A stretch of DNA of 64,000 nucleotides from Minisyncoccota bacterium. Its GTDB lineage: Bacteria > Patescibacteriota > Minisyncoccia > UBA6257 > JAGOQP01. The notes below the pieces were generated by a model. It was not told the origin of the DNA. It did no database searches and saw only the letters and a list, made by a program, of their open reading frames with translations. Below, one piece after another: positions 1 through 64,000 of the stretch (positions are counted from its first letter, which is position 1; every line of letters starts with the position of its first letter). The stretch spans positions 6,334-70,333 of the forward strand of contig JBAYIV010000001.1 in NCBI GenBank assembly GCA_041665445.1. The letters run 5' to 3'. Position numbers and translations under genes: made by a program.

Positions 1-1
1 G

Positions 2-188
2 GCAAACTTTCTACCGCTCGGGACAACCTTCACCATTCCGCAACTCTATGGAGACAAAACGTTCACCGTTGAGGATCGCATGAATAAGAAATACGACGGT
101 ATGAATACCATTGACGTATGGTTCCCCAACACACAAAAAGCAATTAATTTTGGTCGCCGTGCTGTCGCTATTGTTGTCACAAAATAAC
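2..188 (+). CDS. 3' fragment of an unidentified CDS entering the window (…GTTFTIPQLYGDKTFTVEDRMNKKYDGMNTIDVWFPNTQKAINFGRRAVAIVVTK*)
   Basis: Open frame from the window edge to a TAA at 186-188, read manually and not in the ORF track. Converges on the pnp terminator. No family recognised. Confidence 0.3.
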
Positions 189-303
189 ACGCCATGATGA
201 CCATGCTTTCTGCGCTTGTCACGCTCGGACAAACAATTATCGCCGCGACAATCGGCCGATGGCTGTAGAAAATGAGCGCGACGTTCTAACGGAACAGACT
301 ACA

Positions 304-334
304 TAAAAACCCCGGCATCTTGCCGGGGTTTTTA
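304..334. terminator. Rho-independent, bidirectional terminator downstream of pnp
   Basis: AAAAA-CCCCGGCA-tct-TGCCGGGG-TTTTT. The 8-bp GC stem is flanked by an A-run and a T-run, so it can terminate both strands. Confidence 0.6.
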
Positions 335-363
335 TGTAGCGACAAACTCGTCGTTTTCTTTTC

Positions 364-2523
364 TTAGTGAACAGCACTGTGTGCGCCGTCGTGTGCATCG
401 CCGCCCAACGCCTTGATAGAAAGTCCAATGCGACCGTTCTCTTCAACGCGGATAATTTTTGCACGCACCCGATCGCCGACTTTCAGCACCTCAGACGGGC
501 TTTTTACAAAGCCATTCTTAATTTCAGATACATGCACCATCCCATCCTTGCCGCCGCCCAAATCAACGATGGCGCCCACTTCGAGCAGTTTGATGACGTC
601 TCCTTCAATAATTTCTCCCACCTCGTATTCGTGCGTGATATTGCGGATATAATCGATGGCAGTCGCGACGTGTTCGTGATCCGTTCCCGTTACAAACACC
701 TGTCCATTGTCGTCAATGTCGATTGAGATAAGACCGAATTTTTCAATCATGCCGTTAATAACTTTGCCGCCCGATCCAATAACGCCCCCTATTTGATAGG
801 GCTTAATGGACAGCGACATAATCAGCGGTGCAAACGGAGACAGTTTGGCGCGCGGCGCAGGAAGTTCTTTGGTAATAACGTCCAGTATTTCAAACCGCGC
901 TTTTTGCGCCTGCACCAGCGCACGAGAGAATATCTCCGCATCAATACCTTCGATTTTCACATCCATCTGAAGCGCGGTAATACCGTCGCGCGTGCCGGCA
1001 ACCTTGAGATCCATGTCGCCGTAATGATCTTCGGGGCCCTGAATGTCGGTAAATATTTTGTACTCACTGCGCGTGCTGGCAAGATCAATACCCTGCCACG
1101 TCATAAGCCCCATCGCGATACCCGCAACCGGTTTTTTAATCGGCACGCCCGCATCCATCAACGACAGCGTTGCCGCACAGGTTGTCGCCATTGACGACGA
1201 CCCATTCGACGAAAGCACCTCGGAAACCACGCGAATCGTATAGGGAAACTCTTCTTGCGTCGGGATCACGGTGCGCAACGCTTTTTCCGCCAGTGCCCCA
1301 TGGCCGATTTCGCGGCGCCCCGGCGTTCCCAAACGCTTCACTTCGCCGGTTGAATAGGGCGGAAAATTGTAGTGCAACATAAAGCGCCGCTTACTCAACC
1401 CCTCCATTGTTTCAACCATCTGCTCGGAACCGGGAGCCGCCAGCGTTGTTACCGCTAACGCCTGCGTCTGTCCGCGCATAAATAATCCCGATCCGTGCAA
1501 GCGGGGGAAAAGACCCACCGTTGCATACAGCGGACGGACCTGATCCAGTGCCCGACCATCAACCCGCTCTTCTTTTTCCAAGGCATGCTGGTGGACAATC
1601 TCATTGACGATTGCCTCCCACACATGTTCAATCATTTTCGGTTCATACGCTTTTTCAAGCGCCCAGGCAGAGAGTTCATCTTTAATCGCGCCCGTTTGAG
1701 TGTCACGATCCTGTTTGTCTTTCACAAAAAGTGCCTGCGTCAACGCGTCCCATATATGCGCGCGCACATCGGCAACCTCTGTCGCATCAAACCGCATCAT
1801 CGCTACCTCGGTTTTCGGTTTGCCAAGTTCGGAAGCAATTTTCTTTTGAAAGGCTACCAATTTTTGAATTTCCGCATGCGCCTGCGCAAAAGCATCCTGC
1901 ACGCTCTGCGTGCTGGCGTCCAGTCCACCCAACTCAATCATGTTAATTTTGTTTTCGGTACCGGAGAAGAACGCTTCAAATACTTTCTCTTTGCCCGTTG
2001 CGGCCACCACTTGGGCGTTGGTCGGATTAATCACGTGCTCTTTCCCATCGAACAACATCCGCACGCCCGCAATCGGACCGCGCCACGGAATGTTGGACAT
2101 GGCAAGCGCCATAGACGTGGTCAACAACGCCACAAAATCAGGGTCGTTTTCTTCGTCGTATGAAAGAACGGTTACCACAATCTGCACCTCGCGACGCAGA
2201 CGATCGTCAAAAAGCGGACGAATAGAGCGATCAATCATGCGCCCAGAAAGTACCGCCAAATCAGATGGCCGCCCTTCGCGGCGCACAAAACGACTCCCGA
2301 TGATTTTACCCGCGGCGTAGAATCGCTCTTCGTAATCAACTGACAGTGGGAAAAAATCGGACGGACGATCCTCCTTGCCCATCACCACCGTCACCAGCAC
2401 GTGCGTTTCGCCGTATTTTCCGATAACCGCCGCATTTGCCTGACCAGCAAGGTCGGACATCGTAAAAACCAAGTCGCGCCCGAAAAATGGAAGGGCGTAT
2501 TCCTTTTTGTTTGGTACGTTCAT
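364..2523 (-). CDS. pnp: Polynucleotide phosphorylase (PNPase), 719 aa
   Basis: Two RNase PH-like domains plus C-terminal KH and S1 regions (…GDVIKLLEVGAIVDLGGGKDGMVHVSEI…). Sits in the canonical rpsO-pnp context. Confidence 0.95.
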   Translation of the reverse strand: MNVPNKKEYALPFFGRDLVFTMSDLAGQANAAVIGKYGETHVLVTVVMGKEDRPSDFFPLSVDYEERFYAAGKIIGSRFVRREGRPSDLAVLSGRMIDRSIRPLFDDRLRREVQIVVTVLSYDEENDPDFVALLTTSMALAMSNIPWRGPIAGVRMLFDGKEHVINPTNAQVVAATGKEKVFEAFFSGTENKINMIELGGLDASTQSVQDAFAQAHAEIQKLVAFQKKIASELGKPKTEVAMMRFDATEVADVRAHIWDALTQALFVKDKQDRDTQTGAIKDELSAWALEKAYEPKMIEHVWEAIVNEIVHQHALEKEERVDGRALDQVRPLYATVGLFPRLHGSGLFMRGQTQALAVTTLAAPGSEQMVETMEGLSKRRFMLHYNFPPYSTGEVKRLGTPGRREIGHGALAEKALRTVIPTQEEFPYTIRVVSEVLSSNGSSSMATTCAATLSLMDAGVPIKKPVAGIAMGLMTWQGIDLASTRSEYKIFTDIQGPEDHYGDMDLKVAGTRDGITALQMDVKIEGIDAEIFSRALVQAQKARFEILDVITKELPAPRAKLSPFAPLIMSLSIKPYQIGGVIGSGGKVINGMIEKFGLISIDIDDNGQVFVTGTDHEHVATAIDYIRNITHEYEVGEIIEGDVIKLLEVGAIVDLGGGKDGMVHVSEIKNGFVKSPSEVLKVGDRVRAKIIRVEENGRIGLSIKALGGDAHDGAHSAVH

Positions 2524-2527
2524 ATCC

Positions 2528-3052
2528 CTATCGTGTTTGTTTTATATTCCCGCGACCGCGGATCAGCAATCGTGGGTGCTCTTCTAAATTGGTATACACG
2601 TCAACCGCCTCCTTCAAGCGCGCCGAACCGCTCCGCCCGAATGACGCCACTTCAACTTGGCGCCCCATGCCAAACTGCAGATATTCCACCAGCGGGATAA
2701 AATCACCGTCTCCCGTCACCAGAATAACGACATCAAGAAACGATGCCATGCGAATCGCATCAACCGCCATCCCCACATCCCAATCCGCTTTTTTGCTCCC
2801 ATCGGCAAAAATCTGCAAATCTTTCATGCGCAGTTCAATGCCGTTTTTTTCTAACACATCAAAAAACGACGCCTCGCCCAGCGAGCTGTCGCTTTTAACC
2901 ACATACCCGATGGAACGAATTAGCTTCCGGCGTCCCACTAATGTTTTTACCAGTTGCGGAAAATTAACCTTTGCCTGATAGAGGTGTTTTGCCGAATGAT
3001 AAATGTTCTGGATGTCGATAAACACCCCAACGCGCTGGTCTAGAAACTCCAT
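2528..3052 (-). CDS. NYN/LabA-like (PIN-like) predicted ribonuclease domain protein, 174 aa
   Basis: VGVFIDIQNIY…VILVTGDGDFIPLV is the typical NYN/LabA signature. Lies between rpsO and pnp with 3-5 nt gaps. Confidence 0.75.
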   Translation of the reverse strand: MEFLDQRVGVFIDIQNIYHSAKHLYQAKVNFPQLVKTLVGRRKLIRSIGYVVKSDSSLGEASFFDVLEKNGIELRMKDLQIFADGSKKADWDVGMAVDAIRMASFLDVVILVTGDGDFIPLVEYLQFGMGRQVEVASFGRSGSARLKEAVDVYTNLEEHPRLLIRGRGNIKQTR

Positions 3053-3054
3053 TG

Positions 3055-3321
3055 TTATTTTTTGAGCCCAAGTTTTTTGATGAGTTTGCTGTAGGCGGTC
3101 TCATCGGTGCGTTGTAAAAACACCAAAAGCTTGCGGCGCATGGATACCATTTTTAAAAGCCCTCGCCGAGACGAGTTGTCCTTCGGATTTGCTTTTAAAT
3201 GCTTGGTCAGCTCCTCAATTTGACGCGATAAAAGACCGATCTGGACCGGTGCGGAACCCGTATCGGTATCGTGTGCGCGGACCTCTTTGATAACATTTTG
3301 TTTCTTTCGTGGTGTAAGCAT
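3055..3321 (-). CDS. rpsO: 30S ribosomal protein S15
   Basis: 88-aa protein with S15 motifs (…GSAPVQIGLLSRQIEELTKHLKANPKDNSSRRGLLKMVSMRRKLL…). Immediately upstream of pnp. Confidence 0.95.
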   Translation of the reverse strand: MLTPRKKQNVIKEVRAHDTDTGSAPVQIGLLSRQIEELTKHLKANPKDNSSRRGLLKMVSMRRKLLVFLQRTDETAYSKLIKKLGLKK

Positions 3322-3389
3322 TGCTTCGCACTATACGCCGTTTGCGGTTTAAAGTCAACGCGCACCTGTTGCGCTCACTGGCGCAAAAA

Positions 3390-3424
3390 GCCGAAAAAAA
3401 CGGCCGCCTCCCGAAAGAGGCGAC
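3390..3424 (-). terminator. Putative intrinsic terminator/attenuator between the upstream hypothetical gene and rpsO
   Basis: Minus strand reads CGCCTC-tttcggg-GAGGCG followed by GCCGTTTTTTTCGG. Confidence 0.4.
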
Positions 3425-3435
3425 CGAAGAACGTG

Positions 3436-3813
3436 CTACAACCGCAAAAATTCAGACTTTGGCCGACCTTCCTCGGCAAGATGCGGATACCAGAGACCGC
3501 AAATGATATCTGCCAGAACAACGATTGAGACCGAGCATCCTTCAATAAGCAGGATGCCGTCGTCTGCCGATACACTCGCCAACGCCCCGGGACATTCGCG
3601 ATTAATCTTCCAAACCAAGGGGTCAAGATCAACCCCTCGGGCGGTGAGCCAATCGGAAACGCGCCGCATAATCGCCGGCCGTCTTCCGCCGCGGCACGCC
3701 GCGCATGCGTCGGGCGACACTGATGCACCTGGCTCGTGTTGGCCGAAGGGATAGTTGAGGGCTAGCTCAAGCAAATCATTCACAACCTCAAACTTTGTCC
3801 TTCCGTCATCCAT
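3436..3813 (-). CDS. Hypothetical Cys-containing protein, 125 aa
   Basis: Strong SD (AAAGGGAGGTG, 6-nt spacer) before the ATG. Several Cys residues (CAAC…C…C). No family recognised. Confidence 0.5.
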   Translation of the reverse strand: MDDGRTKFEVVNDLLELALNYPFGQHEPGASVSPDACAACRGGRRPAIMRRVSDWLTARGVDLDPLVWKINRECPGALASVSADDGILLIEGCSVSIVVLADIICGLWYPHLAEEGRPKSEFLRL

Positions 3814-3939
3814 AGCGCCACCTCCCTTTCAATAAACGCCATCCGCAAAAATCCTCCGACAAAGAACGAAAAACAGCACACTGCCGTCGTAAGCAAACAA
3901 AACCGTTATAGTACATAGCACGGAACAAGAGGCCGGTCA

Positions 3940-3963
3940 AGAAAAAGCCCGCATAATGCGGGC
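3940..3963 (-). terminator. Rho-independent terminator (GCCCGCA-taa-TGCGGGC + T-run on minus)
   Basis: 7-bp GC stem with a 3-nt loop, followed on the minus strand by TTTTTCTTGACC. Downstream of gene 3987..4250. Confidence 0.6.
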
Positions 3964-3986
3964 ACGGTATCGGGTGGCACGAGCGC

Positions 3987-4250
3987 TTACCCGAAAACCG
4001 GATGTGGCTCCCACGCTTCGATGGTTTGATCAATAAAACGGAAGAGCATTTCCATCCCTTCGTCGGTTTCAACCAAATCGAGGGGGCGCATGCCGCCTAA
4101 TCCGATATATCGAGTCCGGGCAAATTTAGAAAAACCCTCGTCATCGAGCAATCCCCCAATGCGTTCCCGAAGAGAGTCAATCGTCTTCTGCCAGCAAGCC
4201 AATTTTTTTTCAAGGCGCGTATCCATCTTCACATTCGCGATTGCGTCCAT
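3987..4250 (-). CDS. Small protein with a DUF2384-like (Xre/MbcA/ParS antitoxin toxin-binding-domain-like) C-terminal motif, 87 aa
   Basis: SD AAGGAGG before the ATG. C-terminal motif F..T.R..GLGG..PLDLVET.EG…L.RFI matches the W…LgG.sPleLL.T..G…V consensus I recall for DUF2384. No N-terminal HTH. Confidence 0.5.
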   Translation of the reverse strand: MDAIANVKMDTRLEKKLACWQKTIDSLRERIGGLLDDEGFSKFARTRYIGLGGMRPLDLVETDEGMEMLFRFIDQTIEAWEPHPVFG

Positions 4251-4371
4251 CGTCTCCTCCTTAAGATAACCGCCTCAAAAACAAGCGTGCTGTGCTGAGT
4301 ATGTTCCCGCAGAAAATAAAAATCAACCACCAAAAACAATCACACGACCCGCAAGCACCACACTGGTCAAA

Positions 4372-4394
4372 GAAAAAGCCCGCATGGTGCGGGC
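4372..4394 (-). terminator. Rho-independent terminator (GCCCGCA-tgg-TGCGGGC + T-run on minus), a near-copy of the 3940..3963 element
   Basis: Same stem as the 3940 terminator, with the same flanking …GGTCAA(A)GAAAAAGCCCGCAT…TGCGGGC… context. Downstream of gene 4429..4650. Confidence 0.6.
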
Positions 4395-4428
4395 TGGTTG
4401 TACGAGACACCGGATGAAGAGCGAGCAA

Positions 4429-4650
4429 TTACGACATTTCGCCGGCTTTACTTCCCTTAACAAAGTCCAAGACTCTGTGGAGTCCGGCTTTGCCGTTGGT
4501 CTCCAGATAGTCCAGGGGGGATAAGCCGTCCAAGCCGGCCTGCTTGGTTTTCATGAAGTCCCAGAACTTCTTCTCGCTATTACCCAGAGCGCTTCCGACG
4601 GCCTCGCGAACCTTAATGATGGCCTTATACAAATCGATTTTCTTCCCCAT
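4429..4650 (-). CDS. Paralogous DUF2384-like small protein, 73 aa (ORF-track entry trimmed to the internal Met at MGKKIDLYK)
   Basis: SD AAAGGAGG with a 5-nt spacer before the ATG at 4650. …FWDFMKTKQAGLDGLSPLDYLETNGKAGLHRVLDFVKG aligns with the C-terminus of the 3987..4250 product. The longer ORF-track start would run into the xer promoter. Confidence 0.5.
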   Translation of the reverse strand: MGKKIDLYKAIIKVREAVGSALGNSEKKFWDFMKTKQAGLDGLSPLDYLETNGKAGLHRVLDFVKGSKAGEMS

Positions 4651-4857
4651 CGGAACCTCCTTTGTGAGCAGCACCAGCGCTGCGTTCTGCACATACTCAA
4701 ACACATCAATGATGTTTTTGCAATACCAATGTGTCGCACAATATTTTGTGGTACAATGGAAATGCACCATAAAAAATGAAGGGAGTGAGATCGGTTGTTT
4801 TTTCCCATCTTTCCATCTTTCCATCTTTAATTTTTTATATTTGATTTTTGCATTTTC

Positions 4858-5769
4858 ATGTCCGCCATACAATCCCATCTCAAAGACTATCTGGACTATC
4901 TGGAAATAGAAAAAAACCGATCCCCCAAAACTGTGGACAACTATCGGCGGTATCTTGAGGCATTTATTACCGAAGAAAAAATTGCATCAGTGAGCAACCT
5001 CACCAACGATGCCATTCGGCGTTTTCGCATCACGCTCTCGCGCAAAATCGTCGACGGCCAGCCGCTTAAAAAAATCACCCAGAACTACTACGTAATCGCG
5101 ATACGCAATTTTCTCAAATTCCTCATCAAGCGCAACATCACACCTCCGGTTCTTCCGGACCAAATTGAGCTCCCCAAAATCCCCCAACGGCAGATTGATA
5201 TCATGGACTACGCTGACCTGGAACGATTTTTGTCGGGTCCGTCGGGCGATTCTCTGCGCGCGCTGCGCGACCGCGCGCTTTTGGAAACATTGTTTTCCAC
5301 CGGCCTGCGCGTCTCCGAACTCTGTTCGCTATCGCGCTACATTGATCTGGAGCGGGGTGAAACAACAATCCGCGGCAAAGGAAGTAAGTTGCGCGTCATC
5401 TTTTTTTCCGATCGCGCCACGACCGCCGTGCGCGCCTATTTGGATAAGCGCGGTGATGCCGAAGAAGCACTCTTCGTCAGTCTATCAAAAGCAAAAAATC
5501 CCAAGGTCATCGGCCCCATCATTCCCCGCACCGTCCAGCGGCTGGTGCAACTCTATGCCCACAAAGCCGGCATCCTGGGCACGGTAACGCCCCATCAATT
5601 GCGCCATCAGTTTGCCACCGACCTGCTCATGAACGGCGCCGACATCCGTTCGGTCCAGGCGCTCTTGGGACACGCCAACATTTCAACCACGCAGATGTAT
5701 ACCCACGTCACCAACCGCGAACTTAAAAATATCCACGACGCATTCCACGGCAAGCGCCGCGCAAAATAA
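4858..5769 (+). CDS. XerC/XerD-family tyrosine site-specific recombinase, 303 aa
   Basis: N-terminal core-binding domain (LKDYLDYLEIEKNRSPKTVDNYRRYLEAF). Catalytic C-terminus …HQLRHQFATDLLMNGADIRSVQALLGHANISTTQMYTHV with the R…HxxR…Y motif order. Confidence 0.9.
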   Translation: MSAIQSHLKDYLDYLEIEKNRSPKTVDNYRRYLEAFITEEKIASVSNLTNDAIRRFRITLSRKIVDGQPLKKITQNYYVIAIRNFLKFLIKRNITPPVLPDQIELPKIPQRQIDIMDYADLERFLSGPSGDSLRALRDRALLETLFSTGLRVSELCSLSRYIDLERGETTIRGKGSKLRVIFFSDRATTAVRAYLDKRGDAEEALFVSLSKAKNPKVIGPIIPRTVQRLVQLYAHKAGILGTVTPHQLRHQFATDLLMNGADIRSVQALLGHANISTTQMYTHVTNRELKNIHDAFHGKRRAK

Positions 5770-5800
5770 AACCCGTCATGCACACACCATGCACAACGGG

Positions 5801-6079
5801 TCATTCCTTCAGGCGCGCGCTTCTTTTGAGAAGAAACATCGCACCCACTATGGACGAGAGGAATCCGCGCTCCGCCGCGTACGCGCTGTAATCAATCACC
5901 GCCGCGTACGCCCCTGCGGAGAGAAACCGCCCCGCGTTCCACTCATAGAATATGAGCGAGAGCCACACGGCGGCGACAAACGCTTCTGGCGAATCAAGTC
6001 GCTTGAGCTGATCCGTCAGAAAACATTCGTCTTCCTCCCATCCGGGCCGCCGGCAATACACGCGAAGCCCTCGCTCCAT
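5801..6079 (-). CDS. Hypothetical protein (about 92 aa; ORF trimmed to the internal Met to avoid a 128-nt overlap)
   Basis: Open frame only, no recognisable family. Start chosen at MERGLRVY. Confidence 0.3.
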   Translation of the reverse strand: MERGLRVYCRRPGWEEDECFLTDQLKRLDSPEAFVAAVWLSLIFYEWNAGRFLSAGAYAAVIDYSAYAAERGFLSSIVGAMFLLKRSARLKE

Positions 6080-6092
6080 TACCGGCGCCACA

Positions 6093-6437
6093 TCAGCGGC
6101 GGGGCACACGATTACCTCCCATCTGCTTGAGCACTTCCCACATGCTCGTTTCGACGATGGCACGCGCCGATCCCTTTTTGGCCACGCTGTCGCCGTGGGC
6201 CGGATCAATCGCATACTCAATCATCGCGTGCCGCGACTGGCTGGTCAAAACATCCGGTGCGCACGACAGGTACAAAAAGGAAATTTCTTTCTCCTCCTCG
6301 GTAAGATGCTTATTGCCAAGGATGAGCGCCAATCCCTCTTGCGCCTCTTCATGTTCCGGACGATGCGCCATAAGCCGAAGCCCCAACTGATGGATCGCAA
6401 AAAGGCGAAACACGAGATTGTTGCCACTTCCATCCAT
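6093..6437 (-). CDS. Hypothetical protein, 114 aa
   Basis: Open frame in the same orientation as its neighbours. No family recognised. Confidence 0.35.
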   Translation of the reverse strand: MDGSGNNLVFRLFAIHQLGLRLMAHRPEHEEAQEGLALILGNKHLTEEEKEISFLYLSCAPDVLTSQSRHAMIEYAIDPAHGDSVAKKGSARAIVETSMWEVLKQMGGNRVPRR

Positions 6438-6540
6438 ACGTCACCTCTCTTTCTTTTTTTGGTTTATGTCACAATGAGCCAAATCTATTATGCAATTTTT
6501 TAAGCAGATAGTCAAACTTTACATTACTACTACCACCACC

Positions 6541-6575
6541 AAAAACTCCCTTCGCCGATTGGCGAGGGGAGTTTT
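6541..6575 (-). terminator. Intrinsic terminator downstream of the surface-protein gene
   Basis: AAAACTCCC-TTCGCC-gatt-GGCGAgG-GGAGTTTT is a nested GC hairpin, followed on the minus strand by a T-run. Confidence 0.55.
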
Positions 6576-6597
6576 AAATATCGTCGAAAAGTAAATC

Positions 6598-8565
6598 CTA
6601 GTGCATCGCCTGCAATTGAGCCACGAGCATCGCGACTAATTGTTGGAGCAATTGCACCAACACTCCCTGCAATTCAACAATCTTGGCTCTCACCTGCTCG
6701 GTGGTCATCGTGCCGCCAGTCGTGGTTGTTCCCGTGCTGGTTGCCGTCGTGGTCGTCGTAGACGGAGCGGTGTTGGACACCGTTACCGTAATGCCGGCGG
6801 CCGGCGTTTCGCGATTACCCACCCAATCGGACGCGCGCGTCTGAACGGTATAGGTTCCGGCGGTCGGGTTTGTCCAGTTGTACGTCCATGTGACGTTGGT
6901 TCCGGTATCTCCCGCATTTACATTCGCCGAATGCCATGATGTTCCCCCATCGGTGCTCACCTCAACCATCTGGATTGACGATCCGCCCGTATCCTGCGCC
7001 GTACCGCTAATAGTAACGATTGGCGCAACCATCACGGTCGAATTGGTCGCTGGTGATGTGATAAACGATGTTGGTGCCGTCATATCGTGCGGGCCCGATG
7101 ATGATGAAGGCGCCACACACGAAGGACTTGGGTCAGAAACCAATGACACGATTGAATCTCCCGCCTTGCCCAGCATTGCGCCAAAGTAGTAGCGCGTGCT
7201 CGGGTTAAGGCCGGTCACTAATTGCTGAACACTTGAACCCTGCGCCGAAGCCGGCGCCCATGTCTGTGTATAGGTCGTTGGTCCAGCTCCCCAGTTACCA
7301 TCGGTAATTGCCGAAGCATAGGTCTTAACCACATAGCCGGTAAAGAGTCCCGACGTGGTCTGTGCTGTTTCCGTCCAGCGGACCCACACTGCACCCGCCT
7401 GTCCGGACGACTCACAGGTCATGTTAGCAATCTTGTTCTTGGCGATAATAACCGTATCGGTTCCCACCTTGGTGTTTCCCGTGGCGGTCACCGTAATAGG
7501 TGAACCATCAGTATCTAATTGAATATTCCCCGACCACACACCCGCATTCCCCGTAAACGATGCTTGAGCGATGGAAGCCGGATAAACCAACCCCGCGCTC
7601 GCCGTTAACGCAACCGCGCCAGCTCCATAGCCCAATGTCGTTGCATTGTTATAGACATCTTCTCCAGTAATTGTCGTTGCCACCAAAGCGCCCGTGACAC
7701 TTGATGCGGGTGTGATAACAACCGCGAAGTGATCAAGCACGTCTGGTGTAACGGTAATGGCCGACTGCGTTCCGGTGATTGTTCCTGTAATCGTATCAGT
7801 CGCCGTCACCGTCCGCTCTCCGGCGGTCTTGAGAATAAATCCATTCGCAAATGTGCGCGACCCATTGTCTCCTCCCACAAACGTATAATCAATTCCTCCC
7901 TGCAAAACAGCAGCCGGGTCATTTGAGGTAAAGTGAACCGTTCCCGTATAACCAGTAGCGGTGTTACCAAATTGATCAAGTGCCGTAACGTTTCCTCCCA
8001 CGCTCGTTCCGGCAACCACTGGGTCAGTGATGCCAGAAACGCTCAGGGTCGCGGCAGTGCCCGGAATTTGCGTCAACGTTCCAAAGTTCGTTGCGCCCGT
8101 AATTCCCGTAATCGTGCCGGACGTCATGAGGATATTCCCCGGAGCGTGTATCGGCGTGCCGGCGGCCACCTTTGCTTTTATCGCCGTCACACCTCCGATT
8201 GTCATCGTCCCCGCAACAGAAGATACATTACCGATCGTGATGGTCAGTGTGGTCGGCGCAACGGTCGCCGTTGCACTTCCCGCCAAACCAGCGCCGGTAT
8301 ACACCACATCCGGTGTTGAGCCGGTATCAAAGGTAAAACCAGCCGGTGCCGTAAGCACAATAGATCCCACCGCAATATCGCCGGCGGCTCCTTCAGTAAC
8401 GACGATGTTGGGCAGGGTAGCCGATGTGCCCGTCAAACTATCGGAACTCACATTGGCGGTCGCCGGCGTGCTAACGGAGGCGGCGGCAAATGCCTGCGGG
8501 GCCAACCCGATCGTTGCACCCAGCGCCAAAAGTCCGATTAAAAATACATACGCTGTTTTTTTCAT
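6598..8565 (-). CDS. Large secreted T/G/A/S-rich surface protein, 655 aa, with a C-terminal amphipathic helix
   Basis: Signal peptide MKKTAYVFLIGLLALGATIGLAPQAFA. Long low-complexity β-rich body with Ig-like segments. C-terminal TTTTATSTGTTTTGG linker then EQVRAKIVELQGVLVQLLQQLVAMLVAQLQAMH helix. Confidence 0.75.
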   Translation of the reverse strand: MKKTAYVFLIGLLALGATIGLAPQAFAAASVSTPATANVSSDSLTGTSATLPNIVVTEGAAGDIAVGSIVLTAPAGFTFDTGSTPDVVYTGAGLAGSATATVAPTTLTITIGNVSSVAGTMTIGGVTAIKAKVAAGTPIHAPGNILMTSGTITGITGATNFGTLTQIPGTAATLSVSGITDPVVAGTSVGGNVTALDQFGNTATGYTGTVHFTSNDPAAVLQGGIDYTFVGGDNGSRTFANGFILKTAGERTVTATDTITGTITGTQSAITVTPDVLDHFAVVITPASSVTGALVATTITGEDVYNNATTLGYGAGAVALTASAGLVYPASIAQASFTGNAGVWSGNIQLDTDGSPITVTATGNTKVGTDTVIIAKNKIANMTCESSGQAGAVWVRWTETAQTTSGLFTGYVVKTYASAITDGNWGAGPTTYTQTWAPASAQGSSVQQLVTGLNPSTRYYFGAMLGKAGDSIVSLVSDPSPSCVAPSSSSGPHDMTAPTSFITSPATNSTVMVAPIVTISGTAQDTGGSSIQMVEVSTDGGTSWHSANVNAGDTGTNVTWTYNWTNPTAGTYTVQTRASDWVGNRETPAAGITVTVSNTAPSTTTTTATSTGTTTTGGTMTTEQVRAKIVELQGVLVQLLQQLVAMLVAQLQAMH

Positions 8566-8767
8566 TTTTTTATTTTACTTACTATTAAAAAATATTTATA
8601 GAAACATTCGCCTAATAACTTCCACCACAATACACGAAAATATCGACCCACTCGTGATGTTTGCTTCAGTATACACTAACCCCAAAAAGCAAGCAATTTA
8701 AAAACTGTGCATAAGGCATCTGGGGAGAAAATGAGGTGGCGTTAAAATCCGCGCGCCTCTGCAAAAC

Positions 8768-8795
8768 TAAAAACCGCCCTTGCGGGCGGTTTTTA
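8768..8795 (-). terminator. Rho-independent terminator (AAAAACCGCCC-ttgc-GGGCGGTTTTT), bidirectional
   Basis: 7-bp GC stem flanked by A- and T-runs. Downstream of gene 8827..11682. Confidence 0.6.
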
Positions 8796-8826
8796 GTTTG
8801 TACGTGCTTACAAAAGCACGACAACA

Positions 8827-11682
8827 TTACGGAAGCGTGACCACGTTGGTGCGCGCCGGAATAGACCAAGTCGTTCCGCCGTACCCAACGAATCCACCCG
8901 TAACCGTGGCATCTCCAACCGCCTCAACTGACCACTGCATCTGGGTGTTTGAAGGCCATTTTGCAGTATCCGTCGTGGTGATTTTCAAGACCAACTGTTT
9001 GGGCGTACCCACCGCAACCGTCAGCAAGCCCGCCTTAGCAAAGAGAATGGTTCCATTCGCTTTGTTGAGCGTGATCGTGGTGGCGCCAAGGTCGTTGCCA
9101 TCTCCATCATAAAGCTTGAAGAGCAAGGCATCGTTCGCGTTGGTTCCATCAGTCAAGCCGCTCGGGAGTCCAGTCTTTGACGTAAAGGTAATGCTGGTAA
9201 AGACCGCATTGCCCAAGTCAGAGCTGTTGTTGGTGACATCCCAAACTGCGTATTGCTGTAACGTACCGCGGGAGACCGATCCTGACGGAGAGGTCGCCGC
9301 TTTCTTCACTTCGGCAATCGTCTTGCTAAAGCTGTACGTTCCTCCGGCATACGGAGAAGCAAAGCTCAATGCCAATCCTGCGGTGTCCGTATTTGAATCA
9401 TACGCCGTTCCGCTGGACTGACCGATAAACTTCATTTGGTTCACTGCGTTGGCAAGTTTAGTGACAACAACAGTGGATCCATCGGCAGCCGAATTGATGT
9501 TCGCCTTCACGATGATTGTCTTGTTGACGTTCTTGGTAAAGATAACGTCGTTCAAGAAATCAGATGAAGCAAACGTGGCTGTTTCGATGTTGGCCGCACC
9601 ATTGGCCGCAGTCACAGGGTTGGAAAGCGCCGTTACGCCGTCATCGGCATACAACGTCACTGATCCAATGCTGCTATTCGGCAATGATCCGCCCGTTCCA
9701 TCAAACGTAACAACCAAGTCAGTCAACTTCATGTCCTCGCGCTGTCCATAGACCTTGATCGCTCCCATCGTGACATTGTTTGTCGGCGAGAGAACGCCTT
9801 GGCTGTACGGCGTCAAGTTAGAATCAGCTGACGGAATGGCTTTGCCTGCCGGGTACAACGTAATAGCCGTTGTGCCGACATTGGTCGTGCTGTTGATGGT
9901 CGCACCAGATGACAATCCGTATCCGACTCCAGAAACCCAGGTCGTGGTGATGCCATCAGAACCACCGGCATCAAGCACGGTGTTGGTGACGCCCTTCACC
10001 AAGAAGGTGAGTGTCGTGTTGCCCGGAATCGTGTAGTTCAATGAGAACGCCACGTTCGTGTTGTCAACGGTGATGTCCTTCAAATCAGACACCAATGAGT
10101 CTCCCACATACAACCCCACCGAAGAGAGGTAGTTGCCTGCGGCAAACGCAACTGCAGCATCAACAAACTTAAGGTTGACGGTGCTGACAATCGTGTTTTC
10201 TCCGTTCGCGCGAACATCAAAGGCGGCCAACGTAATCTTGTTGGTGGTCTTGATGATGTAGGACGCGGCACCTTGCGGGTGCGAAGAAGACATGGAAACA
10301 ACTAACGTACCGATGCCAATGGTGATGGTGTCACCAGCAAAGCTACCGGACGATGTCGTGTTGGTTCCGGAAGTCGCGCCGCGCGCAACAACGCCTCCAG
10401 CCGCAACGCCCAAGATAATCGTGCGGGCATTGCTGTTTGAGTCACCCGAGATGTCGCCCATGAGCTGCAAATTGATTGAAGCTCCTTTGGTCAACGTGAT
10501 CGGGCTGGTCAAATTGAAGGTGATTTTGTTGTTCGTCAGCGTGGCTGGTCCGGCCAAAACGCTCGTGTTGCCAACCTGTTTCAACACCAAGTTTGAGATA
10601 TCGGAAGCCGAAATGGTTCCCGTGTTGGTGAAGGTAATTTGGTTGACCGCAACGTCTTCGTTGGATCCAGCTGAAATGTTGAGCTGAGCCATCACGATGC
10701 CCGTCTCACCGGTTTTAACGGTGGTCTTAGGAACCGTGCTGAACTTAGAAACCGAGACACTGCCCAATTGTCCCGCCGGGACGATTGAGAAGCTGTTGCC
10801 AATCAACGGATATGATCCGGTGAAAGTGCCACCAGAAATGCTGGTCGCTGATTCCAAGCCGTAGCGAAGTACCGCCAATGTGGCAGCCCCCGTTCCGATG
10901 GAAGCATCAACCGTAATGGTGCGCGTGCCGTTGGCCGGAACGACCAAAGCAGGAACCATCACGACATTAACCTGGTTTCCAGCCGGTGTCCGGTCATTGC
11001 CGAACTGAATGCCGTTTTCGTCATAAATGCGAACAGCTGAAACATCGGTGTTACCCGTTGATTCGGTCGTGCCGTATGACTTAATCGTCAAACCGGTAAC
11101 ATTGGTCGCCGTGGAGCCACCCGTGAAGACAATCTTCATAACCGGGTTGTTCGCCGAACCCTTCTGAACGTTTGCGCTCGTCGGGCTATCGGTGGCCAAC
11201 GCAACTGACATCGGGATAGCGGTCGTGGTTCCTGTACCAGTTCCCGTTCCCGTGCCGGTTCCCGTTCCTGTTCCCGTGCCAGCCGTAGCGACAAATGCGC
11301 GAGTCTTAGGACCGAAGTAACCGACTGCCGGCGAAATACCATTGGCGCTCTGGTAAGCAGCCAAAGCCGCTTTCGTCATTGCACCAAAGTAAGCCGTCGG
11401 GGCGGAGATTTTCAAAAAACCTCCATTGATCAAAACCTGCTGCAAAGCGGAGACGTCGGCACCCTTCGCACCCACGGTGAGGTCGCGAGTAAACGAGTAG
11501 GATGAGCCGGACGTTGAACCGCCCTGTGTGCCGAGCTGTGTTTGCAAGGAATTGATCTGCGCCAAAAGAGCGCTGATCTGAGCCTGAAGTTCCGCGGCAG
11601 TCTGCGCGTGCACTGAGGGCACGAGGGTAACCACCATCGCAACAGCAAACATAGCTACAGCAACTTTCTTGAAAATACTCAT
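8827..11682 (-). CDS. Giant secreted surface protein (about 951 aa) with an N-terminal coiled segment, a peptidoglycan-binding domain and a (GT)8 linker
   Basis: Start set at MSIFKKVAVAMFAVAMVVTLVPSVHA (signal peptide). LTVGAKGADVSALQQVL…YFGAMTKAALAAYQSANGISPAVGYFGPKTRAFV is a PG_binding_1-like repeat. This is followed by GTGTGTGTGTGTGTGT and a long β-rich T/S/N/G body. Confidence 0.8.
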   Translation of the reverse strand: MSIFKKVAVAMFAVAMVVTLVPSVHAQTAAELQAQISALLAQINSLQTQLGTQGGSTSGSSYSFTRDLTVGAKGADVSALQQVLINGGFLKISAPTAYFGAMTKAALAAYQSANGISPAVGYFGPKTRAFVATAGTGTGTGTGTGTGTGTGTTTAIPMSVALATDSPTSANVQKGSANNPVMKIVFTGGSTATNVTGLTIKSYGTTESTGNTDVSAVRIYDENGIQFGNDRTPAGNQVNVVMVPALVVPANGTRTITVDASIGTGAATLAVLRYGLESATSISGGTFTGSYPLIGNSFSIVPAGQLGSVSVSKFSTVPKTTVKTGETGIVMAQLNISAGSNEDVAVNQITFTNTGTISASDISNLVLKQVGNTSVLAGPATLTNNKITFNLTSPITLTKGASINLQLMGDISGDSNSNARTIILGVAAGGVVARGATSGTNTTSSGSFAGDTITIGIGTLVVSMSSSHPQGAASYIIKTTNKITLAAFDVRANGENTIVSTVNLKFVDAAVAFAAGNYLSSVGLYVGDSLVSDLKDITVDNTNVAFSLNYTIPGNTTLTFLVKGVTNTVLDAGGSDGITTTWVSGVGYGLSSGATINSTTNVGTTAITLYPAGKAIPSADSNLTPYSQGVLSPTNNVTMGAIKVYGQREDMKLTDLVVTFDGTGGSLPNSSIGSVTLYADDGVTALSNPVTAANGAANIETATFASSDFLNDVIFTKNVNKTIIVKANINSAADGSTVVVTKLANAVNQMKFIGQSSGTAYDSNTDTAGLALSFASPYAGGTYSFSKTIAEVKKAATSPSGSVSRGTLQQYAVWDVTNNSSDLGNAVFTSITFTSKTGLPSGLTDGTNANDALLFKLYDGDGNDLGATTITLNKANGTILFAKAGLLTVAVGTPKQLVLKITTTDTAKWPSNTQMQWSVEAVGDATVTGGFVGYGGTTWSIPARTNVVTLP
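11221..11290. repeat. Imperfect hexanucleotide tandem repeat (GTTCCC/GTGCCG units) encoding the (Gly-Thr)8 linker
   Basis: …ggttcctgtaccagttcccgttcccgtgccggttcccgttcctgttcccgtgccagc… sits inside the 8827..11682 CDS. The repeat unit is in-frame. Confidence 0.7.
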
Positions 11683-11947
11683 GATAGCTATATGTTTTCC
11701 CTCCCAGATTACACACATCAGCCACACGGCATCGTATATAACTGGAGGAAGAATTGCTTAGATTAATTGACCTGAATAATATGTACCTGATAGCCATCTC
11801 GTTTCTGTTATCGACCCGCTGCTTTGCCCGGTGAGGACGAGTCAGCAAGCTAACGTGCCACAAGCGGCTCTAATTGCATTGATCTTCTTGCGAAGATCCG
11901 CGCGGGGGAAAATGTTTGCACACTTTTTCCCGCACCGATACTCACAA

Positions 11948-11976
11948 AGAAAAAACTCACGGCTTTTGGTGAGTTG
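11948..11976 (-). terminator. Putative intrinsic terminator about 260 nt downstream of the regulator gene
   Basis: Minus strand: AACTCAC-caaaagcc-GTGAGTT followed by TTTTTTC. Confidence 0.4.
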
Positions 11977-12237
11977 GAAACGTGCGCACACAGAGTCGCG
12001 GGCTTTTATGGCGCTCCGCGATTGCGTGTCATCCGTTCCGCCTCACCCTTTGTACCTCGACAAACATCGAGATCAAAGGACAGAACAGCTCTCTATTTGA
12101 TTGAATGTAATGTACCACATTACTGACTGCAGAGCAACTTACTCCAACAAGCAGAAACGTGTCAAGCCCCATACGGACCTGCGAGCCAGCGCCCTGTGTG
12201 CCGCTCTAAAAGATTAAACGAGAGTCCGCACCCTTTG

Positions 12238-13209
12238 TTACGCCTCCATAACGCGCAACGGCTTGGGGCGGTTGAGAGGCGCCCCTTTTCCCTTTTTGAG
12301 ACGAAGAAACGAGTGGGGACCGCCGCCGCCCAGACGCTCGACAATCTTGCTATCCACCATATGCTGAATATCGTACCGCAACGTCCGCTCGCTCACCCCC
12401 GGAAGATTTTCTGCCACATCCCTAAGCGTTGAGTAGGTTTTACGCGAAAGTTGCTCAATAATGACCGCGTGCCGCTTATCTGCGGTCATTGCCGGATTGC
12501 GCTTTGAATTGCCGGATTGTGCAGAGACAAGAGATGTTTCCTCGCTTATGGCGGCAACAGCATCGCGTACCGCATTGCCGGACTCTTTGCCGGATTCTTT
12601 GCCGATATGATTTTCTGTCGCGATAGAATCCCCCGTTTTCTCTCTATATATAGAGAGAACATCATTGCCGGATCCAACGGTTGCCATTGCCGGACTTTCG
12701 TGCGTCGCAACGGACTGTGTGGAAGAAACTTCGTTTTGTTTCTGATTGTCAGTTGACGCACTATCCGCGGCAGTCGTTTGCGTACGCGCCTTACCCATAC
12801 TATCGGCGATTATCCCCATGAAGTCAGCCAACAACATCGGCGGTCGTGAAAAGATTCCATCGATTGATGGCTCCTGGGTACGATCCGCTCGCTCTCGAGA
12901 ATCGGGCAGTGAAGCATTGCGGGCATCGGCCGCTCCCCGTTCACGCAACTCAAGAATGGCGGCGCGCAATGTTCCTGTTTCGCGCAAAAGAACACCGGCG
13001 TTGGTTTTGCCGATTTCGCCGATATTGGCAGCGAGACGCACCGTCTCCTCTAAAGCATCGAGGGTAGCAATGTCCCGAACAACAAAGTAGTCCAGGGCGC
13101 GATCTTCCAGCGTCTGGCGAAGCTTGGGGCGCGAAACATATTCGGCCACCCGAAAAACAGCCCATACCACCTCAAACGAACGCTGATTGAAGAACTCTGA
13201 TGAATACAT
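12238..13209 (-). CDS. Putative transcriptional regulator with a C-terminal DeoR/HTH_11-like winged helix and a low-complexity Ser/Gly/Asn linker, 323 aa
   Basis: C-terminus …RHAVIIEQLSRKTYSTLRDVAENLPGVSERTLRYDIQHMVDSKIVERLGGGGPHSF resembles a DeoR-type HTH. The N-terminal helical domain is unassigned. Confidence 0.55.
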   Translation of the reverse strand: MYSSEFFNQRSFEVVWAVFRVAEYVSRPKLRQTLEDRALDYFVVRDIATLDALEETVRLAANIGEIGKTNAGVLLRETGTLRAAILELRERGAADARNASLPDSRERADRTQEPSIDGIFSRPPMLLADFMGIIADSMGKARTQTTAADSASTDNQKQNEVSSTQSVATHESPAMATVGSGNDVLSIYREKTGDSIATENHIGKESGKESGNAVRDAVAAISEETSLVSAQSGNSKRNPAMTADKRHAVIIEQLSRKTYSTLRDVAENLPGVSERTLRYDIQHMVDSKIVERLGGGGPHSFLRLKKGKGAPLNRPKPLRVMEA

Positions 13210-13599
13210 AGGTGACGCACTCCGCTAAGTGCTTTCCAAGGTAAACCAAATAACACCACACGTCAAGAAAAAACATCCCCCCAAATGCCAACGCCAACAG
13301 GATCCCGCGGTCTGATTTCCCGCCACACGTCGTCGCTGGTCTTTGCGGCATCACCCACAGACATTTTCCGGCACCATTTCTGCAACAACCCCTGCAAGGC
13401 ACCCCAACATTACGCGAATGATTTCCACCAGTGCCCCCCCACAAAAAACACTTCAACCCTGCACCAATGTTTTCCGCCAACGCCCCACTCCTCGCAAAGT
13501 ATCTCCTCGCCTCAAAAATATTTCCCCGTCTTCAAAACATCTCCTCATCTCAAGGGCACCCATCCTTCTCCAAAGCATTTCCTTGTCTCAAAAACACCT

Positions 13600-13651
13600 C
13601 CCCTGTGGATAACTGTTTCTGACGATCGTCAGAAACAGTTATCCACAGGGG
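13600..13651. promoter_or_regulatory. 52-bp perfect palindrome containing two inverted consensus DnaA boxes (TGTGGATAA … TTATCCACA), preceded by degenerate CTCAAAAA-type direct repeats
   Basis: cCCCTGTGGATAACTGTTTCTGACGATCGTCAGAAACAGTTATCCACAGGGg. Located about 65 bp upstream of the PaaX-like gene and in the divergent intergenic region with the 12238..13209 regulator. Confidence 0.6.
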
Positions 13652-13714
13652 GCAAAGATTTAAACGATCTTCCACGCAATGCGCCAGACAGCATTTTAAA
13701 CAACGATCGAAGCA

Positions 13715-14422
13715 ATGCCGAAAGTTGACCAAAAAACATATAAAAATTTCCAAACCATGCGGGTTCAAAAAATCTTACCGCCGACAATAACCTACGCCCC
13801 GGAAGCGAACAAAACGGCCACGATTCTTTCTACGATTGGCGACTTCGGCGTTGAATGTTGTGACTTAGCAATGGCAGTGCTTATCGCCGGATATGGTGCA
13901 TCCCCAGCGCGCGTAGCAATTGTCAAAGATCGAATGCACAATCGACGAATATGCGCACAACACGATCACGCCCATACCCGCCAATGCATGCGAAGATATC
14001 GCGCCATGGTAAAAAAACTGGAGGAACAGAATCTCATCAAAAAAGAAACGAGAAAAAAGAAACTATTTTTGTGCCTCACCCAACAGGGGAAAAATTATTT
14101 AACAAAGATACGACGACACGAACAAGCCGTGCAATCACACAAAACACAAACCTATGCACGAGCACGATGGATATTAATCGTTTTTGATATTCCGGAAGGA
14201 AAGCGCGACAAACGAGCATGGCTGCGAGCAACGCTTATCACGATGGAATTTATCATGATACAAAAAAGTGTTTGGATGGGAAAATTGATCCTCCCTCGAT
14301 CGTTCATCGATGATCTTCGCGAACAAGAGATACACACCTACGTTCAAATTCTTGAGATTACTAAACGTGGGACGATAGAATGCGTGGGAAGAAAAACAGC
14401 CTGCACGGCCATCGCGCAGTGA
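13715..14422 (+). CDS. PaaX-like transcriptional regulator (N-terminal wHTH plus Cas2-fold-like C-terminal domain), 235 aa; start uncertain
   Basis: wHTH-like …MVKKLEEQNLIKKETRKKKLFLCLTQQGKNYL. C-terminal WILIVFDIPEGKRDKRAWLRATLITMEFIMIQKSVWMG matches the PaaX C-domain pattern (W.lv.FdlPe…R..LR..L…GF…Q.SVW). No SD seen at any candidate start. Confidence 0.45.
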   Translation: MPKVDQKTYKNFQTMRVQKILPPTITYAPEANKTATILSTIGDFGVECCDLAMAVLIAGYGASPARVAIVKDRMHNRRICAQHDHAHTRQCMRRYRAMVKKLEEQNLIKKETRKKKLFLCLTQQGKNYLTKIRRHEQAVQSHKTQTYARARWILIVFDIPEGKRDKRAWLRATLITMEFIMIQKSVWMGKLILPRSFIDDLREQEIHTYVQILEITKRGTIECVGRKTACTAIAQ

Positions 14423-14452
14423 TGAACAAGAGCGTAAAAATTGTTGGCGTTG

Positions 14453-15643
14453 TTATGCAGTACGCAATTTTTTTGAAAAAAGAACGAGCAACGCGCTGGC
14501 GGCAAGTGCCATGGTCGCCCCGAAATAAAACGGCGCCGATGCGCCGACATGATCCCACAAAAAGCCAGCGATAAAACTTGCCGGAAGTGTCGCGATGCCG
14601 ATCGTGGCCGCATATATACCAAACGCGCGGCCACGATGGCCGGGCTCAACTATGTCCGATAGGAACGCCTTGGCAACTCCTTGGTTGGCGGCATAATAAA
14701 CGCCGTACAGGGCATACAGCGGCCAAATAACCGCCGCGCCTGACGCGAGGGCAAAACCAAGATATACCAATGCGTACGATCCCCACCCGATACACATGGT
14801 CGGGATGCGGCCGATTTTATCCGACAGCGCCCCCAAGGGAACGGCCAACGCGGCATAGATCAGATTAAAAAGCGCAATAACCAAAGGGATTTCTAAAAGC
14901 GTCACCCCCAAGCTCTTGGCGCGGAGAATTAAAAATGCATCCGAGGAATTTCCTAAAGTAAAAAGGACAATAATAATCAGAAAAAGATAAAATGATGCCG
15001 GTAATTTTGTTGGTGAGCGCGGCATGGAAACGACCGGCGACTCGACGCGAGCCGGAGAAACTTCCCGAACGTTAACGACCAGCACCGCCAACGTAATAAC
15101 CAGTGGCACCGCCGAAAAAAGCAGAATCAAATGATAGAGCGACGCACTCCCCTGCAAAAGGTAGAGCAGCGCAAAAAGAATCAGCGGGCCGACAACCGAC
15201 CCCAAGGTGTCGAGCATGCGCGCAATGCCAAAACTTTTTCCCCGCACCCGCACATCGGCAGAACCGGCGATCAATACGTCCTTGGGAGGATCTTTGACAC
15301 CCTTTCCCGCACCATCACAGGTACGCAAGGCAATAACCGACGCCCCCGAAGTAAAGAGTGCCAGCAACGGACGGCTCACCGCCGAAAGAAAATAGCCGAT
15401 AAAAATAATCGGCTTTTGTTTTTTAAACCGATCAGAAAAAAAACCAGCAACAATGCTGGAAAGATTTGCGCTGGCTGTGACGACGCCCTCGGCAACACCG
15501 ACAAACGTTTTATCAAAACCCAAAACCGCCGTCAGATAGATGGGCAAAATCGGCGAAAAAACATCTTGGCTGATCCCGCCAAAAAAACTCAGCAATCCGA
15601 CAAAAAATACATTTCTATTTTTTGAACGCTTGTCCGGTGCCAT
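14453..15643 (-). CDS. MFS transporter, 396 aa
   Basis: About 12 TM helices. MFS motif region …FFSDRFKKQKPIIFIGYFLSAVSRPLLAL…. Confidence 0.85.
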   Translation of the reverse strand: MAPDKRSKNRNVFFVGLLSFFGGISQDVFSPILPIYLTAVLGFDKTFVGVAEGVVTASANLSSIVAGFFSDRFKKQKPIIFIGYFLSAVSRPLLALFTSGASVIALRTCDGAGKGVKDPPKDVLIAGSADVRVRGKSFGIARMLDTLGSVVGPLILFALLYLLQGSASLYHLILLFSAVPLVITLAVLVVNVREVSPARVESPVVSMPRSPTKLPASFYLFLIIIVLFTLGNSSDAFLILRAKSLGVTLLEIPLVIALFNLIYAALAVPLGALSDKIGRIPTMCIGWGSYALVYLGFALASGAAVIWPLYALYGVYYAANQGVAKAFLSDIVEPGHRGRAFGIYAATIGIATLPASFIAGFLWDHVGASAPFYFGATMALAASALLVLFSKKLRTA

Positions 15644-15649
15644 GCGGGA

Positions 15650-17809
15650 CTACTCTTCTCTGGTGATATAAACCTCGCGCGCCTTAGCGCCATCGCCGGG
15701 GCCAATGATATTTTTTTCCTCCATCATATCAAGCAATCGCGCCGCGCGCGCATAGCCAACTTTCAGCCGGCGTTGCAAAAGCGACGCGGAGGCCTTTTGC
15801 GCCTCACGCACCACATCAACAGCCTGCTCAAGCATCTCGTCATCGTCAGCGTCCTGTTCAAATCCATCAAAAATATCCCCGCTGGTCATGGCACCGGTTC
15901 CCTCTTCGCTCTGATCGCTTTCAAACGGCATTCCCGGCTGAGCCACGTCAACCCATTCGGCGTTGTGTTCGCGGATAAAATCGGTCACGCTTTTTATCTC
16001 TTCTTCGGAAATATACGCTCCCTGAATACGCCTCGGCTTAGAAAGCTCGGCGGATATAAAGAGAAGATCGCCCCCGCCCAATAATTTTTCAGCGCCTGCC
16101 GTATCTAAGATGGTGCGTGAATCGATTTGACTGGCCACCTGCAAAGCAACGCGTGAAGTGATGTTTGCTTTAATCAAGCCCGTGATGACCTCAACGGAAG
16201 GCCGCTGGGTGGACAAGATAAGATGGATACCTGTCGCGCGCGCCATCTGCGCCAAACGCACGATTGCGTTTTCAATATCCCGCCCGTAGGCCGCCATCAG
16301 GTCGGCCATTTCATCAACCACGATAACGATAAACGACATCGCCTCATCCGTGTTTTTTTTGTTGTAGCTCTGAATATCGCGCGCGCCGGCTTTAACAAAA
16401 ATTTCATATCGCCGCTCCATTTCGGAAATCGCCCACCGGAAAACTCCCAATGCCTTTTTGCCCTGGGTAACCACTGGCGCAACTAAATGCGGCAACCCGT
16501 TATACACCGACAATTCAACTCGTTTGGGATCAATAAGAATGAGCTTGAGCGTTGCCGGGGAGTTCTTGTATAAAAGAGAGATAAGAGCCGAATGCAGGGT
16601 AATTGATTTTCCCGATCCGGTTGCGCCAGCAATAAGCAAGTGCGGCATCTTCTCAATATTGGAAAAAACTGGCTCGCCCGTTACATCGCGGCCAATGCAA
16701 AACCCCAACGTTCCCGATGAAACAAAATCAGGATAGGAAATCAAATTGCCCAACCGCACCATCGCCGCACTCTTATTGGGGACCTCAATGCCGACATACG
16801 GCCGCCCGGGAATCGGCGCTTCAATGCGAATGGGGTGTGCAGACAACGCCAAAGATAAATCCTGGTTGAGCGCGGTAATACGCGATAATTTAATGCCCTC
16901 GGCAGGTCGCAACGTAAATCGCGTTACCTTGGGACCGATATTGATTTCTCCCATCTCTACGGGGATGCCGAAACTTTCAAGTGTGCGTTTAATAATATTG
17001 GCATTGGCGCGCAAATCGCCCGCGCCCGGTTTTTCAACCGATGTTTTGAGCAATTCGAGCGGCGGCGCCTTGTAGTCGGCAAATTTCTTTAGCATTCCCT
17101 TTAATGCTTTTGCCGGCACGCTCTTTGATTGTGCAACGATCACCGCCGCCCCTTGCGCGCCATCGTCGCTGACGGGTTCTTTGTCATCTTTTTCTTTTTT
17201 CGTTTGTTCGCTTTGCGCCTCCGCTTTGCGCACCATGGCGTCCTCGTTTTTTGCCAACGCTTCTCCTTTGACCGGTTCGTCATCGTCCGATTTTCCAAAA
17301 GAAAAGAGTCTAATGGGACGATTAAACACGATCACAATGCCGATAACCGCCGCGATCACCAGCACGACTCCCCATGCTACCGGCCCCAGCCATTGTTTAC
17401 AGTACCCCATCGCAAATCCGATAATACCGGCCTTGTCATGAGCAACCACATCAATAAATCCCAGTGACGACGCAAGAAAAAGCAGGGCTCCCCATATGGT
17501 GGCACCATAGATTTTTCGCTCATTTTCATGCAGGAGCAGATTAATGCTCATCCCCGCCAGCGTGATAGGAATTAATATATACCCCCATCCCACACCCTGT
17601 GTCGCGATATCAAAAAGAAACTGGCCAATCATCCCGGCGCGCGCAAATCCGGCAAGCGAAAAAACAATCGCCGCCGCAAAGAGCACCAATGCCCAAATGG
17701 TGCGGATGGTTTCTTGTGCCAGCGCGTAGCGCGGCTGCGTATTTCCCGAAGAAACGGGAACTCGTCCGCGCCCCCCATCGCTGTGCTTCTTTTTGTTTTT
17801 GCGTCCCAT
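15650..17809 (-). CDS. ftsK: DNA translocase FtsK/SpoIIIE
   Basis: N-terminal TM segments. Walker A …LIAGATGSGKSITL…, Walker B …VIVVDEMADL…, and a C-terminal γ-domain-like wHTH (…LLQRRLKVGYARAARLLDMMEEKNIIGP…). Start trimmed to MGRKNKK. Confidence 0.9.
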   Translation of the reverse strand: MGRKNKKKHSDGGRGRVPVSSGNTQPRYALAQETIRTIWALVLFAAAIVFSLAGFARAGMIGQFLFDIATQGVGWGYILIPITLAGMSINLLLHENERKIYGATIWGALLFLASSLGFIDVVAHDKAGIIGFAMGYCKQWLGPVAWGVVLVIAAVIGIVIVFNRPIRLFSFGKSDDDEPVKGEALAKNEDAMVRKAEAQSEQTKKEKDDKEPVSDDGAQGAAVIVAQSKSVPAKALKGMLKKFADYKAPPLELLKTSVEKPGAGDLRANANIIKRTLESFGIPVEMGEINIGPKVTRFTLRPAEGIKLSRITALNQDLSLALSAHPIRIEAPIPGRPYVGIEVPNKSAAMVRLGNLISYPDFVSSGTLGFCIGRDVTGEPVFSNIEKMPHLLIAGATGSGKSITLHSALISLLYKNSPATLKLILIDPKRVELSVYNGLPHLVAPVVTQGKKALGVFRWAISEMERRYEIFVKAGARDIQSYNKKNTDEAMSFIVIVVDEMADLMAAYGRDIENAIVRLAQMARATGIHLILSTQRPSVEVITGLIKANITSRVALQVASQIDSRTILDTAGAEKLLGGGDLLFISAELSKPRRIQGAYISEEEIKSVTDFIREHNAEWVDVAQPGMPFESDQSEEGTGAMTSGDIFDGFEQDADDDEMLEQAVDVVREAQKASASLLQRRLKVGYARAARLLDMMEEKNIIGPGDGAKAREVYITREE

Positions 17810-17826
17810 AAAATTGTGCGTAGTGC

Positions 17827-18468
17827 TTATCCCTTGTGTGCGTTTCCCATCTCGGGTTCGTCGGGACACGCTTCGTCGCACTCGTCGCTCTCCCGCTCAA
17901 TAAGTGCAATGATTTTATCAACCAATTCTTTGGGGTTGGATGAAAAAACGAGCTTCCCAGTTCCACGATGCGCCTTGGCGATGATTTCTTTGATAATATC
18001 ATCAGTTGCCCACGGCCCCTCCAAAACGCCGATTGGCTTGTTGTCCTCAAAAGCAATGGTGAACTCATTAAATGTTCCAATGCGCCCGCACCCGATAATA
18101 ACCGCATCGGATGAGCGCGTCATAAGCAGGTTGCGTCCCGCATAACCAAACCCGGTGTACACAATCAGATCATGAAACTCAAATGGCAATTTATACACAT
18201 TAGCATGTTCGTGATCGGTGGCCGCGGGAGAAACACCAATGGCCATACCACCGGCCTCTTTAGCGCCACGAGCAACCCAAAAGGGAAACCCCGTTGTCGC
18301 GCCGTCAATTAATATGGCGCCCCGCGATGCAATCTCTTTCCCAAGCGTCATGGCTATTTCAAACGATCCCTCGCCGCATTGTTCCGTTTGCGCCGCTCCC
18401 GAAACGCAAATACGATACCGAACGTGGTCAGAATCGCCCGCATGAACCGATGCTGTACTAGATGTCAT
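17827..18468 (-). CDS. LOG/TIGR00725-like Rossmann-fold (SLOG superfamily) protein, copy 1
   Basis: …ICVSGAAQ…IDGATTGFPFWVARGAKEAGGMAIGVSP…IIGCGRIGTFNEFTIAF… matches the PGGxGTxxE-like LOG family signature. Start trimmed to MTSSTASV. Confidence 0.65.
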   Translation of the reverse strand: MTSSTASVHAGDSDHVRYRICVSGAAQTEQCGEGSFEIAMTLGKEIASRGAILIDGATTGFPFWVARGAKEAGGMAIGVSPAATDHEHANVYKLPFEFHDLIVYTGFGYAGRNLLMTRSSDAVIIGCGRIGTFNEFTIAFEDNKPIGVLEGPWATDDIIKEIIAKAHRGTGKLVFSSNPKELVDKIIALIERESDECDEACPDEPEMGNAHKG

Positions 18469-18478
18469 ATAAAAAATA

Positions 18479-19114
18479 TTATTGATCCGCAAGATCGCGA
18501 AGTTCTTCAATGGTTTGATGTTCCGTCTCCGCTTTCCCGCGCGCCCGATGGGCGTGAATCAACAAATCGACTCGAGCGACCAACGCCTGCGGATCCGAAT
18601 CAAACACCACCGCCACATTTTCTCCTCGGGCCTTGGCGATGATTTCTTTGATAATGTCATCAGTTGCCCACGGCCCCTCCAAAACGCCGATTGGCTTATG
18701 ATCCTCAAAAGCCGTTGTAAATTCATGAAACGTTCCGATCCGACCACAACCAACAATCACCGCATCGGATGATTGCGTGAGCAAAATATCTCGCCCGGAA
18801 TATCCAAACCCGGTATACATAATCAAGTCGTGCCACGCAGTCGGCAAATGGTATGTATGCACATGCTGGCGTCGACTGGCGGCAGGAGAAAAACCAATAA
18901 CGCGCCCCCCCGCCTCTTTGGCGCCCTGGCTGGCAAAAAAAGGAAACCCGGTTGTCGCGCCATCAATAAGAATGGCGCCCGAGGCCGCGATCGCGGCACC
19001 CAACAAGCGCGCCTTTTCTTCCGCTCCCTCTCCGCAATGAGCAACGTCGGCAGCTCCCGACACGCATATTTTGTACGCCTGAGGCGCAGTATAAAGTTGG
19101 TTATCGTCACCCAT
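18479..19114 (-). CDS. LOG/TIGR00725-like Rossmann-fold (SLOG superfamily) protein, copy 2 (tandem paralog)
   Basis: Same motif set (…IDGATTGFPFFASQGAKEAGGRVIGFSP…VIVGCGRIGTFHEFTTAF…). A DNA stretch about 150 bp long is near-identical between copies (18000-18150 vs 18630-18790). Confidence 0.65.
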   Translation of the reverse strand: MGDDNQLYTAPQAYKICVSGAADVAHCGEGAEEKARLLGAAIAASGAILIDGATTGFPFFASQGAKEAGGRVIGFSPAASRRQHVHTYHLPTAWHDLIMYTGFGYSGRDILLTQSSDAVIVGCGRIGTFHEFTTAFEDHKPIGVLEGPWATDDIIKEIIAKARGENVAVVFDSDPQALVARVDLLIHAHRARGKAETEHQTIEELRDLADQ

Positions 19115-19159
19115 GCTGGTGTATAGTATCGCGTCTAGTATACCGTCAAAATGTCAGAA

Positions 19160-20509
19160 CTACAACAATTCGTATGATGATCCGGGGCGCGGCACCATGG
19201 CGTCAATCGCAAAATTATCTCTTATTTTTTCGGCAAGGGGCTCGCTTTGATCAAGCTCTCCTTGAACGACAAAAACTTTTTTGAGCGACGCGCGCATGGA
19301 TCCAACCCATTTAAGCAGTAACGGTTGATCGGCATGTGCCGAATAGGCGCCCACCGCCTTAACCGCGCAATGAACCGGCACGCGCTCTCCCATGATCGTC
19401 ACCTCCGGCGCACCATCCAAAATAGCGCGCCCCAATGTTCCCTCGGTTTGATAACCGACAATGAGAATCGTACTTCTCGCATCGGACAAATAGCGGATCT
19501 CGTGATGCAGAATCCGACCGCCGTTAGACATCCCCGATCCAGCGATAATAACCTTGGGAGGAGGAATCTCGTTGATCTCTTTCGATTCTTCCTTAGTCAG
19601 CGTAAAACGCAATCCTTTAAAATCAAAAATGTCTTCCCCATGCCGCAATCGCGCCAAAGCCTCCGCATCAAAGAAGTGCGGGTCGCGCATATATTTTTCA
19701 TAAACGGCGGTCAATTTGATAGCCAAGGGACTATCAATAAAAATCGGCACTTTGGGAATGCGCCCATGATCAGCTAGATCGCTCAATTCATATAAAAGTT
19801 CCTGCGTACGCTCCATGGCAAATGCCGGAATAAGCAATGTTCCCTGCTTGGCAACGGTATCTTCGATGGCATCTTCCAAAATAGTTTTCCGCTCGGCCAC
19901 CGATTCGTGCACGCGGTTGCCGTATGCCGATTCCACCAACGCATAGTTTGCCTCGTGGATATACTCCGTTTCACGCACCAGCGGCGCGGGAACATTGCCC
20001 AAGTCGCCGGAAAATGCGACGCTCACGCCTCGATGCGTTACCTTAATGCTCGCTGATCCCAAAATGTGCCCCGCATCATACAATTCAACGCTCATCTGAC
20101 CGATGCTCATCGGCTGATGGTACGGAACCGCGCGCCATAACGAAAGAGCGCCATCAATATCCTCAATGCCATAGATCGGCTCTCGCGATGACTCGCGCTC
20201 CATTAAATGCTGTGCATCAAGCAATAATTCACGCGCCACATCGCGCGTGGGAGCCGTTGAATAAATGGGACCGCGATAGCCGTCTTTATAAAGCTTAGGC
20301 ACTCGGCCGATGTGGTCGATGTGCGCATGCGTAATAAAAAGAGCCGCAACGCTCTTGATGTCAAACTCAAACGGCTGCGTGTTGAGCGCTTCTTCGGCCG
20401 CGGTTCCCTGATGCAACCCGCAATCAATAAGCAGTGACGTTTCGCCGTCGCTCAAAAGGTAATTTGATCCCGTTACCTGTCCCGCGCCCCCTAAAAAAGT
20501 AAGTTTCAT
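19160..20509 (-). CDS. MBL-fold β-CASP ribonuclease (RNase J / CPSF-like), 449 aa
   Basis: HxHxDH motif (ITHAHIDHIG). β-CASP region, and a C-terminal RNA-metabolising MBL region. Confidence 0.8.
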   Translation of the reverse strand: MKLTFLGGAGQVTGSNYLLSDGETSLLIDCGLHQGTAAEEALNTQPFEFDIKSVAALFITHAHIDHIGRVPKLYKDGYRGPIYSTAPTRDVARELLLDAQHLMERESSREPIYGIEDIDGALSLWRAVPYHQPMSIGQMSVELYDAGHILGSASIKVTHRGVSVAFSGDLGNVPAPLVRETEYIHEANYALVESAYGNRVHESVAERKTILEDAIEDTVAKQGTLLIPAFAMERTQELLYELSDLADHGRIPKVPIFIDSPLAIKLTAVYEKYMRDPHFFDAEALARLRHGEDIFDFKGLRFTLTKEESKEINEIPPPKVIIAGSGMSNGGRILHHEIRYLSDARSTILIVGYQTEGTLGRAILDGAPEVTIMGERVPVHCAVKAVGAYSAHADQPLLLKWVGSMRASLKKVFVVQGELDQSEPLAEKIRDNFAIDAMVPRPGSSYELL

Positions 20510-20547
20510 AAATACTGTGGTATACTTTCAGAAAATCATACCACATT

Positions 20548-20931
20548 ATGAGCCCATTCTCAAAAGAAACATTGCCATTTGAAGAAACTTCAAGAAACGG
20601 CTTCGTGGGACTCGAGGAAGACGATCCGAGAATTCCTCAAAAGATCGGAGGGTTTGAGAATATAGAAGCAAGTGACATCGACCACCAGCGTAAAATCGCT
20701 GTTTTCTGGTACCACGATGGCGTCCGCGCCAAATGGCAACTCATCAAAACTCCCGATGGCAAGGAACGCGCACTCATCCTTGCGCGGATGAGCAATGGAA
20801 CCAGCACCGGCACTTTTATTTCAAGCCGAGATATTTCGGATACGATTAAAATCGTATGCGCCCTCTTTACCGATAAAAAAACAAAAAACCAGGGCACGAC
20901 CGCTAAAGAATCAGATCTTCCTTTCTCTTAA
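20548..20931 (+). CDS. Hypothetical protein, 127 aa (the lone plus-strand gene in a minus-strand block)
   Basis: Open frame. A TGgTATACT extended -10-like element lies about 25 nt upstream. No family recognised. Confidence 0.4.
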   Translation: MSPFSKETLPFEETSRNGFVGLEEDDPRIPQKIGGFENIEASDIDHQRKIAVFWYHDGVRAKWQLIKTPDGKERALILARMSNGTSTGTFISSRDISDTIKIVCALFTDKKTKNQGTTAKESDLPFS

Positions 20932-22151
20932 TTTTTCTTCAACAAAGAGACGATTGTCTCCCGCTCAGACCATGGTTCTCGTGCTCCGCGCGGCCCATGA
21001 ATCCATTGTTCCGACCCTTTGCCCGTCGCCACCACCACATCTCCAGGACGAGCCAGACTAATCGCGCGCGCCAGCGCTGCCTTTCTGTCAAGAATCTTCT
21101 CGCACACCTGTCCGCGATTATGGGCGAGCCGCTCTTTTTCAAACCCCGCACCCAACGAATCAATAATCTTCTCCGGGTCCTCGTGATAGGGGTCTTCGTT
21201 GGTGAAAATAACCACATCGCAGAACCGCGCCGCTACCGCGCCCATCACCGAACGCTTCCACTCATCGCGCCCGCCTCCCGCAGACCCAAGCACCCCAATC
21301 ACGCGACTAGATGATTTCCCTTTCAGCTCGTGAGCCAGTTGATAAATATTCTCCAATGATTCGGGAGTATGTGCATAATCAACAATAACTGCAAACGGCT
21401 CGCGGACAATAATGTTTGCGCGGCCGTCAACTCCGGGAAATGCGCGCAGTGCAGCCATAATTGTTTCGTCGCTTATCCCCTCGGTACGAGCGATCGCTCG
21501 TGCGCAGGCAATATTAATCTTATTGAACGATCCAGGGAGTGTTGCGGGGACTGTGCCATCGGATACATCGGCGGGCGAAAAAATAATCACTGGCGTTTCC
21601 GCGGCCGCGCGGATAAAAACATCTGCCTCGGCATCGTCTCGATTAACAAAGAGGCGCGCCCGATCATGACGCGTGCGGACGATTAATCGAAAAAAATCCG
21701 CTTTGGCGTCGCGATATTTTTCAAATGATCCATGCGACTCAATGTGCTCGGGATGGATCCCTAAGAATGCGCCAGCGTGCCAGGTAATCCCCCGATGACG
21801 GTGCTGCACCACTCCCTGCGATGTCACCTCGACAAATGCATAGACGCACCCTGCGCGCGCGGCGCGCCATAAAAATTTCTGGATAAAGAATCGGCCAGGC
21901 ATGGTATTGCCCGTTGTATTTTTTGCGCACGATTGACCGACGCACACCGTCGCCGACGAAAGTCCTGCGGAATTTTTTTTAGCATATGAAAAAATGTGCC
22001 ACAACAGCATCACGGTTGTTGTTTTTCCCTTTGTCCCCGTGATACCGATGACGCGCAGACGGCGCGATGGGAAACCAAACCAGAGCGCGCCAACCCACGC
22101 CAGTCCATAATGGTATCCCGAAAGCAGAAAGCGATAGATGCGCACACCCAT
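20928..22151 (-). CDS. Mur ligase family protein, MurE-like central and C-terminal domains (407 aa, N-terminal domain replaced by a short hydrophobic segment)
   Basis: P-loop IGITGTKGKTTT. DYAHTPESL (MurE-type motif). C-terminal …VVATGKGSEQWIHGPRGAREPWSERE… is Mur ligase C-domain-like. Confidence 0.65.
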   Translation of the reverse strand: MGVRIYRFLLSGYHYGLAWVGALWFGFPSRRLRVIGITGTKGKTTTVMLLWHIFSYAKKNSAGLSSATVCVGQSCAKNTTGNTMPGRFFIQKFLWRAARAGCVYAFVEVTSQGVVQHRHRGITWHAGAFLGIHPEHIESHGSFEKYRDAKADFFRLIVRTRHDRARLFVNRDDAEADVFIRAAAETPVIIFSPADVSDGTVPATLPGSFNKINIACARAIARTEGISDETIMAALRAFPGVDGRANIIVREPFAVIVDYAHTPESLENIYQLAHELKGKSSSRVIGVLGSAGGGRDEWKRSVMGAVAARFCDVVIFTNEDPYHEDPEKIIDSLGAGFEKERLAHNRGQVCEKILDRKAALARAISLARPGDVVVATGKGSEQWIHGPRGAREPWSERETIVSLLKKN

Positions 22152-22160
22152 ACTAAAACG

Positions 22161-22730
22161 TTATCGCGAACGAGCCAAAACGGCAAGCACTTTTTTAACA
22201 ACCGCCTCAAGCGTGTCTCCCCCGACCGACGGATGAGAAAGCGCTCGTGCAATGTCTTTTTTGTGATATCCCAATGCCTCTAACGCCTCAAACACATCGC
22301 TGGAAAAATCACTCTCTCCCGCACCCGACGATGGTTGTAGGGCCACCTTGTTTTTCAAATCAATAACAACCCGCGATGCGATTCTCGCGCTTACCCCACA
22401 TTGGCGAGATAAAAGTCCGTCTTTCCCCGACGCAATCATACGAGCAAGCGCCGGTGCATCGGCGGCGTTGAGCATCTTAAGAGCAATTTTGGGGCCAACG
22501 CCGGAAACAGAAATGAGCAGCTCAAAAAAAGCCCGCTCTTCTTCTGAAATAAATCCGTATAAATCATATGATTCCGGGTAAAGATAGCAGACGACACGAA
22601 GCGGTTTACCAACCCGCGCGCACGAACGAACCGCCTGAGTCGCATAAATCCGAAAGCCGATGCCTGCCACAGTCTCTACCACTACGTGCGGATCAAGCGC
22701 CGCCACCACGCCATTAATGCTGTAAATCAT
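22161..22730 (-). CDS. ruvA: Holliday junction DNA helicase subunit RuvA
   Basis: MIYSINGVV…YLYPESYDLYGFISEEERAFFELLISVSGVGPKIALKML… shows an OB-fold, tandem HhH and a C-terminal domain. Confidence 0.9.
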   Translation of the reverse strand: MIYSINGVVAALDPHVVVETVAGIGFRIYATQAVRSCARVGKPLRVVCYLYPESYDLYGFISEEERAFFELLISVSGVGPKIALKMLNAADAPALARMIASGKDGLLSRQCGVSARIASRVVIDLKNKVALQPSSGAGESDFSSDVFEALEALGYHKKDIARALSHPSVGGDTLEAVVKKVLAVLARSR

Positions 22731-22802
22731 AGCTATGCACGCAGTATAGGATAAACGGGTTTGACTTTAAAGGGGTGCTTTGATATCCTCTTCTCATTAC
22801 CT

Positions 22803-23075
22803 ATGCCACGTATCGCATCAGCAAAAAAAGCGCTCCGACAAAACATTACTCGGCGTGCAACCAATAGCGACCGCAAAGTCGCGCTCAAAAAAGCCGCAAA
22901 AGCAGTTCGCAAACTAACGTCGCAAAGTTCCTCAGAGGATATCGCGCGCGTTCTTTCTGCGCTCTATACCACCGCAGACAAAGTCGCCAAAACCAAATAT
23001 ATCAAGAAAACAAAAGCGGCGCGGATAAAGTCTCGCGCGACAAAATTCATTACCACGTTGCGCGCGCGGAGCTAG
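22803..23075 (+). CDS. rpsT: 30S ribosomal protein S20
   Basis: MPRIASAKKALRQNITRRATNSDRKVALKKAAKAVRK…. Start trimmed from the ORF-track start to the MPRIAS Met. Confidence 0.9.
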   Translation: MPRIASAKKALRQNITRRATNSDRKVALKKAAKAVRKLTSQSSSEDIARVLSALYTTADKVAKTKYIKKTKAARIKSRATKFITTLRARS

Positions 23076-23878
23076 GCAGAACAACAAAAAGAAACGAGTG
23101 CTTGATCGGGGCCTAAGAGCCCCGATTTTATATACCGGTCGCACGCAACCAACAATGCCACTTGTTTTTTATCCGACACGCTTTTGGCCATTATATTAAA
23201 TAAAAACATCGGCTCAGTGTGGCTTAAAAGTGCCAGCTCCCATTGAGCAAGGCGCTCCCCCCGCGTTGATGCCCGCAACATCCCTTGCGCATACGCAAAC
23301 GCATTTAAAAATCCTCCGCGCATATCATTAGCACGCACTGCTTGTTCGTCAATGTGCTTTCCCGACGCCCCAAGCACATCTAATTCACTGCAGAGTCCCC
23401 ATGTATCGCGGACAAAAACATCGGACAAGAAAGCACACGCTCCCGACGTAATATCATACCCATGCGTTTGTGCATATGTCTGCGCAAAAACACGCTGATG
23501 AGCCGGCGACAGCGACTTGAACTCTTTTTCTTTGTACGCAATGTCCGCGAGTAATGCGCGGTATGCCTCGGATAAACCACCCTCAAAATCCTCAACCAAA
23601 AAAACGATGTGATCAACTCGTTGTGCCGCCTCAGCCAATCGCCGCAACAGCGGATCATCAAGAACTGTGGCGCCATGAGCGCACACGCATATTTTTTTGC
23701 CTCCTTCAAAAAGATTCGTTGCCGAAACAAACGCATACGCATCAAGCAATGCCCCTTCATCGGCGCAATCAAATGATTGCACGGCTATGTCGGGATACTG
23801 TGTGCGTCGCTCCTCGACTAATTCGCGCACAAACCCAGCACGGCGGTAATGATCGGATCCAGAAAGAACGTAGAGCAT
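23072..23878 (-). CDS. holA: DNA polymerase III δ subunit-like protein (HolA-like), 268 aa
   Basis: Clamp-loader δ-like length and helical pattern. Convergent 4-nt overlap with rpsT (the holA/rpsT neighbourhood is conserved). Sequence similarity is weak, so the call rests partly on context. Confidence 0.5.
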   Translation of the reverse strand: MLYVLSGSDHYRRAGFVRELVEERRTQYPDIAVQSFDCADEGALLDAYAFVSATNLFEGGKKICVCAHGATVLDDPLLRRLAEAAQRVDHIVFLVEDFEGGLSEAYRALLADIAYKEKEFKSLSPAHQRVFAQTYAQTHGYDITSGACAFLSDVFVRDTWGLCSELDVLGASGKHIDEQAVRANDMRGGFLNAFAYAQGMLRASTRGERLAQWELALLSHTEPMFLFNIMAKSVSDKKQVALLVACDRYIKSGLLGPDQALVSFCCSA

Positions 23879-23884
23879 GGCTGA

Positions 23885-25216
23885 CTACTCAAATTGAGTT
23901 GCCTCGCGCTTAGGCACGAGCGATTTATCCGTCGGCAATTCAATCGAAAACGTGGTGCCACGATTAAGTTCTGACTCTACCACAATTGATCCGCCATGAC
24001 GCACGATAATGTTTTTGGTGATATACAGCCCCAATCCCGTACCATTGGGGGCGACTTTCATCGCGTTGTCCCCGCGGAAAAATTTTGTAAAAAGTTTTTC
24101 TGTTTGATCTTTCGGAATACCAATGCCCGTATCTTGAATCGTAATTTTGATGAACGGACGATCGTCTTCGTTGTGCACCCCAATGGTTACCTCGCCGTTC
24201 ACAACGTTATATTTAATCGCATTGTCCAGAAGATTGAAAAGCGCCATGCTCATTTTTTGCTGATCAATAAAAACTGGCGGCACCGGTTTTGCCGGACGCT
24301 GAAAATACAGCGTAACGCCATACTGGCCAGCCACGACTTGCGCATCGGCGAGCACGGTTGAAAGAAAATCAACAATGCTGACATCGGCAAATTGATAACC
24401 AAACCGCCCCTCTTCCATCTTCGACACATCAAGCAAGTCATTAACCGTCTTAAGCATTAATTTTGAAGCGACATATCCAGTATCGATGAGTTCTTTTTGG
24501 CTTTGGGTCACCGTTTCTTTCTCGAGCGCTTCAAGCGCCCAGGTAACCGCGGTTAATGGCGTACGCAATTGATGAGCCGCGATGGAAATAAACTCGCTTT
24601 TAGCGCGCAGGAGCTCGGCCTCACGCGTGCGGTTGGTAATCATCTTCACAAACCCCACCAGCTGTCCGGCGGCATCAAAAATACGATTGGTAACGACGCG
24701 CAGCTCAAGGTGCGGATTTTCAAAAACAATATCAACCACGCTTGGATAGACCCCCTCGTCTGACTGCTGAACAACACTAGGGGCCAATGAGGTGAAAACG
24801 ACCTGTGCCAATGCCTTGAATTGTGGGTTGGATACCATCGTGGTTGAAAGAACCTGGCCAACAATCTCTTCTTCTCGCACGCCAAAAATTTCAGCCGCTG
24901 CCTGGTTAAAAATAAGCACCGAAAAATTCGTATTGTATGCCAAAACACCCGTACCGATATAGGAAATAACGCTCTCCATCTGGCCTGATTGCGTTTTAAC
25001 ATCCAAGCTCGCCGCCGCCAAGCGCCATCCCACAACCCCCGTAATAGTAATTGCAACCGCCGCAATCCCCAAAACAATAATACCCCACGGCAACGACAAA
25101 AAAGAAAACCCAATAATCACCAGAATAAGAAAAAGTGGAAGCATGTAAAAAACCAGCCGCAATTCGGGCTGTTTAACCAATTCCTTGGTGGGATAGGGAA
25201 AGTGCGATTGTGGCAT
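23885..25216 (-). CDS. Sensor histidine kinase (2 TM + PAS + HisKA + HATPase_c), 443 aa; no cognate response regulator adjacent
   Basis: H-box …SIAAHQLRTPLTAV…. N/G boxes …IQDTGIGIPKDQTEKLFTKFFRGD…GTGLGLYITKNIIVRHGG…. Confidence 0.9.
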   Translation of the reverse strand: MPQSHFPYPTKELVKQPELRLVFYMLPLFLILVIIGFSFLSLPWGIIVLGIAAVAITITGVVGWRLAAASLDVKTQSGQMESVISYIGTGVLAYNTNFSVLIFNQAAAEIFGVREEEIVGQVLSTTMVSNPQFKALAQVVFTSLAPSVVQQSDEGVYPSVVDIVFENPHLELRVVTNRIFDAAGQLVGFVKMITNRTREAELLRAKSEFISIAAHQLRTPLTAVTWALEALEKETVTQSQKELIDTGYVASKLMLKTVNDLLDVSKMEEGRFGYQFADVSIVDFLSTVLADAQVVAGQYGVTLYFQRPAKPVPPVFIDQQKMSMALFNLLDNAIKYNVVNGEVTIGVHNEDDRPFIKITIQDTGIGIPKDQTEKLFTKFFRGDNAMKVAPNGTGLGLYITKNIIVRHGGSIVVESELNRGTTFSIELPTDKSLVPKREATQFE

Positions 25217-25225
25217 AGGCGTTGT

Positions 25226-26458
25226 TTACGACGTGGGAAGATTATAGAGATACACCGTGTGGTCAAGACGATTGATAAAGAAAAGCTGCGTTGCCGTCGC
25301 CCACAAAGAAACAACATCCAGCAAAACGTCCGACGCGGTTACCAGAGGCGTCAGCGAAGAAAATGCATCGCCCCCTATGCTATACAAAGAATCATGAAAA
25401 TAAACGTCGCCGCGCACATAGTCGTTCAAAATATTTAAATCATTTCCTTTGTCGTTTTCTCGCGGGACACCGCAGAAAAATCTTTTTCCGTCTAGAGCAA
25501 AAATACATTTATCGGCGATGGTTGCCATCGTCAGCGATCCCCGCTGTTTATTTTCACCATCAAGAAAACTTACCGCCATCGACGTTCCGTTTGGAGATGC
25601 CACAAATTGTGCGGCGACAGAGGGAGACGCGCCGCCAAAAACCATCGCGAGTCCATCGCCGTGGGTAACATAGTTAAGCGTTTTCTTGGTAAGATCAAAA
25701 TACCACACCTGACCATCAACTCCCGACGACGAACGAGACACGAAAAATAGCCGGCTTGCTGATGGCCAATAAATTTTTACATCAACCATCGCGAGCGAGA
25801 CAAGCGTCGTGCTGGTGCGTCGCGCTGTACCAAGGCTAATGGCTGACACGATCGCTTGACCATTGAGCTCCTTGAGAATCGCCAGTTTTGCCCCATCGGG
25901 CGAAAAAGCAACGTCCATCGTCTCCGCGGGCAATACATCCCATGCTTTTGTTTTTATATCAAAAAGGGCGTACGTTCGCGAATCAAAGAGAACGACGATT
26001 TTTGAGCCTGACTTATTTTGCCAGAGCCGAAGCGGTGTTCCAAAAGAGGATCCGGCGATCGTTTGTTCTCTGCCGATGTCCTGGATTTGCACCACATCAC
26101 CCTTGGCGTTCATATAATAAACAGCGTTGCGAATAATCCCCGACGTACTAGTGGTCGATGAAGCAACCCAGAAGACAGCGGCCGGATTAGTGGTGAGCTG
26201 AAAGAGATTATTTTTTTGTTGTTGCAGCGCCGCCGATGGCGCAGATTGATCTGGTTGACCCTGATTAACAGATAATGCCCCGGACCCCTGATTGTTGCTC
26301 CCCGATGACAGCGGAAAAGTACCTCCTCCCGACGATTGACCGGGAGTCGCCGCTTGTTTGGCGCCCTGAAGCCCAAAATACACGCCGACGCCAATAGCGG
26401 CAACAACCAAGAGAGCAATGATGATGATAATAATTCTATTTGTTGGCACGCTGTTCAT
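25226..26458 (-). CDS. Membrane-anchored protein with a β-propeller-like (TolB/PD40-like) periplasmic region, 410 aa
   Basis: N-terminal TM anchor (IIIIIIALLVVAAIGVGVYF). Repeated β-strand-rich segments with …FSPDGAKLA… type motifs. Confidence 0.45.
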   Translation of the reverse strand: MNSVPTNRIIIIIIALLVVAAIGVGVYFGLQGAKQAATPGQSSGGGTFPLSSGSNNQGSGALSVNQGQPDQSAPSAALQQQKNNLFQLTTNPAAVFWVASSTTSTSGIIRNAVYYMNAKGDVVQIQDIGREQTIAGSSFGTPLRLWQNKSGSKIVVLFDSRTYALFDIKTKAWDVLPAETMDVAFSPDGAKLAILKELNGQAIVSAISLGTARRTSTTLVSLAMVDVKIYWPSASRLFFVSRSSSGVDGQVWYFDLTKKTLNYVTHGDGLAMVFGGASPSVAAQFVASPNGTSMAVSFLDGENKQRGSLTMATIADKCIFALDGKRFFCGVPRENDKGNDLNILNDYVRGDVYFHDSLYSIGGDAFSSLTPLVTASDVLLDVVSLWATATQLFFINRLDHTVYLYNLPTS

Positions 26459-26516
26459 GGGTTCGTCTCTTATTAATCACCGACACAAAGATATGTTTAT
26501 AAAAATCTATATAATC

Positions 26517-27038
26517 CTACTTACAAAAACTCAATCCAAAATCAGTTCCAGCATATTGTTGGTCAACACTAATAGGGACACCAACAGTTACCTTTAACTT
26601 ACAAGCATCGCTCTGACTAATCCCTAATTTTTGAAGAAACGCCGCCTCTGCCTGTGTCCGCATCGCCATCACGGGTTTTTGCGAAATAGAAATAGCAAAT
26701 GAATTGTCGGGTTGATAATAGCTAATATCATATCCTGGATTGCGGGCGACAAGAGCCTCGGACCCGCCCGCGGCGACAATTACTGCGTTTTGGTAGAAAT
26801 TATTCACGGTAACCGCTCCCTGCGCGGTAGGAATACTAAAAACACTACTCGAAGACCCGGCCACTGGGGAAGGGGCCGCGGGAGACGTACTCGTTGGAGC
26901 CACAGGAAAGGTACTGCTGGCATTCCCGCCTTGCGGGGGAACGGTTGAGATTGATTGTATATACCAAAAACCCACCACCACGATGGCGACCACAAGAATA
27001 ATGATGCCGCTAATTAATACTATCTTCTTTGTATTCAT
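26517..27038 (-). CDS. Membrane-anchored hypothetical protein, 173 aa
   Basis: N-terminal TM anchor, Pro/Ser linker, then a small extracytoplasmic domain. Confidence 0.45.
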   Translation of the reverse strand: MNTKKIVLISGIIILVVAIVVVGFWYIQSISTVPPQGGNASSTFPVAPTSTSPAAPSPVAGSSSSVFSIPTAQGAVTVNNFYQNAVIVAAGGSEALVARNPGYDISYYQPDNSFAISISQKPVMAMRTQAEAAFLQKLGISQSDACKLKVTVGVPISVDQQYAGTDFGLSFCK

Positions 27039-27059
27039 ATATGGATGGACTAATTATTC

Positions 27060-28172
27060 TTATAAACCGCATTTTTGAATAGTCGCCGGTCCCCACAATC
27101 TCCAACTGCTCCCGTTTCCAGATAATTCGCACGCCTTTGCGATGTTATCGCTGGCACTCTGCGCGGCAGAGAGGCACTGCAAATACAACGCTCTATTGGT
27201 GACATTGCACGTCGGGTGACTGCCAGAAAAGGCATGATCAAAAGCGGTGGGACAATTCAGTCCACTAATGGTGTTTGCGCTGATGTTTATTTGAAATAGG
27301 CCAATGGAGACAGGGCTTCCATCGGCACATTTATCAGTGCCGCTTTGAGCCATTGGGTTCCCAGAACTTTCAATCATACAAACTCCACCAGCGATTTGAG
27401 CATTGCTTCCAAAACAAGAGCCCTGAAGCGCGGCCAGAGAGCACGGACCACTTGCCGGCGGCTGACATTGTCCTCCCGCTTGGCTCCCCACTGTTATTTG
27501 CAACGTGCAACTGTGTGTGGTGTCGTTCCCACCGCCCGTTGGGTCCGCCAGGATTGTCCCAAGAGACACGGTATATATTCCATTGTTTTGGAATGTGTGC
27601 GATGGTGAACCGTCTGAACTGCCAGCAGAACCATCTCCAAACGTCCAGGAAAAAGAGGCGGCCGCATCGACATCGGAAGAAAGAGCCACCGCAAGGGGAG
27701 ACGGACCAGACGATGGGGTCGCTGTGATAACACAGTCGCCGGTCCTGGCTCCAGAAGATGATCCCGAATTGCTCGGAAGCGTTGGGACGTTGGGCACTGT
27801 TGGATTTTTGAGATTGACCAACTCAGGATTGATAGTGTAGAGAATGATAAACCCGCCCAGCAACAGCACCACGCCGAAGATGGCGTTTTTGATAATATCA
27901 AGTGCGTCTCCTTTTGCCGCAGCATTGCCGCCGCTCGCCACATACTTCACACCTCCATACACGATCATAATCACCGCCGCACCGGCAACAATCCCGAGGG
28001 CATAATCATATAAACTTTTAACAAAATCGGCCGGGCTTTGTCCCTGTTGCGTAAACGAAGGCAGGCCCGCGCTGATAACATCAGCGTGCGCGGCGTGTCC
28101 AAAAAGACACAGAGCAATTCCGACAACCATTAAAAGAAAAACCTGTTTTTTTCGTAGATAACGCATGTTCAT
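27060..28172 (-). CDS. Membrane-anchored PKD-domain plus SLT-type lytic transglycosylase (VirB1-like function), 370 aa
   Basis: N-terminal TM region (…LGIVAGAAVIMIVYGGVKYVASGG…FGVVLLLGGFIILY…). PKD motif …FSWTFGDGSAGSSDGSPSHTFQNNGIYTVSL…. SLT motifs …MIESSGNP…GLFQI…. ATGA overlap with the upstream gene. Confidence 0.6.
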   Translation of the reverse strand: MNMRYLRKKQVFLLMVVGIALCLFGHAAHADVISAGLPSFTQQGQSPADFVKSLYDYALGIVAGAAVIMIVYGGVKYVASGGNAAAKGDALDIIKNAIFGVVLLLGGFIILYTINPELVNLKNPTVPNVPTLPSNSGSSSGARTGDCVITATPSSGPSPLAVALSSDVDAAASFSWTFGDGSAGSSDGSPSHTFQNNGIYTVSLGTILADPTGGGNDTTHSCTLQITVGSQAGGQCQPPASGPCSLAALQGSCFGSNAQIAGGVCMIESSGNPMAQSGTDKCADGSPVSIGLFQINISANTISGLNCPTAFDHAFSGSHPTCNVTNRALYLQCLSAAQSASDNIAKACELSGNGSSWRLWGPATIQKCGL

Positions 28173-28924
28173 CGAATAGAAAAGAAGTATGACGCCGATC
28201 CTTGCTCAATGCCGGACTGAGCAGGATTTGACACAACGGCCTGGACAGACTGGCTACCCGCCGCCGCATGCTGATCGAGATGAATAGACAGATGAGACGA
28301 ATCACTGCTCGATTGAGCCGTTGATCCATTGACCGTCCACTTGATGGAAAGCGCCTCTGGAGAAACGGTAAAAAAGAATGGAATAGCCGCAAGATTAATT
28401 ATCTGTCCGGGAGAGAACGAATCAACAAAAGGAGGCGCCTGGATAACAACCTGAGGAGAAACAACGGGAATAGTAAAATAACCCGATTGAATGGCGTTGT
28501 CGCCCATCGTTGGATCGGTGGTCTGCGTCGACACCTTGATATCAAGTTCGCCGCCGCCAAAAACTCTCTTATTCACAAAAAGAATGCTTCCCAAGCCAAT
28601 CCCATGGGCGACCAGATCACCATTAATAAACCACTTGACCGCTCGTCCATCGAGAGAAACAATTTTATTTCCTTGGAGCATCGTCACTGACAAAATAATC
28701 GAGCTTTGGTAGGTGGGCAGCACTTTCCCCGAATACCACGCTGGTGCGCCACCAACGGCGCGCCACGAGAAAAGAAACTGCGGCTGAGTACTCTGGTCTG
28801 CGGCACGAACAAATAAAGCGCCCCCCGACACAAATAAGAAGCTTAAAATAACCGCTCCGCATGCAACATATTTTTTCACATCAATTCTCATCTTTGGATT
28901 AGTATACCACATTCTTATACACAA
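28169..28924 (-). CDS. Secreted/membrane-anchored hypothetical protein, 251 aa
   Basis: N-terminal hydrophobic segment then a β-rich domain. 4-nt start/stop overlap with the downstream gene. Confidence 0.45.
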   Translation of the reverse strand: MCIRMWYTNPKMRIDVKKYVACGAVILSFLFVSGGALFVRAADQSTQPQFLFSWRAVGGAPAWYSGKVLPTYQSSIILSVTMLQGNKIVSLDGRAVKWFINGDLVAHGIGLGSILFVNKRVFGGGELDIKVSTQTTDPTMGDNAIQSGYFTIPVVSPQVVIQAPPFVDSFSPGQIINLAAIPFFFTVSPEALSIKWTVNGSTAQSSSDSSHLSIHLDQHAAAGSQSVQAVVSNPAQSGIEQGSASYFFSIR

Positions 28925-28929
28925 AAAAA

Positions 28930-29736
28930 CTATGCAGCCACATCAATATCATCATCGTTCCCATGCAAACGAGCGGGGGGAGCGCCTTGCTCACCAACGC
29001 CTTTTCCGCGCAAATCAACAACGTCACCGCCTTTGAGAGCCTGGCCGCCCAAAGAACTCTCTTGGGCGTCCTCTCTCTCGTCTTCTGAGTCTTTGTCAAA
29101 CAATTCCTTTCGTAATTCATCTCGCCGCCCCCGAAGCTTCCGCTCGGCATATTTAAGTCCCTTTTCTTTTGTTTTCTGCCCAAGCGTTTTTTCCGTTTCT
29201 TCTTGAGCCATCTCTTCTGCCCCTTTTTGGACCGTTTTTTCAACACCTTCCTCAACCGCCTTCTGGACGATTTTTTCCCCTCCCTGTTCTATCGCCTCTG
29301 TCGCGACCCGTCCGGCGGTTTCGGCCGCCACATCAACCGCTACTGCTCCTGCGGTTTCAGCACCAACAACACCAGCTTCCGCGGCAATGGTCGCGGGGGC
29401 CGCCGTTCCAACCGTAGCCGCTGTTACGGCGATAAGCGCAACAGTAACGGCGGCAAATTCAATAAGCTTGTTAGAGAGCACGATGCCCACAATCAAACCA
29501 ATAATCAGCACCGGCAAAGGAAGTATAAACGAGGCAATAATCACAACCCGTGGAATAAAGTGATGAAATTTGGGGAGCAAAATAAATCCGACAAAAAGCG
29601 CGGCCGTGTAATGGATGATGATGGTCCAGAAAAAGAAGTCACCCACAAAAGCGCAGACAAAAACAAGAAGAATCATTGGCTCAAGAAAATCTATCTCCTT
29701 GAGAGCGTCAAACTCTGCGATTTTTGAGATGTCCAT
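28930..29736 (-). CDS. Polytopic membrane protein with an Ala-rich and strongly acidic/basic C-terminal tail, 268 aa
   Basis: 3-4 TM helices, then AAETAG repeats and a K/E-rich tail. Confidence 0.45.
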   Translation of the reverse strand: MDISKIAEFDALKEIDFLEPMILLVFVCAFVGDFFFWTIIIHYTAALFVGFILLPKFHHFIPRVVIIASFILPLPVLIIGLIVGIVLSNKLIEFAAVTVALIAVTAATVGTAAPATIAAEAGVVGAETAGAVAVDVAAETAGRVATEAIEQGGEKIVQKAVEEGVEKTVQKGAEEMAQEETEKTLGQKTKEKGLKYAERKLRGRRDELRKELFDKDSEDEREDAQESSLGGQALKGGDVVDLRGKGVGEQGAPPARLHGNDDDIDVAA

Positions 29737-29782
29737 ACAAACAGTATATTACACCGCCACAGTCCCCCTCCCAAGAAACAGA

Positions 29783-31549
29783 TTACTGCCCCATAAGATC
29801 GCCCCCCTCTTCGCCGAGCAATTCTTGCGGCTTGGTGGTCACCACTCGATTTTCAAAGAATGACGCCACCACCTGAATGGCCACATGTTTCAATCCCGCA
29901 AAAAACAATCCTTGCCCCACGCCGGACTCAAGCAATAGATTTTTTTCCGCATCGGTAAGATTAAATGTTTTGCCGATGATATCGATACTTGCCGGCGCTT
30001 GTTTGAGTAAGAGCTGAAGCGACGAGTTGGTAATAATCGGCTTGCCATAGGGAGAACCAAGAAAGTCCTCCACCTCCTGCGTGATCGTGGTCAATCCCAG
30101 ATAATATTTGCGGCCGCGCTTTGCTAGCCCGAATAAAAACGCTGCGCCCTCCGGATATTTCATCAACACCCACGCTTCATCGATAACCAGCAAACGACGC
30201 TTGAGCTCCGATCGAACAATGTTCCAAATAAAGTTCAAAATCACATACATCGCGATCGGCCGCAGCTCTTCGTCCAAATCGCGCATTGAAAAAACAATCA
30301 AGCGGTTCCGCAAATCAATATTGGTGCGATGGTTGATAAAGCCGACGTAACTGCCTTCGGTAAACCGATAGAGCTTTTCGCCCATACTGCGCCCTCCCTC
30401 CATATTATGCAACACCGTCTGCAGATCCGACAAAAGTGGCGGATCGATTTTCAAAAAATTCGGATTGTCCGGCGTAATATCATACGAAGCGTACGTTTCC
30501 GTCAGTGCACGATCAAGCAGTGACTCCTCCTCAACGCTGATGTCGCCCAACATAATTTTCAAAAGACCCGTCAGGTTGAGAATGTGCGAACGGAAAACGT
30601 CGGCGGGATCTTCACCCTTGGGAACCTGCGGGATATCGAACGGATTAATATGCTGATCGGACGTTAAAGAAATTTTGAAATAAGTACCCCCAACCGAATC
30701 GCACAAATTTTTATATTCATCTTCCGGATCAATAACAATAACATCGGTCCCAATCATCAGCGACCGAAGAATCTCGAGTTTGCTTGCATATGATTTTCCG
30801 GATCCAGATTTGGCGAAAATAACCATGTTGCCGTTTTCCAGCGAAAAACGGTCGAAAATAACCAGCGAATTATTGTGCTGATTAATGCCGTAGAGAATAC
30901 CTGTTTCAGACGTGAGCTCGGTTGAGACGAAAGGGAAAAACGACGACACGGGGCCCGAATTCATCGGTGTCGTAATCATCAACTTGTCCTGCCCAAGCGG
31001 CAAGCACGAGGTGAGCCCCTCAATCTGCTGGAAAATAGCCGGCTTAATATAAATCAACTTACTTTCAAAAATATTTATTACCGTTTCCTCTAAGTCGTCC
31101 AGCTTCTTCAGCGAGTCGGCATAGATGGTGATGTAGACCGAGGTATCAAAAAGCCGTTCGCGAGCCTGTTGCAGGCTGTCGCGCAACGACTCAATGTCGG
31201 AAAATGCCGTCTCCAGCATCGGGTCGCGCACAAATCCCTTTTCTTGCCGATCGGAAAGTTCGGCCTCTATCTGCGCCGCCTTTTTGCGCAAATTCCGCAA
31301 CGCGAGCGCCGTATCAACGGGATGAACGAAGATTGACGCATCAAAATATTGCGGCAAGTTGATGATCGCCGAAAACCATCCCGTCGAAAGATACCGTGGA
31401 TACGAAAACACAAACAATGTGCGCGCAAACCGCTCGCCTATTTTGACATAGCTTTGGTTAACCTCCATGGCCGCGGGCGCGATGAGATTTTCCATGTCTC
31501 CCTCTTCTTGACCTGCGTATGGTTTTAAAACACGTATTTGATCTGCCAT
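29783..31549 (-). CDS. virB4: VirB4/TrbE/CagE-family T4SS ATPase, C-terminal ATPase portion (588 aa)
   Basis: Walker A …IFAKSGSGKSYASK…. Walker B …VIDEAWVLM…. Length and motif order match the VirB4 ATPase domain. Confidence 0.85.
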   Translation of the reverse strand: MADQIRVLKPYAGQEEGDMENLIAPAAMEVNQSYVKIGERFARTLFVFSYPRYLSTGWFSAIINLPQYFDASIFVHPVDTALALRNLRKKAAQIEAELSDRQEKGFVRDPMLETAFSDIESLRDSLQQARERLFDTSVYITIYADSLKKLDDLEETVINIFESKLIYIKPAIFQQIEGLTSCLPLGQDKLMITTPMNSGPVSSFFPFVSTELTSETGILYGINQHNNSLVIFDRFSLENGNMVIFAKSGSGKSYASKLEILRSLMIGTDVIVIDPEDEYKNLCDSVGGTYFKISLTSDQHINPFDIPQVPKGEDPADVFRSHILNLTGLLKIMLGDISVEEESLLDRALTETYASYDITPDNPNFLKIDPPLLSDLQTVLHNMEGGRSMGEKLYRFTEGSYVGFINHRTNIDLRNRLIVFSMRDLDEELRPIAMYVILNFIWNIVRSELKRRLLVIDEAWVLMKYPEGAAFLFGLAKRGRKYYLGLTTITQEVEDFLGSPYGKPIITNSSLQLLLKQAPASIDIIGKTFNLTDAEKNLLLESGVGQGLFFAGLKHVAIQVVASFFENRVVTTKPQELLGEEGGDLMGQ

Positions 31550-31561
31550 AAAATATGCTCG

Positions 31562-32260
31562 TTATGCCGCACCGCGCGGGGATGGGTGCGCTGTTTCTTT
31601 GGGAAGCTTTTTTTCTATTGTTTCCGGATTGTAGAGATTGTAGTAGAGCTCGGTCAACTCGCCGTCGTTGAGCACCACCGCACGCAAACCAATCTGCGAC
31701 AAGCCCGCGATAACTTGATCAACGCGTTGCTGCAATTGCACCGTCTGCTCCTCAAACGATTCTTGCTCCTCTGTTTTGTTTCCCTTCTTTTTCATAAAAG
31801 GAATGAAATCAGTAATGCTGCGACGCACTTCTTTCAACCCGCCGCTATCATACGGGATAATGGTAAAAAAAGTTTTGGTCATAATCTCATTATTTTTGAC
31901 CAACCCGCCAATATATTCAATGTATTCAGCTGTTTGCGTTTTGAGCAGCTGGCTTGTTTCCGCAACACGGATTTCCTCCATGCGCGCCAGATACGCATCA
32001 ATATTAAGTTTGCGCGAATGGACGATGGTCTGCAAAGAGAAGTCTAGTCCATTGAGAAAGTTTTGGTACGACGACGTGATGATGTCCTGTTCTTCTTGGG
32101 ATTTTAAGTCAAAATTGATCCCCGCCACCATTACCACGGCACGCAAACCACCGCTTTTAAGCGAAACCACCCCGTTTTTAATCTGTTTAACGTCAACAAA
32201 CCGCTGGGTCGAATCAGGCGCAACGGTTATTTTTTCTTTTTCAGTAATGCCTTGGGCCAT
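31562..32260 (-). CDS. VirB4 N-terminal domain encoded as a separate ORF (same frame as 29783..31549, separated by TAA + 4 codons)
   Basis: …VDVKQIKNGVVSLKSGGLRAVVMVAGINFDLKSQEEQDIITSSYQNFLNGLDFSLQTIVHSR… resembles the VirB4 N-terminal (CagE_TrbE_VirB) region. Start trimmed to MAQGITEK to avoid overlap with the VirB3-like gene. Confidence 0.5.
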   Translation of the reverse strand: MAQGITEKEKITVAPDSTQRFVDVKQIKNGVVSLKSGGLRAVVMVAGINFDLKSQEEQDIITSSYQNFLNGLDFSLQTIVHSRKLNIDAYLARMEEIRVAETSQLLKTQTAEYIEYIGGLVKNNEIMTKTFFTIIPYDSGGLKEVRRSITDFIPFMKKKGNKTEEQESFEEQTVQLQQRVDQVIAGLSQIGLRAVVLNDGELTELYYNLYNPETIEKKLPKETAHPSPRGAA

Positions 32261-32306
32261 ACAATACAATAAGTATACACGAAAAGAAGCCGCAAACAAA
32301 AAAGTC

Positions 32307-32831
32307 CTAGCGATAATCAATGCGCCGAGCAACTTCTTTCTCGCCGGTTGTCCGGCGGAAAACCTCAAATTGTTCCCGCACATCTTCAAGTTTCGGTTGC
32401 GGTTCTTTTTCCCGATGAGGGATGGGATTGCGGGTCGTGGAAAGCTCTTGCCACAATTTTGCCACGTTTGAATTTTTCTGCTGCGTTTCCCCCAGCGCCT
32501 GTCGTCGCGCGGCGATGACGACCGTGGGAATGGTGATCATTTCTTGTATCACGGGGCGTTTCCACAAAAAAACCTTGGGGCCCCAGAAAAATTCAACGGC
32601 GTAGATAGTGAGCATATAGAGCGGCCGCTCGTTTATCTTGATAAACGCAAATGATGCACCAGCACCCATGAGAATAATCGCCACCGGTATCCACGCCCAC
32701 AAAGCAAGGGTAAAGTAGAGGAAAAAACACGCCAGCGCTGACGTGGCGACAAAGCCGAATTGCTTGATGGTCAACGGACCAACAATCTTGCTTTCAGTAT
32801 CTATAAATTGAGGAACTTCAAACTGAGCCAT
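32307..32831 (-). CDS. VirB3/PrgI-like small membrane protein, 174 aa
   Basis: Two TM helices near the N-terminus (…FVATSALACFFLYFTLALWAWIPVAIILMGAGASFAF…). Sits immediately upstream of VirB4, as in T4SS loci. Confidence 0.45.
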   Translation of the reverse strand: MAQFEVPQFIDTESKIVGPLTIKQFGFVATSALACFFLYFTLALWAWIPVAIILMGAGASFAFIKINERPLYMLTIYAVEFFWGPKVFLWKRPVIQEMITIPTVVIAARRQALGETQQKNSNVAKLWQELSTTRNPIPHREKEPQPKLEDVREQFEVFRRTTGEKEVARRIDYR

Positions 32832-32882
32832 AAATCTTTCTTAGTATATCCCACCGCCGCTCTTTGTACAAAGCACAAAGAA

Positions 32883-34625
32883 TTATGATTTTCTAAAAAA
32901 AGAGAAGAACCCTCGCTTTTTTTGAGGAGCGGAAACTACCGGTGTTTGGCCATAGCCAACCGCCGGATATTGATCGTGTTTATCAACAGAGATGCCGACG
33001 GTTTGCGCGGCCCCCTGCGATGGTGGGGGAACTTGTACGTCAGCGACCGCTGGTGCCGCGCTTTGATGCGACGGCTGACTAGAAAGATTTTTTGAAAACC
33101 CACTATAGGAAAGGTTTTGATACTGTGATCCCGACCGCGCCTGCGCAACAGACGGATCGTCTCGCTTATGAATGATAACCGGACCCATGTCCACAACTTC
33201 ATTGGGGTCGATTGGTTTTTTATTCACCTCCTGTTGGCGAGGCAAACCCATACCACTCACCATAGGCGCGTCGGCATCTTTTGGTGCCGGAGTCGACGAG
33301 GCTAATGGCGCCATCTTCATGGGGCGAGATGGCATTGCCTCGTGCGCGGGCTGACCCGCCTGATATGGGTTACCCGAGGAGGAACCACCCTCTTCGCGCG
33401 TTTGTCTGACCTCAACGACAACATCGGGTTGCCGTGGCGCCTGTGCCGGTGGAGCCCATTGTATTGGACGAACTTGCGGCGGTGCCTGTTCTGGTTCTGC
33501 GACGCGTCCCGTTGGTTGGTTTAAAACCGGTTGAGTATTTATATTGCCGCCAAACGCAGAGGTTTGAGTGGGGAGGGGTTGTGGAGCGTTGTTCTGCGGA
33601 GCAATCGATACATTGACCGATGCTGGACTTGTGGGAGGCGTTGTTTCAATGGTTTTTTGAGAGATTTTTGTTTCCTGAGGATGAATAACAGGTGCTGACG
33701 GTAATGGAAGAATTTCTTTTTTCTCATTAGGATGTATTGGCTTTCCTGCTATTGGATGCGGCACGGGCATCACCTCCGGAAGACGCGAGTCTTCAATGAC
33801 CGGCAAAAGATCATGTTCTGGTTTTTTTATTTTTGGATCAAGTGCGCCGCTCGGCTTAACCGATGCCGGAGAAGATGGGTGGCGAGCGTTGAGCAGTGCG
33901 GAGTCGTCCGATGGTGCCGCGGCTGGCTGGCCCATGATGCGGCGAGAAGCGGCAATGTTCTCATTTTCTATCCCCCATAAGTCTTTAGTTGAAAGCGAAA
34001 AAATATCTTTCTCTGAATCCGGCGAAGGCGGAACGGGACGGCGAGATGCTCCCTCAACGTCTTGTTTTTTCTGGATAATGGACGGCTCAGATGATGGACT
34101 GGTTTCTTTTTGCTGAAGCGGACGGGACGCACGCGGCGGGACAAACGCACCAGTACCTCCCGATTCTTTCATCGCAAGAATTCTGGGACCCGCTTCTTCT
34201 TTTTTAAGGTTCACTGTTCCCTCGGGCTCGGGCGTTTTAAGATTTATTTGAGAAACAACGTCTGGTTTTTGAACGCTCGCCGCATCAATCACGCCCACTT
34301 TGAATTTCAAATAATTATCCTCGATGTCTTTGCGAATCGGCTCAAAAAGATTAGCGTCAATTTCTTGATATACCGCCAAGGCCGTTTTCTCATTAACCGC
34401 AAGCACTTCTTGAAGCTCGCGCATCGCGTCGCGATAGGGAAGAAAACCGAGAAAAACAAGATCGACGATTTTTTCTAGATCGTATCTATTATCGGGAGTT
34501 ATTTGATTTTTTTCAGCTATGCGATCAAGGTGATGGTCGTTGACAATAGAAAAAATAGCATCTCTTAAAACTTGCGAGATGTTTTCCCATCTTTCATTTA
34601 TCTGTTCACGAGAAATTCTAATCAT
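32883..34625 (-). CDS. Pro/Gln/Ser-rich, largely disordered protein with a structured roughly 115-aa N-terminal domain, 580 aa
   Basis: Continuous ORF in operon orientation. Composition is dominated by P, Q, S and A. No family recognised. Confidence 0.45.
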   Translation of the reverse strand: MIRISREQINERWENISQVLRDAIFSIVNDHHLDRIAEKNQITPDNRYDLEKIVDLVFLGFLPYRDAMRELQEVLAVNEKTALAVYQEIDANLFEPIRKDIEDNYLKFKVGVIDAASVQKPDVVSQINLKTPEPEGTVNLKKEEAGPRILAMKESGGTGAFVPPRASRPLQQKETSPSSEPSIIQKKQDVEGASRRPVPPSPDSEKDIFSLSTKDLWGIENENIAASRRIMGQPAAAPSDDSALLNARHPSSPASVKPSGALDPKIKKPEHDLLPVIEDSRLPEVMPVPHPIAGKPIHPNEKKEILPLPSAPVIHPQETKISQKTIETTPPTSPASVNVSIAPQNNAPQPLPTQTSAFGGNINTQPVLNQPTGRVAEPEQAPPQVRPIQWAPPAQAPRQPDVVVEVRQTREEGGSSSGNPYQAGQPAHEAMPSRPMKMAPLASSTPAPKDADAPMVSGMGLPRQQEVNKKPIDPNEVVDMGPVIIHKRDDPSVAQARSGSQYQNLSYSGFSKNLSSQPSHQSAAPAVADVQVPPPSQGAAQTVGISVDKHDQYPAVGYGQTPVVSAPQKKRGFFSFFRKS

Positions 34626-34650
34626 TGCTTTGTTGATGTGTGTAAAAAAC

Positions 34651-36750
34651 CTATACCAACTTCATTGCGTCACCAAATGCTTTGACGCGGGCATTTTTTG
34701 ACTTCCTCATCTCCGGAGCTAGTTTGGTAATGTCGCCACGTATGGCAGCAAATTTCACTGTCTCCGCCAACTCATCGGCAATTTGCTTATCAAGATTCAC
34801 CTTTCTCTCAACCAAAACCTCTACCTTCTTTTTGGACGCGACGACCGGTCTTCTGTTTTTGATGTCATCTTGATACTCTGTTTGTGCATTATTAATTTCT
34901 GCTTGCAATTTTGTTGGCAGATCGCGCTTATTGTCGGCGACCTGAGTGCTGTATTCATCCAGAACCACACCAGCCCCGTCCATAAAGAATTTCTCGCGAT
35001 CATTGGAATTGGTTATTTGAGCCGCCGTAGCCCTTGTTTTTGCCGGATCATCATAGGCAAGGTTATGTGTCTGATTACGATAGTCAATACTGGCTCCAGT
35101 GCCAAATTTTGCATTTAAGGCGCTGACGCCATTCTTGTCGGCAAAATATTTTCCTTGAGCGATGGCTTTCCCATCGTTTTTCATAAAACGAGCGTAATCA
35201 TCGGACGACATCACGGAAACCGCTTTGCCTGTTTCGGTCATGAACCGAGCCCTGTCGCCGGCCGCATATGCTTGAATCGCGCCTTCATTTAATCCGCGCG
35301 CAGCCAAAACAGCTTGCGCCTCTTTTCCTTTAGGGTTGTCTTTTTTCAATCCTTCATGAAGCGCAATTATTTCCCCCATACTATATTTCCCGCCGTCTCC
35401 ATCGGCCAAAACTTGAGCCATCGCCAATCGCCCCTGCGGACCGCCAATCATTCTTGCTAGTTCGGCTTTTTGTTTTCCGGTACCAGCGAGCTTTGCCTCA
35501 ACGTACGCTTTAGATTTTTCTTCCATAGCTTGAGTCCCCCGCGCATGCATTTGTGCCGCAGAGTCAAGGAACAGCGCTTTCCCCAGAGTTGTGCTCCCCG
35601 CCTTATTGAGTCCACCCTGGAGCTTTGCCCGCATGCTCTTGTCTCCCCCTGCGTTATAGGCACGGTTAGCGCCCCGCGTTCCATATTCCTTTGCTTTGCC
35701 CTTGGTATAATCGGCGACTTTCTTTGCGGAGCCGGTGGCCATCTGACCCCCATAGACACCAATTTTTGACGCCACCATCATGCCACCCATCAGCATAGCA
35801 ACCGCCATCAGCGACCCAACGATATTACTAAACGGCATCCCCGAAACCACATCTCCTCCTTTGGTGGTTAAGGCAGACATAAAACCGCTAAATCCCGGAT
35901 CCTGCGCCCGCCCGCCCACGCCGTTAATTGAGGCATAGAGCTGCATTGATAAATTAAGAAAAAACAAAACAGCCGGAGGGAAAATCATCCATTTTATAAA
36001 TTCATCCCACCAAGATTTCCAGTGTTTTTGCGTTGTGGGGAAAATCCACAGTAACCACACAATAGGCGAAAGCATCATTAAAAACGCCACAAAAAAGTAT
36101 CGCACCAGTAAAATAATGGCAAAACTCAACAATGTCATAAAAATAATAACCTGGATGAAAATACCAACGAGCGCTGTTATGGTGTCACTGATGTCGCTTG
36201 CGGCACTTGAAAAGAAAAAGGTTTTTATTTTATCCATCGCGGTAGAACTCGCATTCGTATACACAAGCGGGTTAAGCGCGCTCACCGTTTTTTCCGCCGC
36301 AATCAACGCCATGTCCCCGGCCGATCCGGTTCCCGATCCGGTCCCGCCCGCGATTGCCGTAAGATAATAATCGGAAAAATTTTGAGACACCACGAGAAAC
36401 GGCGAGATAATAGCCAAGCTAAAATTTACCAAGAGCGCCGCCACGATGAGTTTCCATAAAATCTGAGATGCGGAATAATTTTTCCAACGAAAAATAGTTG
36501 CAAAAGCAATAATAATAATCCCCAGGACAAATCCCAAATTTGCCAGATCACGAAACATTGACCACCCCTGCAAAATAAAACTATTCATTCCGTTCCAATC
36601 AAGATGCGTCAACGTTGAATTAAGCCACAACGCAAGAGCCACCAATAAACTGGCAAGTTTAATTAAAACCGTCACCAAACCCATGAGAAGCGTGGCGAGG
36701 GCCTTAACCACCGTGGCAACACTTGGCAAAAAACCTGTAAAAAGTGGCAT
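34651..36750 (-). CDS. VirB6/TrbL-like polytopic membrane protein with a hydrophilic C-terminal extension, 699 aa
   Basis: 6-8 TM helices in the N-terminal 330 aa (…IIIAFATIFRW…, …ALVGIFIQVIIFMTLLSFAIILLVRYFFVAFLMMLSPIVWLLWIFP…), then a soluble K/A/G-rich domain. Located in a T4SS locus. Confidence 0.55.
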   Translation of the reverse strand: MPLFTGFLPSVATVVKALATLLMGLVTVLIKLASLLVALALWLNSTLTHLDWNGMNSFILQGWSMFRDLANLGFVLGIIIIAFATIFRWKNYSASQILWKLIVAALLVNFSLAIISPFLVVSQNFSDYYLTAIAGGTGSGTGSAGDMALIAAEKTVSALNPLVYTNASSTAMDKIKTFFFSSAASDISDTITALVGIFIQVIIFMTLLSFAIILLVRYFFVAFLMMLSPIVWLLWIFPTTQKHWKSWWDEFIKWMIFPPAVLFFLNLSMQLYASINGVGGRAQDPGFSGFMSALTTKGGDVVSGMPFSNIVGSLMAVAMLMGGMMVASKIGVYGGQMATGSAKKVADYTKGKAKEYGTRGANRAYNAGGDKSMRAKLQGGLNKAGSTTLGKALFLDSAAQMHARGTQAMEEKSKAYVEAKLAGTGKQKAELARMIGGPQGRLAMAQVLADGDGGKYSMGEIIALHEGLKKDNPKGKEAQAVLAARGLNEGAIQAYAAGDRARFMTETGKAVSVMSSDDYARFMKNDGKAIAQGKYFADKNGVSALNAKFGTGASIDYRNQTHNLAYDDPAKTRATAAQITNSNDREKFFMDGAGVVLDEYSTQVADNKRDLPTKLQAEINNAQTEYQDDIKNRRPVVASKKKVEVLVERKVNLDKQIADELAETVKFAAIRGDITKLAPEMRKSKNARVKAFGDAMKLV

Positions 36751-36811
36751 GCCTATATATGTTAGATAATGTTAGCTTGTCTCCAGAACAACCAGCTTGC
36801 CTCGGAATTAA

Positions 36812-38308
36812 TTACAATGACGAACATTGTTGTTGGAGCACTTGAGCGCTCTGTAAAGCCACATTTGCCGCATTGAGCATTGAATTGGTCCCCACCGACG
36901 CGTCAGCAAGAACCTGGGTCCATAACTCGGTGTAGGTAGTTGAGAACGTCTGCCACGCAGCCACCACATCGCTTGATGATGCCGTACTTGCTTGATCAAC
37001 GTTTGTTTGTGCATCAGCCAGCGCTTGAGTAATGGTCATTACCTGTGTCTGAATCCCCGAGAGAATGTCGCCGGGGACAAGGCTGGGACACGACGACGCG
37101 GTTTGCGTCAGAATAGTGAGAACTTGACCATAGACACTCACCACGGGACTATAGTACGACCCGAAGTCGGCGTAGTTTTGCAAAATCGTCTCGGTGCTGG
37201 TGTCGGTAGTACCACCACCACCGCCCGGAGGATTAGTTGGGGGCATTTGGCTTGTGAGCAATTGTCCGTAGTTAGTTGTCTGCGAATAGTTAGAGGTCGC
37301 CCCCGCAAGTCCTTGCTGTATATAGTTCATGAGTATGCTGATCGCTCCGTTGATAACCGCGGCGACAATACTCTGAATGTTGCTCGTAAAGTCATATTTC
37401 CCAACCGTAAACGCCTCACCGATTGACTTTGCCACTGTGTCGCCTGGCGTTTGTGTGTCCCACTGCGTGCACGAAGAATTGGAATCGTTCGGATCGGCGT
37501 GTTTAACACATGTCTTTTGATTCAAAAATCCTCCTGATGATTGTGCCTCGCTCTGGCGCGACTGCGACTCTTGAGCCATTCGACTCAAATACTGATCCTT
37601 TACCTGGAGAGAGACTCCAAAATAATTATTATCCGGCGATGCAGCGGCTTCAAATGCGAGCCAGTTGCCATTCTGTAAATAGTTGGCGGTATTTTGTAAA
37701 TTTTGCTGAAATCCTTGGATCGTGCATCGCGTAATAGCGCTCTGCGCATATTGATTGCTGTACTGTTTCTGCAATCCGATCAGTTGAACTTGGAGCTGCG
37801 GTGCAAAGGGGCCGCAAAGATTTACCCCCCAATTACTCATCAGATCATTGTTAACAGAATCGAACGCCACGTCAGCAGCCTTATTCAAAAACGCCTTCCA
37901 GTCAGTCACAAACAATGGCTCGTCCTGAAACCCGCCCTGCGCCCACTGGACAATCATATCCGTCATCATGTCAGTAATGCGCTTGACGATAACATCGCGA
38001 AGCAACGCCTTATACGGCCGAGAAACATTCTCGTGATACGACGAAAGTGTTAATTGCGCGATAGTGCTTGCTTGCTGCATTCCCAACACACCCGGTGCCG
38101 CTATCGGGACTCTGCCGGTCGCCGCGATTTCTTGCGCCAAGAGACCCGAGGCCGTTCCCGTAAAAGTGCTCAAGATACCAGTATCGCCCGACTCTGTTCC
38201 GCTTTGAGCATAGACGGGAAGCGAAAAACTAGGGGTGGCAAAAACAATCGAACACAATACGATTACTAAAGAAACTTTTCTGTACGATAAAATGCGGGAA
38301 GTGCTCAT
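36812..38308 (-). CDS. Secreted Q/N/T/S-rich hypothetical protein (about 498 aa after trimming to the signal-peptide Met)
   Basis: The ORF-track start is GTG at 38398; the internal MSTSRILSYRKVSLVIVLCSIVFATPSFSLPVYAQ is a signal peptide preceded by GGGAG. Composition suggests a pilus-tip or VirB5-like secreted component, but no motif was found. Confidence 0.45.
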   Translation of the reverse strand: MSTSRILSYRKVSLVIVLCSIVFATPSFSLPVYAQSGTESGDTGILSTFTGTASGLLAQEIAATGRVPIAAPGVLGMQQASTIAQLTLSSYHENVSRPYKALLRDVIVKRITDMMTDMIVQWAQGGFQDEPLFVTDWKAFLNKAADVAFDSVNNDLMSNWGVNLCGPFAPQLQVQLIGLQKQYSNQYAQSAITRCTIQGFQQNLQNTANYLQNGNWLAFEAAASPDNNYFGVSLQVKDQYLSRMAQESQSRQSEAQSSGGFLNQKTCVKHADPNDSNSSCTQWDTQTPGDTVAKSIGEAFTVGKYDFTSNIQSIVAAVINGAISILMNYIQQGLAGATSNYSQTTNYGQLLTSQMPPTNPPGGGGGTTDTSTETILQNYADFGSYYSPVVSVYGQVLTILTQTASSCPSLVPGDILSGIQTQVMTITQALADAQTNVDQASTASSSDVVAAWQTFSTTYTELWTQVLADASVGTNSMLNAANVALQSAQVLQQQCSSL

Positions 38309-38398
38309 ACGGCTCCCATTCTTTGTTAGTGTAGCATATAAATACATAGAGAGAGAAGTTTTTGTGTGCATAATCTCCGCCCAACAATCCGCACTCAC

Positions 38399-39655
38399 TT
38401 AGGGAGAATACGGGATAAGAGACGTCCCGAAGAACGAGATCGTCCCCGCTCCTTCTGAATAGGTTACCGTCCCCTTGTTACACACGCCCGGACTGGGGAA
38501 CTGATCTCCTAAAATCGAGTTGCTAGGATACACCGCATTATACAAAAAGGGGTTTGCGGCATACACGGTCCAATACAAAAAGAATGCGCCACTTGACGGT
38601 GGGGGCGTCTCCCCAACGACAATCAGCTCTCCCGTCGTGCAAACATCGGCGATGGATTCAATCCGGCCACCGAACGGGAGCAATGCCCCGATTTGCGCGC
38701 GCGCCATCAAAACAAAAGAGGAAAGCCGACTCCAAAAACCTCCCCACACCGACGGGGCCGACCGACCGCTCGTTGATTGACGAGAGAAAATAATCCGATA
38801 GGTGGGATAATATTCCGCATATACCCGCTGATAGTTTGCCAGTGTGTCCGCAATATTTTGCGCAGTTTGTGATAGAGACGCGGCAGCGATGACTGCGATT
38901 GCGTTGTAGGAAAACCACGCAAGTAAATTTCGATGCTGTCCCTCCATCGATGCCGAAACGGAGACGAGGCGCAGTTGCCCGTATACAGTCTGATAGAAAT
39001 CTCCCCAGAGGCGCAATTTTTTTACCAGTACGGCCTGCGCGATGCCGTCATTTTGTTCAATCGCGCGCTTCAGTCCTTGTAAAAGCGCGGGAATTGTTTC
39101 AATCGTTCCGGATGCGGTTTTCAATAACTCAACGTCGCCAAGCGATCCAAGTGACGCGGTTTGAGATAAAGATAAAAATCGCGCGCGATACGCCTCAACG
39201 GAATCAATGCCCGAGGGCGACACCAGCACGTCGGTGGCGGGGACAAGGGGAAGCGACGAAAGTTTTTCCAAAACAGTCGACGTTGTGGTGGTTGATTGGC
39301 TTGGTTGGACGGGTGCGGCAGACCCTCCGCCCGTTAATGACAGAATGTATAATTTTGTTTTGGGTCCGAAATAACCCAGCGCCGGAAATACGCGATGCGC
39401 CGATTGAAAGCGCGCAAGCGCGCGCGCGGTGAGGGGACCAAAATATCCCGAGACAATTCCCTCGGGATATATCTTACCCGCCACGGTCGTTTGATTCGAT
39501 AAAAATTCCTGCAGAAGGGCGACACGATCTCCGCGAGACCCGATAGATAGATCGGCGCCACCGACAAGAATCGATTTTTGTTGCGTGGTTATGGTGGCAC
39601 CTGCCCAGGCAGGAACCATAAAAAGAATAGCCACGACTAAAAAAACTTTTTTCAT
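38399..39655 (-). CDS. Secreted peptidoglycan-binding-domain protein, about 418 aa
   Basis: Signal peptide MKKVFLVVAILFMVPAWAGA. PG_binding_1-like …LSIGSRGDRVALLQEFLSNQ…GIVSGYFGPLTARALARFQSAHRV…GYFGPKT…. Start overlaps the upstream stop. Confidence 0.55.
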   Translation of the reverse strand: MKKVFLVVAILFMVPAWAGATITTQQKSILVGGADLSIGSRGDRVALLQEFLSNQTTVAGKIYPEGIVSGYFGPLTARALARFQSAHRVFPALGYFGPKTKLYILSLTGGGSAAPVQPSQSTTTTSTVLEKLSSLPLVPATDVLVSPSGIDSVEAYRARFLSLSQTASLGSLGDVELLKTASGTIETIPALLQGLKRAIEQNDGIAQAVLVKKLRLWGDFYQTVYGQLRLVSVSASMEGQHRNLLAWFSYNAIAVIAAASLSQTAQNIADTLANYQRVYAEYYPTYRIIFSRQSTSGRSAPSVWGGFWSRLSSFVLMARAQIGALLPFGGRIESIADVCTTGELIVVGETPPPSSGAFFLYWTVYAANPFLYNAVYPSNSILGDQFPSPGVCNKGTVTYSEGAGTISFFGTSLIPYSP

Positions 39656-40476
39656 TAATTTTTTATGGGCACGAGATACGTTTGAATGCTTTGCCACTGA
39701 GTAATAAGATCGGGGAGAGCCTCAAACGCCATGTAGGCTCGAACAGGATCACTTTGATACGTTGCCACCGCAGAAAAAATCTTTTCAACGTTCGAGAAAA
39801 ATTGAAGATTTTTTGTATGAAAACTCACATAAACTCGTGGCACAGTCATGTTTTTCAAAGTAGCCTCAAGCGCCTGATCGCGCTTAAGAAAGTCGTTGAT
39901 AAAAGTCCCGCTCCCGTCGCTCACCAATGCGTTGATGCCGTTTTGTACTTTTGACCAATCAAAAAGGTCGGTAATAATGTGCGACCCAGATACCGCCTTA
40001 CCGTAGGCATTGCCATACGCCAAAATAACAGCCGACGACGAATCGTTGGTGATAATGAAGGCTGCCGGATCAATGGCTGTATTAAGATTGAGTGAATTCG
40101 AATTAAGACCCCCGGCCGCGCCCTGCAAGTTTATTTGTTCCACCAAGGATTGAGCGCTCGAAGCGGTCAATTGCCCACTAAAAGGAAGAGACACAAACTG
40201 ACTCGTGAGGGCTCGAGTAATACTATCCGTTAAATTTGACGACGTCGACGACGAAGACGATGCAGGCGACGCGCTTTGGAGCGACCCAACGCTTTCAGTG
40301 TTTAATCCTTTGTCCAGGGCGCCCATAGGAAAGGCATCTGTTGTCGACGCGGTTTCTCCGGATTTATCGGGAGAGGTGATAATCTGAGAAAGCGATGACG
40401 AGAAAAGCCAATAAAGAAGAAACGCGACCGCGACAATAAAAAAGCCGAAAAAAAGATTTTTATGCTGATCAGTCAT
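39655..40476 (-). CDS. N-terminally membrane-anchored protein, first gene of the T4SS-like operon (VirB8-like topology, unverified), 273 aa
   Basis: Single TM (LFFGFFIVAVAFLLYWLF), then a Ser-rich linker and a globular domain. Confidence 0.45.
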   Translation of the reverse strand: MTDQHKNLFFGFFIVAVAFLLYWLFSSSLSQIITSPDKSGETASTTDAFPMGALDKGLNTESVGSLQSASPASSSSSTSSNLTDSITRALTSQFVSLPFSGQLTASSAQSLVEQINLQGAAGGLNSNSLNLNTAIDPAAFIITNDSSSAVILAYGNAYGKAVSGSHIITDLFDWSKVQNGINALVSDGSGTFINDFLKRDQALEATLKNMTVPRVYVSFHTKNLQFFSNVEKIFSAVATYQSDPVRAYMAFEALPDLITQWQSIQTYLVPIKN

Positions 40477-40493
40477 GGTAGTATGAGTGTACT

Positions 40494-41279
40494 CTAAAAA
40501 GAACCCGCAAACAAATAAAAAAGTCCCTCAAGCATCTCCGGTGAAAGCGTTTGGGGGCGATGTGTCGAATTAACACCGATCTGGCCACATCGGCCAACGA
40601 CATCGTCCCGAGAAACATTGGCGCACTCCAAAAGATTATTAAGGATCGTTTTTCTTGGGTGTCTAAACAAAATCCTCATAAACGCATAGTAACTCAAAAG
40701 AATGTGATGAGAAGGGAGCGATGCTCGCGTTTCAAACATCACCACAGCCGAATCCACCTCAGGCGGAGGAGAAAACAAACCACGCGGAACCGAAAACAGA
40801 ATAGTGGGTGATGCCCATGCTTGGACGATTGCAGCAAGAAGGTTCATGTGTGGCGGGTTTGCGCACAAACGAAGGGCCACCTCTTTTTGTATTAACAGCA
40901 CGGTGTGGATCGGCTTATAGCTCACATCACCCACAATGTGCAATAAACGTCCGGTAATATAATAAGGAATGTTCCCCACGAGCACATAGGGGGTTTTTTC
41001 TTTTTCCAAACGAGCCACCAGCAGAGGAAGGGTTACCAGCGCGTTTCCTTCGATGACCTCGACCGACCAAAATCGCTTATCGGCGCGCAATTCATCGGCA
41101 AGGCGCGAATCGCGCTCAAGAACAGTGACGCGCGCACTGTTCTTGCATAAATATTTTGTAAGCTCTCCGTGCCCCGGGCCTATCTCAATAATAACCGCAC
41201 CCGCGCTTTGACTGGCGGCGGCTATTTTTTCAAGCGTTAATTCACTTGTGAGAAAATGCTGGCCTAAGCGACGCCTCAT
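40494..41279 (-). CDS. rsmA: 16S rRNA (adenine1518/1519-N6)-dimethyltransferase KsgA/RsmA
   Basis: MRRRLGQHFL…IIEIGPGHGELT… SAM-binding motif. 261 aa. Confidence 0.9.
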   Translation of the reverse strand: MRRRLGQHFLTSELTLEKIAAASQSAGAVIIEIGPGHGELTKYLCKNSARVTVLERDSRLADELRADKRFWSVEVIEGNALVTLPLLVARLEKEKTPYVLVGNIPYYITGRLLHIVGDVSYKPIHTVLLIQKEVALRLCANPPHMNLLAAIVQAWASPTILFSVPRGLFSPPPEVDSAVVMFETRASLPSHHILLSYYAFMRILFRHPRKTILNNLLECANVSRDDVVGRCGQIGVNSTHRPQTLSPEMLEGLFYLFAGSF

Positions 41280-41282
41280 ATC

Positions 41283-43106
41283 TCAATCATACTCTATGTA
41301 TCGCTCCTCGTCATCAAGGTCGCGCGTGTGACCAGGGACAGTGCGTGCCGCATCACCCTCAAAAATGACCGTCTCGGGCGGCACCTCATATAAAAAACGA
41401 GATGGGATTTGATAAAAGTGCAACGACAGCGTCTGGCGTGCGCGCGTCATAGCCACATACATTAACCGACGTTCTTCCTCGAGGTCCTCGGCCTTCAAAA
41501 GAGACCGCTGGTGCGGCATCAATCCCTCGCTGACGCCCGCCACACAAACATCATCAAACTCAAGTCCTTTGGCAAGGTGAATGGTCATCAGATGAATACG
41601 CGCAGCGCTTTTCTCTTCGCGCGTTTTGCGTGGCGCACCGTCCAAAGGACTTGCCAGCGTTACTTTTTCGAGAAACTCGGGAAGGGATGCGAATTGTTCG
41701 GCAAAATAAATAAGCTCGGCGATATTTTCGTATCGATCAGCATAATTAGCAAACTCTTTTTTAATAAGATCCCGATACTGTGCGACGTGCAAAAATAATT
41801 TAATATAATCAGCCGGCGACGCATTGGGAGGCGCGGCCGCCAGTGCTTCGCGCAACGGGCGCGTAATTTTTTTTGGGAACGTTTTTTCCAGCCGCTCGCC
41901 GCTAATCTGATCGTTTGCATTAACCGCAACGCGCAACACCGCCAGGATATCTTTCACTTCCTTGCGTTCATAAAACGTCATGGCGCCAAACAATGCATAC
42001 GGAACCTCTTTTTCTAAAAGCATTTGTTCTAAAGCGCGGCTCTGCGCATTGGTGCGATACAAAATACCCACCAGCGCGCCTGCGCGCGCACGCGCCGCCG
42101 CCGCATCCACAATCCATTCAGCTTGATCAAATTCGTCGGCGTGTTCCACCACGCGAAGCGGAGCGCCTTGGCTATTTTCCGTCCACAGCGTTTTGCGTTT
42201 CTGGAATTGATTGCGCGCAATAACACCCGATGATGCGGCAACAATGCTTTGTGTTGAGCGGTAATTTTGTTCTAAAAAAATAATCCGCGTTCCCGGCCAC
42301 GTTTTTTCAAAATCCAAAAAATTCCGAAAGTCTGACGATCGGAATCCATAAATCGCTTGTGCGTCATCACCCACCGCCATAATATTGCCGTGCGTGCGCG
42401 CTACCAGCGACGCCAACGCGTGCTGTGCCGGATTGGTATCTTGATACTCATCGATAAGCACATGCGAAAATCGAGATTGGTATCGCGCCAGAACCGCCGG
42501 ATCTTTTTGCCACGCCACAATAACTTTATAAATCAAATCATCAAAATCAAATCCATTGTTCGCCTCCAAGTACCGCTCATAATCAGAAAAGAGAGCCCAC
42601 ACCAGCGCGTCATCGGTTGTTCCCAGTGCGGCGTCCGCAGAGAGAAATTCGTTTTTTATTTTCCCAAACAAACGGCTTGCTTGCGCGGGACTTATTTTTT
42701 TGGGATCAATGCCGCGATTTTTAAGCACGCGCTTGATCGCACGCCCCGCGTCATCGGCATCAAAAATAGTAAACCCATTGGTCCGCCCGAACATTCCCGC
42801 CTCGCGGCGCAAAACCCACGCACCAAATGCATGGAAGGTGCTCACAAATGGTTCGCCGCCCGAAACACCCGCCTGCGCCAGCGCGTCAGCAACGCGCCGC
42901 TTCATTTCTCCGGCAGCCTTATTGGTAAAAGTGATGGCTAAAATTCGTTCTGGCGAGACTTTCCGATGGGTGATGAGAAAAACAAGCCGTGCGGTAAGCG
43001 TCTTGGTTTTCCCCGAACCAGCTCCCGCGACAACCAAAATCGGCCCATCGGGAGCGGTGGCGGCTTCTCGCTGTTTTTCGTTCAAGTCGTCAAAAAAATC
43101 ATTCAT
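41283..43106 (-). CDS. UvrD/PcrA/Rep-family ATP-dependent DNA helicase (short, 607 aa)
   Basis: Motif I …VVAGAGSGKTKTLT…, motif II DEYQDTN, and the other SF1 motifs in order. Confidence 0.9.
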   Translation of the reverse strand: MNDFFDDLNEKQREAATAPDGPILVVAGAGSGKTKTLTARLVFLITHRKVSPERILAITFTNKAAGEMKRRVADALAQAGVSGGEPFVSTFHAFGAWVLRREAGMFGRTNGFTIFDADDAGRAIKRVLKNRGIDPKKISPAQASRLFGKIKNEFLSADAALGTTDDALVWALFSDYERYLEANNGFDFDDLIYKVIVAWQKDPAVLARYQSRFSHVLIDEYQDTNPAQHALASLVARTHGNIMAVGDDAQAIYGFRSSDFRNFLDFEKTWPGTRIIFLEQNYRSTQSIVAASSGVIARNQFQKRKTLWTENSQGAPLRVVEHADEFDQAEWIVDAAAARARAGALVGILYRTNAQSRALEQMLLEKEVPYALFGAMTFYERKEVKDILAVLRVAVNANDQISGERLEKTFPKKITRPLREALAAAPPNASPADYIKLFLHVAQYRDLIKKEFANYADRYENIAELIYFAEQFASLPEFLEKVTLASPLDGAPRKTREEKSAARIHLMTIHLAKGLEFDDVCVAGVSEGLMPHQRSLLKAEDLEEERRLMYVAMTRARQTLSLHFYQIPSRFLYEVPPETVIFEGDAARTVPGHTRDLDDEERYIEYD

Positions 43107-43181
43107 ATTTTTCTCGGGCGCACTTCAGTAAAGCAGATCGCGCGAGAAAAAGAAAACGCCGCGCGCGTGGCGCGACAAGGT

Positions 43182-44720
43182 CTAAGCAACGGTGCGAGAG
43201 CGATATGAAAACGCCTCAGCAACATGTCGCTCCTCAACCAGTGGCGCCGCCTCAAGATCGGCAATTGTTTGTGCGACTTTCAATAATTTAAAATAGCCGC
43301 GCGCGGATAATTTTCCCGCATCAAGCATTTTTTCAGCCAGCGCGTGCGCACCCGGCGTGCGACACACATACTGCTCAACGTCTTTTGACGTCATGTCCGC
43401 ATTTGAAAGAATGGGTCGAGGGGCACCGGCAAACCGTCGCGCCGCACATAATCGAGCACGCGTAACCGCCTCCCGCAATCGCGCCGACTCCCGCGTATCG
43501 CGCTCACCGCGCAAGTCGGCGGCACGAATCCGATCAACCCACACATGCAGATCAATTCGATCCAGCAACGGTCCCGATATTTTTTTCTGATAACGCGCCA
43601 CTTCAAACGCCGTGCAAGTGCATTCTTTTTCATGATCGCCATAATAACCGCACGGGCACGGATTAGATGCCGCGACCAGCAAGCAACGTGATGGAAATGA
43701 CAGCGTCCGCTTTGCACGCGCGACCACGACCGCGCCGCCTTCCAATGGCTGCCGCAACGCCTCAAGCACGTCGCGATGAAATTCGGGAAGTTCGTCGAGG
43801 AACAATACCCCACGATGAGCCAGACTCACTTCTCCCGGATGAGGATTTTGTCCGCCCCCAATAATAGAAACTAACGATGCGGTGTGATGGGGCGCACGGA
43901 ATGGCCGGCTCGCAATATATTGCTTCCCCAACAAAAGTCCGGCGGCACTGTGTACTTGCGTTGCTTCAATGGCCTCCACAAGAGAGAGGCGCGGAAGGAT
44001 AGAAACAAGCGCTTGCGCCAACATTGTTTTCCCCGTACCGGGGGGACCGGAGAAAAAAATATTATGCCCGCCGGCCGCGGCAACCAACAATGCCCGTTTA
44101 GCCGTCTCCTGCCCACGAATCTCTGAAATATCAATCGCCGCAAGTGCGTCTTCCGGCCCAAAGTCACCGCTTTGATGCGGCGTCACTGGCGCCGTCCCCT
44201 CAAGGTGCTCGATGACATCTCGAAGATGCCGGATAGGGATAATGGCAATGTCACGCGCCAACGCCGCCTCATTTCGATTCTCATATGGAACAAAAATGGT
44301 TGCAAACCCCTCTTCAGCAGCCATTTGGCAGATATTGAAAACGCCGGGGACGCCCCGCACGTCACCCGACAGCCCCAGCTCACCCACAAACAAAGTGTTA
44401 CTCGCGTCAAACGCCCGCATTTGATTTGATGCCACCAAATACCCCAAGGCGATAGCTAAGTCATAATGCGAGCCGTTTTTTTTGATATCCGCAGGCGCAA
44501 GATTCACAACAATTTTTCTATTTTCGCGCGTCGGGGGCTTTGCGCCTGAATTTTTGATAGCCGACGAGACCCGCTCACGCGCCTCAGACACAGCTTTATC
44601 AGCAAGACCGACGATAGTAAACGAAGACAAGCCGATATTTATATCCACCTCAACCTCAACGCGTTGTGCGCCAATTCCCTCAAGTTCCGCCGAAAAAATT
44701 TTTGCAATTGCGTGATGCAT
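43182..44720 (-). CDS. comM: Mg-chelatase-like AAA+ protein ComM/YifB
   Basis: N-terminal Lon-protease-like domain, Walker A …FFSGPPGTGKTMLA…, and a C-terminal ComM-specific region. 512 aa. Confidence 0.9.
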   Translation of the reverse strand: MHHAIAKIFSAELEGIGAQRVEVEVDINIGLSSFTIVGLADKAVSEARERVSSAIKNSGAKPPTRENRKIVVNLAPADIKKNGSHYDLAIALGYLVASNQMRAFDASNTLFVGELGLSGDVRGVPGVFNICQMAAEEGFATIFVPYENRNEAALARDIAIIPIRHLRDVIEHLEGTAPVTPHQSGDFGPEDALAAIDISEIRGQETAKRALLVAAAGGHNIFFSGPPGTGKTMLAQALVSILPRLSLVEAIEATQVHSAAGLLLGKQYIASRPFRAPHHTASLVSIIGGGQNPHPGEVSLAHRGVLFLDELPEFHRDVLEALRQPLEGGAVVVARAKRTLSFPSRCLLVAASNPCPCGYYGDHEKECTCTAFEVARYQKKISGPLLDRIDLHVWVDRIRAADLRGERDTRESARLREAVTRARLCAARRFAGAPRPILSNADMTSKDVEQYVCRTPGAHALAEKMLDAGKLSARGYFKLLKVAQTIADLEAAPLVEERHVAEAFSYRSRTVA

Positions 44721-44769
44721 AACGCAGACTCACACAACAAAACAGTCCCTCACGAGGGGACTGTTGTAA

Positions 44770-45117
44770 TTATTCGTGATGCACGTGCATCTTTTGATTG
44801 CACACCTGACATCGACGCGCGTCGGGAACTACCACAAGCACTTTTTCGTCGATTTGACCGCCACACATTTCACACGTGCCGTAGGTTCCTTTTTCCATCT
44901 TCAGTAACGCCCCCTCAATATTGCCCAACTTTTCTTTGAGCGCTCGAGCTGAAGCTTCTTGATTAAGAGCCGCAACGTTCTCATCCGCGTCATCTTCTGG
45001 CCCAGGCACGTCGCCAAAATCTGGTGGCGTTTCAAGTTCACGCACTTGCTGTTCTAGGTGCGCCCGCTCTTCAATGAGCCGCCCTTTGAGCATTTCTTGT
45101 TTCTCGTGTGTTAACAT
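44770..45117 (-). CDS. DksA/TraR-family C4 zinc-finger protein, 115 aa
   Basis: Coiled-coil N-terminus and C-terminal CEMCGGQI…CQVC zinc finger. Confidence 0.8.
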   Translation of the reverse strand: MLTHEKQEMLKGRLIEERAHLEQQVRELETPPDFGDVPGPEDDADENVAALNQEASARALKEKLGNIEGALLKMEKGTYGTCEMCGGQIDEKVLVVVPDARRCQVCNQKMHVHHE

Positions 45118-45127
45118 ACGATAGGCG

Positions 45128-46390
45128 TTAAGGAGTGGACGACGTTGACGACGTCGTGATGGTTGATGGTATCACCAATGGAGGAACGACCAATGGATTT
45201 GCCTTAAGACGATTGACGATATCTACTATTTGATTATATGACGTCGCCAAAATCAAGTACAGGCTCCCGTCCGACCCGGACATAAAACCATACTCAAAAA
45301 CACGGCCAACCTTGCTGTTGTAAACCAAGTAACGCACATGCACAACATTTCCAACCAAACCATCTTTAAACGCGGGCATTTGCGGCACGGTGGTTGTAGA
45401 TATGAATAAATGCCCCACATCAACGGGATTGCTTTCTATATATTGCCCAATGGTTGTTGTTGCTTGAGCGCCCGACGCGTTCAATTTAAAAACAAACCCC
45501 AGCTTAGCTCCTCCGGTCTTATCAAAATAAAACCATGAGGTGAAATCGGGATCAACCATGCTCGCCAGCGACTGGCCGAACGAAGGGAAGTATGAAGAAA
45601 GAATCGTCGGACTCTGCGCGGGTGTGTTTGACGCATCTACTATTGTTATGTCTTTAACACTCCCGACAGAAAGTCCTTCCGTCCCCGCCATTGCTACAAC
45701 AGCAGCGCGAACAGCATCTGGACCGCCCGCCGGTAGCGTCACTGTGACTGTTTGTGCTGGAGCAAGTATGAGCGATAGATGCGCCATGGGCTGTACAATA
45801 GTCGGCGCTTGAACTTGTTCTTGTGATGGGGAAGATGAGGCAGCTAATTGCTCCGTTGAACTCGTCACCACCGGAACCGATGTTGCTGGAGCACTCACCA
45901 GCGCACCCACCAAATAATAAGCCCCCAATCCCAAAGCAAGCGCCACAAGAATCGCACCAACAATCATAAAAATTGTCTTTGTTTTTGACCCGCTTGGCGA
46001 TGTGCTGGGCGCGGCGACGGGCACCGACCCCACACCACCATCCTGCACGAAAGCATCACTCTCCCCAGAAGGAGCGGGCGGCGATTGAAAATCTTGAGCA
46101 ACTGATGCGGAAGCGGATACGGGAGAAAAGGTGGAGACATCAGGAGACATATTGGGAATCTGCGGCACGTTAGCCATCTGCGACTGCGGCATTTGTCCTC
46201 CCGTCTCTTTTACTGATTGCACGTCGGAGGCCATGGTATGGATGCTTACGCGCTCGTCGGGTGCGGGCGGCGGAGGAGGAACGCCCTGCTGCCCGCTCAC
46301 GCTTGCCGCTGGCGATGGTTGTGGCGGGACACCCGCCGCACCAAATTGATTTTGCGACCCGTATTCGTTCTGTTGATTGTTTTCGTTCAT
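45128..46390 (-). CDS. Membrane-anchored protein with a Pro/Gln-rich N-terminal tail, about 420 aa
   Basis: Start trimmed to MNENNQQ. Single TM (…IFMIVGAILVALALGLGAYYLV…), then an extracytoplasmic domain. Confidence 0.45.
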   Translation of the reverse strand: MNENNQQNEYGSQNQFGAAGVPPQPSPAASVSGQQGVPPPPPAPDERVSIHTMASDVQSVKETGGQMPQSQMANVPQIPNMSPDVSTFSPVSASASVAQDFQSPPAPSGESDAFVQDGGVGSVPVAAPSTSPSGSKTKTIFMIVGAILVALALGLGAYYLVGALVSAPATSVPVVTSSTEQLAASSSPSQEQVQAPTIVQPMAHLSLILAPAQTVTVTLPAGGPDAVRAAVVAMAGTEGLSVGSVKDITIVDASNTPAQSPTILSSYFPSFGQSLASMVDPDFTSWFYFDKTGGAKLGFVFKLNASGAQATTTIGQYIESNPVDVGHLFISTTTVPQMPAFKDGLVGNVVHVRYLVYNSKVGRVFEYGFMSGSDGSLYLILATSYNQIVDIVNRLKANPLVVPPLVIPSTITTSSTSSTP

Positions 46391-46509
46391 ACAAAATATC
46401 TGTTCTCGCGCGCCGAGAAAAATTGTCCGGCGGCACAAAAACGCTTAATATATTTTTAAGTATATCACACCTTTCACACGCACACAAAAAGCTATGGTAT
46501 ACTAAAATA

Positions 46510-48936
46510 ATGAATTCTACCGACCGCGGAAAAACTATCTTTCTTATAGATGCCCACTCCCTCATCCACCGCTGTTTCCACGCCCTGCCGCCATTCACCA
46601 ACGCCGCCGGAGAGCCGGTAGGAGCGCTTTATGGCATCGCCAGCGTTCTCCTTAAAATCGTTGAGCAAAAAAGACCCGATTACGCCGTAGCACTCTTTGA
46701 TCGACCCGAGCCCACGTTCCGCAAAGAAAAATTTTTGGCCTATAAGGCCCAGCGTCCAAAAGCACCCGACGAGTTGGTGGCACAGCTTATTTCCGCCCAC
46801 GAACTTTTTAAAACATTTTCCATCGCCACCCTAGAAGTCCCGGGATTTGAGGGCGACGACCTTATTGGCACCTGCGCCGCCCAGTTTTCAAAAGAAAAAA
46901 ACCTACAAGTCGTCATCTTAACCGGCGACCTTGATGCGCTTCAATTAGTACGCGATGGCCACGTGATAGTTGAAACATTTAAGAAGGGAATTTCTGATAC
47001 GCTTATGTATGACGAAGCGGCGGTGAAAAACCGCTACGGCATCACCCCAGCCCAGCTCATTGATTATAAAGCATTGGTGGGCGATCAATCCGACAATATC
47101 CCAGGAGTGATGGGCGTAGGGCCCAAAACTGCCGAAACTATTTTGCAGACATATGGATCACTTGAAAATTTTTTTACACACGGACAAACCGACCGCGCCT
47201 ATGAAAAAATAATTTCCCACAAAGACGAAGCCCTCCTCTCGCAGGACCTCGCGACCATCCGCACCAACGCACCCATCAACCCCCTTCTTACCAGCCTTAC
47301 GTGCGCTCCCAATTGGGGAAAAGTCACTGTCTTTTTTGAAAAAAATGGATTTACGTCGCTGATAAAGCGCATCCCGCACGCGCCATCCGCCTCACTGGAA
47401 CCACAGAGGGGCCCGCGATCTACATCGCCGGCCCCCACTCACGCAACCCAGCAGACGCTCCTTTCGCCCCAAAAAAATCCAACACCATCAGCCACCGCAC
47501 ACAAAACCATTCTCTATAATGCAAAAGAGGTGCTAAAAAGATCTGCCGCCACCCAACCCGTTTTTGACCTCATGATCGCCGCGCAACTGCTGGGCATCGA
47601 AACATCATCATGGGAAGATTTATCGCGTACGCTTTTCAAAAAAGAATTGCCCTACAATGAACTTGCGCCGCGCGCGCAAAAAGTTCTCACCGAAAAGCTG
47701 GCGCACGCAGGCCTCAATGATGTGTTTGAAAAAATCGAAACGCCGCTCATCCCCATTGTTGCAGCCATGGAAACGGCCGGCGTTCTCGTCGACCCTTCAG
47801 CACTCTCCGCCGTCACCACCGACATCACCGACGCAATTTCCGCACAAGAAAAAAAAGTAAAAAGCCTCATGAGCGCCGGCAGCGCCATCAACCTCAATTC
47901 CCCCAAACAGCTCTTGGGTTATTTTCAAAACACCATGGGGTTGAAAATAAAATCAACCTCGGCAGACGCCTTGGAAAAAATCGCGCTGAAAAATCCCTCG
48001 CCGCTTTTTAACGAACTTCTCGCCTACCGCGAACTGTTTAAACTAAAAACAACGTATTGCGACGCGTTAACGCGCCTGGTCGCGCCCGACGGACGCATCC
48101 ACCCCACCTTTCTCCAGTTGGGCGCGGCCACCGGTAGAATGTCGTGCCAAAACCCCAACCTGCAAAACATTCCCCAGGAATCAACGTGGTCGGCGCGCAT
48201 CAGAAATGTTTTCGTCGCGCCTACCGATGCAACGCTGGTGGCGTTTGATTATTCGCAGATTGAATTGCGCGTCCTGGCGCATCTATCGCGCGATCCGCAC
48301 ATGACCGAAGCGTTTATCGCCGGCAAAGACATCCACACCATCACCGCCTCGCGAGTTTTTGGCGTCCCCGCAAACGACGTCACCAAAGAAATGCGCCGCC
48401 TGGCAAAAACACTCAACTTCGGCATGATCTACGGCATGGGATCGCGCGCCTTTGCCCAAACCGCCGGCATCTCCGCTGTGCAGGCAAAAGAATTCATTTC
48501 AAAATATTTTTCAGAATTTTCACACGTTAAAGAATGGCAGCGACGCATTCTTGAAGAGGCGCGCGCAACCGGCGTAGCACGCACCGCCACCGGCCGCATG
48601 CGCCCGCTCCCCGCACTCCACTCCTACAATCAATGGATGGCGTCCGAGGCCGAACGCATGGCAATTAATATGCCCACCCAAGGCCTTGCCGCCGACATCC
48701 TTAAACTCGCGACGATTAAAACCAACGCGTACATAGAAAAAAACCATCTCCATGACGACATTCGCCTTATTCTTTCCATCCACGACGAATTGATTTTTGA
48801 GATGCGCCAGGCAACACTTGAAAAAAACACCAAGCTGCCCGCGGCGCTGGCGAGCGAAATGGAAACCGCTTATACACTTTCGGTCCCCCTGAAAGTTGAA
48901 TATAAAACGGGTGTTTGTTGGGGAGAGATGAAATAA
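46510..48936 (+). CDS. polA: DNA polymerase I (5'-3' exonuclease + polymerase domains), about 809 aa
   Basis: Start trimmed to MNSTDRGKTIFLIDAHSLIHRCFHA (FEN-like N-terminus). Polymerase motifs …DYSQIELRVLAHLS… and …HDELIFE…. Confidence 0.9.
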   Translation: MNSTDRGKTIFLIDAHSLIHRCFHALPPFTNAAGEPVGALYGIASVLLKIVEQKRPDYAVALFDRPEPTFRKEKFLAYKAQRPKAPDELVAQLISAHELFKTFSIATLEVPGFEGDDLIGTCAAQFSKEKNLQVVILTGDLDALQLVRDGHVIVETFKKGISDTLMYDEAAVKNRYGITPAQLIDYKALVGDQSDNIPGVMGVGPKTAETILQTYGSLENFFTHGQTDRAYEKIISHKDEALLSQDLATIRTNAPINPLLTSLTCAPNWGKVTVFFEKNGFTSLIKRIPHAPSASLEPQRGPRSTSPAPTHATQQTLLSPQKNPTPSATAHKTILYNAKEVLKRSAATQPVFDLMIAAQLLGIETSSWEDLSRTLFKKELPYNELAPRAQKVLTEKLAHAGLNDVFEKIETPLIPIVAAMETAGVLVDPSALSAVTTDITDAISAQEKKVKSLMSAGSAINLNSPKQLLGYFQNTMGLKIKSTSADALEKIALKNPSPLFNELLAYRELFKLKTTYCDALTRLVAPDGRIHPTFLQLGAATGRMSCQNPNLQNIPQESTWSARIRNVFVAPTDATLVAFDYSQIELRVLAHLSRDPHMTEAFIAGKDIHTITASRVFGVPANDVTKEMRRLAKTLNFGMIYGMGSRAFAQTAGISAVQAKEFISKYFSEFSHVKEWQRRILEEARATGVARTATGRMRPLPALHSYNQWMASEAERMAINMPTQGLAADILKLATIKTNAYIEKNHLHDDIRLILSIHDELIFEMRQATLEKNTKLPAALASEMETAYTLSVPLKVEYKTGVCWGEMK

Positions 48937-48996
48937 AAATCCGCCCCCTTTTTTTCTTGAGGGGGCGGATTTTTATTTTGGACGCAGACCGCTTTG

Positions 48997-49428
48997 CTAT
49001 TCTATTGGTTTTATCACCACGCGCCGATCCTTTCCCTCTCCCTCACTTTCAGTTTTGATGTCTGGATGAATCGCTAACTCGGCATGCACCAAGCGTCGCT
49101 CGTAGGCGTTCATGGGGGGCAGGGGAATTGTTTTTTTCTCTCCCGCTGATTTTTTTGCCGCCGCCCTGGCGAGCTTCACAATAAGATCTTCTCGATTTTT
49201 TCGATAATTATTAATATCGACAAACACGAATGGTTGCCCGCGTTTTTTTGCGATCATTTTCAAAAGAAACTCAAGATCAACAACCAAAGAAGGGATGTGC
49301 CGATCCAAATAAGGGCCCTCGTTTAAAAACACCGACAAGCGGCGCGATTCTTCGGTGATTGCAATGGAGAAGTCAGAGAACCCCATAAACCGAAGCATTT
49401 GCTCAAAAATATCTTTAATCTCATTCAT
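48997..49428 (-). CDS. jag: Jag/SpoIIIJ-associated KH + R3H domain protein
   Basis: R3H motif …NAYERRLVHAELA…. Sits downstream of yidC with a 4-nt overlap. Confidence 0.8.
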   Translation of the reverse strand: MNEIKDIFEQMLRFMGFSDFSIAITEESRRLSVFLNEGPYLDRHIPSLVVDLEFLLKMIAKKRGQPFVFVDINNYRKNREDLIVKLARAAAKKSAGEKKTIPLPPMNAYERRLVHAELAIHPDIKTESEGEGKDRRVVIKPIE

Positions 49429-50144
49429 ATGTTCTGCGACGTTTGTATCTTTCTATTGATAATAATTTGCTGGACAGTCGAGAACGCTGAGGTGGTCAAC
49501 CAATAAAGCGCCACCGCCGACGGCAACGACCACAAAATAACCACCGAAAGCAATGGTCCCATGTACATCATTTGGCGCCCCATGCGCTCGGCCATAGACA
49601 GCTCACTCCCCCTTTTCCCGCTTCGTCCAGCCGCCTTAAGCAGGAAATATGACTGCAGATATTGAAACACCGCGGCCAGAACCACCAACACCACGCTACG
49701 CGAACTTAAATCAAAGAGCCCGATAAAATGATAATTAATACTCGCCGGAAGATGGACGAATGAATACAACAACGACACGTCAACATTTTTTAACCCGCGC
49801 AAAAAAACACCATACAGCGCGATGAGAATTGGCAGCTGGATGATAATAAAAAGAAAGCCGGAAAAGGGGTTGACGCGGTGCTCTTTATACACCGCCATAA
49901 TTTCTTTTACTTGTCGCTCTTTGTCTTCCTTGTGTATTTTTTGAAGTTCCTGAATGCGTGGCGCTATTTTTTGAAGAATAGTTTGATCTTTGGCGCTTTT
50001 ATAGAAAAGCGGCAAGAGTACAAAACGGACAATGAGGGTAAGCAAAACAATGGCCACCCCCAAGTCAGCATAAATATTATTATATAAAAAAAATAGGAGG
50101 TTTAATAACGGGCGGTAAAGAAATTGGGTGTAGATATATATCAT
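49425..50144 (-). CDS. yidC: Membrane protein insertase YidC/Oxa1 (short form), 239 aa
   Basis: 5 TM helices. Conserved …LLPLFYKSAKDQTILQKIAPRIQELQKIHKEDKERQVKEIMAVYKEHRVNPFSG…. Confidence 0.9.
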   Translation of the reverse strand: MIYIYTQFLYRPLLNLLFFLYNNIYADLGVAIVLLTLIVRFVLLPLFYKSAKDQTILQKIAPRIQELQKIHKEDKERQVKEIMAVYKEHRVNPFSGFLFIIIQLPILIALYGVFLRGLKNVDVSLLYSFVHLPASINYHFIGLFDLSSRSVVLVVLAAVFQYLQSYFLLKAAGRSGKRGSELSMAERMGRQMMYMGPLLSVVILWSLPSAVALYWLTTSAFSTVQQIIINRKIQTSQNI

Positions 50145-50147
50145 GGT

Positions 50148-50519
50148 CTAGTTGGTGATATCAGTGCCCCACTGATCCAGCGCGGCGGCTCTCCCTGGAC
50201 GCGCGCAATCCGCAAATTTTTTTTTAACAACAACCACCACGTCATTGCCGGAACGCGACCACCCATGGCAACAACGCACATATTCATACACCGCTCTCCT
50301 TATGTGTGTGCGCACCACGGCCCGCGCGGCAACTTTTTTAGAGACCACCGCCGCAAACCGACCGTACGAACGCGACGACGGATACCGTCGAACAACAAAA
50401 AAATCATTTTCCCTCTTGGGTAACGGTGAGAGGGGGATTTTTTTAAAAAACGCCGCGGATAGACGATAACGTTTTGCGAGCATGCGCGGGTTGGAAACAA
50501 GCTCCACCCGCATACGCAT
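50148..50519 (-). CDS. rnpA: RNase P protein component RnpA (start may be an internal Met, giving about 111 aa)
   Basis: …LAKRYRLS…FGRFAAVVSKKVAARAVVRTHIRRAVYEYVR… is a basic RnpA-like sequence. Sits between rpmH and yidC. Confidence 0.85.
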   Translation of the reverse strand: MRMRVELVSNPRMLAKRYRLSAAFFKKIPLSPLPKRENDFFVVRRYPSSRSYGRFAAVVSKKVAARAVVRTHIRRAVYEYVRCCHGWSRSGNDVVVVVKKKFADCARPGRAAALDQWGTDITN

Positions 50520-50534
50520 AGCGGAGCTTGTTGT

Positions 50535-50669
50535 TTACGCCGTAAGGCGCTTGCGCCCTTTAGCGCGACGGCGCGAGAGTACGCGACGCCCGGTTGGTGT
50601 GGCGGATCGCTTCAAAAAACCATGTGTTTTTTTACGCTTCCGCTTTTTAGGCTGGAATGTTAACGACAT
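50535..50669 (-). CDS. rpmH: 50S ribosomal protein L34
   Basis: [44 protein letters not shown]. Start trimmed from the ORF-track start. Confidence 0.9.
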
Positions 50670-50918
50670 GGGGTCACCATAACAAAACCACCGCCAAAAA
50701 GCAACCGGTGCACACACCTAAGTGCCTGTGGATAACCAAATCAAGTCATTACAATAATTAACTTTTAAAACCACCCCAATGAAAAGACGCCTTAAAATAA
50801 GCCGCTTAGGAGAAATACACAGGTTGTGCACAGATTGCTTTGTTGGTGGACTTTCTTTTGTTTTTTCTTTCATCTAGAATGCTGGCAACGCGCCACAAGC
50901 ATCACCCTTTCAAAATAC
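50670..50918. promoter_or_regulatory. rpmH/dnaA divergent intergenic region with a perfect DnaA box (cctgTGTGGATAAcc, about 50727-50735); candidate oriC part or dnaA autoregulatory site
   Basis: The consensus 9-mer TGTGGATAA is present. Both divergent promoters must lie here. Confidence 0.45.
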
Positions 50919-52289
50919 ATGGACTTAAAAAATGCGTGGGAAAAGACGCTTTCGGAGATAGAACTCCAAATATCAAAACCAAACTTTTTGACATGGTTTA
51001 AAAACAGCCGCCTTATTAAAAAAGACGACACTACCGGTACGGTGGTGGTGGGGGTGGCAAATAATTTTGCGAAAGAGTGGATTCGAAATAAATATCACAA
51101 AACCATTCTTGAGCTTTTACAAAAATCAGACCAGGGCATCTGCCGCATCGAATACATCGTGCTCGCCGGCGACGCGGAGGAAAAGTTATTTACCGCAATT
51201 AAAAAAGATCCCGATCGAATTGCTCAACAGGAGGGCATTTTTGAGTTGTCAGTTGATCCAGAAAGCAACCTGCATCCGCGCTACAATTTTAAAAGTTTTG
51301 TTGTCGGCTCATCAAACGAGCTGGCATACGCGGCATCAATGGCGGTTGCGCGAGACGTGGGGAAAAAATATAATCCCCTCTTTATTTATGGGGGGACGGG
51401 GCTGGGGAAAACCCACCTCATACAAGCCATTGGCAATGAAATTATTAAAACCTATCGTAATCGCGTGAAAGTAAAATATGTCCCCTCTGAGCGTTTTGTA
51501 AATGATGTCATTTGGGCCATCCGCTCAAAGCGAACCGAGGACATCAAAAATAAATACCGCACCATTGACGTTCTTATTATCGACGATATTCAGTTTATCG
51601 GCGGAAAGCCCGCGAGCGAAGAAGAGTTTTTTCACACATTCAACATCCTGCATCAAAACAATAAACAAATTATCATTTCTTCCGATCGTCCCCCCGCCGC
51701 GATCCCCACACTCGAAGAGCGTCTTCGGTCACGCTTTGAGGGCGGGATGATTGTCGATGTTTCCTTCCCTGATTATGAGATGAAAATGGCAATTATTAAA
51801 AACAAGGTTCAAGACAAGGGATTTGAGCTCTCGGATAGCGTGTGCCATGTTATTGCCTCAAAAATACAAAGAAACATCAGGGAAATAGAGGGGATTATTA
51901 ATAAATTGTATTTCTATAAAGAAATTAAAAACACTCCCATTGACGTGAAAGTTGCCGAGGACATCATCAACGCAACCATTCAACAAAGCGCGGCCAACAT
52001 TAACCCAAACCAAATTCTTAAGTCGGTGGCTTCGTTTTTTGAAGTCTCTCAAAATGATCTTATTACCTCGTCGCGACGCAAAGAAATCGTTCTTCCGCGA
52101 CAAGTGGTTATGTTTTTGATGCGGGATATGTTGGGGATGTCTTATCCGGACATTGGGGATAAGCTGGGGAAGCGCGATCACACCACCGCGATACACTCTT
52201 TTGAAAAAATAGCGCGTGAAATAACCACCGATCGAATGTTAAATCAAAAAATTATCCTTATTAAAGAATTAATCAATAAAAATCCTTAA
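50919..52289 (+). CDS. dnaA: Chromosomal replication initiator DnaA (about 456 aa)
   Basis: Start trimmed to MDLKNAWEK. AAA+ Walker A …GGTGLGKTHL…. C-terminal DNA-binding domain …ITSSRRKEIVLPRQVVMFLMRDMLGMSYPDIGDKLGKRDHTTAIHS…. Confidence 0.95.
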   Translation: MDLKNAWEKTLSEIELQISKPNFLTWFKNSRLIKKDDTTGTVVVGVANNFAKEWIRNKYHKTILELLQKSDQGICRIEYIVLAGDAEEKLFTAIKKDPDRIAQQEGIFELSVDPESNLHPRYNFKSFVVGSSNELAYAASMAVARDVGKKYNPLFIYGGTGLGKTHLIQAIGNEIIKTYRNRVKVKYVPSERFVNDVIWAIRSKRTEDIKNKYRTIDVLIIDDIQFIGGKPASEEEFFHTFNILHQNNKQIIISSDRPPAAIPTLEERLRSRFEGGMIVDVSFPDYEMKMAIIKNKVQDKGFELSDSVCHVIASKIQRNIREIEGIINKLYFYKEIKNTPIDVKVAEDIINATIQQSAANINPNQILKSVASFFEVSQNDLITSSRRKEIVLPRQVVMFLMRDMLGMSYPDIGDKLGKRDHTTAIHSFEKIAREITTDRMLNQKIILIKELINKNP

Positions 52290-52432
52290 CACAGGATTTC
52301 CTTCTTTTTCCACAAAGTTATACACATGCACTTTATTAAAAAAACCCTTATTTTCCTTTAAGATCTCACCACTATCCACTATCCACAGGCACTACTACTC
52401 CTACTACTATTTATATTTATATATAAGAACAC
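52290..52432. promoter_or_regulatory. dnaA-dnaN intergenic region with tandem DnaA-box-like repeats (CCACTATCCACTATCCACAGG) followed by an AT-rich tract (TATTTATATTTATATATAAG); candidate oriC unwinding region
   Basis: Two TATCCAC(A) 8/9 matches in tandem, about 30 bp upstream of a roughly 25-bp stretch that is more than 85% AT, directly before the dnaN start. Confidence 0.5.
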
Positions 52433-53554
52433 ATGAACATCGTCATACTAAAAAACAACATTAAAGAGGGACTTGCTATTATTGCCGGGGCGCACAAAGA
52501 AGGCTCTCACTTGCCGGTGCTGAAAAATTTTCTTTTCGTTGCCCATAATGACGTGGTGCAGCTCACTTCGACTGATTTGGAACTTGCGATGCAGTATACT
52601 GTTTCGGCAAAAATTATTAATGACGGCAGTATTGCTATTCCTTTTTCCATATTCTCTCAAATTATCAGCAATCTTTCTTCTGAGCGAATAAGTTTTGAAC
52701 ACAAAGGATCATCGCTTCTCGTGGTGAGTGATAATTATAAAGCAAAAATAACAACCGCTAACACCGATGAATATCCGATCATTCCAGTAATTGAAGATGG
52801 AAAAGCTCAACAATTCACTTTCGACCCAGATGCATTTATTGATGGATTGGCGGCGGTTTCATCGGCGTGTCAAATATCGGACATCCGGCCGGAATTAAGC
52901 GGAGCGTATGTCTCGTACAAGGGCGGTGTGTTGAAGTTTGTTGCGACTGACAGTTTTCGGCTCGCTGAAAAAATAGTTTCAGAAAAAAAATACGAAACAA
53001 CGCTTACTACAGATATCGCGTGTATTATTCCGCTCAAAACAATCCAAGAAGTTGTGCGTGTTTTTTCTCTTAAAAAAGACGGAAAAATTACCATGCGGTT
53101 TGACGATCATCAAATAGAATTTAAAACCGAACACATTTCAATTATTTCAAGACTTATTGAGGGAAAGTTTCCTGACTACAGCGTTATTATTCCGGGTCAA
53201 TTTTCAACCGAGGTGGTTTTAAAAACGAGCGATGTTATCGCGGCGGTGAAAGTAACGAGCTCGCTTTCGAATCGATTGCATGAGGTGAAGTTTGTTATTG
53301 ATGATACGTTGAAAAATATTCAAATCATTTCAATGAGTCAGGAGTTTGGTGAGAGCGAATATATTCTTCCGGCAAAAATAAAAGGGCAAACAAACAAAAT
53401 AACTTTTAACTGGCGCTTTGTTCTTGATGGGCTTAAAAATATTAAAACAGAAAATGTTCTTATGGGATTTAACGGCGAGGACAAACCAACGGTTTTTAAA
53501 TCCCCCGACGATACACTGTTTCTTTATATTGTTATGCCAATTAAATCAGCGTAG
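52433..53554 (+). CDS. dnaN: DNA polymerase III β sliding clamp
   Basis: 373 aa with the three-domain β-clamp pattern. MNIVILKNNIKEGLAIIAGAH…. Immediately follows dnaA. Confidence 0.95.
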   Translation: MNIVILKNNIKEGLAIIAGAHKEGSHLPVLKNFLFVAHNDVVQLTSTDLELAMQYTVSAKIINDGSIAIPFSIFSQIISNLSSERISFEHKGSSLLVVSDNYKAKITTANTDEYPIIPVIEDGKAQQFTFDPDAFIDGLAAVSSACQISDIRPELSGAYVSYKGGVLKFVATDSFRLAEKIVSEKKYETTLTTDIACIIPLKTIQEVVRVFSLKKDGKITMRFDDHQIEFKTEHISIISRLIEGKFPDYSVIIPGQFSTEVVLKTSDVIAAVKVTSSLSNRLHEVKFVIDDTLKNIQIISMSQEFGESEYILPAKIKGQTNKITFNWRFVLDGLKNIKTENVLMGFNGEDKPTVFKSPDDTLFLYIVMPIKSA

Positions 53555-53555
53555 A

Positions 53556-53592
53556 CAAAAAACACCCTTAAAAATTTAAGGGTGTTTTTTGT
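53556..53592. terminator. Bidirectional rho-independent terminator between dnaN and the PBP gene
   Basis: AAAAA-ACACCCTTA-aaaatt-TAAGGGTGT-TTTTTT. Confidence 0.6.
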
Positions 53593-53616
53593 CACGGCAC
53601 ATTGCCGTTTTAGTGG

Positions 53617-55767
53617 TTAGTGATTATAGAGTGTTAAAAAATTTGGAATATTTTTTTCTGCCCACGAAACGACGCCAGTTTCCCATCCCTGAAACTGTGG
53701 GTCGTTGTTTGGGTTGTAGTTTGGGCCAGGGTCTTGTGTTGGGTTGTTTTTATCTTCGTAATACAAAATAGAATGAATCTGCGGGACGTTGGCCGTGCTT
53801 GTGGTGATATATTGTCCGTTAAGCATTGGTCGCGACGAGGTGAATGGGTCTGGTTGAACAAAAGACGGCGATTGAATGAGGGGAAGTGTTTTGTTCATGA
53901 ACGCGCTCCAAATAGGAACGGCAGCAAGGATACTCCCCCCGCTGCGTTGCATGGGCGTGTTGTTGTTGTTTCCTGCCCACACACCAACAGTTAGTGATGG
54001 GGTGTAGCCAACCGTCCATGCGTCACGATAGTCGTTGGTTGTTCCTGTTTTCATTGCCACGTCATACCCACTAAAGACGGTCTGTGACAAGCTCGCGCCA
54101 AAAAGAGGTGCGCGCAATGATGCGTCCGATAATATTTTATTTATAAGGCGTGGATATTCAGGCTCAAGAACTTGAGTGGCGACATCAATATGTTGTTCGA
54201 GGGTGTTATTGCGGCTGTCGTGCACGCTTTGAATAAAATATTGATCGTGCTTGGTTCCGTCGTTGGCAAAAACAGAGTAGGCCCCAACAAGATCAGTGAG
54301 ATGAACGCCGGCTCCACCGAGGACCAACGAGAGTCCGTATTGGCTTTTATCGGGATCACCCAACGTACCAATCCCCATTGATGCGGCGGTGCGAATGCTG
54401 TCGGGGATTCCCGCTAGATACAAAACCTTAACCGCGGGAACATTAATTGATTGTGCGAGAGCGTCTTTGAGCGACACGGGGCCTCGAAACGTGTGGTCAA
54501 AGTTTTGTGGGTGGAAGCAGGGATAACCACTGGCGTTTATAGACGAAAAGTCGGGGACGAGAGGGCATTGTGTTCGATCGGTCCCAAACTCAGTCGGTGT
54601 ATCAAAGACGATGGTGTCGGGTGTATACCCCTTTTCGAATGCCGTAACATATACAAATGGTTTGAAGGTTGATCCTGGTTGGCGAAGCCCATCGGCGGCA
54701 ACGTTGTAGTTGCCGTCAATACTGGTGCTGAAATAATCAGCCGATCCCACAAGGGCTTTAATGGCGCCCGTGGTTGGGTCTTGTGCCACCAGCGCCGCAT
54801 TTGACCCCTTATAAAGATCTTTGTTGCGTGCAGCGCCATCAGCGACGGCTTGCTCGGCATTCTTTTGCATCGCAACGTCAAGCGTGGTGACCACAGTCAA
54901 TCCGCCGTTTTCAACAACGGCTTCGCCGTAAGTGTTCTCTAAATAGTTCTTGACCATCATCACAAAATGTGGTGCTTGAATAGATCCAATGTTTTGAGAA
55001 AGAAAAGTGAGTTTTTCGTCGCGGGCCTGCGCATACTGTTGTTCGGTGATTGATCCTATTGATCGCATCTGGTTAAGGACATACGCGGTGCGCTCCTTGA
55101 GTTTGTCGACGTGCTGCCCCCACGGCGAATAGTATGATGGCGCCTGGACAACCGCGGCAAGGGTTGCGGCTTGTGCGATTGAAAGCGCGCTTGCGTCGAC
55201 GCCGAAAAAGCGTTGGCTGGCCGCCTGTATTCCTGATGCGTTGTACCCAAAAGGAATCTGATTCAGGTACATAGTAAGGATGTCGTCCTTTGAATAATGT
55301 TGTTCTATCCAATAGGCAAGGATTAATTCTTTCACCTTGCGCTCGATTGTTTTTTGAGAAGTGAGGAAAACATTTTTAACCAACTGCTGGGTGATGGTTG
55401 ACCCTCCTTGTACAAATTCTCGGTGCCACAAATCAACTAACGCAGCGCGAAAAGTTCCTTTGATATCAAGCACAGGGTGTTGATAAAAGTTTTGATCTTC
55501 GGCGGCGATGATGGCTTCTTTAATGTAGGGAGAAATAAGATCGCCAGAAACAACCGTTCTGTTGTCTCCGCCGATTTGATATAACAAAACTTTGCCGGTT
55601 GTGTCGTAAATTTTTGTAGATTGCGCTTGTGCAAAATCGGTTATCTTTTCCGGATGGGGAAGGTCTTTGAGAATGCGAAGAAGCTCCAAGGAGCCGGCAA
55701 TTAAGATGAGCAGTACAATAATTGCTATGCCTAAAAATATCTTTTTTTTCCGCGATTTATTTTTCAT
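53617..55767 (-). CDS. Class A penicillin-binding protein (GT51 transglycosylase + transpeptidase), 716 aa
   Basis: N-terminal TM. GT51 motifs …AIIAAEDQNFYQHPVLDIKG…GGSTITQQLVKN…. Transpeptidase motifs …SGSTFKPF…, S.N, KTGT(T). Confidence 0.9.
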   Translation of the reverse strand: MKNKSRKKKIFLGIAIIVLLILIAGSLELLRILKDLPHPEKITDFAQAQSTKIYDTTGKVLLYQIGGDNRTVVSGDLISPYIKEAIIAAEDQNFYQHPVLDIKGTFRAALVDLWHREFVQGGSTITQQLVKNVFLTSQKTIERKVKELILAYWIEQHYSKDDILTMYLNQIPFGYNASGIQAASQRFFGVDASALSIAQAATLAAVVQAPSYYSPWGQHVDKLKERTAYVLNQMRSIGSITEQQYAQARDEKLTFLSQNIGSIQAPHFVMMVKNYLENTYGEAVVENGGLTVVTTLDVAMQKNAEQAVADGAARNKDLYKGSNAALVAQDPTTGAIKALVGSADYFSTSIDGNYNVAADGLRQPGSTFKPFVYVTAFEKGYTPDTIVFDTPTEFGTDRTQCPLVPDFSSINASGYPCFHPQNFDHTFRGPVSLKDALAQSINVPAVKVLYLAGIPDSIRTAASMGIGTLGDPDKSQYGLSLVLGGAGVHLTDLVGAYSVFANDGTKHDQYFIQSVHDSRNNTLEQHIDVATQVLEPEYPRLINKILSDASLRAPLFGASLSQTVFSGYDVAMKTGTTNDYRDAWTVGYTPSLTVGVWAGNNNNTPMQRSGGSILAAVPIWSAFMNKTLPLIQSPSFVQPDPFTSSRPMLNGQYITTSTANVPQIHSILYYEDKNNPTQDPGPNYNPNNDPQFQGWETGVVSWAEKNIPNFLTLYNH

Positions 55768-55848
55768 ACAAATTTAGTCCAGCATATCACATCGTCCATT
55801 GATTAAAAAACACCCCCCAAAAACTGGGAGGTGTTCTGTGGGTGTGTT

Positions 55849-56085
55849 TTAGGCGCCCTCTTCGTTGTCGCCGTATGCATCAGCGTCATCGTATGCATCA
55901 GCGTCATCTTCGTCGAGCTCATCCTCCTCCTCTTCTCCGCCCTCTATAAAATCCTCCTCGTTAAAATCGTCGCTCTCTTTTTCCTCCTCTTCGCCTGCGT
56001 CATCGTTGGTTGAGTTGGTCGCGCTCATTGCGCCAACTTCTTCGGATAAATCGTCTTGATTCTTTTTTTGTTTTGTGGCGAGCAT
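55849..56085 (-). CDS. Small, extremely acidic (Asp/Glu-rich) protein, about 79 aa; start uncertain
   Basis: …DDAGEEEEKESDDFNEEDFIEGGEEEEDELDEDDADAYDDADAYGDNEEGA. Co-oriented with its neighbours. No clear SD, and the opposite-strand ORF is Ser-rich low complexity. Confidence 0.35.
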   Translation of the reverse strand: MLATKQKKNQDDLSEEVGAMSATNSTNDDAGEEEEKESDDFNEEDFIEGGEEEEDELDEDDADAYDDADAYGDNEEGA

Positions 56086-56200
56086 AAGGATTTGATTAAA
56101 TAAAACCTGCGTTGTTTTTGTGGTGTGTGTCATACAAACGTGGCTCACAAACGCGTTATTGTTTTTTAATGTCTCCACTATACTCAAAAGACTTTGTTTG

Positions 56201-56716
56201 TCAACGCGTCGCAAGTTGTGGCGGGCGTTGATGGGTGTAGCCAGCCGACAGTGCGATTGCGAGGGCGTCGTATGCATCGTCTGGCTGGTGAATGTCGTCG
56301 ATGCCAAGGGTTATGCGCACCATTTTTTCGATGGCTTTTTTGTCAGCCCCCCCATCTCCCGCGATCATCTGCTTTATCTCCTTTGGGGTGAATTCGTATA
56401 TGGGCAAGTGTTGTTGTGCACACGAAAGAAGAAGGACGCCCCGTGACTGAGCAACCTCGAGTCCCGTTTTCATATTGTTCACAAAAAAAAGCTTTTCAAT
56501 CCCTATAATGGCCGGCGTTGTTTGTTTGAGTAGTTTTTTAAACGAGACATCTAAATCAGCCAGAAGCATATTTTTGTCCCGTTGTTTTGTTGCGATGATG
56601 CCGGCGGTTATATAGTGGGGCGTTCTGCCGCTAAACACAACAACACCGTATCCAGCCCGAGTACTTCCCGGATCTATACCAAGCACGATTATGTCTTTTG
56701 ATGGAACGCTAGTCAT
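56201..56716 (-). CDS. ruvC: Crossover junction endodeoxyribonuclease RuvC
   Basis: …IIVLGIDPGSTRAGYGVV… gives the catalytic Asp in an RNase H-like fold. …DDAYDALAIALS…. Start trimmed to MTSVPSKD. Confidence 0.9.
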   Translation of the reverse strand: MTSVPSKDIIVLGIDPGSTRAGYGVVVFSGRTPHYITAGIIATKQRDKNMLLADLDVSFKKLLKQTTPAIIGIEKLFFVNNMKTGLEVAQSRGVLLLSCAQQHLPIYEFTPKEIKQMIAGDGGADKKAIEKMVRITLGIDDIHQPDDAYDALAIALSAGYTHQRPPQLATR

Positions 56717-57251
56717 TTTCTTGTTGTGGTTGCGCGGTTGTGTAAACGTCATCAACATCATCGTGGTCGTCAAGAGCCTCCACGAGATTGTTCATTGTTT
56801 CCGTGGTTTCTTGAGACGTTTCTTGTGGGAACTTTGCAACCCACCCATCGTCGCTTTTGTTAAATGCCCACAAAACACTTCCGGGATCAGCCCACTTCCC
56901 GTGGTGGTCGGCGATTATTTTTTTTATTTCAGCAACGGTTCGATTTCTGCTGTTTGTGGTTGCGGTGATAATTATCGCGATTCCATCAGGTCCATATCCC
57001 TCTAAAATAAGGCAATCCAAGTCTTTTGCCTCACTTGATTTTTTAATAGCGCGATCGATGTTGTCTTTGGGGACATTGTTTTCTTGGGCGCGCTCAATGG
57101 CGGCGCGCAAAGAGGCGTTCCTCGATGGATCAGGATCGTTTTGAGCCATAACCGATATTGCGCGTAAAAACTTTGAGAACATCTGACTTCTCTTTTTGTC
57201 GGTTATCTCCTTCTTCCGTTTGATCTGCGCCCATTTGTTGTGTCCTGACAT
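56709..57251 (-). CDS. yebC: YebC/PmpR-family probable transcriptional regulator (short form)
   Basis: MSGHNKWAQIKRKKEITDKKRSQMFSKFLRAI… is the typical YebC N-terminus. Canonical neighbour of ruvC. Confidence 0.85.
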   Translation of the reverse strand: MSGHNKWAQIKRKKEITDKKRSQMFSKFLRAISVMAQNDPDPSRNASLRAAIERAQENNVPKDNIDRAIKKSSEAKDLDCLILEGYGPDGIAIIITATTNSRNRTVAEIKKIIADHHGKWADPGSVLWAFNKSDDGWVAKFPQETSQETTETMNNLVEALDDHDDVDDVYTTAQPQQEND

Positions 57252-57343
57252 GTTTAAAAACAATAACAACGCATTTTAAAACCATAAGGGTACCATAAGA
57301 CGAGCATATATTAAAAAATTAAAAATACGTTTGTTTTTAAAAG

Positions 57344-57862
57344 CTAAAAAATATTCGTGTAATATCTTAATGATATACAATTATCTAATAACGTTATAGC
57401 CGCAAGATCGAGGCGGTATCCATTCGTTCCAATGAGTTTGTCATATTTATTTGCATACCATTCAGATATTTTTTTAAAATTGCCGATCTTTTTGGACGAC
57501 ATTTGGTCTTCTGGCGTAAAATCAATTTCGTTTGCAATCAATGATTGCCGGATGTATTTGTTTACGTTGCCGAACAGAAGTGGATAACTTTCTTCATATG
57601 GTTTCTCTTTGTCTTTCCTCTCATCCATGGTCTTAACCTCCAAAAAAATCAAGGTTTTATCTGATGATTTGGCGACAATGTCGAGCTCGCCGAATTTCGT
57701 AGAAAAATTTCTTTCTATTATTTTTAAACCGATATACTCAAGATATCCACAGCAGATATTCTCGCCAAATTGCCCAACTTTTTGCCGCTCTGTTTTGTGG
57801 CTGCCATCCATGATTTTTATGGGATATATTAAATTATACCCCATAAATTTATTTTGTTCCAA
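57344..57862 (-). CDS. YraN/UPF0102-family (PD-(D/E)xK) endonuclease-like protein with an insertion, 172 aa; low-GC gene
   Basis: …GENICCGYLEYIGLKIIERNFSTKFGELDIVAKSSDKTLIFLEVKT…RLDLAAITL… matches the YraN pattern (GE..A..yL…G…I..RN…GEIDlIa…FVEVKtR…RfDviav). Confidence 0.55.
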   Translation of the reverse strand: MEQNKFMGYNLIYPIKIMDGSHKTERQKVGQFGENICCGYLEYIGLKIIERNFSTKFGELDIVAKSSDKTLIFLEVKTMDERKDKEKPYEESYPLLFGNVNKYIRQSLIANEIDFTPEDQMSSKKIGNFKKISEWYANKYDKLIGTNGYRLDLAAITLLDNCISLRYYTNIF

Positions 57863-57910
57863 TGAATTTTTTGTTTGCCGGATTAAATTGTTTTGCTAAC
57901 TGGTCGGCTT

Positions 57911-57999
57911 TTTAATAAAAATGTTTCACGTGAAACATTTTTATTAAAATCAGTTAGAAAATTGATGATTTTAAATGTTTCACGTGAAACATTTAAAAT
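57911..57999. promoter_or_regulatory. Two perfect palindromic operator-like sites sharing the 20-bp core AATGTTTCACGTGAAACATT (38-bp palindrome at about 57911-57948; 30-bp palindrome at about 57970-57999), about 55 bp centre-to-centre; two further direct TGTTTCAC half-sites at about 58057-58077
   Basis: TTTAATAAAAATGTTTCAC|GTGAAACATTTTTATTAAA and TTTTAAATGTTTCAC|GTGAAACATTTAAAA lie in the AT-rich divergent intergenic region between the yraN-like gene and gene 58390. Confidence 0.55.
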
Positions 58000-58389
58000 T
58001 GGATTTTTGTAAAAGAGTAGATTTTAAGCCATAATTGAGCTTACTGTGTTTTAAAATGTTTCACACTTTTGTTTCACGCTGTTAAAACACTAGGTTTAAT
58101 GAGCCAATTCAACAACGGCTCAAATCCTATGTATTTCAGAAACATTCTTTTGGTTTTTTAATGATGAGTATTTATGGGCTGGTTGACTTGAGCGATAAAT
58201 ACTATCTTTTTCTTTTGAATAACAAAAAGATGTCCACGTGGTTTGTCGCGGCGATTGCCGGACTTATTATTTTTGTTTTCTGATTTTTTAGTCGCCGTGT
58301 GCGCTTATTCTTTTAGTTGTCTTGGTGTTATACTAAAAAAAGTACGCTGTCTTTGTTGTGTCGCGTCTATCGGCGCAGAGGAGGACTAG

Positions 58390-58641
58390 ATGAATATTGC
58401 GGAATGTGTTGGTGATGTGATTGTTTTCCAGTGTGGCAACAAAACAAGAAACAACATCGACCCCCCGCTTGACCCAGGTCGATTTTATCGCGCGACCATC
58501 CATGGGGTGGTTGAGAAAAAGGGAGACCTGCTTCTCGCTCTTTGGTTTGTCAGTTATCATCATGGCGGAGCAGATCTCTGTCCCCATGACCGCTTAACTC
58601 TTTACTTGTCGGATCTGATTTTTTGGAGGGTTTGGCCTTAG
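58390..58641 (+). CDS. Hypothetical small protein, 83 aa
   Basis: Good SD (GAGGAGG, 6-nt spacer) before the ATG. No family recognised. Confidence 0.45.
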   Translation: MNIAECVGDVIVFQCGNKTRNNIDPPLDPGRFYRATIHGVVEKKGDLLLALWFVSYHHGGADLCPHDRLTLYLSDLIFWRVWP

Positions 58642-58724
58642 CGGCAAGGGAGGGCTGGTTGTGAAAAAAATTGGTTGGTGCGAGTATGGCGGGTGCTACA
58701 ATCTAAAGACGTGGCGCCCTTTTT

Positions 58725-59906
58725 TTGTCTGGTGGTATACTGTGGAATATGATTTCTCGTGGCGTTGCGACATTTACATTAGATGAGGGGAGGTGTCCGC
58801 CGTGGTTGTTCGCACGGATGGTTGTGTTGGCGCGGGCGATGATTGATGTAATTGTCGATGATGTCGGGTCCGATGAATTTGTGTGGCGACTTTCTGATCC
58901 TGTTTGGTTTCAATCATTGGGGACGGTGCTGGCATTTGATTGGAATGCGTCTGGGCTCACCACCATTCTCACGGCGGCACTCAAGGAGGCGATTCGGGGG
59001 AAGGAGCGCGAGTTGGGGATTTTTGTGTGTGGCGGAAAAGGGAAGACTTCGCGCAAAACACCCGATGAAATTATGATGTGGTCGGAGCGCGCGAGCGTGG
59101 CACCGGATGATGCGCGCTGGCTGGTGTACAGTTCGCGGATGGCGGCAAAGGTGGATAGTGCGTTGGTCCAGGATGGTTATCAAATTTATCATCACGCATT
59201 TGTTTTTTCAAAAAATGGTTCGTGGTCGGTTGTTCAGCAGGGGATGGACGTTAAATCGGGGACGGCGCGACGCTACCATTGGCATGGGTCGTCGGTGAAA
59301 GATTTTATTGTTGAGCCGCACGCGGGGATTGTCGCACAAAAAACGAAGCAGCAGACGCTTAATTTGACGGCTCGCGAGGGAGATGTAAATCGGGCAACGA
59401 GCGTTGATTTGGCGGGGAGTAATTTCGCCTCACTGGTGCGTGACTTGCGGTTGGTTGACAGACATTCGTCGTCATTGTCTAATATGGTTCGAGCAAAAAG
59501 CGTTGATGGGGAAAGACAGTTGACGCTTCTTGCCCTTTCGCACAATGAATTTGCCCATCACTCCGTTGAAAGGGAGTCGTTTTCCCGGAGCAAATATCTT
59601 CAAAAAATATTATATCTTCTGGGAGAGCGGAAGCCAAAAACATATGAACAACTTGTGGCAACGCCGGGGGTTGGTCCCAAGACCGTGCGGGCGCTGGCGT
59701 TGGTGGCTGAGGTGTTGTATGGCGCACCCGCGTCGTTCCGGGATCCAGCGCGATACAGCTTTGCACATGGAGGAAAAGATGCGACGCCATATCCGGTTGA
59801 TCGGGCTACCTACGACAGCACCATAGCGGCGTTTAAAAAATATGTTCGTTGTGCTGAGCTAAAAACAACTCAGCGCCAGGACGTTTTGCGGCGCATAGAA
59901 AAATAA
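58725..59906 (+). CDS. Conserved hypothetical protein with a C-terminal helix-hairpin-helix (possibly DUF763-like), 393 aa
   Basis: HhH motif …LVATPGVGPKTVRALALVAEVLYGAP…. The DUF763 assignment is from memory only; the rest is unassigned. Confidence 0.45.
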   Translation: MSGGILWNMISRGVATFTLDEGRCPPWLFARMVVLARAMIDVIVDDVGSDEFVWRLSDPVWFQSLGTVLAFDWNASGLTTILTAALKEAIRGKERELGIFVCGGKGKTSRKTPDEIMMWSERASVAPDDARWLVYSSRMAAKVDSALVQDGYQIYHHAFVFSKNGSWSVVQQGMDVKSGTARRYHWHGSSVKDFIVEPHAGIVAQKTKQQTLNLTAREGDVNRATSVDLAGSNFASLVRDLRLVDRHSSSLSNMVRAKSVDGERQLTLLALSHNEFAHHSVERESFSRSKYLQKILYLLGERKPKTYEQLVATPGVGPKTVRALALVAEVLYGAPASFRDPARYSFAHGGKDATPYPVDRATYDSTIAAFKKYVRCAELKTTQRQDVLRRIEK

Positions 59907-59926
59907 ACCCGCGCAAAGCGCGGGTG
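59901..59926. terminator. Hairpin terminator between convergent genes (ACCCGCGC-aaa-GCGCGGGT; T-run on the minus side)
   Basis: 8-bp GC stem. The minus strand reads …GCGCGGGTTTATTTTTC. Confidence 0.5.
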
Positions 59927-59942
59927 GTACTGGGTGTTCGGG

Positions 59943-60131
59943 TTAAGGCAGGCGGGGTACTCGAATAATGAAAGTTGTGTGCGCTGGAGGCAGTGGATGG
60001 TGCCGGTGGTACTGTTCTCTTAGGTCGTCGGCGGTTTCCTGATCGACGTCGTAGGTGTCGATGTACTGCTGGTGCGTCTTCCCGCCATCCCTCCAAATTT
60101 GGTACCTGAGTTGCTCCTCTTTGTTTGGCAT
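59943..60131 (-). CDS. Small hypothetical protein (about 62 aa) transcribed downstream of tRNA-Val
   Basis: AAAGGGGG SD immediately before the tandem Met codons (MAMPNKEEQ…); the second ATG was chosen. Followed by the 59901..59926 hairpin. Confidence 0.4.
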   Translation of the reverse strand: MPNKEEQLRYQIWRDGGKTHQQYIDTYDVDQETADDLREQYHRHHPLPPAHTTFIIRVPRLP

Positions 60132-60156
60132 GGCCATCCCCCTTTCTTGAGTGCTG

Positions 60157-60230
60157 TGGGCGGCATAGGATTCGAACCTATGACCTCCTCGGTGTAAACG
60201 AGGCGCTCTAACCAGCTGAGCTAGCCGCCC
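60157..60230 (-). tRNA. tRNA-Val (anticodon TAC)
   Basis: Minus-strand reading GGGCGGCTAGCTCAGCTGGTTAGAGCGCCTCGTTTACACCGAGGAGGTCATAGGTTCGAATCCTATGCCGCCCA gives a cloverleaf with a 7-bp acceptor stem, GGTTCGAATCC T-arm and TTTACAC anticodon loop. Coordinates ±1 nt; the 5' nt abuts or overlaps the DedA stop codon. Confidence 0.85.
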
Positions 60231-60850
60231 TAGCCGTTCTCTTTGTCGTCTCCATTCCTGGGCTCAATTAAGTAATGAGCGATGACGTGCTTTATGTATA
60301 GCTCAAAAAGTGCCACCACCACAAGGGCGGCAAGCATAAGTCCACCCAAGCGTTCAATGCGTCCCCGAAAGAGCTGGGCGCGATCCGCAAAGATATATCC
60401 AAGCGATATCAAGGAAATAACCCAGAGGATTGATGCGGGGGCGGAGTAGCGGAGCATTTTTTTCAGATGAATGTTGAGGTATCCCGCTGCGGCAAGCGTT
60501 ACGCGATTAAGGCCATAGGCAAATTTTGAAAAGAAAATAAAAAGACCAGCAGACGGGCGCATTCGTTTGAGCGCGCCTTCAATGCGAGAGATGTCGATAA
60601 AAAAAATCTTCTTACTGTTCCTTTTTAACAGATGCTGTCCGAGCCACCAAAAAAGAATATCGTATCCGATGGCGGCACCGATTCCGACGACAATGATTGT
60701 TGGTAGGTTGACCACTCCAATCCGACTCAGCGCGCCAAAGAGAGGGAGGGATATTTCGCCCCCCTCCAATAGCATTGCCACGCAAAGGATGACGTAGACG
60801 AGCGGTTGGTGGTGATGAGCGGCAATAAGGATGATCTGAGTGGCGTGCAT
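60230..60850 (-). CDS. DedA/VTT-family membrane protein, 206 aa
   Basis: …VILCVAMLLEGGEISLPLFGAL… with a 4-TM DedA-like pattern. Sandwiched between the two tRNA genes. Confidence 0.75.
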   Translation of the reverse strand: MHATQIILIAAHHHQPLVYVILCVAMLLEGGEISLPLFGALSRIGVVNLPTIIVVGIGAAIGYDILFWWLGQHLLKRNSKKIFFIDISRIEGALKRMRPSAGLFIFFSKFAYGLNRVTLAAAGYLNIHLKKMLRYSAPASILWVISLISLGYIFADRAQLFRGRIERLGGLMLAALVVVALFELYIKHVIAHYLIEPRNGDDKENG

Positions 60851-60862
60851 ATATTATAGGGG

Positions 60863-60935
60863 TGCGCCCACTTGGACTCGAACCAAGGACCGACCGTGTA
60901 TAAGACGGTTGCTCTACCAGCTGAGCTATGGGCGC
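60863..60935 (-). tRNA. tRNA-Ile (anticodon TAT, i.e. UAU, reading AUA)
   Basis: Minus-strand reading GCGCCCATAGCTCAGCTGGTAGAGCAACCGTCTTATACACGGTCGGTCCTTGGTTCGAGTCCAAGTGGGCGCA has a 5-bp anticodon stem ACCGT/ACGGT and CTTATAC loop, giving anticodon TAT. Confidence 0.75.
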
Positions 60936-61082
60936 AAAAGCGCGTACCAATATTAAAAAATAAAAGGCACTCGTGCCTACAAAAAGCATAGCGCACTTAA
61001 CGCATCTTTTCAATTCAAAAACCGCCGCAGAAGGGCAGTTTTTGAGGGGGAACGCGATGGCCAGTGTTTGGCGCTGTGCTCG

Positions 61083-62930
61083 CTATGCCTCAATGGGTTT
61101 GATGGCGAATTTTTTAATCATGGCGTCAAATTCGTCCTTTTCAATTATTTCTTTTTTAAGGAGCGTGTCGGCGATGTAATCGAGCGCTTTCCTGTTTTTT
61201 TGAATAACCTTCTTGGCAGTTTCGTAGGCGCGGCGGATGAAGTGTTCAACTTCGTGGTCGATTTCAACAGCGGTTGATTCTGAATAATTTTTTTCCGTGG
61301 AAATTTCTTTTCCAAGGAATATCAACTCCTGTGTTTTCCCAAAAGTGATGGGGCCTAATTTTTCGCTCATGCCGTAGCGCACCACCATTTTACGCGCGAT
61401 ATCGGAGGCAACCGCTAGATCGTTTGATGCGCCAGTGGTGAGGTCCTTAAAAACTATTTCCTCGGTGGCGTAGCCGCCGAAAGCGACCGCCAAATCGGCA
61501 ATAAATTCTTTGCGGGTACGCAGGTGCGTGTCTTCGATGGGGAGCTTGAGGGTGTAGCCGCCAGCTTGTCCGCGCGCGATGATTGAAATTTTATGCACGG
61601 GATCGGCGTGTTTGACTGAGGCAATTACCAGCGCGTGTCCCGCCTCATGGTAGGCAGTAACTTCTCGTTCGTGCTTTGAGAGAACGCGCGATCGGCGCTC
61701 GGGACCGAGCATAACTTTTTCGATAGATTGATAGAGGTCATTCTGCAAGATTTCTTTCTGTCCGTTGCGCGCGGCAAGAATGGCCGCTTCATTAACGAGG
61801 TTTTCGAGTTCGGCGCCAGAAAATCCTGGCGTACGTATTGCAATTTGTCGGAAATCAACGGCGGGAGCCAGTGGCTTGTTGCGGCTGTGAATTTTGAGGA
61901 TGGCCTGGCGGTCATTAATGTCGGGCAGGTCCAAGACGACGCGACGATCAAATCGACCGGGGCGTAGAAGTGCTGGATCCAAAATGTCGGGGCGGTTGGT
62001 CGCGGCCAATACAATAACCTGTGCTTCTTTGTCAAAACCGTCCATTTCAACCAGGATTTGGTTGAGGGTTTGCTCACGCTCGTCGTGTCCACCGCCGACG
62101 CCTGCGCCACGTTCACGCCCGATGGCATCAATTTCATCTATAAAGAGAATAGCAGGAGCGGCTCGTTTTGCGGTGGCAAAGGCATCGCGTGTGCGCGAAG
62201 CACCGACGCCCACAAACATTTCAACGAATTCCGATGCGGAAATATGAAAGAAGGGAACTTCCGCTTCGCCGGCAACTGCCCGAGCCAAGAGGGTTTTTCC
62301 GGTTCCGGGCATTCCTAAAAGTAAAACGCCGCGGGGAATTTTTGCTCCCAGGTCAAGATATTTTTTGGGATTGCGCAAAAAATCAACTACCTCCAAAAGC
62401 TCCTGTTTTGCCTCTTTGAGGCCGGCCACATCGGCAAAGGTAACCCGATCCTTGAATGCGCCAAAGAGTTTAATGTTTGATTTGCCGAACGAGAACGCTT
62501 GCGTGGCGCCTTGTTTGGATTGTCGAAAAATAAACCAGAAGAAAATGCCGATTGCAATAAGCGGAAGAAGCGTGGGGATGAGAATGCCCATCCAAAACTT
62601 AAGACCTGACTGCTCTTTTATTTGAAACGGAACCTTGGCTAATGCTTCGGGGGTAACGCCGTAGTTTTTGAGCGTTTCAATTAAGCCGGTCTCGGGTTCT
62701 TTGGTGGCCGTTGCCGTTGAGCCGTCCTTGAGGGTTGCGGTGATGACGTTGTCTTGGACAATGATATTAGTGACATTGCCCGTTCCAATTTGTGTGGCGA
62801 GCTCGTTAAGCGTCATTTCCTTGTTTTGCGGCTCAAGCGAGTAGAGCGAAGAAAAAAGGAGGATGAGTCCGACAAAAACAAGCGCGACCGCAAAAACATT
62901 TTTTAGAATTTTTTTCGTATTTTTATTCAT
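61083..62930 (-). CDS. ftsH: ATP-dependent zinc metalloprotease FtsH
   Basis: Two TM segments. AAA+ …[21 protein letters not shown]…. SRH. HEAGH zinc motif (…[11 protein letters not shown]…). Confidence 0.95.
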
Positions 62931-63017
62931 AGTGCAGAGAAAGTATACTGCATTACTTTAAAAAGGCAAAAAAAGGGACCCGTGTGGGCCCCATAGTGCC
63001 GTCGCCTTGTTTTTACC

Positions 63018-63326
63018 TTACGCGTCGACCAAGAGAGCAATCAAATCGTGGCTCTTGGTAACCGCGAAGGTGGCGGGGAGTTTTTGTTCCGCAGTCCTGC
63101 CTGTGTAAATACAAAGACAATCGCCAGTGTCCATGTTTTCAATAAGGGCCAGACCGATGGTTTCCAGTACTTGCGCTTGAGCTAGGGTGCGCCAAGTGCT
63201 GCCCGGTCGCAGCTTCCCCTTTCCCGCGGGACGGCCGATGAACTTCAGGGCTCCATGTAGAAAGCCGGATGCATATCCGATGGTGAACAATAAAAGTGTC
63301 ATGGAAATGAGAATGGGAATAGGCAT
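63018..63326 (-). CDS. Hypothetical protein, 102 aa
   Basis: Open frame co-oriented between ftsH and rpsA. N-terminal hydrophobic segment. No family recognised. Confidence 0.35.
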   Translation of the reverse strand: MPIPILISMTLLLFTIGYASGFLHGALKFIGRPAGKGKLRPGSTWRTLAQAQVLETIGLALIENMDTGDCLCIYTGRTAEQKLPATFAVTKSHDLIALLVDA

Positions 63327-63447
63327 GGTCTCCTCCTGCGCGTATGCGCGAAAAGCATTGAAACGTTCTATATTTAGAATGACTTAAAAATTGCATTATG
63401 TCAAGTAATTGCAATGGCGTAAACGCTGGTGTGCAAAATTTAATAAA

Positions 63448-63480
63448 ACAAAAACCCGCCCAAAGAGAGGCGGGTTTTTG
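63448..63480. terminator. Bidirectional rho-independent terminator downstream of rpsA
   Basis: AAAAACCCGCC-caaagaga-GGCGGGTTTTTG. Confidence 0.6.
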
Positions 63481-63497
63481 GGTGTCGCACCAAGTGT

Positions 63498-64000
63498 TTA
63501 TTTCTTTAACTTGAGAATAATGCGCTTTTCTGCTGGTTTGAAGAGAGAGATGGTAAAGGAATATTCCTTGCCGAGTTCCAGTTCTTCTTTCATTTTCTCT
63601 TGGCTTTCAAATTCGGAGATATGAATCAAGCCCTGTAAGTCGTGGCCGAGCGCTACCAAGGCGCCGAAGGGATTGTATTTTGCTGCGGTGCCGGTGATTT
63701 CTTGATCTTGGGCAAAATATTTATCCGCGTCATCCCACGGGTTCGGCTTAAGTGCCTTGAATGAAAGTGAGATGCGCCCCTCTTTAATCTCAATAATTTT
63801 TGCCTTCATGCTGTCGCCGACTTTTACCACCTCTTTGGGAGCATCGATGAGTTTATGGTCAATCTCCGAAATGTGGACTAGGCCCTCAATAGTGGGATCG
63901 TCTAAGAGTTTCACAAAAACACCAAAGTCAGCGACACCCGAAACAACCACATCAACCGTATCGCCAATCCCGTATTTTTCAAGAGATTTTCGTACACCTT
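63498..64000 (-). CDS. rpsA: 30S ribosomal protein S1-like (tandem S1 RNA-binding domains), 3' portion; the gene continues beyond the window
   Basis: …GLVHISEIDHKLIDAPKEVVKVGDSMKAKIIEIKEGRISLSFK… and …GLIHISEFESQEKMKEELELGKEYSF… are S1 domains. The ORF is open to the window edge. Confidence 0.7.
   Translation of the reverse strand, partial: GVRKSLEKYGIGDTVDVVVSGVADFGVFVKLLDDPTIEGLVHISEIDHKLIDAPKEVVKVGDSMKAKIIEIKEGRISLSFKALKPNPWDDADKYFAQDQEITGTAAKYNPFGALVALGHDLQGLIHISEFESQEKMKEELELGKEYSFTISLFKPAEKRIILKLKK

Follow-up and report, generated by a model that had tools for sequence, protein, structure and literature searches.

In a window of 64,000 nucleotides (the whole 64-kb stretch of DNA that was analysed) from a Candidate Phyla Radiation (CPR) bacterium, a long perfect palindrome lies between two divergently transcribed genes, directly ahead of one that encodes a PaaX-like protein. 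The features of the locus, together with the replication genes found further along the window, are listed below by position.

12238-13209, minus strand: divergent left neighbour encoding a 323-aa protein, with a weak C-terminal HTH_DeoR match
13440-13599, no strand: degenerate 19-nt periodic C/A-rich tract that abuts the palindrome (autocorrelation, repeat search)
13600-13651: perfect 52-bp palindrome, with left arm 13600-13625 (cccctgtggataactgtttctgacga) and right arm 13626-13651 (tcgtcagaaacagttatccacagggg)
13604-13647, no strand: conserved 44-bp unit TGTGGATAACTGTTTCTGACGATCGTCAGAAACAGTTATCCACA, a putative operator
13604-13612, minus strand: exact DnaA-box 9-mer at the outer end of the left arm, TTATCCACA on this strand
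13623-13628, no strand: CGATCG core at the centre of the palindrome, within TGACGATCGTCA, also the invariant centre of the family palindromes
13639-13647, plus strand: exact DnaA-box 9-mer TTATCCACA at the outer end of the right arm
13715-14422, plus strand: winged-helix (wHTH) plus Cas2-fold (PaaX_M) gene, the presumed cognate regulator (Pfam, Foldseek)
50826-52289: dnaA (Pfam)
52433-53554: dnaN (Pfam)

The structure described in the initial annotation was borne out by the repeat search, in which the two arms of 26 nt each were 100% complementary with no gap and centred on CGATCG. The exact DnaA box in each arm, the distance of 37 kb to dnaA and the identity of the flanking genes also held, the left one with its HTH_DeoR match and the right one PaaX_M/Cas2-like with its start at 13715 (or 13757). 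The probability of one perfect 52-bp palindrome arising by chance in 64 kb is about 1e-11, and the 52 bp folded as single-stranded DNA reached -28.5 kcal/mol (z = -10). From a comparison of copies, the cross-copy conserved unit was found to span 44-46 bp, (c)TGTGGATAA...TTATCCACA(g), and the outer CCCC/GGGG extension was present in the window copy alone. Beyond the palindrome pair, the window contains only a third exact DnaA box, at 50727 upstream of dnaA; if one mismatch is allowed, the nearest further boxes lie at 12810 and 18191, and none was found within about 790 bp of the palindrome. The distance from the palindrome centre to ATG 13715 of the PaaX-like gene is 90 bp.

It was noted that the 390 bp before the palindrome (13210-13599) are C/A-rich and G-poor on the plus strand (C147 A109 T81 G53; G only 14%), and the last 160 bp of this stretch show a periodic degenerate unit, CCyyGTCTCAAAAAyAyyT, with phased A-runs. 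Direct repeats with a 20-nt period had been reported here; repeats do exist, as none of 1000 shuffles matched the periodicity, but they are weak and recur every 19 nt (autocorrelation of 0.48 and 0.45 at lags of 19 and 38, respectively). The repeat search found three copies at 70-79% identity, and Tandem Repeats Finder reported nothing for the tract. No 19-nt periodic tract was seen beside the other palindrome copies in the flank comparison. The stretch 13210-13599 could represent curved DNA or sites for the divergent 323-aa protein. A sigma-70 scan gave one promoter-like match (9/12, minus strand, 13721-13693), and by eye no convincing promoter was placed for the window PaaX-like gene or for the pilin genes described below.

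The downstream gene starts at 13757 in GenBank (WC246_00095, 221 aa; the match is 100% identical). Its product matched Pfam PF20803 PaaX_M (E=3.6e-12; 46.7 bits with a cut-off of 24) and Cas2 (E=3e-6), and the AlphaFold model (pLDDT 76) consists of a winged helix followed by a beta-alpha-beta-beta-alpha-beta domain. The best Foldseek match in the PDB was E. coli W PaaX (8a39; probability 1.0, E=3e-3), with many Cas2 structures and Rv0674 next, and a PDB sequence search by family profile returned nothing significant. The protein gave no Pfam match to PaaX_C, the C-terminal ligand domain, it ends about 70 residues past the start of the Cas2-like domain in the alignment, and it scored 20.2 bits on the TIGR02277 PaaX equivalog model, which has a cut-off of 264.55. 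The window protein is PaaX-like in architecture but is not PaaX. No paa genes were found beside the palindrome, where the neighbours encode an MFS transporter, FtsK, a PG-binding protein and similar products. The nearest non-self homologues are 29-42% identical and are often annotated as 'Cas2' in their sources, and the homologue search found no orthologue of the regulator above 42% identity. Across the family alignment the N-terminal half is variable and the C-terminal half is highly conserved, with the Cas2 signature hhhFDIPE..RR..W.R..L...F...Q.SVW.G and an invariant Asp.

We assembled 80 homologous loci (L001-L080) from species-representative genomes, all of them Patescibacteria (other Paceibacteria), with several genomes giving more than one paralogue. 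A strong palindrome was located no more than 400 bp upstream of the gene start in 59 of the 80 loci, and about 57 of those 59 were centred on [AG]CG[AG][TC]CG[TC], usually 17-130 bp from the start. Counted by gene, about 57 of 70 evaluable family members have their own 35-50-bp palindrome upstream, and the family as a whole contains 133 such palindromes across 73 loci. The (A)CGATCG(T) core is invariant and the outer arms are locus-specific. In the half-site matrix, ACGA occupies positions -4 to -1 in 96-116 of 118 half-sites, preceded by T(G/C) at -6/-5, and the outer sequence is variable and G-poor. The arms are related among orthologues in conserved synteny (e.g. L041 and L076) and differ among paralogues of one genome.

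We also found that about 55 of the 80 loci possess two near-identical palindromes bracketing the gene, the first ahead of the start and the second 15-180 bp beyond the stop; the two have their locus-specific arms in common, and their centres are 622-826 bp apart (e.g. 3898 and 4619 in L013, 3950 and 4610 in L031, 3928 and 4599 in L044). Looping, a roadblock, a second promoter or a recombination site are conceivable roles for the downstream copy. Past the second palindrome, the next gene runs in the same direction in 32 loci and is convergent in 28, and the neighbours are diverse housekeeping genes. Because the neighbours are diverse and the orientation of the next gene is mixed, the palindrome bracket belongs to the family gene itself. 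The window locus is atypical in having one palindrome and not two (no second flanking palindrome was found at its PaaX-like gene), arms about 5 bp longer, and a centre 90 bp from the start as compared with 28-50 bp. A longer wHTH-Cas2 linker that might account for the longer arms was looked for in the alignment and not found.

Other genes recur beside members of the family. A XerC/D-like tyrosine recombinase (Phage_integrase plus a SAM-like N domain) immediately adjoins the family gene in about 12 of the 80 loci (L002, L004, L006, L009, L010, L011, L018, L020, L024, L029, L049 and L060); arm sequences differ among these loci, and the XerC/D-like gene of the window, at 4858-5769, is 8 kb off. 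The proximity might come from common ancestry or from a link in function. Another paralogue group adjoins clpP (L022, L042). In L007 (4616-5342) and L008 (3660-4482), an opposite-strand LexA/HTH_11-like winged-helix gene (150-167 aa) is bracketed by the second and third copies of the locus-specific palindrome.

The window 44-mer was also encountered outside its own locus. A metagenome scan with the pattern TGTGGATAA-N(4-16)-CGATCG-N(4-16)-TTATCCACA returned 25 stretches, eight of which, on six contigs of JGI Ga0172379, carry the 44-mer (seven exact and one with a single mismatch). A ninth Ga0172379 copy, with a degenerate right arm, was found elsewhere in L101. Seven of these nine copies lie 24-130 bp upstream of start codons, and their settings are as follows.

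Four copies: 75-120 bp upstream of type IV pilin paralogues with the prepilin N-methylation motif
One copy: 75 bp upstream of an M48 protease gene
One copy: about 100-130 bp upstream of an ABC transporter gene
One copy (degenerate): 24 bp upstream of murC
One copy: between convergent rplI and rpmA
One copy: after a galE-like gene

The remaining pattern matches were set aside as unrelated, being mostly high-GC and non-palindromic (L082 and similar), with L102 adjoining dnaA/dnaN and L087/L093 representing a multi-box cluster. This cluster (L087 4546-4663 and L093 10-100, from Ga0272443/Ga0272441, GC 0.48) comprises 5-7 DnaA boxes, including TGTGGATAAC-TCACGATCGTGA-ACCAG-TTATCCACA, and a family-type core palindrome sits between two of its boxes.

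The source contig was extended beyond the window (JBAZBN010000001.1, GCA_041671465.1, a Candidatus Paceibacterota (CPR) MAG), and a second identical 44-mer was found on it, about 19.7 kb to the left of the copy in the window; it precedes a type IV pilin gene (MSVSSPKSFTLIELLIV...) by 87 bp. That pilin gene (L110 18476-18796, left of the window) carries its prepilin leader twice (KSFTLIELLIV ... SSFTLIELLIVIG) and extends to the end of the contig, which suggests either that pilin paralogues were collapsed during assembly or that the gene is truly duplicated internally. Immediately to the right of the window, the contig holds a tandem array of eight T4SS_pilin/TrbC-like genes of 116-139 aa (L108 89-3403), with no palindrome copy nearby.

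We compared the five pilin-promoter copies in all ten pairs and found 0/44 differences in the 44-mer, as against 37% pooled divergence over 91 adjacent ungapped positions. The 26 bp between the boxes were as invariant as the boxes themselves in the copy comparison, and no target-site duplications were visible in the copy flanks. The absence of differences in the site against 37% divergence in its flanks points to purifying selection on every base at old, diverged promoters, and not to a mobile repeat that has spread recently. The initial annotation would have taken absence of the palindrome from related genomes as a sign that it has no selected function; this was not what we observed, as the 44-mer is kept unchanged in about ten other places whose flanks have diverged. 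A tblastn search of the family protein against the Ga0172379 stretches carrying the site recovered no cognate gene, and a tblastx search of the same stretches against the window recovered no genes in common.

The symmetry of the family palindromes was then examined by distance from the centre. It amounts to 88-100% at positions 1-4 and 9-17, drops to 75-86% at positions 5-8, and is at chance level beyond about position 20. Mismatches of the G:T type, which would be G:U in RNA, are equally frequent on both strands (75 vs 73). This symmetry profile, together with the strand-equal mismatches, agrees with a dimeric protein that reads the core and two outer blocks on duplex DNA, and not with a strand-specific RNA hairpin. 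Between the paired palindromes of one locus, changes in both arms were compensating at 69 positions and non-compensating at 38. Loci with more similar outer arms tend to have more similar wHTH domains (Mantel r=0.16, p=0.0005), a small effect that is confounded by phylogeny; no such correlation was seen for the Cas2 domain (Mantel r=0.06, p=0.06). Mean identity in the family is 30% for the wHTH vs 51% for the Cas2-like domain. The direction of the covariation would match a variable wHTH reading the variable arms, with the conserved Cas2-fold domain paired with the core.

The palindrome, its association with the gene throughout the family, its recurrence at promoters and its strong conservation are direct observations. 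From these sequence patterns we consider it probable that the palindrome is the operator of the PaaX-like wHTH-Cas2-fold regulator, autoregulatory at this locus and shared with pilin and a few other promoters. The downstream protein would act as a 'mini-PaaX' homodimer, with an N-terminal winged helix and a Cas2-fold dimerisation domain and without the PaaX C-terminal ligand domain. Its Cas2-fold dimer would sit over the invariant ACGATCGT centre, and the two winged helices would reach the outer arm blocks TGTGGATAA and TTATCCACA, which are separated by 26 bp, in the manner of E. coli PaaX on its own site. Bound upstream of its own gene, the protein would regulate itself; the 44-bp sites before type IV pilin paralogues, the M48 protease, the ABC transporter and murC would make up its regulon in this lineage. 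Which protein binds the palindrome, with what sign it regulates and how the two domains divide the labour are the parts of this scheme that we infer. The initial annotation had suggested an operator shared by both divergent regulators. The operator survives, attached to the downstream PaaX-like gene and a wider regulon, but its sharing with the 323-aa gene does not, since that gene starts 390 bp from the palindrome and no homologue of its product was found beside any other family gene.

The closest precedent is PaaX itself. The E. coli protein recognises TGATTC(N27)GAATCA and acts as a repressor of its own promoter (PMC9493321), and the window site similarly has inverted half-sites, TGTGGATAA-N26-TTATCCACA compared with N27, upstream of the regulator's own gene. 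Both proteins place an N-terminal winged helix before a Cas2-like central domain. However, the family proteins are 221-235 aa long as compared with about 305-316 for PaaX of the E. coli and Pseudomonas phenylacetate catabolon, and they do not have its phenylacetyl-CoA-binding C-terminal domain; nor does the window site have paa genes nearby. The window site is also fully palindromic with an invariant CGATCG centre, which the PaaX consensus as quoted does not specify, and family genes usually have a second palindrome copy after the stop codon, unlike PaaX. The literature that could be searched describes neither such a family nor such a class of palindromes for CPR bacteria. The truncated family, the invariant CGATCG core and the twin bracketing palindromes did not turn up there; the operator logic is PaaX-like.

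Several observations count against the operator reading. As noted above, the window locus is atypical for its family, the covariation signal is weak, no orthologue above 42% identity was found, and the Ga0172379 stretches yielded no family gene, so that the pairing of protein and site in that relative is only presumed. Operators normally vary at uncontacted positions, and complete identity over 44 bp across sites is unusual for a regulon. In addition, chance would rarely place an exact DnaA box in an arm (position-specific null, P about 2e-4), and another binder is possible. DnaA could be the relevant binder, alone or in competition with the PaaX-like protein, so that the site would serve as a promoter element for pilin and other genes or as a titrating sink; we hold this to be unlikely. 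Every copy has two exact consensus boxes, the conserved unit stops exactly at the outer box edges, and a canonical DnaA, complete with domain IV, is encoded in the genome. Of 266 half-sites in the family, none matches a DnaA box even with one mismatch allowed, and the DnaA-box identity of the outer blocks is thus a real feature specific to this lineage. It may reflect binding by DnaA or simply the sequence that the winged helix of this paralogue recognises. Exact boxes were also enriched just outside the palindromes of L007, L012 and L050 (3/10 exact boxes in 3.4% of the sequence; p=0.004).

On the other side, the 26 bp between the boxes are equally invariant, a conservation that DnaA does not need, and the core is ACGATCGT, as throughout the family. 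Family palindromes show no enrichment of one-mismatch boxes in their vicinity (4/137; p=0.68), and some of the 'boxes' beside other palindromes resemble extra copies of their own half-sites (TTATACA in L020, TATCC in L007/L050). We also considered the window arm as a plain family TATCC block and rejected this, as the block runs in the opposite orientation (GGATA inward in 1/266 half-sites). With only two boxes, each site is unlike datA, DARS and the B. subtilis clusters. Loci of the datA/DARS type are single loci that hold a cluster of several DnaA boxes (3-5 or more) and accessory sites. The window site shares with datA, with DARS1/2 of E. coli, with the B. subtilis clusters and with DnaA-regulated promoters the presence of exact consensus boxes in intergenic DNA away from the origin. 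It differs in that its two boxes are part of a larger invariant palindrome, multi-copy at promoters, in which no accessory features were identified. The suggestion of a datA/DARS-like titrating site accordingly finds no support in the number of boxes, in the equally invariant spacer or in the multi-copy placement.

The two binders might also share the site. A perfect consensus box is expected to bind DnaA in vitro, so competition with the regulator is plausible, and cross-talk with DnaA at the window palindrome is possible. We regard as unlikely, and put forward as speculation, a dual-use operator whose outer blocks have in this lineage been fixed as perfect DnaA boxes. Were this the case, the promoter of the regulator gene and those of the type IV pilin genes would be places of competition or cooperation between DnaA and the regulator, and the making of pili, which in an episymbiotic CPR bacterium serve host attachment and DNA uptake, would be coupled to replication status. 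With a dozen or more copies per roughly 1-Mb genome, most high-affinity DnaA boxes outside oriC would then belong to these sites. In a more radical reading, the Cas2-fold domain with its invariant Asp might act enzymatically on the CGATCG core of the twin palindromes around family genes.

An REP-like reading, in which the site is a dispersed palindrome and the wHTH-Cas2-fold gene its RAYT-like handler, with the invariant Asp of the Cas2 fold acting on the CGATCG core, seems to us very unlikely. As in REP/RAYT systems, the palindromes are dispersed, extragenic, multi-copy (2 on the source contig, 9 in Ga0172379) and identical between copies, one of them lying between the convergent rplI and rpmA. 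Across the family, in the roughly 55 loci noted above, a palindrome of the gene's own type stands on either side of it, whatever the neighbours and with the next gene in either orientation (32 co-directional, 28 convergent). The conserved Cas2 motif with its invariant Asp (hhhFDIPE..RR..W.R...Q.SVW.G) and the Xer-like recombinase adjoining about 12 of 80 family genes also speak for it. However, 9 of 11 copies lie at a consistent distance upstream of start codons, the copy number is apparently low, and the flanks of the copies are free of visible target-site duplications. At the pilin genes, the flanks are old and diverged and the site is intact. The associated protein has a wHTH and a Cas2 fold and is not an HUH/Y1 transposase, no conserved His-U-His (HUH/Y1) signature having been found in the family alignment or by Pfam, and the window gene has one flanking palindrome. 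Identity between paralogues of the same genome is no higher than 30-40%; their arms differ and their synteny is conserved, a pattern that indicates vertical descent and not recent mobility.

We consider it highly improbable that the palindrome acts as an RNA hairpin, whether in a terminator, in a small RNA or as a structure of the 5' UTR. Such a stem would have high stability, and the second palindrome of the family lies 15-180 bp after the stop codon. Nevertheless, no T-tract follows the palindrome on either strand, and the terminator scan placed no site there. Rfam, run on 12900-14100, gave only sub-threshold matches to plant and insect miRNAs, far below the gathering score. As described above, mismatches of the G:U type do not favour either strand (75 vs 73), and the middle of the supposed stem is its least symmetric part. 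Elsewhere in the window, a 19/20 palindrome centred at 53573 (53554-53593), right after dnaN, resembles a bidirectional terminator (aaaaaacaccctt...aagggtgtttttt).

That the palindrome marks a secondary or relic origin, or an integrated iteron-type replicon, is hardly credible: the 19-nt repeats, two DnaA boxes and palindrome before a winged-helix gene superficially resemble iteron plasmid origins, but there is no skew inflection at 13.6 kb, profile searches gave no Rep-family match, the surrounding genes are chromosomal housekeeping genes, and the other palindrome copies are without the 19-nt repeats. The cumulative GC skew falls steadily through 13.6 kb with no local inflection at the palindrome, and reaches its minimum and turns at 51-53 kb beside dnaA-dnaN. 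The putative oriC is the dnaA-dnaN spacer (52290-52432), which holds the boxes TTTTCCACA, TTATACACA and CTATCCACTATCCACA and an AT-rich run; no DnaA-box cluster beside an AT-rich element was found at 13.6 kb. The suggestion of a relic or secondary origin is refuted on these grounds, as the skew turn, dnaA, dnaN, the box cluster and the AT-rich stretch all coincide at 51-53 kb. It was noted that GC content is 40-45% around the origin region and downstream of dnaN (50000-58500), vs about 50% elsewhere. A perfect 20/20 palindrome centred at 57929 (window 57904-57955; arms ttaataaaaatgtttcac and gtgaaacatttttattaa) lies in a 40%-GC part of this region.

Returning to the reading of the palindrome as the operator of a PaaX-like regulator, one paralogue group deserves mention for its position. 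In L037, L041, L063, L074 and L076 the family gene, with arms TGTCAAGTATCTCACGA, lies directly upstream of grpE-dnaK, and a second palindrome is found about 80-110 bp upstream of grpE. The place upstream of grpE-dnaK is usually taken by hrcA. By analogy, this group may be a heat-shock regulator comparable to HrcA/CIRCE, since it occupies the hrcA position and has a palindrome ahead of grpE. Neither the fold of the protein nor the sequence of the palindrome is related to HrcA and CIRCE, and the analogy is one of position only.

To our knowledge, almost nothing is known of how bacteria of the Candidate Phyla Radiation, which do not grow on their own, regulate transcription. The sequences examined here point to a widespread regulator family, usually mis-annotated as 'Cas2', that would have a readable operator code made of an invariant CGATCG core and paralogue-specific arms. 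For one member of the family they give a concrete predicted regulon that includes type IV pilin genes, and they place one paralogue group in the usual position of hrcA before grpE-dnaK. The DnaA boxes at the ends of the operator raise the testable question of cross-talk between DnaA and a dedicated regulator.

Follow-up and report, generated by a model that had tools for sequence, protein, structure and literature searches.

A probable Patescibacteria-clade T4SS near the replication origin of a Paceibacteria genome, with a predicted pilin–hydrolase fusion

Described counterparts of the locus

The closest described counterpart of the locus analyzed here is the Patescibacteria-specific T4SS clade, for which 3,035 Patescibacteria genomes were surveyed (Quinonero-Coronel et al. 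2025, Microb Genom, PMC12102498). The portions of that survey drawn on here describe a VirB4 split from a TrsD-like protein, PrgI/VirB3, VirB6, VirB2-like pilins (PF18895) near virB4, a VirB1-type hydrolase associated with virB4 specifically in Paceibacteria, a neighborhood with KsgA and dnaA/dnaN, and no relaxase or T4CP nearby. Southlakia epibionticum ML1 encodes a chromosomal monoderm-type T4SS with pilins (SEML1_0006-0019; Wang et al. 2023, Cell, PMC10633639), also without a recognizable coupling protein or relaxase, in which peptidase and lysozyme homologs adjoin virB4; epibiotic growth depends on its T4SS genes, whereas ComEC-dependent competence is dispensable (PMC10633639, PMC12857230). 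The MPF-FATA systems of Firmicutes (pCF10 Prg/Pcf, the CTn2 CD1110 cluster, pGO1 Trs) have a T4CP, a relaxase and adhesins, reside on mobile elements and lack VirB2-type pilins. Non-conjugative machines with a VirB4-family ATPase and no relaxase are known from H. pylori (ComB, which needs VirB7-10 homologs) and Sulfolobales (Ced, which needs CedA/CedB).

The locus described here was analyzed within a 64-kb stretch of DNA (the window) and shows each of the features listed above for the Patescibacteria clade; relative to those portions of PMC12102498, nothing different in kind was found. Not mentioned there are the joining of pilin and hydrolase in a single chain whose passenger varies between lineages, the conserved g273, g528 and beta-propeller families around the core, and the putative internal promoters. 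The original prediction had called such minimal T4SS-like loci poorly characterized, which is half true now that the system has been catalogued in the 2025 survey, at least as far as those portions describe it. Compared with Southlakia epibionticum ML1, a member of Saccharimonadia with six separate short pilins, this locus has one long pilin-hydrolase fusion, and it is known from sequence alone whereas essentiality in ML1 is experimental. With MPF-FATA systems it shares a CD1110-type VirB4, PrgI, a polytopic VirB6 analog, a cell-wall hydrolase, the lack of a VirB7/9/10 outer-membrane core and, as in pGO1, a free TrsD-like N-terminal domain, but it has a pilin, lacks T4CP and relaxase, and does not lie on a mobile element. 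Like ComB and Ced it combines a VirB4-family ATPase with the lack of a relaxase, although its likeness to CedB is at P-loop level only.

The preferred reading, with a probability of roughly 85%, is a chromosomal, origin-proximal T4SS of a Paceibacteria (Parcubacteria) genome, belonging to the Patescibacteria-specific clade (as judged from the nearest neighbors of VirB4 and its best-scoring family model), derived from monoderm MPF-FATA conjugation machinery and serving a host-dependent lifestyle.

Components of the machine

Table 1. Coordinates of the genes and putative promoter boxes at the locus, in order of the minus strand.
Feature	Position	Strand	Evidence or description
ksgA (rRNA adenine dimethylase)	40494..41279	-	Pfam RrnaAD 7.5e-39; housekeeping, upstream edge of cluster
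g273	39655..40476	-	Bitopic: N-terminal TM helix, Ser-rich linker, ~170-aa outer domain; first of conserved block
g432	38399..39655	-	Signal peptide, PG_binding_1, Cys-containing C-terminal domain
g528	36812..38347	-	Secreted, ~500 aa, 6 conserved Cys, confident C-terminal helical bundle
Extended VirB6-like polytopic membrane protein	34651..36750	-	Pfam TrbL below gathering score; family-level support
g580	32883..34625	-	Conserved ~130-aa helical N-terminal domain, long Pro-rich low-complexity region
TATACT box before PrgI	32843-32848	-	11 nt upstream of ATG
PrgI/VirB3-like 2-TM protein	32307..32831	-	Pfam PrgI 3.8e-6, 27.8 bits (gathering score 27)
TATACT box before TrsD-like gene	32272-32277	-	Consensus match
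TrsD-like protein (free-standing VirB4 N-terminal domain)	31562..32260	-	NCBIfam VirB4_plasma 5e-8, TrsD 2.4e-6
VirB4 ATPase proper	29783..31549	-	Walker A KSGSGKS, Walker B LLVIDEAW; CD1110 family
TATACT box before g268	29743-29748	-	6 nt upstream of ATG
g268	28930..29736	-	Small polytopic membrane protein, charged C-terminal tail; lineage-specific
TATACT box before g251	28901-28906	-	Consensus match
g251	28169..28891	-	Signal peptide or anchor, beta-rich ~200-aa outer domain
VirB2-like pilin + PKD + lytic-transglycosylase-like fusion	27060..28172	-	T4SS_pilin, PKD_4, SLT_3, SLT
g173	26517..27038	-	Small bitopic protein; lineage-specific
g410	25226..26458	-	N-terminal TM anchor, disordered linker, PD40/TolB-like beta-propeller
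Histidine kinase, membrane PAS-HisKA-HATPase, WalK/PhoR-like	23885..25216	-	Neighbor of cluster
holA-like (DNA polymerase III delta)	23072..23878	-	NCBIfam holA 4.3e-9, below cutoff; downstream housekeeping flank

The T4SS-type envelope machine that had been proposed from the DNA is supported by VirB4, TrsD, PrgI and the pilin, and by VirB6 at the family level (Table 1). The predicted Walker A/B ATPase matched the NCBIfam conju_CD1110 model at 2e-113 (380 bits; cutoff 325), as well as Pfam P-loop_TraG (1.8e-27) and AAA_10 (2.6e-12), and its nearest relatives are all 80 from Patescibacteria (46-80% identity), mostly Paceibacteria of the Wolfe-, Harrison- and Yanofskybacteria, which agrees with the small-genome lineage that had been suggested. 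The proposed split of VirB4 was likewise confirmed, the TrsD-like piece covering positions 9-119 of the CD1110 model and the ATPase piece positions 185-733; the two are separate ORFs in 76/79 loci and fused in three (L010, L065, L069), and the reading frame of TrsD appears to be random with respect to that of VirB4 (shared in 22/79). The start of the TrsD-like gene was placed at the ATG at 32260, a TTG at 32389 having been rejected.

The VirB3-like 2-TM protein was recognized as such by its Pfam score, has its TM helices at about residues 25-66, and is encoded directly upstream of TrsD in 70/80 loci. The VirB6-like protein has the predicted polytopic character, with ~5-6 TM helices in residues 1-335 followed by a ~360-aa hydrophilic K/A/E-rich C-terminal domain, but its own score on Pfam TrbL (16.6 bits, gathering score 25.9, E 0.007, model positions 2-200 of 215) falls short of the threshold, and the assignment holds at the family level, where TrbL is matched by 6/31 orthologs (best 7e-6). 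The profile of its TM region had R388 TrwI/VirB6 as sole match in the PDB, at a non-significant E of 1.4; the gene lies upstream of VirB4 in 61/63 loci, and the protein is likely the membrane channel. Between VirB6 and PrgI, here and in 18 close relatives, lies the 580-aa Pro-rich protein g580, which is present as claimed, matches no family or PDB entry, and is presumably cytoplasmic since no TM segment is predicted.

The protein previously read as a PKD-SLT lytic transglycosylase is a larger composite: a signal peptide, a pilin module with two hydrophobic helices at ~46-119, a PKD domain at 150-220 (PKD_4, 3e-10) and an SLT-like domain at 253-360. The PKD domain and the ESSGNP...GLFQI motif stood, whereas the SLT domain scores below the Pfam gathering thresholds (SLT_3 24.3 bits, 4.4e-5, gathering score 27; SLT 16.7 bits, 5.6e-3, gathering score 21.3), and a simple sequence search gave it no PDB or plasmid homolog. 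The signal peptide and the VirB2-like pilin domain had been missed earlier. The latter matches T4SS_pilin PF18895 at 5.6e-8 (33.2 bits, gathering score 26.6) and, weakly, the NCBIfam Mbov_0395 pilin-like model; T4SS_pilin is found in all 30 orthologs and PKD plus SLT in this one only, and in 18/38 relatives a Hedgehog-N/LAS-peptidase-like domain replaces the SLT passenger. Judged from these domains, the pilin carries a swappable wall-hydrolase passenger, SLT here and a Hedgehog/LAS-type peptidase domain in relatives, and it may be a mere membrane anchor for the hydrolase without polymerizing. The pilin gene is overlapped (ATGA) by g251, which has no family or PDB match and is always paired with it; the two genes lie 3' of VirB4 in about 24-27/63 loci.

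Among the accessory surface proteins, g273 has no Pfam, NCBIfam or PDB match, yet its family HMM places it 5' of VirB4, and co-oriented with it, in 49/63 loci with enough flank. The secreted Q/N/T-rich protein of about 500 aa, g528, is present as described and belongs to a very large unannotated family without Pfam or PDB match. The beta-propeller of g410 was corroborated by an AF2 model (pLDDT 81.9, pTM 0.78), by Foldseek matches to propellers at E ~1e-10 and by a family profile matching PD40 proteins; the gene is downstream of VirB4 in 59/63 loci. Of two PG_binding_1 proteins claimed for the locus, one is confirmed, g432 (Pfam 6e-5, 23.6 bits, gathering score 23), and the other lies outside it at 8827-11727. 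By tblastn, g432 and g268 were each found in 2/80 loci only and g173 in none of the 80. No VirB8-like component was identified in the locus.

Gene order, neighborhood and expression

The 14 co-oriented ORFs run on the minus strand from 40476 to 23885 with intergenic gaps of -4 to 61 nt, in agreement with the closely spaced same-strand block that had been described, although two start/stop overlaps were counted (TAATG at 39655, ATGA at 28169-28172) where three of ATGA type had been claimed; g432 probably starts at the ATG at 39655, within its overlap with g273. Upstream lie ComM, UvrD and KsgA and downstream HolA, RuvA and a Mur ligase, and the GC content of the locus is like that of these flanks. 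The dnaA/dnaN genes and a DnaA-box cluster are found at 50.7-52.4 kb, where the GC skew also switches. A Xer-like tyrosine recombinase gene is present at 4858-5769, 18 kb from the cluster.

Conservation was assessed in 80 species-level Patescibacteria genomes, of which 63 loci had enough flank for family-HMM positions. The order g273–g528–VirB6–PrgI–TrsD–VirB4–(g251–pilin)–g410 was kept in 39 loci, as one of two full patterns, and individual conserved genes in 49-61/63. The cluster is flanked by housekeeping genes and sits 12-28 kb from dnaA/dnaN, ksgA being upstream of it in 56/80 loci, a neighborhood likewise given in the portions of PMC12102498 drawn on, and the holA-like gene is syntenic in 11.

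The inference of a single operon is not supported, since co-orientation and tight spacing are genome-wide traits here (of the 43 genes on the locus side of oriC, 39 are minus-strand, and the median gap is 38 nt inside the locus but 13 nt outside) and TATACT boxes precede four internal genes. This -10-like hexamer, counted 21 times against 7.8 expected, sits 6-11 nt ahead of the PrgI, TrsD, g268 and g251 start codons; the promoter calls are consensus matches, and a TATA[AC]T box also precedes TrsD by 12-16 nt in 22/76 relatives and g251 in about 12/27. Transcription of the cluster probably starts from several putative short-leader promoters instead of giving a single transcript. The histidine kinase said to end the operon as an orphan is present, and the window holds no response regulator; it adjoins the cluster only in the 15 closest relatives and is, as a conserved neighbor there, a candidate member only.

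Function and alternative readings

As had been stated, the locus gave no match to a VirD4/TcpA coupling protein, a relaxase or VirB11, and none turned up among the scanned ORFs of at least 80 aa in the window. A distant T4CP may exist beyond these 64 kb, such proteins being common in these genomes according to the portions of the 2025 survey drawn on (PMC12102498). A module of an integrative conjugative element, active or remnant, would account for a VirB4 whose nearest family is CD1110, from a Clostridioides conjugative transposon, for the MPF-FATA type of the components and for the recombinase gene at 4858-5769. This origin for the present cluster is scarcely credible, however: dozens of species-level genomes keep the same order between the same housekeeping genes, GC content matches the flanks, relaxase and T4CP are missing from the window, no integrase adjoins the cluster, the Xer-like recombinase being 18 kb away, and relaxases were reported in only 103/3,035 Patescibacteria genomes in the consulted portions of PMC12102498. 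That unrelated envelope genes were brought together by genome compactness, VirB4 being the sole true T4SS gene, is very unlikely. The genome-wide strand bias and spacing, the accessory proteins mostly without family assignment, and the poor or close-relative-only conservation of g432, g268, g173 and the kinase fit such a reading, but PrgI, TrsD, VirB4 and the pilin (and VirB6 at the family level) are independently T4SS-typed, and g273, g528 and g410 hold their position relative to VirB4 in 49-59/63 loci, including lineages in which VirB4 is only 46-60% identical.

A dedicated competence-type T4SS that imports DNA to feed a nucleotide-auxotrophic cell, like H. pylori ComB or archaeal Ced, is doubtful but deserves more weight. 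Relaxase and T4CP are lacking throughout the window, ComM, UvrD and RuvA flank the cluster, CedB and CedD show weak, partial similarity to the VirB4 piece, and uptake of host DNA or other macromolecules is the hypothesis favored in the portions of PMC12102498 drawn on. Against this, the CedB match scores 43 bits where the cutoff is 700 and is confined to the P-loop region, ComB7-10/VirB8-10 homologs were not found, the repair genes beside the cluster are the usual housekeeping genes of an origin-proximal region in which 39/43 genes share a strand, and in Southlakia epibionticum it is the T4SS that is essential and ComEC-dependent DNA uptake that is dispensable.

A T4SS serving the host-dependent lifestyle remains the preferred reading. 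In the proposed mechanism, the energizing core, which is the VirB4 ATPase with its separate TrsD-like N-terminal domain, would dock via PrgI onto VirB6 and drive the assembly of a short conduit, built from pilin, that crosses the cell wall. The Sec-exported pilin with its PKD and transglycosylase-like passenger would combine the roles of VirB2 and VirB1, its fused hydrolase opening peptidoglycan locally in the wall of the cell itself, of the host or of both, and g273, the g528 family, g251 and g410 would serve as wall-spanning or adhesive parts.

The non-conjugative role that had been favored agrees with published views (PMC10633639 and, in the portions drawn on, PMC12102498). The machine is conserved but of a kind described in 2023-2025, a new member and not a new system. 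With neither a coupling protein nor a relaxase encoded in cis, and with housekeeping genes enclosing the cluster in 80 species, the machine most likely serves host-dependent life rather than conjugation, a function carried over from a species of Saccharimonadia, a different class from Paceibacteria; in that role, protein, DNA or other macromolecules would pass through it between epibiont and host.

Core components of the T4SS locus

From 40476 down to 23885, the locus comprises 14 consecutive minus-strand ORFs with intergenic gaps of -4 to 61 nt, matching the string of thirteen or fourteen co-oriented, tightly spaced genes in the original prediction; two start/stop overlaps were counted (TAATG at 39655 and ATGA at 28169-28172) instead of the three that had been claimed. 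Start codons were refined to ATG for g432 (39655), g251 (28891) and the TrsD-like gene (32260, with TTG 32389 not used), and g528 probably starts at 38347 because an identical 511-aa protein is present in the database (P0001). Additionally, one of the encoded proteins has an identical NCBI entry, WC246_00155 of Candidatus Paceibacterota bacterium.

Positions of genes and motifs in and around the locus (L-numbers are related Patescibacteria loci)
Feature	Position	Strand	Evidence or remark
g273	39655-40476	-	
g432	38399-39655	-	
g528	36812-38347	-	
VirB6-like	34651-36750	-	"extended VirB6" architecture: 5-6 TM helices and a 360-aa hydrophilic tail
g580	32883-34625	-	
PrgI/VirB3-like	32307-32831	-	Pfam PrgI 27.8 bits (gathering score 27); two TM helices
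TrsD-like ORF	31562-32260	-	TrsD 2.4e-6; CD1110 model positions 9-119
VirB4 ATPase	29783-31549	-	NCBIfam conju_CD1110 2e-113, 380 bits (curated cutoff 325); Pfam P-loop_TraG 1.8e-27; AAA_10
g268	28930-29736	-	
g251	28169-28891	-	
Pilin-PKD-SLT-like fusion	27060-28172	-	PF18895 T4SS_pilin at residues ~46-119, 33.2 bits (gathering score 26.6)
g173	26517-27038	-	
g410	25226-26458	-	
TATACT examples	32843, 32272, 29743, 28901, 22743, 62942	-	typically 6-12 nt upstream of starts
Upstream flank			dksA-like, comM, uvrD, ksgA
Downstream flank			holA-like, ruvA, Mur ligase
rnpA–yidC–jag		-	origin genes
dnaA	50826-52289	+	origin gene
dnaN	52433-53554	+	origin gene
TrsD-VirB4 fused ORFs	L010:9230-11758, L065:1019-3412, L069:9323-11722		~800-840 aa; assembly artefact possible
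Hedgehog-N/LAS-like pilin ORFs	L001-L011, L013, L017, L021-L025, L041, L077		e.g. L001:13048-14013

The predicted VirB4 Walker A/B ATPase was confirmed by a CD1110 score above the curated cutoff and by both motifs, which are readable in the sequence. This ORF covers positions 185-733 of the CD1110 model, and the adjoining TrsD-like ORF matches the N-terminal 110-150 residues of VirB4 models; the latter scores below the family cutoffs and was therefore taken as a homologue rather than a curated member. The two ORFs are halves of one VirB4, as shown by the complementarity of the pieces on a single model, which upholds the split gene that had been proposed; natural fusions in three related loci (L010, L065 and L069) agree with this. 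Since the two ORFs lie 12 nt apart in a common frame, with TAA and 9 nt between them, a pseudogene or a recoding event was suspected; this was rejected because the halves are separate in 76 of 79 related loci (fused in 3) and their relative frame looks random (the same in 22/79). A free-standing "TrsD" adjoining VirB4 is recorded for 1,664 Patescibacteria loci in a 2025 survey (PMC12102498).

The VirB3-like protein is likewise upheld by its two TM helices and a Pfam PrgI match just above the gathering score. For the polytopic protein called VirB6-like, the TM architecture and the fixed position upstream of PrgI/VirB4 (61 of the 63 related loci with enough flank for position counts) stand, whereas its own score against Pfam TrbL is below threshold (16.6 bits, gathering score 25.9); at the family level, 6 of 31 orthologues match TrbL at E<=0.01, the best at 7e-6. 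A profile of its TM region matched only R388 TrwI/VirB6 among PDB sequences, at a non-significant E of 1.4, and profiles of full-length VirB6 and of the g528, g273, g251 and g580 families returned coiled-coil noise or no match against PDB sequences.

As predicted, VirD4, relaxase and VirB11 are absent from the locus, and no T4CP, relaxase or VirB11 was found among the scanned ORFs of at least 80 aa in the 64-kb window. The single FtsK-family protein, at 15650-17881, was considered as a TcpA-type coupling protein and rejected, its FtsK alpha and gamma domains being those of a chromosomal translocase. Family-model scans of the locus detected no VirB8/9/10 families; ComB7-10 (VirB7-10) and CedA/CedB were not found, the lone match being to CedB at 43 bits vs a cutoff of 700 and confined to the P-loop. 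The histidine kinase has clear kinase domains and is an orphan, as had been stated, with no Response_reg protein in the 64-kb window.

On these sequence comparisons, the core components match the MPF-FATA-derived T4SS of the Patescibacteria clade described in 2023-2025. The likeness extends to VirB4, for which the best family model (CD1110) is of the MPF-FATA type, the separate TrsD-like protein, PrgI, the PF18895 pilin, the lack of a nearby relaxase or T4CP, and the proximity to dnaA/ksgA.

The pilin-PKD-SLT-like fusion protein and its relatives

The protein originally described as a PKD-SLT lytic transglycosylase begins with a signal peptide followed by a VirB2-like pilin module of two hydrophobic helices, which that description had not included. 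Its PKD domain is a significant Pfam match, and the SLT-like domain keeps ESSGNP...GLFQI, corresponding to the E-S and G-L-x-Q motifs of family-1 lytic transglycosylases; the SLT assignment itself falls below the Pfam thresholds (24.3 bits for SLT_3 against a gathering score of 27, and 16.7 bits for SLT against 21.3), and PDB and plasmid searches with this domain gave no match.

All 30 positional orthologues examined carry T4SS_pilin, five of them also matching TrbC/VirB2, and PKD and SLT occur in none but the window protein. Instead, 18 of 38 related pilin ORFs end in a domain marked by TGGxH...SxHYxGxAxD...HxH, present as a tandem double copy in four loci (L003, L004, L005 and L008), and other relatives end in Cys-rich or coiled-coil tails. 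A profile of the TGGxH-signature domain reached ~1e-6 to Hedgehog (Sonic hedgehog) N-domains in the PDB and matched M15C and L-Ala-D-Glu endopeptidases weakly; the domain is predicted to have a LAS zinc-peptidase fold. The comparison suggests that a conserved VirB2-like module bears an exchangeable passenger, a putative wall hydrolase in the window protein and in 18/38 relatives. No statement of a pilin with an exchangeable hydrolase passenger was found in the literature searched.

Transcription units and genomic setting

The original prediction treated the gene string as a single operon. Co-orientation and close packing do not define an operon here because 39 of the 43 genes on the replichore bearing the locus are on the minus strand and gaps are, if anything, smaller outside the locus (median 13 nt vs 38 nt inside). 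The hexamer TATACT occurs 21 times in the window vs 7.8 expected, a count reached in none of 100 shuffles. PrgI, TrsD, g268 and g251 each have a copy 6-11 nt before the start codon; ruvA has one at 12 nt and ftsH one at 11 nt. Hardly any Shine-Dalgarno motifs were found. Among the relatives, 22/76 have TATA[AC]T 12-16 nt before TrsD and ~12/27 have it before g251; few have it before VirB4, the pilin gene or g410. Combined, these placements suggest several short-leader units (e.g., PrgI, TrsD–VirB4, g268 and g251–pilin onward) in place of one transcript, and together with the scarcity of Shine-Dalgarno motifs they would fit an organism that expresses its genes with short leaders or none. Intrinsic terminator-like hairpins occur in the locus at chance level (26 found vs 26.4 expected) and are therefore of no help in delimiting transcription units.

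The locus is chromosomal, with no relaxase or T4CP within the 64-kb window and with dnaA/ksgA close by. The region 50520-52432 contains a perfect DnaA box at 50727, three near-perfect boxes at 52306-52387 in the dnaA-dnaN spacer, and a change of GC-skew sign; based on these positions and those of dnaA/dnaN, the locus lies 12-28 kb from oriC. Such proximity has already been described for Paceibacteria in the 2025 survey (PMC12102498). VirB4 shares 46-80% identity with the best 80 related loci. All of these come from MAGs assigned to Patescibacteria, two of them complete genomes, with Paceibacteria (Wolfe-, Harrison- and Yanofskybacteria) predominating. A mobile context (integrase or att sites at the borders, patchy distribution) is not indicated, the flanks being housekeeping genes and the order being conserved across 80 genomes.

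Several other features of the window were recorded. Two AT-rich segments (52001-54000 and 56001-58000; GC ~0.40 vs ~0.50 elsewhere) cover dnaN and the ruvC/UPF0102 surroundings. At 60860-60936 (-), a gene for tRNA-Ile carrying the anticodon TAT (UAU) adjoins tRNA-Val(TAC); in most bacteria AUA is read by a lysidine-modified CAU tRNA, and this gene would be an unusual departure from such decoding. Two tandem paralogous SLOG/LDcluster4 genes (LOG-like "lysine decarboxylase" family) are located at 17827-19114 (-), and the gene at 13715-14422 (+), whose 235-aa product has a PaaX_M/Cas2-like domain, adjoins one for a DeoR-HTH protein.

Conserved accessory families and a working model

The synteny survey that had been proposed was run with orthologue HMMs, which placed g273 in a constant position in 49 of 63 loci, g528 in 53 and g410 in 59. 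Two orders dominate, g273–g528–VirB6–VirB4–g410 and the same with g251–pilin inserted; the histidine kinase and the genes g432, g268 and g173 are neighbours confined to particular lineages. The predicted β-propeller was supported for g410, whose AF2 model (pLDDT 82, pTM 0.78) gave propeller structural matches at ~1e-10 and which is PD40-type by profile, indicating a probable membrane-anchored β-propeller. The g528 protein is secreted, has conserved cysteines and belongs to a very large family. Word-indexed searches returned only 8-10 of its homologues, and family size was therefore taken from an exhaustive representative search, which gave 4,618 representatives at 50% identity with E<=1e-3 and 3,397 clusters at 50% identity with E<=1e-10. 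The family (database proteins P0049-P0196 among its members) is without a Pfam model, a PDB match or a convincing structural match; some members reach 700-950 aa with extra domains, one with BNR/sialidase-like repeats. No relatives of known function were detected for g273, g251, g580, g268 and g173 in Pfam and NCBIfam searches, or by PDB profiles for g273, g251 and g580.

Of the two PG_binding_1 proteins that had been assigned to the locus, g432 alone belongs there. Two large secreted proteins are encoded outside it on the minus strand, at 6598-8565 (655 aa, Big_7 Ig domain) and 8827-11727 (966 aa, PG_binding_1), and the 966-aa protein is probably the second one meant.

Much of the uncultured bacterial diversity belongs to the Patescibacteria, and their T4SS is, to our knowledge, the sole T4SS known as essential to the growth of its bearer. 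Southlakia epibionticum requires both the T4SS and its pilins and can do without ComEC (PMC10633639, PMC12857230). From known family roles, VirB4 and TrsD would be docked by VirB3/PrgI onto a VirB6 channel, VirB4 would drive the building of a VirB2-type conduit, and the hydrolase would open the wall. DNA import is one hypothesis published for these systems (PMC12102498). From the context of the locus and the Southlakia epibionticum results, we infer that the machine most likely serves a host-dependent lifestyle and not conjugation.

Overall, the locus is not a new kind of system; it offers a clear Paceibacteria case in which the conserved core can be defined. Its additions to what is known are descriptive: a pilin fused to a putative hydrolase, with passengers that differ between relatives; three unannotated families conserved about the core; and probable internal promoters. 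The hydrolase-fused pilin, the g528 family fixed next to VirB6, and the membrane-anchored β-propeller fixed downstream of VirB4 are candidates for wall-spanning or host-contact parts. The modular hydrolase-bearing pilin and the g528/g273 families would gain in importance should they prove to be the missing host-contact parts. A further reading, which we consider unlikely, is that the pilin is a modular "pilin-anchored wall cutter" whose passenger is exchanged between lineages, and that the g528 family and g273 are the missing Patescibacteria-specific equivalents of VirB5/VirB8; the passengers on this reading are PKD with a putative lytic transglycosylase here, a Hedgehog-N/LAS-type zinc-peptidase domain in one or two copies in 18 relatives, and Cys-rich or coiled-coil domains in others. 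Were this pilin to polymerise, enzymes fitted to the cell wall of a particular host would line the conduit, and passenger swapping would follow host range.

Follow-up and report, generated by a model that had tools for sequence, protein, structure and literature searches.

In the survey by Quiñonero-Coronel et al. (2025, Microb Genom, PMC12102498), the TrsD protein ranks first in abundance among the T4SS components of Patescibacteria and is usually encoded beside virB4: 1,664 of 2,272 TrsD homologues lie next to that gene. The survey describes TrsD as remotely homologous to the N-terminus of VirB4 and without assigned function and, citing Wang et al. (Cell 2023), counts a homologue among the essential genes of Ca. 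S. epibionticum. A comparable arrangement, trsC-trsD-trsE (traC-traD-traE), is found in the staphylococcal plasmids pSK41/pGO1 (MPF_FATA, pGO1 subclass). In pSK41, a VirB3-like gene is followed by a TrsD of ~230 aa and, after a 14-nt spacer, by a VirB4-type ATPase without the N-terminal ~180 residues. By contrast, VirB4 is one polypeptide in TrwK of R388 (PDB 7o42/7o41), in the CD1110/PrgJ type of Gram-positive ICEs and in TraC of F, and in single-chain structures its N-terminal domains contact VirB3/VirB8 (PMC12857230). VirB3–VirB4 fusion proteins are also on record, for example in Campylobacter plasmids (as mentioned in PMC12102498). In these the direction is reversed, with fusion in place of fission, and they show that the covalent links within the VirB3, VirB4-N and VirB4-C module are evolutionarily plastic.

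The window, that is, the whole stretch of 64,000 nucleotides analysed here, has the same gene order as the staphylococcal plasmids and encodes VirB4 as two proteins (Table 1). Joined, these would have the domain order of TrwK, CD1110 and TraC, but they are broken within the N-terminal domain. The junction is as the earlier note on this sequence had described it: two ORFs in the same frame (32389 − 31549 = 840, divisible by 3) are separated by a TAA and four codons. On the minus strand the first gene ends CCA TCC CCG CGC GGT GCG GCA TAA, followed by CGA GCA TAT TTT and then by ATG GCA GAT CAA, which translates as PSPRGAA, stop, RAYF and MADQIRV. For the upstream ORF, given as 31562..32389, the stop and the frame hold but the start does not. 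The longer, TTG-started ORF to 32389 overlaps the PrgI gene and lacks homologue support, whereas homologues support the ATG at 32260: a database protein annotated Candidatus Paceibacterota (P0001) is identical over exactly 232 aa, and the 120 closest listed database homologues all measure 206–238 aa.

Table 1. Features of the two-gene virB4 locus and its surroundings (positions in the window)
Feature	Position	Strand	Remarks
T4SS pilin-like protein	27060..28172	−	PKD and lysozyme-like (SLT_3) domains; downstream, same cluster
virB4 proper	29783..31549	−	588 aa; second half of VirB4 N-terminal domain and P-loop ATPase domain
Start ATG of virB4	31549..31547	−	
Non-coding spacer CGAGCATATTTT	31550..31561	−	12 nt, A/T-rich, without SD
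TAA stop of TrsD-like gene	31564..31562	−	
TrsD-like gene	31562..32260	−	232 aa; N-terminal portion of VirB4 as separate protein
-10-like hexamer TATACT	32272..32277	−	17 nt upstream of TrsD-like ATG
PrgI/VirB3-like gene	32307..32831	−	PF12666 PrgI, 27.8 bits (cutoff 27); directly upstream of TrsD-like gene
Conserved gene without family match	32883..34625	−	580 aa; between VirB6-like and PrgI genes
VirB6/TrbL-like polytopic membrane protein	34651..36750	−	Weak match: TrbL E 0.007, below cutoff
KsgA	40494-41279		Nearby

The two products jointly span a VirB4 ATPase, and profile matches agree with the earlier proposal that they are its N-terminal and ATPase parts. Against NF045971 (conju_CD1110, CD1110-type VirB4) the virB4 product scores 380.2 bits (cutoff 325; 2e-113) over positions 185–733 of 752, and the TrsD-like protein aligns to positions 9–119 of the same profile, complementary to that coverage. 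The virB4 product also matches Pfam P-loop_TraG (1.8e-27) and AAA_10, scores 96.5 bits against PF19044 (cutoff 25.8), contains the Walker A motif GSGKS and, over residues 216–571, matches the VirB4 C-terminal domain of PDB 4ag5 (1e-44). It thus scores above the curated family cutoff as a VirB4 T4SS ATPase. The TrsD-like protein, in turn, matches VirB4/TrsD models at the N-terminal positions of those models and is homologous to the first ~200 residues of VirB4, complementing, as a separate chain, what the ATPase gene lacks. In precomputed annotation, Pfam PF26593 (TraC-like) is assigned to it (as P0001) and to all of its 120 listed homologues. Against the TrsD/TraD subfamily model NCBIfam NF041427 it reaches 27.5 bits (E 2.4e-6) and misses the 200-bit cutoff; on sequence similarity we class it as a remote homologue and putative functional analogue of that subfamily, not as a member. 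Its structure is predicted with moderate confidence (pLDDT 64.6, pTM 0.53), and fold comparison of the model returns TrwK as the best structural match; when PDB sequences were searched with a profile of its alignment, only chance matches to ribosomal S5 came up (E 0.4 or worse). A natural fusion of 797 aa (P0122) is collinear with both proteins.

A division into an N-terminal domain and an ATPase domain, as first described, is correct in that there are two parts, but the break does not coincide with the domain border. It falls inside the so-called VirB4 N-terminal domain, at about position 180–240 of the TIGR00929 profile: alignment to the ATPase domain of 4ag5 begins only at residue ~216 of the virB4 product, whose residues from 1 to about 215 make up the N-terminal domain's second half. 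The staphylococcal breakpoint is equivalent, residue 38 of pSK41 TrsE aligning with residue 23 of the virB4 product (25% identity to TrsE). The similarity of pSK41 TrsD to the TrsD-like profile is collinear and remote (18% identity, hhalign probability 35%, E 4e-4).

The cluster runs from the VirB6-like gene through the gene without family match, prgI, the TrsD-like gene and virB4 to the pilin-PKD-SLT gene, and this synteny recurs in relatives. The PrgI/VirB3-like gene occupies the same position there, the family-less gene has syntenic counterparts of 565–595 aa (loci L081, L084, L086 and L090), the syntenic counterpart of the VirB6-like gene in L084 carries PF19590 (TrbL_3), and the pilin-PKD-SLT gene has a syntenic counterpart of 365 aa in L081/L082. 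Neither a relaxase nor a coupling protein was found among the window ORFs scanned; both are present in the staphylococcal system, which is conjugative and carried on plasmids, whereas the window cluster is chromosomal. As far as PMC12102498 presents the Patescibacteria pair, the group (Paceibacterota), the gene set and the neighbourhood (PrgI/VirB3, TrsD-like, VirB4, VirB6-like, VirB2-like pilin, KsgA) are the same. As judged from the sequence, the two genes are adjacent, have PrgI and other T4SS genes nearby, and share the conserved split with a start codon for each half. The locus is an instance of that published chromosomal TrsD and VirB4 pair, with no substantive difference from it. The parts of PMC12102498 concerned with the pair do not spell out the complementary VirB4 coverage, nor rare fused forms such as P0122.

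The split was followed through 80 GTDB species loci of Candidatus Paceibacterota/Wolfebacteria (CPR), which are ultra-small bacteria, 76 of these loci being evaluable, down to ~50% identity. In all 76, VirB4 is split at the same place: a stop lies 10–25 codons past the motif ELYYNLYNP, which is invariant, and the ATPase part begins at an ATG of its own. An apparent fusion in one locus (L012), returned by the automated scan, runs through a masked N stretch and was discarded. Among the best 150 cluster representatives at 50% identity, 149 are split and one is full length. The earlier note had taken VirB4 to be interrupted and had pointed to orthologous loci as one means of deciding; these are consistently two genes, and a disruption no longer fits. 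Of the four mechanisms that it offered, the genuine two-chain VirB4 stands, while readthrough, recent inactivating mutation and assembly error lack support. We consider it very probable that an ancient fission produced a free-standing TrsD-like chain and a separate downstream virB4, and that the locus is a normal, unbroken two-gene VirB4. The TAA is an ordinary stop and the ATG 12 nt further on an ordinary start, because dozens of species keep the point of the split, the two reading frames and the order of the genes, and the spacer drifts as non-coding sequence does.

The alternative that survives best, although very improbable, is that programmed or leaky readthrough of the TAA yields a single full-length VirB4 in this lineage, alone or beside the two chains. 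It draws on the two ORFs being in frame with only four sense codons between them, on three close relatives with in-frame spacers (12, 12 and 15 nt) and on the single-chain P0122, which suggests that a fused protein is viable. Adjacent genes on the same strand are expected to share a frame by chance in one case of three. Across the 76 loci, however, the frame of the second gene relative to the first is +1 in 35, +2 in 28 and 0 in only 13, which is below that expectation (binomial P = 0.0013). The halves overlap in 15 loci and are 0–10 nt apart in 28, 11–40 nt in 17, 41–200 nt in 11 and more than 400 nt in 5 (extremes, an 86-nt overlap and 452 nt); in 5 loci an unrelated whole gene (PDDEXK_3 or 23S_rRNA_IVP) lies between them. 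Since relatives show all three frames, overlaps and intervening genes, the in-frame relation is uninformative, and the shared frame in the window is best read as a coincidence. In the closest relatives (79–85% identical) the spacers measure 12, 12, 15 and 16 nt and are unrelated in sequence. Spacer translations (RAYF in the window, LLFI, SYEN) are not conserved, the 16-nt spacer belongs to L087, and L085/L086, with 15 nt, have a tandem TAATAA.

The stop itself also argues against readthrough. Both release factors recognize TAA, the least leaky of the stop codons, and in the window it is the commonest ordinary stop (22 of 41 genes, against 15 TAG and 4 TGA). An alternative genetic code was rejected, as TAA, TAG and TGA all end ordinary conserved window genes. 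No recoding signal, conserved RNA element or stable structure was found at the junction: Rfam matches in the window are limited to two tRNAs, and the RNA around the virB4 start does not exceed shuffled sequences in structure (z +1.14), being the less structured of the two. With an unconserved frame, further stops in relatives and a spacer devoid of coding-type conservation, the junction does not look like a recoding site. Of five distinct junctions in the closest sub-clade, four are in frame (12, 12, 12 and 15 nt); shared ancestry explains this, and a trace of readthrough there is formally possible.

That a recent nonsense mutation turned an intact virB4 into a pseudogene is extremely unlikely. 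The textbook VirB4 is indeed a single polypeptide of ~800 aa, and one related genome has the fused 797-aa protein, but the split at one position throughout the species and cluster representatives above speaks against a recent event. Moreover, dN/dS between the window and its closest relatives is 0.02–0.05 in both halves despite saturated synonymous divergence (dS 1.6 or more), so both are under strong purifying selection rather than decaying. virB4 starts at a conserved ATG of its own, from which its N-terminus MADQIRVLKPYAGQEEGD (MADQIRVLKPY...) is conserved onward in the closest relatives. The homologous pair is, in addition, listed as essential in S. epibionticum in PMC12102498. A false stop created by sequencing or assembly error, conceivable in a metagenome-assembled genome, can be set aside with near certainty, since JGI, NCBI and Logan assemblies record an identical product of 232 aa and a 232/588-aa gene pair 12 nt apart, and a stop lies at the equivalent place in every relative.

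The earlier note had further reasoned that, lacking an obvious strong SD, the virB4 ATG would need coupling or reinitiation. This does not follow: an SD was found upstream of none of the 41 window genes examined, and its absence at virB4 is normal for this genome and was discarded as evidence for coupling. As to transcription, a hexamer TAYAHT occurs within 45 nt upstream of 13 of the 41 genes, against a background of 3.6%. Because such a hexamer precedes the TrsD-like gene and no equivalent was found upstream of the virB4 ATG, the two genes are probably co-transcribed. A consensus scan of 26–37 kb returned 21 promoter-like sites where 13.3±3.6 were expected, not usefully above background, and terminators at expectation. 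The best promoter match (31657-31628) lies within the TrsD-like gene, where it overlaps codons of the invariant ELTELYYNLYNP; Tyr-Asn codons (58 of 68 loci) account for most of its -10 part, and its -35 part is present in only 31 of 68. The site is at most a candidate internal promoter.

On the fission reading, the first ~200 residues of VirB4 would have been freed as a TrsD-like (Pfam TraC-like) protein, and the remaining N-terminal half with the ATPase domain would have come to occupy its own gene directly downstream, the pair being placed after the VirB3-like prgI. Translation of virB4 may begin without an SD on the spacer, which is unstructured and rich in A/U, since every gene of this SD-less genome must start in that way, or it may rely on termination–reinitiation coupling, which is suggested by the very short or overlapping junctions of many relatives. 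The two chains would then reassemble non-covalently into VirB4, and the N-terminal part may dock on PrgI/VirB3 by analogy with VirB4 N-terminal domains in solved Gram-negative systems. The single-chain structures (PMC12857230) and the natural fusion P0122 are the grounds on which we infer this association of both chains with PrgI/VirB3.

More tentatively, and with doubt outweighing belief, a single ancient fission may be common to the pGO1-type plasmids of Firmicutes and all Patescibacteria, with occasional re-fusion (P0122). It would have been kept perhaps because, with the N-terminal part on a chain of its own, the amount of the membrane adaptor, bound to PrgI/VirB3, can be set independently of the ATPase ring, in a stoichiometry other than 1:1. 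The equivalent breakpoints of pSK41 and the window are compatible with such an origin. A weaker variant holds that the in-frame 12-nt spacer allows trace full-length readthrough in this sub-clade.

Taken together, the two-gene VirB4 of the window is a real, ordinary and already described feature, and the two-gene form is the standard one for an essential-looking T4SS across a huge bacterial radiation. Recognizing it guards against mis-annotation, since the expectation of a VirB4 of ~800 aa could lead such loci to be labelled as a pseudogene, a frameshift or a recoding site. To the published account our analysis adds that the TrsD-like protein supplies exactly the segment missing from the adjoining VirB4, that the breakpoint lies inside the N-terminal domain and is equivalent to the one in staphylococcal TrsD/TrsE, that the two halves can overlap, lie in any frame or have selfish genes inserted between them, and that a re-fused or unfissioned form occurs naturally in at least one case (P0122). 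Structural studies of the docking of a two-chain VirB4 on VirB3/PrgI could build on these points.

On the minus strand of the window, a 232-aa TrsD-like ORF is separated by a 12-nt spacer from the ATG of a 588-aa ORF in the same frame (…PSPRGAA-TAA-CGA GCA TAT TTT-ATG GCA GAT…); the coordinates and peptide reading of the earlier note were exact. Its claim of an interrupted VirB4 was not borne out: our results show that two conserved, selected and separately initiated genes together constitute one VirB4. A longer, TTG-started first ORF (to 32389) was discarded, since it overlaps the upstream gene and lacks homologue support. The small protein is identical to a database protein (P0001) across exactly 232 aa.

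The 588-aa ORF scores 380 bits (cutoff 325) against the NCBIfam CD1110-type VirB4 model, covering profile positions 185-733 of 752, and also matches Pfam P-loop_TraG and AAA_10; judged from these profiles, it is a bona fide VirB4-type ATPase. The 232-aa ORF gives weak, collinear matches to N-terminal positions of four VirB4-related models (9-119 of CD1110, 18-178 of VirB4_CagE, 100-253 of VirB4_plasma and 26-142 of TrsD/TraD). Coverage is thus complementary, the small protein being the part that the ATPase gene lacks. The proposed division into an N-terminal domain and an ATPase domain holds in that there are two VirB4 portions, but the break does not fall at the domain border: residues 216-571 of the second protein align with 4ag5, the crystallised C-terminal domain of VirB4 (1e-44), so the ATPase domain starts at about residue 216 and the break lies within the classical VirB4 N-terminal domain. 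The small protein carries Pfam PF26593 ‘TraC-like' in precomputed annotation and reaches 27.5 bits against the narrow NCBIfam TrsD/TraD model, under its 200-bit cutoff; by sequence it is a remote homologue of that subfamily, not a member.

Features in the window (window positions) and in loci from related CPR genomes (L handles, locus positions)
Feature	Position	Strand	Remark
TrsD-like ORF	ATG 32260 to TAA 31564..31562	-	232 aa
virB4 ORF	ATG 31549 to 29783	-	588 aa
KsgA (RrnaAD)	40494-41279	-	
UvrD-type helicase	41283-43106	-	
DNA polymerase I	46261-48936	+	
Pilin-PKD-lysozyme ORF	27060-28172	-	370 aa
tRNA-Ile(UAU)	60860-60936	-	
tRNA-Val(UAC)	60156-60230		
TATACT-like -10 hexamers (examples)	32272-32277, 32843-32848, 29748-29753		
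Fused VirB4 P0122	L089 544-2937		contig CAZTUR010000004.1, GCA_964615945.1
Inserted small gene	L004 4677-5066		between trsD-like gene and virB4
Inserted small gene	L018 ~4630-5050		between trsD-like gene and virB4
Inserted small gene	L043 ~1410-1860		between trsD-like gene and virB4
Inserted small gene	L036 ~4630-5060		between trsD-like gene and virB4
Inserted small gene	L063 ~4680-5100		between trsD-like gene and virB4

Of the four options in the earlier note, a genuine two-chain VirB4 is supported by the orthologue comparison it had proposed. We fetched 80 loci, each from another GTDB species (all Paceibacterota, Wolfebacteria or other CPR), with a gene whose product is 49-81% identical to the small protein. 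In all 76 evaluable loci there are two genes: the first ORF stops 10-25 codons past an invariant ELYYNLYNP motif, and a separate ATG opens the ATPase part. All the best 120 database homologues of the small protein measure 206-238 aa. An apparent fusion in one locus (L012, DAOOCG010000001.1) is an artefact: a masked run of N in the stored genome record (~4610-4720) bridges the junction, and automated scans read the locus as one fused ORF.

Readthrough of the TAA is rejected, the second gene being in frame at only 13 of the 76 loci (+1 in 35, +2 in 28). This is rarer than one third (binomial P = 0.0013, phylogenetic non-independence ignored), as expected given that a stop/start overlap puts the second gene out of frame. 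At 15 loci the two genes overlap (ATGA and the like, by at most 86 nt); elsewhere the spacer measures 0-10 nt in 28, 11-40 nt in 17, 41-200 nt in 11 and >400 nt in 5. A recent inactivating mutation is likewise rejected, as it conflicts with the split at all 76 loci and with dN/dS of 0.02-0.05 for both genes (Nei-Gojobori, window versus closest relatives; synonymous sites saturated). The 232-aa protein recurs unchanged, with the same pair of gene calls, in JGI, NCBI and Logan assemblies; this speaks against an assembly error, an option also rejected.

In the closest relatives, 79-85% identical to the window, the spacers are CTTCTATTTATT, TCGTACGAGAAT, TAACTCTTTATAAAT (which makes the stop a tandem TAATAA) and the 16-nt, out-of-frame TTATTTGTTATTCTCT. 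The window spacer, CGAGCATATTTT, resembles none of them, and the flanking coding sequence is kept, including MADQIRVLKPYAGQEEGD from the virB4 ATG onward. Each of the five long-spacer loci holds a complete, unrelated small gene, PD-(D/E)XK PDDEXK_3 (GxxExxY-type) in three and 23S_rRNA_IVP (four-helix-bundle) in two; small genes of two families, both apparently mobile, seem to recur at this spot. Among the best 150 representatives of 50%-identity clusters, the only full-length form is P0122, a natural 797-aa fusion from a related CPR genome, with 52% identity to the small protein and 62% to the ATPase. Both pieces are matched in one chain, so together they correspond to one VirB4. Its gene adjoins prgI, with rnpA, yidC, dnaA and dnaN close by; it may be either a re-fusion or an unfissioned relic.

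The earlier note took the lack of an obvious strong SD at virB4 to imply coupling or reinitiation. Essentially no SD motif was found upstream of the 41 long ORFs of the window, so the lack of one characterises the genome rather than the junction. In 13 of the 41 genes (background 3.6%) the ATG is preceded at 8-30 nt by a TATACT-like -10 hexamer, a closeness pointing to 5' leaders that are very short or missing in this segment. The prgI and trsD-like genes have such a hexamer and virB4 does not, from which we infer that virB4 is probably co-transcribed with the trsD-like gene. At the virB4 start the RNA is rich in A/U and shows no more structure than shuffled sequences do, which fits either SD-independent initiation or termination-reinitiation. 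Among sigma-70-like matches in the region, the best (TTGACC-18-TACAAT, 10/12, at 31628-31657, minus strand) falls within the trsD-like gene and precedes the virB4 ATG by 79 nt. It overlaps the invariant ELTELYYNLYNP codons and is uninformative as a promoter signal; its -10-like part recurs in 58 of 68 relatives because Tyr-Asn codons largely force it, and its -35-like part in 31 of 68.

The cluster runs VirB6-like, unknown, PrgI, TrsD-like, VirB4, unknowns, pilin-PKD-lysozyme. In the last ORF, a T4SS pilin domain (PF18895) is joined with PKD domains and a lysozyme-like SLT_3 domain; such a pairing of pilin and cell-wall hydrolase, here closing the cluster, is unusual, and it is kept in loci L081/L082. 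Flanking genes of the cluster encode KsgA, a UvrD-type helicase and DNA polymerase I. According to a survey of Patescibacteria T4SS (Quiñonero-Coronel et al., Microb Genom 2025, PMC12102498), of which the window cluster is an instance, there are 2,272 TrsD homologues, 1,664 of them associated with virB4, and in Ca. Southlakia epibionticum ML1 this homologue is listed as essential. The cluster is there described as often near dnaA, rnpA and ksgA, and KsgA near the window virB4 matches the chromosomal context given for Paceibacteria. Neither dnaA nor dnaN was found among the window ORFs scanned against Pfam.

The TrsD prototype is that of staphylococcal pGO1/pSK41. The pSK41 order is trsC (VirB3-like), trsD (227 aa), a 14-nt spacer and trsE (672-aa ATPase); TrsE and the window ATPase begin at equivalent positions. 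TrsD aligns end-to-end, weakly, with the small-protein profile (hhalign E 4e-4, probability 35%).

Elsewhere in the window there is a tRNA-Ile with anticodon UAU, next to a tRNA-Val(UAC); most bacteria use a lysidine-modified CAU tRNA instead. G+C is ~0.40 at 52001-54000 and 56001-58000 versus ~0.50 elsewhere, and GC skew changes sign at ~52-58 kb.

According to established T4SS structural biology (summarised in PMC12857230), the N-terminal domain of VirB4 keeps the protomers assembled and, at the membrane, makes contact with VirB3 and VirB8. On this basis, the free TrsD-like chain probably binds the rest of VirB4 and the adjacent PrgI/VirB3, and would thereby probably anchor the VirB4 ATPase to the membrane channel. 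Chain separation may bring a functional benefit (independent stoichiometry or regulation) or may simply be neutral. The two-gene VirB4 is already present in the literature and in database annotation, and our finding cautions against annotating loci of this kind as pseudogenes or recoding sites.

Follow-up and report, generated by a model that had tools for sequence, protein, structure and literature searches.

The window, that is, the whole stretch of 64 kb of DNA that was analysed, is chromosomal, corresponds to bases 6297-70296 of JGI contig Ga0376277_0001298 (the source contig, 105,231 bp), and includes the probable replication origin. It carries dnaA and dnaN on the plus strand, followed by the genes of PBP1A, RuvC, YebC and YraN, all on the minus strand, and by an AT-rich spacer that separates the yraN-like gene from a small ORF of 83 codons on the plus strand. 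The genes and spacers that frame the locus are the following:

49425-50144, minus strand: yidC, by gene annotation
50826-52289, plus strand: dnaA (Pfam Bac_DnaA, E = 2.9e-65)
52306-52432, plus strand: probable oriC in the dnaA-dnaN spacer (DnaA boxes, CTA repeats, AT-rich stretch, GC-skew minimum)
52433-53554, plus strand: dnaN (Pfam DNA_pol3_beta, all three domains)
57344-57811, minus strand: yraN-like gene, UPF0102 (Pfam PF02021 and synteny)
57812-58389, no strand: divergent intergenic spacer with the candidate parS cluster (AT-rich, 32% GC)
57833-57862, minus strand: predicted sigma-70-type yraN promoter, TTGGAA-18-TATAAT (consensus scan, 10/12), between parS-1 and the ATG
58390-58641, plus strand: 83-aa ORF, real and lineage-restricted, 51% identical to a 92-aa ORF of the relatives L083/L084

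The dnaA-dnaN spacer (143 bp) contains the boxes TTTTCCACA, TTATACACA, and CTATCCACA, the last also written CTATCCAC-TATCCACA. These are followed by the series CTA-CTA-CT-C-CTA-CTA-CTA and then by the AT-rich stretch TTTATATTTATATATAAG just before the dnaN ATG. We take the CTA repeats to resemble the DnaA-trio element, reportedly described by Richardson and colleagues in 2016. GC skew is negative from position 1 to about 52 kb and positive thereafter, with a cumulative minimum at about 52.5-52.8 kb, and PBP1A, a minus-strand gene lying between this point and the cluster, shows positive skew. The skew switch and the DnaA boxes together place the probable oriC at about 52.3-52.43 kb, with the palindromes of the spacer 5.5 kb to its right.

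The yraN-like gene, which codes for a member of a nuclease-fold family, heads a yraN-yebC-ruvC-(small ORF)-PBP1A block and is always found next to the palindrome cluster. Its longest ORF starts from a TTG at 57862, while JGI calls the ATG at 57811. On the other side of the spacer, the 83-aa protein matched no Pfam family and, among the relatives compared, has a homologue in L083/L084 only. An extended -10 element, TGTTATACT at 58326-58334, is conserved with L083 and is the predicted promoter of the 83-aa gene; the conserved block around it (58322-58340, TTGGTGTTATACTAAAAA) probably represents the same extended -10 promoter. A further block at 58166-58200, GAGTAT..ATG..CT.GTTGA.TTGAGCGAT.AA, is conserved with L083 as well, and the 40-aa ORF that overlies it is not conserved. 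Downstream of the 83-aa ORF lies a DUF763 gene (58725-59906), whose protein is unusually conserved, with 52-63% identity over Patescibacteria, Planctomycetota, Omnitrophota, and others. A search of the spacer with Rfam returned nothing but spurious microRNA-hairpin matches far below threshold, and an RNA gene in the spacer was discarded on that ground.

Palindromes and half-sites in the yraN-upstream spacer

The original prediction described a 20-bp palindrome occurring twice about 55 bp apart, embedded in longer palindromes and followed by two extra half-sites, all between divergently oriented genes. The 20-mer AATGTTTCACGTGAAACATT is indeed present in exactly two copies in the 64-kb window, at 57920-57939 and 57974-57993, with starts 54 bp apart; no further match with up to three mismatches was found in the window, and shuffling gave 0 in 100 shuffles. 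Both longer palindromes exist as well, although they measure 40 and 32 bp instead of the 38 and 30 bp first reported. The two extra half-sites fall where expected after the full sites, and the flanking genes are divergent, with the yraN-like gene on the minus strand and the 83-aa ORF on the plus strand. The elements of the cluster are:

57910-57949, no strand: 40-bp perfect palindrome around parS-1, with 12 extra symmetric bp per arm
57922-57937, no strand: parS-1, 16-bp core TGTTTCACGTGAAACA, 16/16 identical to consensus parS
57968-57999, no strand: 32-bp perfect palindrome around parS-2, by palindrome detection
57976-57991, no strand: parS-2, 16-bp core, 16/16 identical to consensus parS, 54 bp from parS-1
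58057-58078, plus strand: tandem direct half-parS pair, TGTTTCACA-CTTT-TGTTTCACG, a 21-nt block that is invariant between the window and L083/L084

The stretch that is identical between the two copies is the 22-bp AAATGTTTCACGTGAAACATTT. A recent tandem duplication of the 54-bp unit was considered and rejected because only these 22 bp are common to both copies. No degenerate copies of the 16-mer were found in the window outside the two sites. As single-stranded DNA, the 40-bp palindrome folds with -14.2 kcal/mol (z = -7.8) and the second one with -10.8 kcal/mol (z = -5.7), and both are flanked by A/T runs. The half-site TGTTTCAC recurs on the plus strand at 58057-58064 and 58070-58077, 13 bp apart, and of the seven copies of this 8-mer in the window, all but one are located in the spacer between yraN and the 83-aa gene.

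The consensus parS is TGTTTCAC-GTGAAACA (bioRxiv 10.1101/724823), to which both cores conform at every position. In the literature searched, the papers that contain the string TGTTTCACGTGAAACA all deal with ParB/parS or with origin prediction. parS is the centromere-like site where ParB (Spo0J) nucleates; it is usually located near the origin, is often clustered, ranges in number from 1 copy to over 20, and is used for segregation driven by ParA and for the loading of SMC (PMC7333895). The binding site of Noc, NBS (TATTTCCCGGGAAATA), is also a 16-bp palindrome for a ParB-family protein; it was set aside since its sequence differs, the window sites matching parS, and not NBS, at the specificity positions.

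Conservation in relatives and association with parAB

Relatives were gathered through YebC homologues of 77-62% identity, the nearest named ones being Candidatus Parcubacteria, Paceibacterota, and Harrisonbacteria; a search of metagenome contigs with the YraN protein yielded no relatives. The gene order dnaA-dnaN-PBP1A-small ORF-ruvC-yebC-yraN, followed by a long spacer, is kept in all of them, and the orthologous spacer of five related Parcubacteria-like lineages contains two to eight exact parS. The loci compared are:

L083: YebC 77% identical; 2 exact parS, 54 bp apart as in the window
L084: strain variant of L083; 1 exact parS, lacking exactly the 54 bp between the sites
L085/L086: YebC 64% identical; 3 exact parS
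L087: YebC 63% identical; 8 exact parS; 806-kb contig
L089 (AP024682.1): YebC 63% identical; 2 exact parS
L093: YebC 62% identical; 3 exact parS
L090: YebC 55% identical, a more distant lineage; 0 exact parS within ±10 kb

Comparison of the intergenic region among relatives, proposed with the original prediction, thus finds the exact 16-mer kept in five related lineages, and the 16-mers are confined to the yraN-upstream spacer, with none in the remainder of each 12-20-kb locus. Site spacing ranges from 53 to 227 bp, the arrays span 70-770 bp of a single spacer with every site a perfect consensus, and the site nearest to the yraN start lies 54-144 bp from it, the lower values (54-70 bp) being those of L085, L089, and L093. 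The spacers of the window and of L083 are 60% identical overall, with 100% identity in the two sites and in the half-site pair. Moreover, when the window spacer was compared by blastn with four more distant relatives, the matches with E < 0.001 fell on parS and half-site stretches only. Such full identity of the sites amid a diverged spacer points to selection on the exact sequence rather than on structure or on position relative to a promoter; judged by these alignments, the core is kept by selection in the relatives while the surrounding DNA diverges. The clean 54-bp deletion between repeats in L084 indicates, therefore, that parS copy number changes by recombination between sites.

The association of such site pairs with partition genes was assessed on control loci, namely metagenome contigs chosen solely for two exact 16-mers 30-60 bp apart (80 loci, 586 kb, 27-71% GC). 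The tblastn queries were B. subtilis Spo0J and Soj; the Spo0J query scores as ParB_N, HTH_ParB, and ParB_C in Pfam, and both queries detect homologues in the control loci. ParA was found in 50 of the 80 loci and ParB in 43, usually 1-2 kb from the sites, and many of the loci without either are short contigs; a close pair of the 16-mers is, on these counts, the mark of a parABS locus. Another 80 loci, found through DUF763 homologues in genome contigs of many phyla, contained no parS and gave no information on synteny.

In the clade under study, the same queries gave no match in the window, in the further parts of the source contig that were covered (about 80 of its 105 kb in total), or in the flanks of the relatives. 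Profile HMMs built from 37 ParB and 43 ParA proteins of the control loci reached a best E of 0.96 over the window together with L001 and L091 (about 80 kb of the source contig), and nothing better than this value on the flanks, up to 10 kb per side, of seven related contigs. Similarly, Pfam scans of about 45 ORFs of the window returned no ParB or ParA, and no ParB signature peptides were found in its six reading frames. A ParB is presumably encoded in this genome nonetheless, since its site is strictly conserved, and it likely binds the candidate sites described here.

Chromosomal parS as the probable reading, and its competitors

The best explanation of the palindromes is that they are chromosomal parS, i.e., centromere-like loading sites of a ParABS/SMC system, which in this Parcubacteria/Paceibacterota-like bacterium lie on the right of oriC at a distance of 5.5 kb; the probability of this reading is put at about 0.9. 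Its support consists of the identity to the consensus, the proximity to the origin, the strict conservation in relatives, and the statistical link between such pairs and parAB elsewhere. Since the core is the consensus parS and lies 5.5 kb from the origin, the cluster is an ordinary feature in a little-studied lineage and not a new gene switch. By analogy with Bacillus, Caulobacter, and other bacteria, a ParB (Spo0J) dimer would recognise each 16-bp palindrome through one helix-turn-helix per TGTTTCAC half. Upon CTP binding, the ParB clamp would close and slide to the flanking DNA, and the two sites would jointly nucleate a single partition complex over the origin region. If ParA is present, this complex would be moved by it, and it would also be expected to load SMC condensin. 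The tandem TGTTTCACA half-sites could most simply act as additional low-affinity ParB sites.

As regards the site itself, the parS of Bacillus subtilis and Caulobacter crescentus (TGTTTCACGTGAAACA) share the same 16 bp, the location near the origin, the multiple copies, and the intergenic position. The genomic context differs. Many bacteria have their parS inside the parAB locus or next to it, as do 43-50 of the 80 control loci, whereas in this clade none of these genes was found within 10 kb per side; for the window cluster, the search for parAB extended leftwards over about 50 kb of the source contig and found none, and the genes that constantly accompany the sites are yraN-yebC-ruvC. Streptomyces coelicolor and Listeria innocua have 20-23 origin-proximal parS, compared with two to eight in this clade, where the number is also lineage-variable. 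Furthermore, known dense clusters are spread over many kb and include degenerate variants, unlike the short arrays of perfect sites found here within one spacer. The residual novelty is small: the sites are separated from parAB, half-sites occur in tandem, and the palindromes are long.

The original prediction interpreted the cluster as an operator array, and part of this interpretation stands: the palindromes are arrayed and, to judge from their sequence, suited to a dimeric helix-turn-helix protein. The part that does not stand is a local transcriptional role, as the core is the universal parS. It is very unlikely that the palindromes are bound by a local dimeric repressor which would control both the yraN operon and the 83-aa gene divergent from it. 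Features shared with the operators of dimeric repressors are the perfect inverted repeats, the two copies about five helical turns apart, and the location within a divergent promoter region; in addition, a weak promoter-like match, TTTAAA-18-TAAAAT (9/12, a prediction), brackets parS-2 on both strands, and in L085, L089, and L093 only 54-70 bp separate the yraN start from the nearest site upstream. However, the position of the sites relative to the promoters, all of them predictions, does not seem to be fixed; in the window they lie outside the yraN promoter, 60 bp upstream of its -35, while that of the 83-aa gene is about 330 bp away, and copy number (2-8) and spacing (53-227 bp) vary freely among relatives, as is not the case for an operator anchored to a promoter. 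Annotation of the flanking genes bears out the earlier remark that no cognate regulator gene is adjacent, and the binders then put forward fail on conservation: the 83-aa protein occurs in the closest relative only, the DUF763 gene is not beside the sites in L085, L087, L089, and L093, and neither gene is thus a conserved neighbour. The weak match around parS-2 and the sites 54-70 bp from yraN in three relatives make an incidental effect of ParB binding on transcription possible.

A reading of the TGTTTCAC(G/A) motifs as lineage-specific DnaA boxes, with the AT-rich spacer as oriC or as its second part, is highly improbable. It draws on the sequence of TGTTTCACA, which is one mismatch away from the relaxed DnaA box TTWTNCACA, on the AT content of the spacer, which is higher than anywhere else near the origin (27% GC in the 300 bp of 57800-58099), and on the Ori-Finder paper, in which the same palindrome in Bradyrhizobiaceae was read as paired DnaA boxes. 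Conversely, TTWTNCACA itself accompanies dnaA in the window as well as in four of the five relatives, and it is absent from the yraN-upstream spacer in the five lineages checked; the GC-skew minimum falls at 52.5-52.8 kb, and skew is positive in PBP1A, which is encoded on the minus strand between that point and the spacer; and pairs of the same 16-mer adjoin parAB in the control loci. It is still less credible that the palindromes function without any sequence-specific protein, whether as RNA hairpins, as DNA cruciforms, or as intrinsic terminators acting in both directions. The folds are very stable, A/T runs lie beside the stems, and the symmetry extends around parS beyond chance both in the clade and in unrelated bacteria; nevertheless, a terminator or hairpin role, the hairpin having been suggested along with the operator, does not fit because both flanking genes start, and none ends, in the spacer of all six lineages. 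In addition, a terminator scan did not flag the palindromes, and it is the exact 16 bp that is conserved, while the extensions differ or are absent and the core shows no compensatory changes, which a pure structure would permit. Lastly, the chance is next to negligible that the sites serve as centromere not to the chromosome but to a partition cassette from an integrated plasmid or phage. The partition sites of mobile elements are also repeated palindromes, and the window has type IV secretion genes and an integrase-family gene elsewhere, but six lineages of 62-77% YebC identity have the sites in one and the same chromosomal spacer, next to housekeeping genes, the sequence of the sites is the chromosomal consensus, and no par genes, integrase, or repeat boundaries are found nearby.

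With chromosomal parS as the preferred reading, the cluster would mainly be of use in annotation, marking the chromosome centromere and, together with the dnaA-dnaN spacer, locating the replication origin in the genome of an uncultured Parcubacteria-like bacterium. Recognising the palindrome as parS also helps to avoid two errors that recur in its annotation, namely calling it an operator or a set of DnaA boxes. Moreover, the cluster suggests that ParB and parS, the latter with its universal sequence, are at work in this section of the Candidate Phyla Radiation; in the literature searched, no mention was found of ParB or parS in Patescibacteria, Parcubacteria, or the CPR.

Tandem half-sites, extended symmetry and minor observations

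Same-strand tandem pairs of TGTTTCACA(C), 10-13 bp apart, are found in four of the six lineages, namely the window, L083 (1932-1953), L087 (8363-8427), and L093, which has two pairs (9149-9168 and 9270-9289), and their orientation relative to yraN varies between lineages. The 80 control loci contain no such tandem pair, though 38 isolated halves are located near full sites. The pair in the window probably represents secondary ParB half-sites, the alternative being weak DnaA boxes. ParB of Pseudomonas aeruginosa occupies half-parS heptamers (PMC10419367), which makes weak ParB sites the simplest reading of the tandem halves. Isolated TGTTTCAC halves near full sites are common to both cases, while the putative half-sites of this clade are same-strand tandem pairs, mostly TGTTTCACA(C), unlike the P. 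aeruginosa heptamers.

Symmetry beyond the core is found at seven of 20 clade sites (35%), which are symmetric over at least 5 further bp per arm and include palindromes of 40 and 32 bp in the window and of 38, 30, and 28 bp in L087. The flank sequences of these extended palindromes differ from site to site, and extensions are absent from about half of the sites. In a permutation test on 17 clade sites, in which the left flank of one site was paired with the right flank of another, the mean symmetry had p ~0.001 and none of 20,000 permutations gave seven such sites. Among 224 control sites from unrelated bacteria (L095-L174), 8.5% have 5 or more extra symmetric bp per arm and 4.5% have 7 or more, a frequency about 30 times that of a hand estimate from the base frequencies of the flanks. 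Thus a minority of parS sites in general have extra symmetry, which is commoner in the clade than in the control (Fisher p = 0.002, with sites that are not independent). A mutational origin is favoured, if speculatively: template switching may perfect or extend palindromes, or sites may be born by inverted duplication. Some G+C-rich extended examples in the control, such as L153 at 4118, resemble terminator stems, the parS being located in the loop.

The tandem half-sites and the long palindromes are modest leads on the birth of centromere sites and on ParB loading. They could be part of an unusual clade centromere, consisting of a compact array of perfect parS uncoupled from parAB, with clade-specific tandem TGTTTCACA half-sites 10-13 bp apart and palindromes of up to 40 bp with site-specific flanks; this is unlikely. 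In that event, either a half-site may give rise to a new parS through template switching or inverted duplication around it, or ParB loading in these tiny cells may use extruded cruciforms or head-to-tail binding to half-sites. In the extreme version, ParB would have been lost from the clade and the sites would be read by another protein.

An extreme origin-adjacent array was observed outside the clade sample in L114 (Ga0180436_10000184), where 15 exact parS 16-mers lie within 1 kb (1044-2027) directly upstream of a dnaA whose product is 42% identical to that of the window, with no parAB in the 14 kb examined. The 8-mer TTGCCGGA is over-represented in the window, with 16 copies against 4.0 ± 1.9 expected. 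Six of its copies lie on the same strand at 12489-12694, within the ORF 12238-13209, and this cluster may encode a peptide repeat. The copies at 57875 and 58255 flank the parS cluster and are conserved in L083, and the spacers of L087 and L089 have three each. Components of type IV secretion (TraG-like ATPase, PrgI, and a pilin with PKD domains), which are typical of Patescibacteria, are encoded at 26517-36750, and an array of eight T4SS-pilin genes occurs just past the end of the window (L001, 89-3403). Finally, a predicted tRNA-Ile with the anticodon TAT is located at 60860-60936, next to a tRNA-Val (TAC); tRNA-Ile with a UAU anticodon is uncommon in bacteria.
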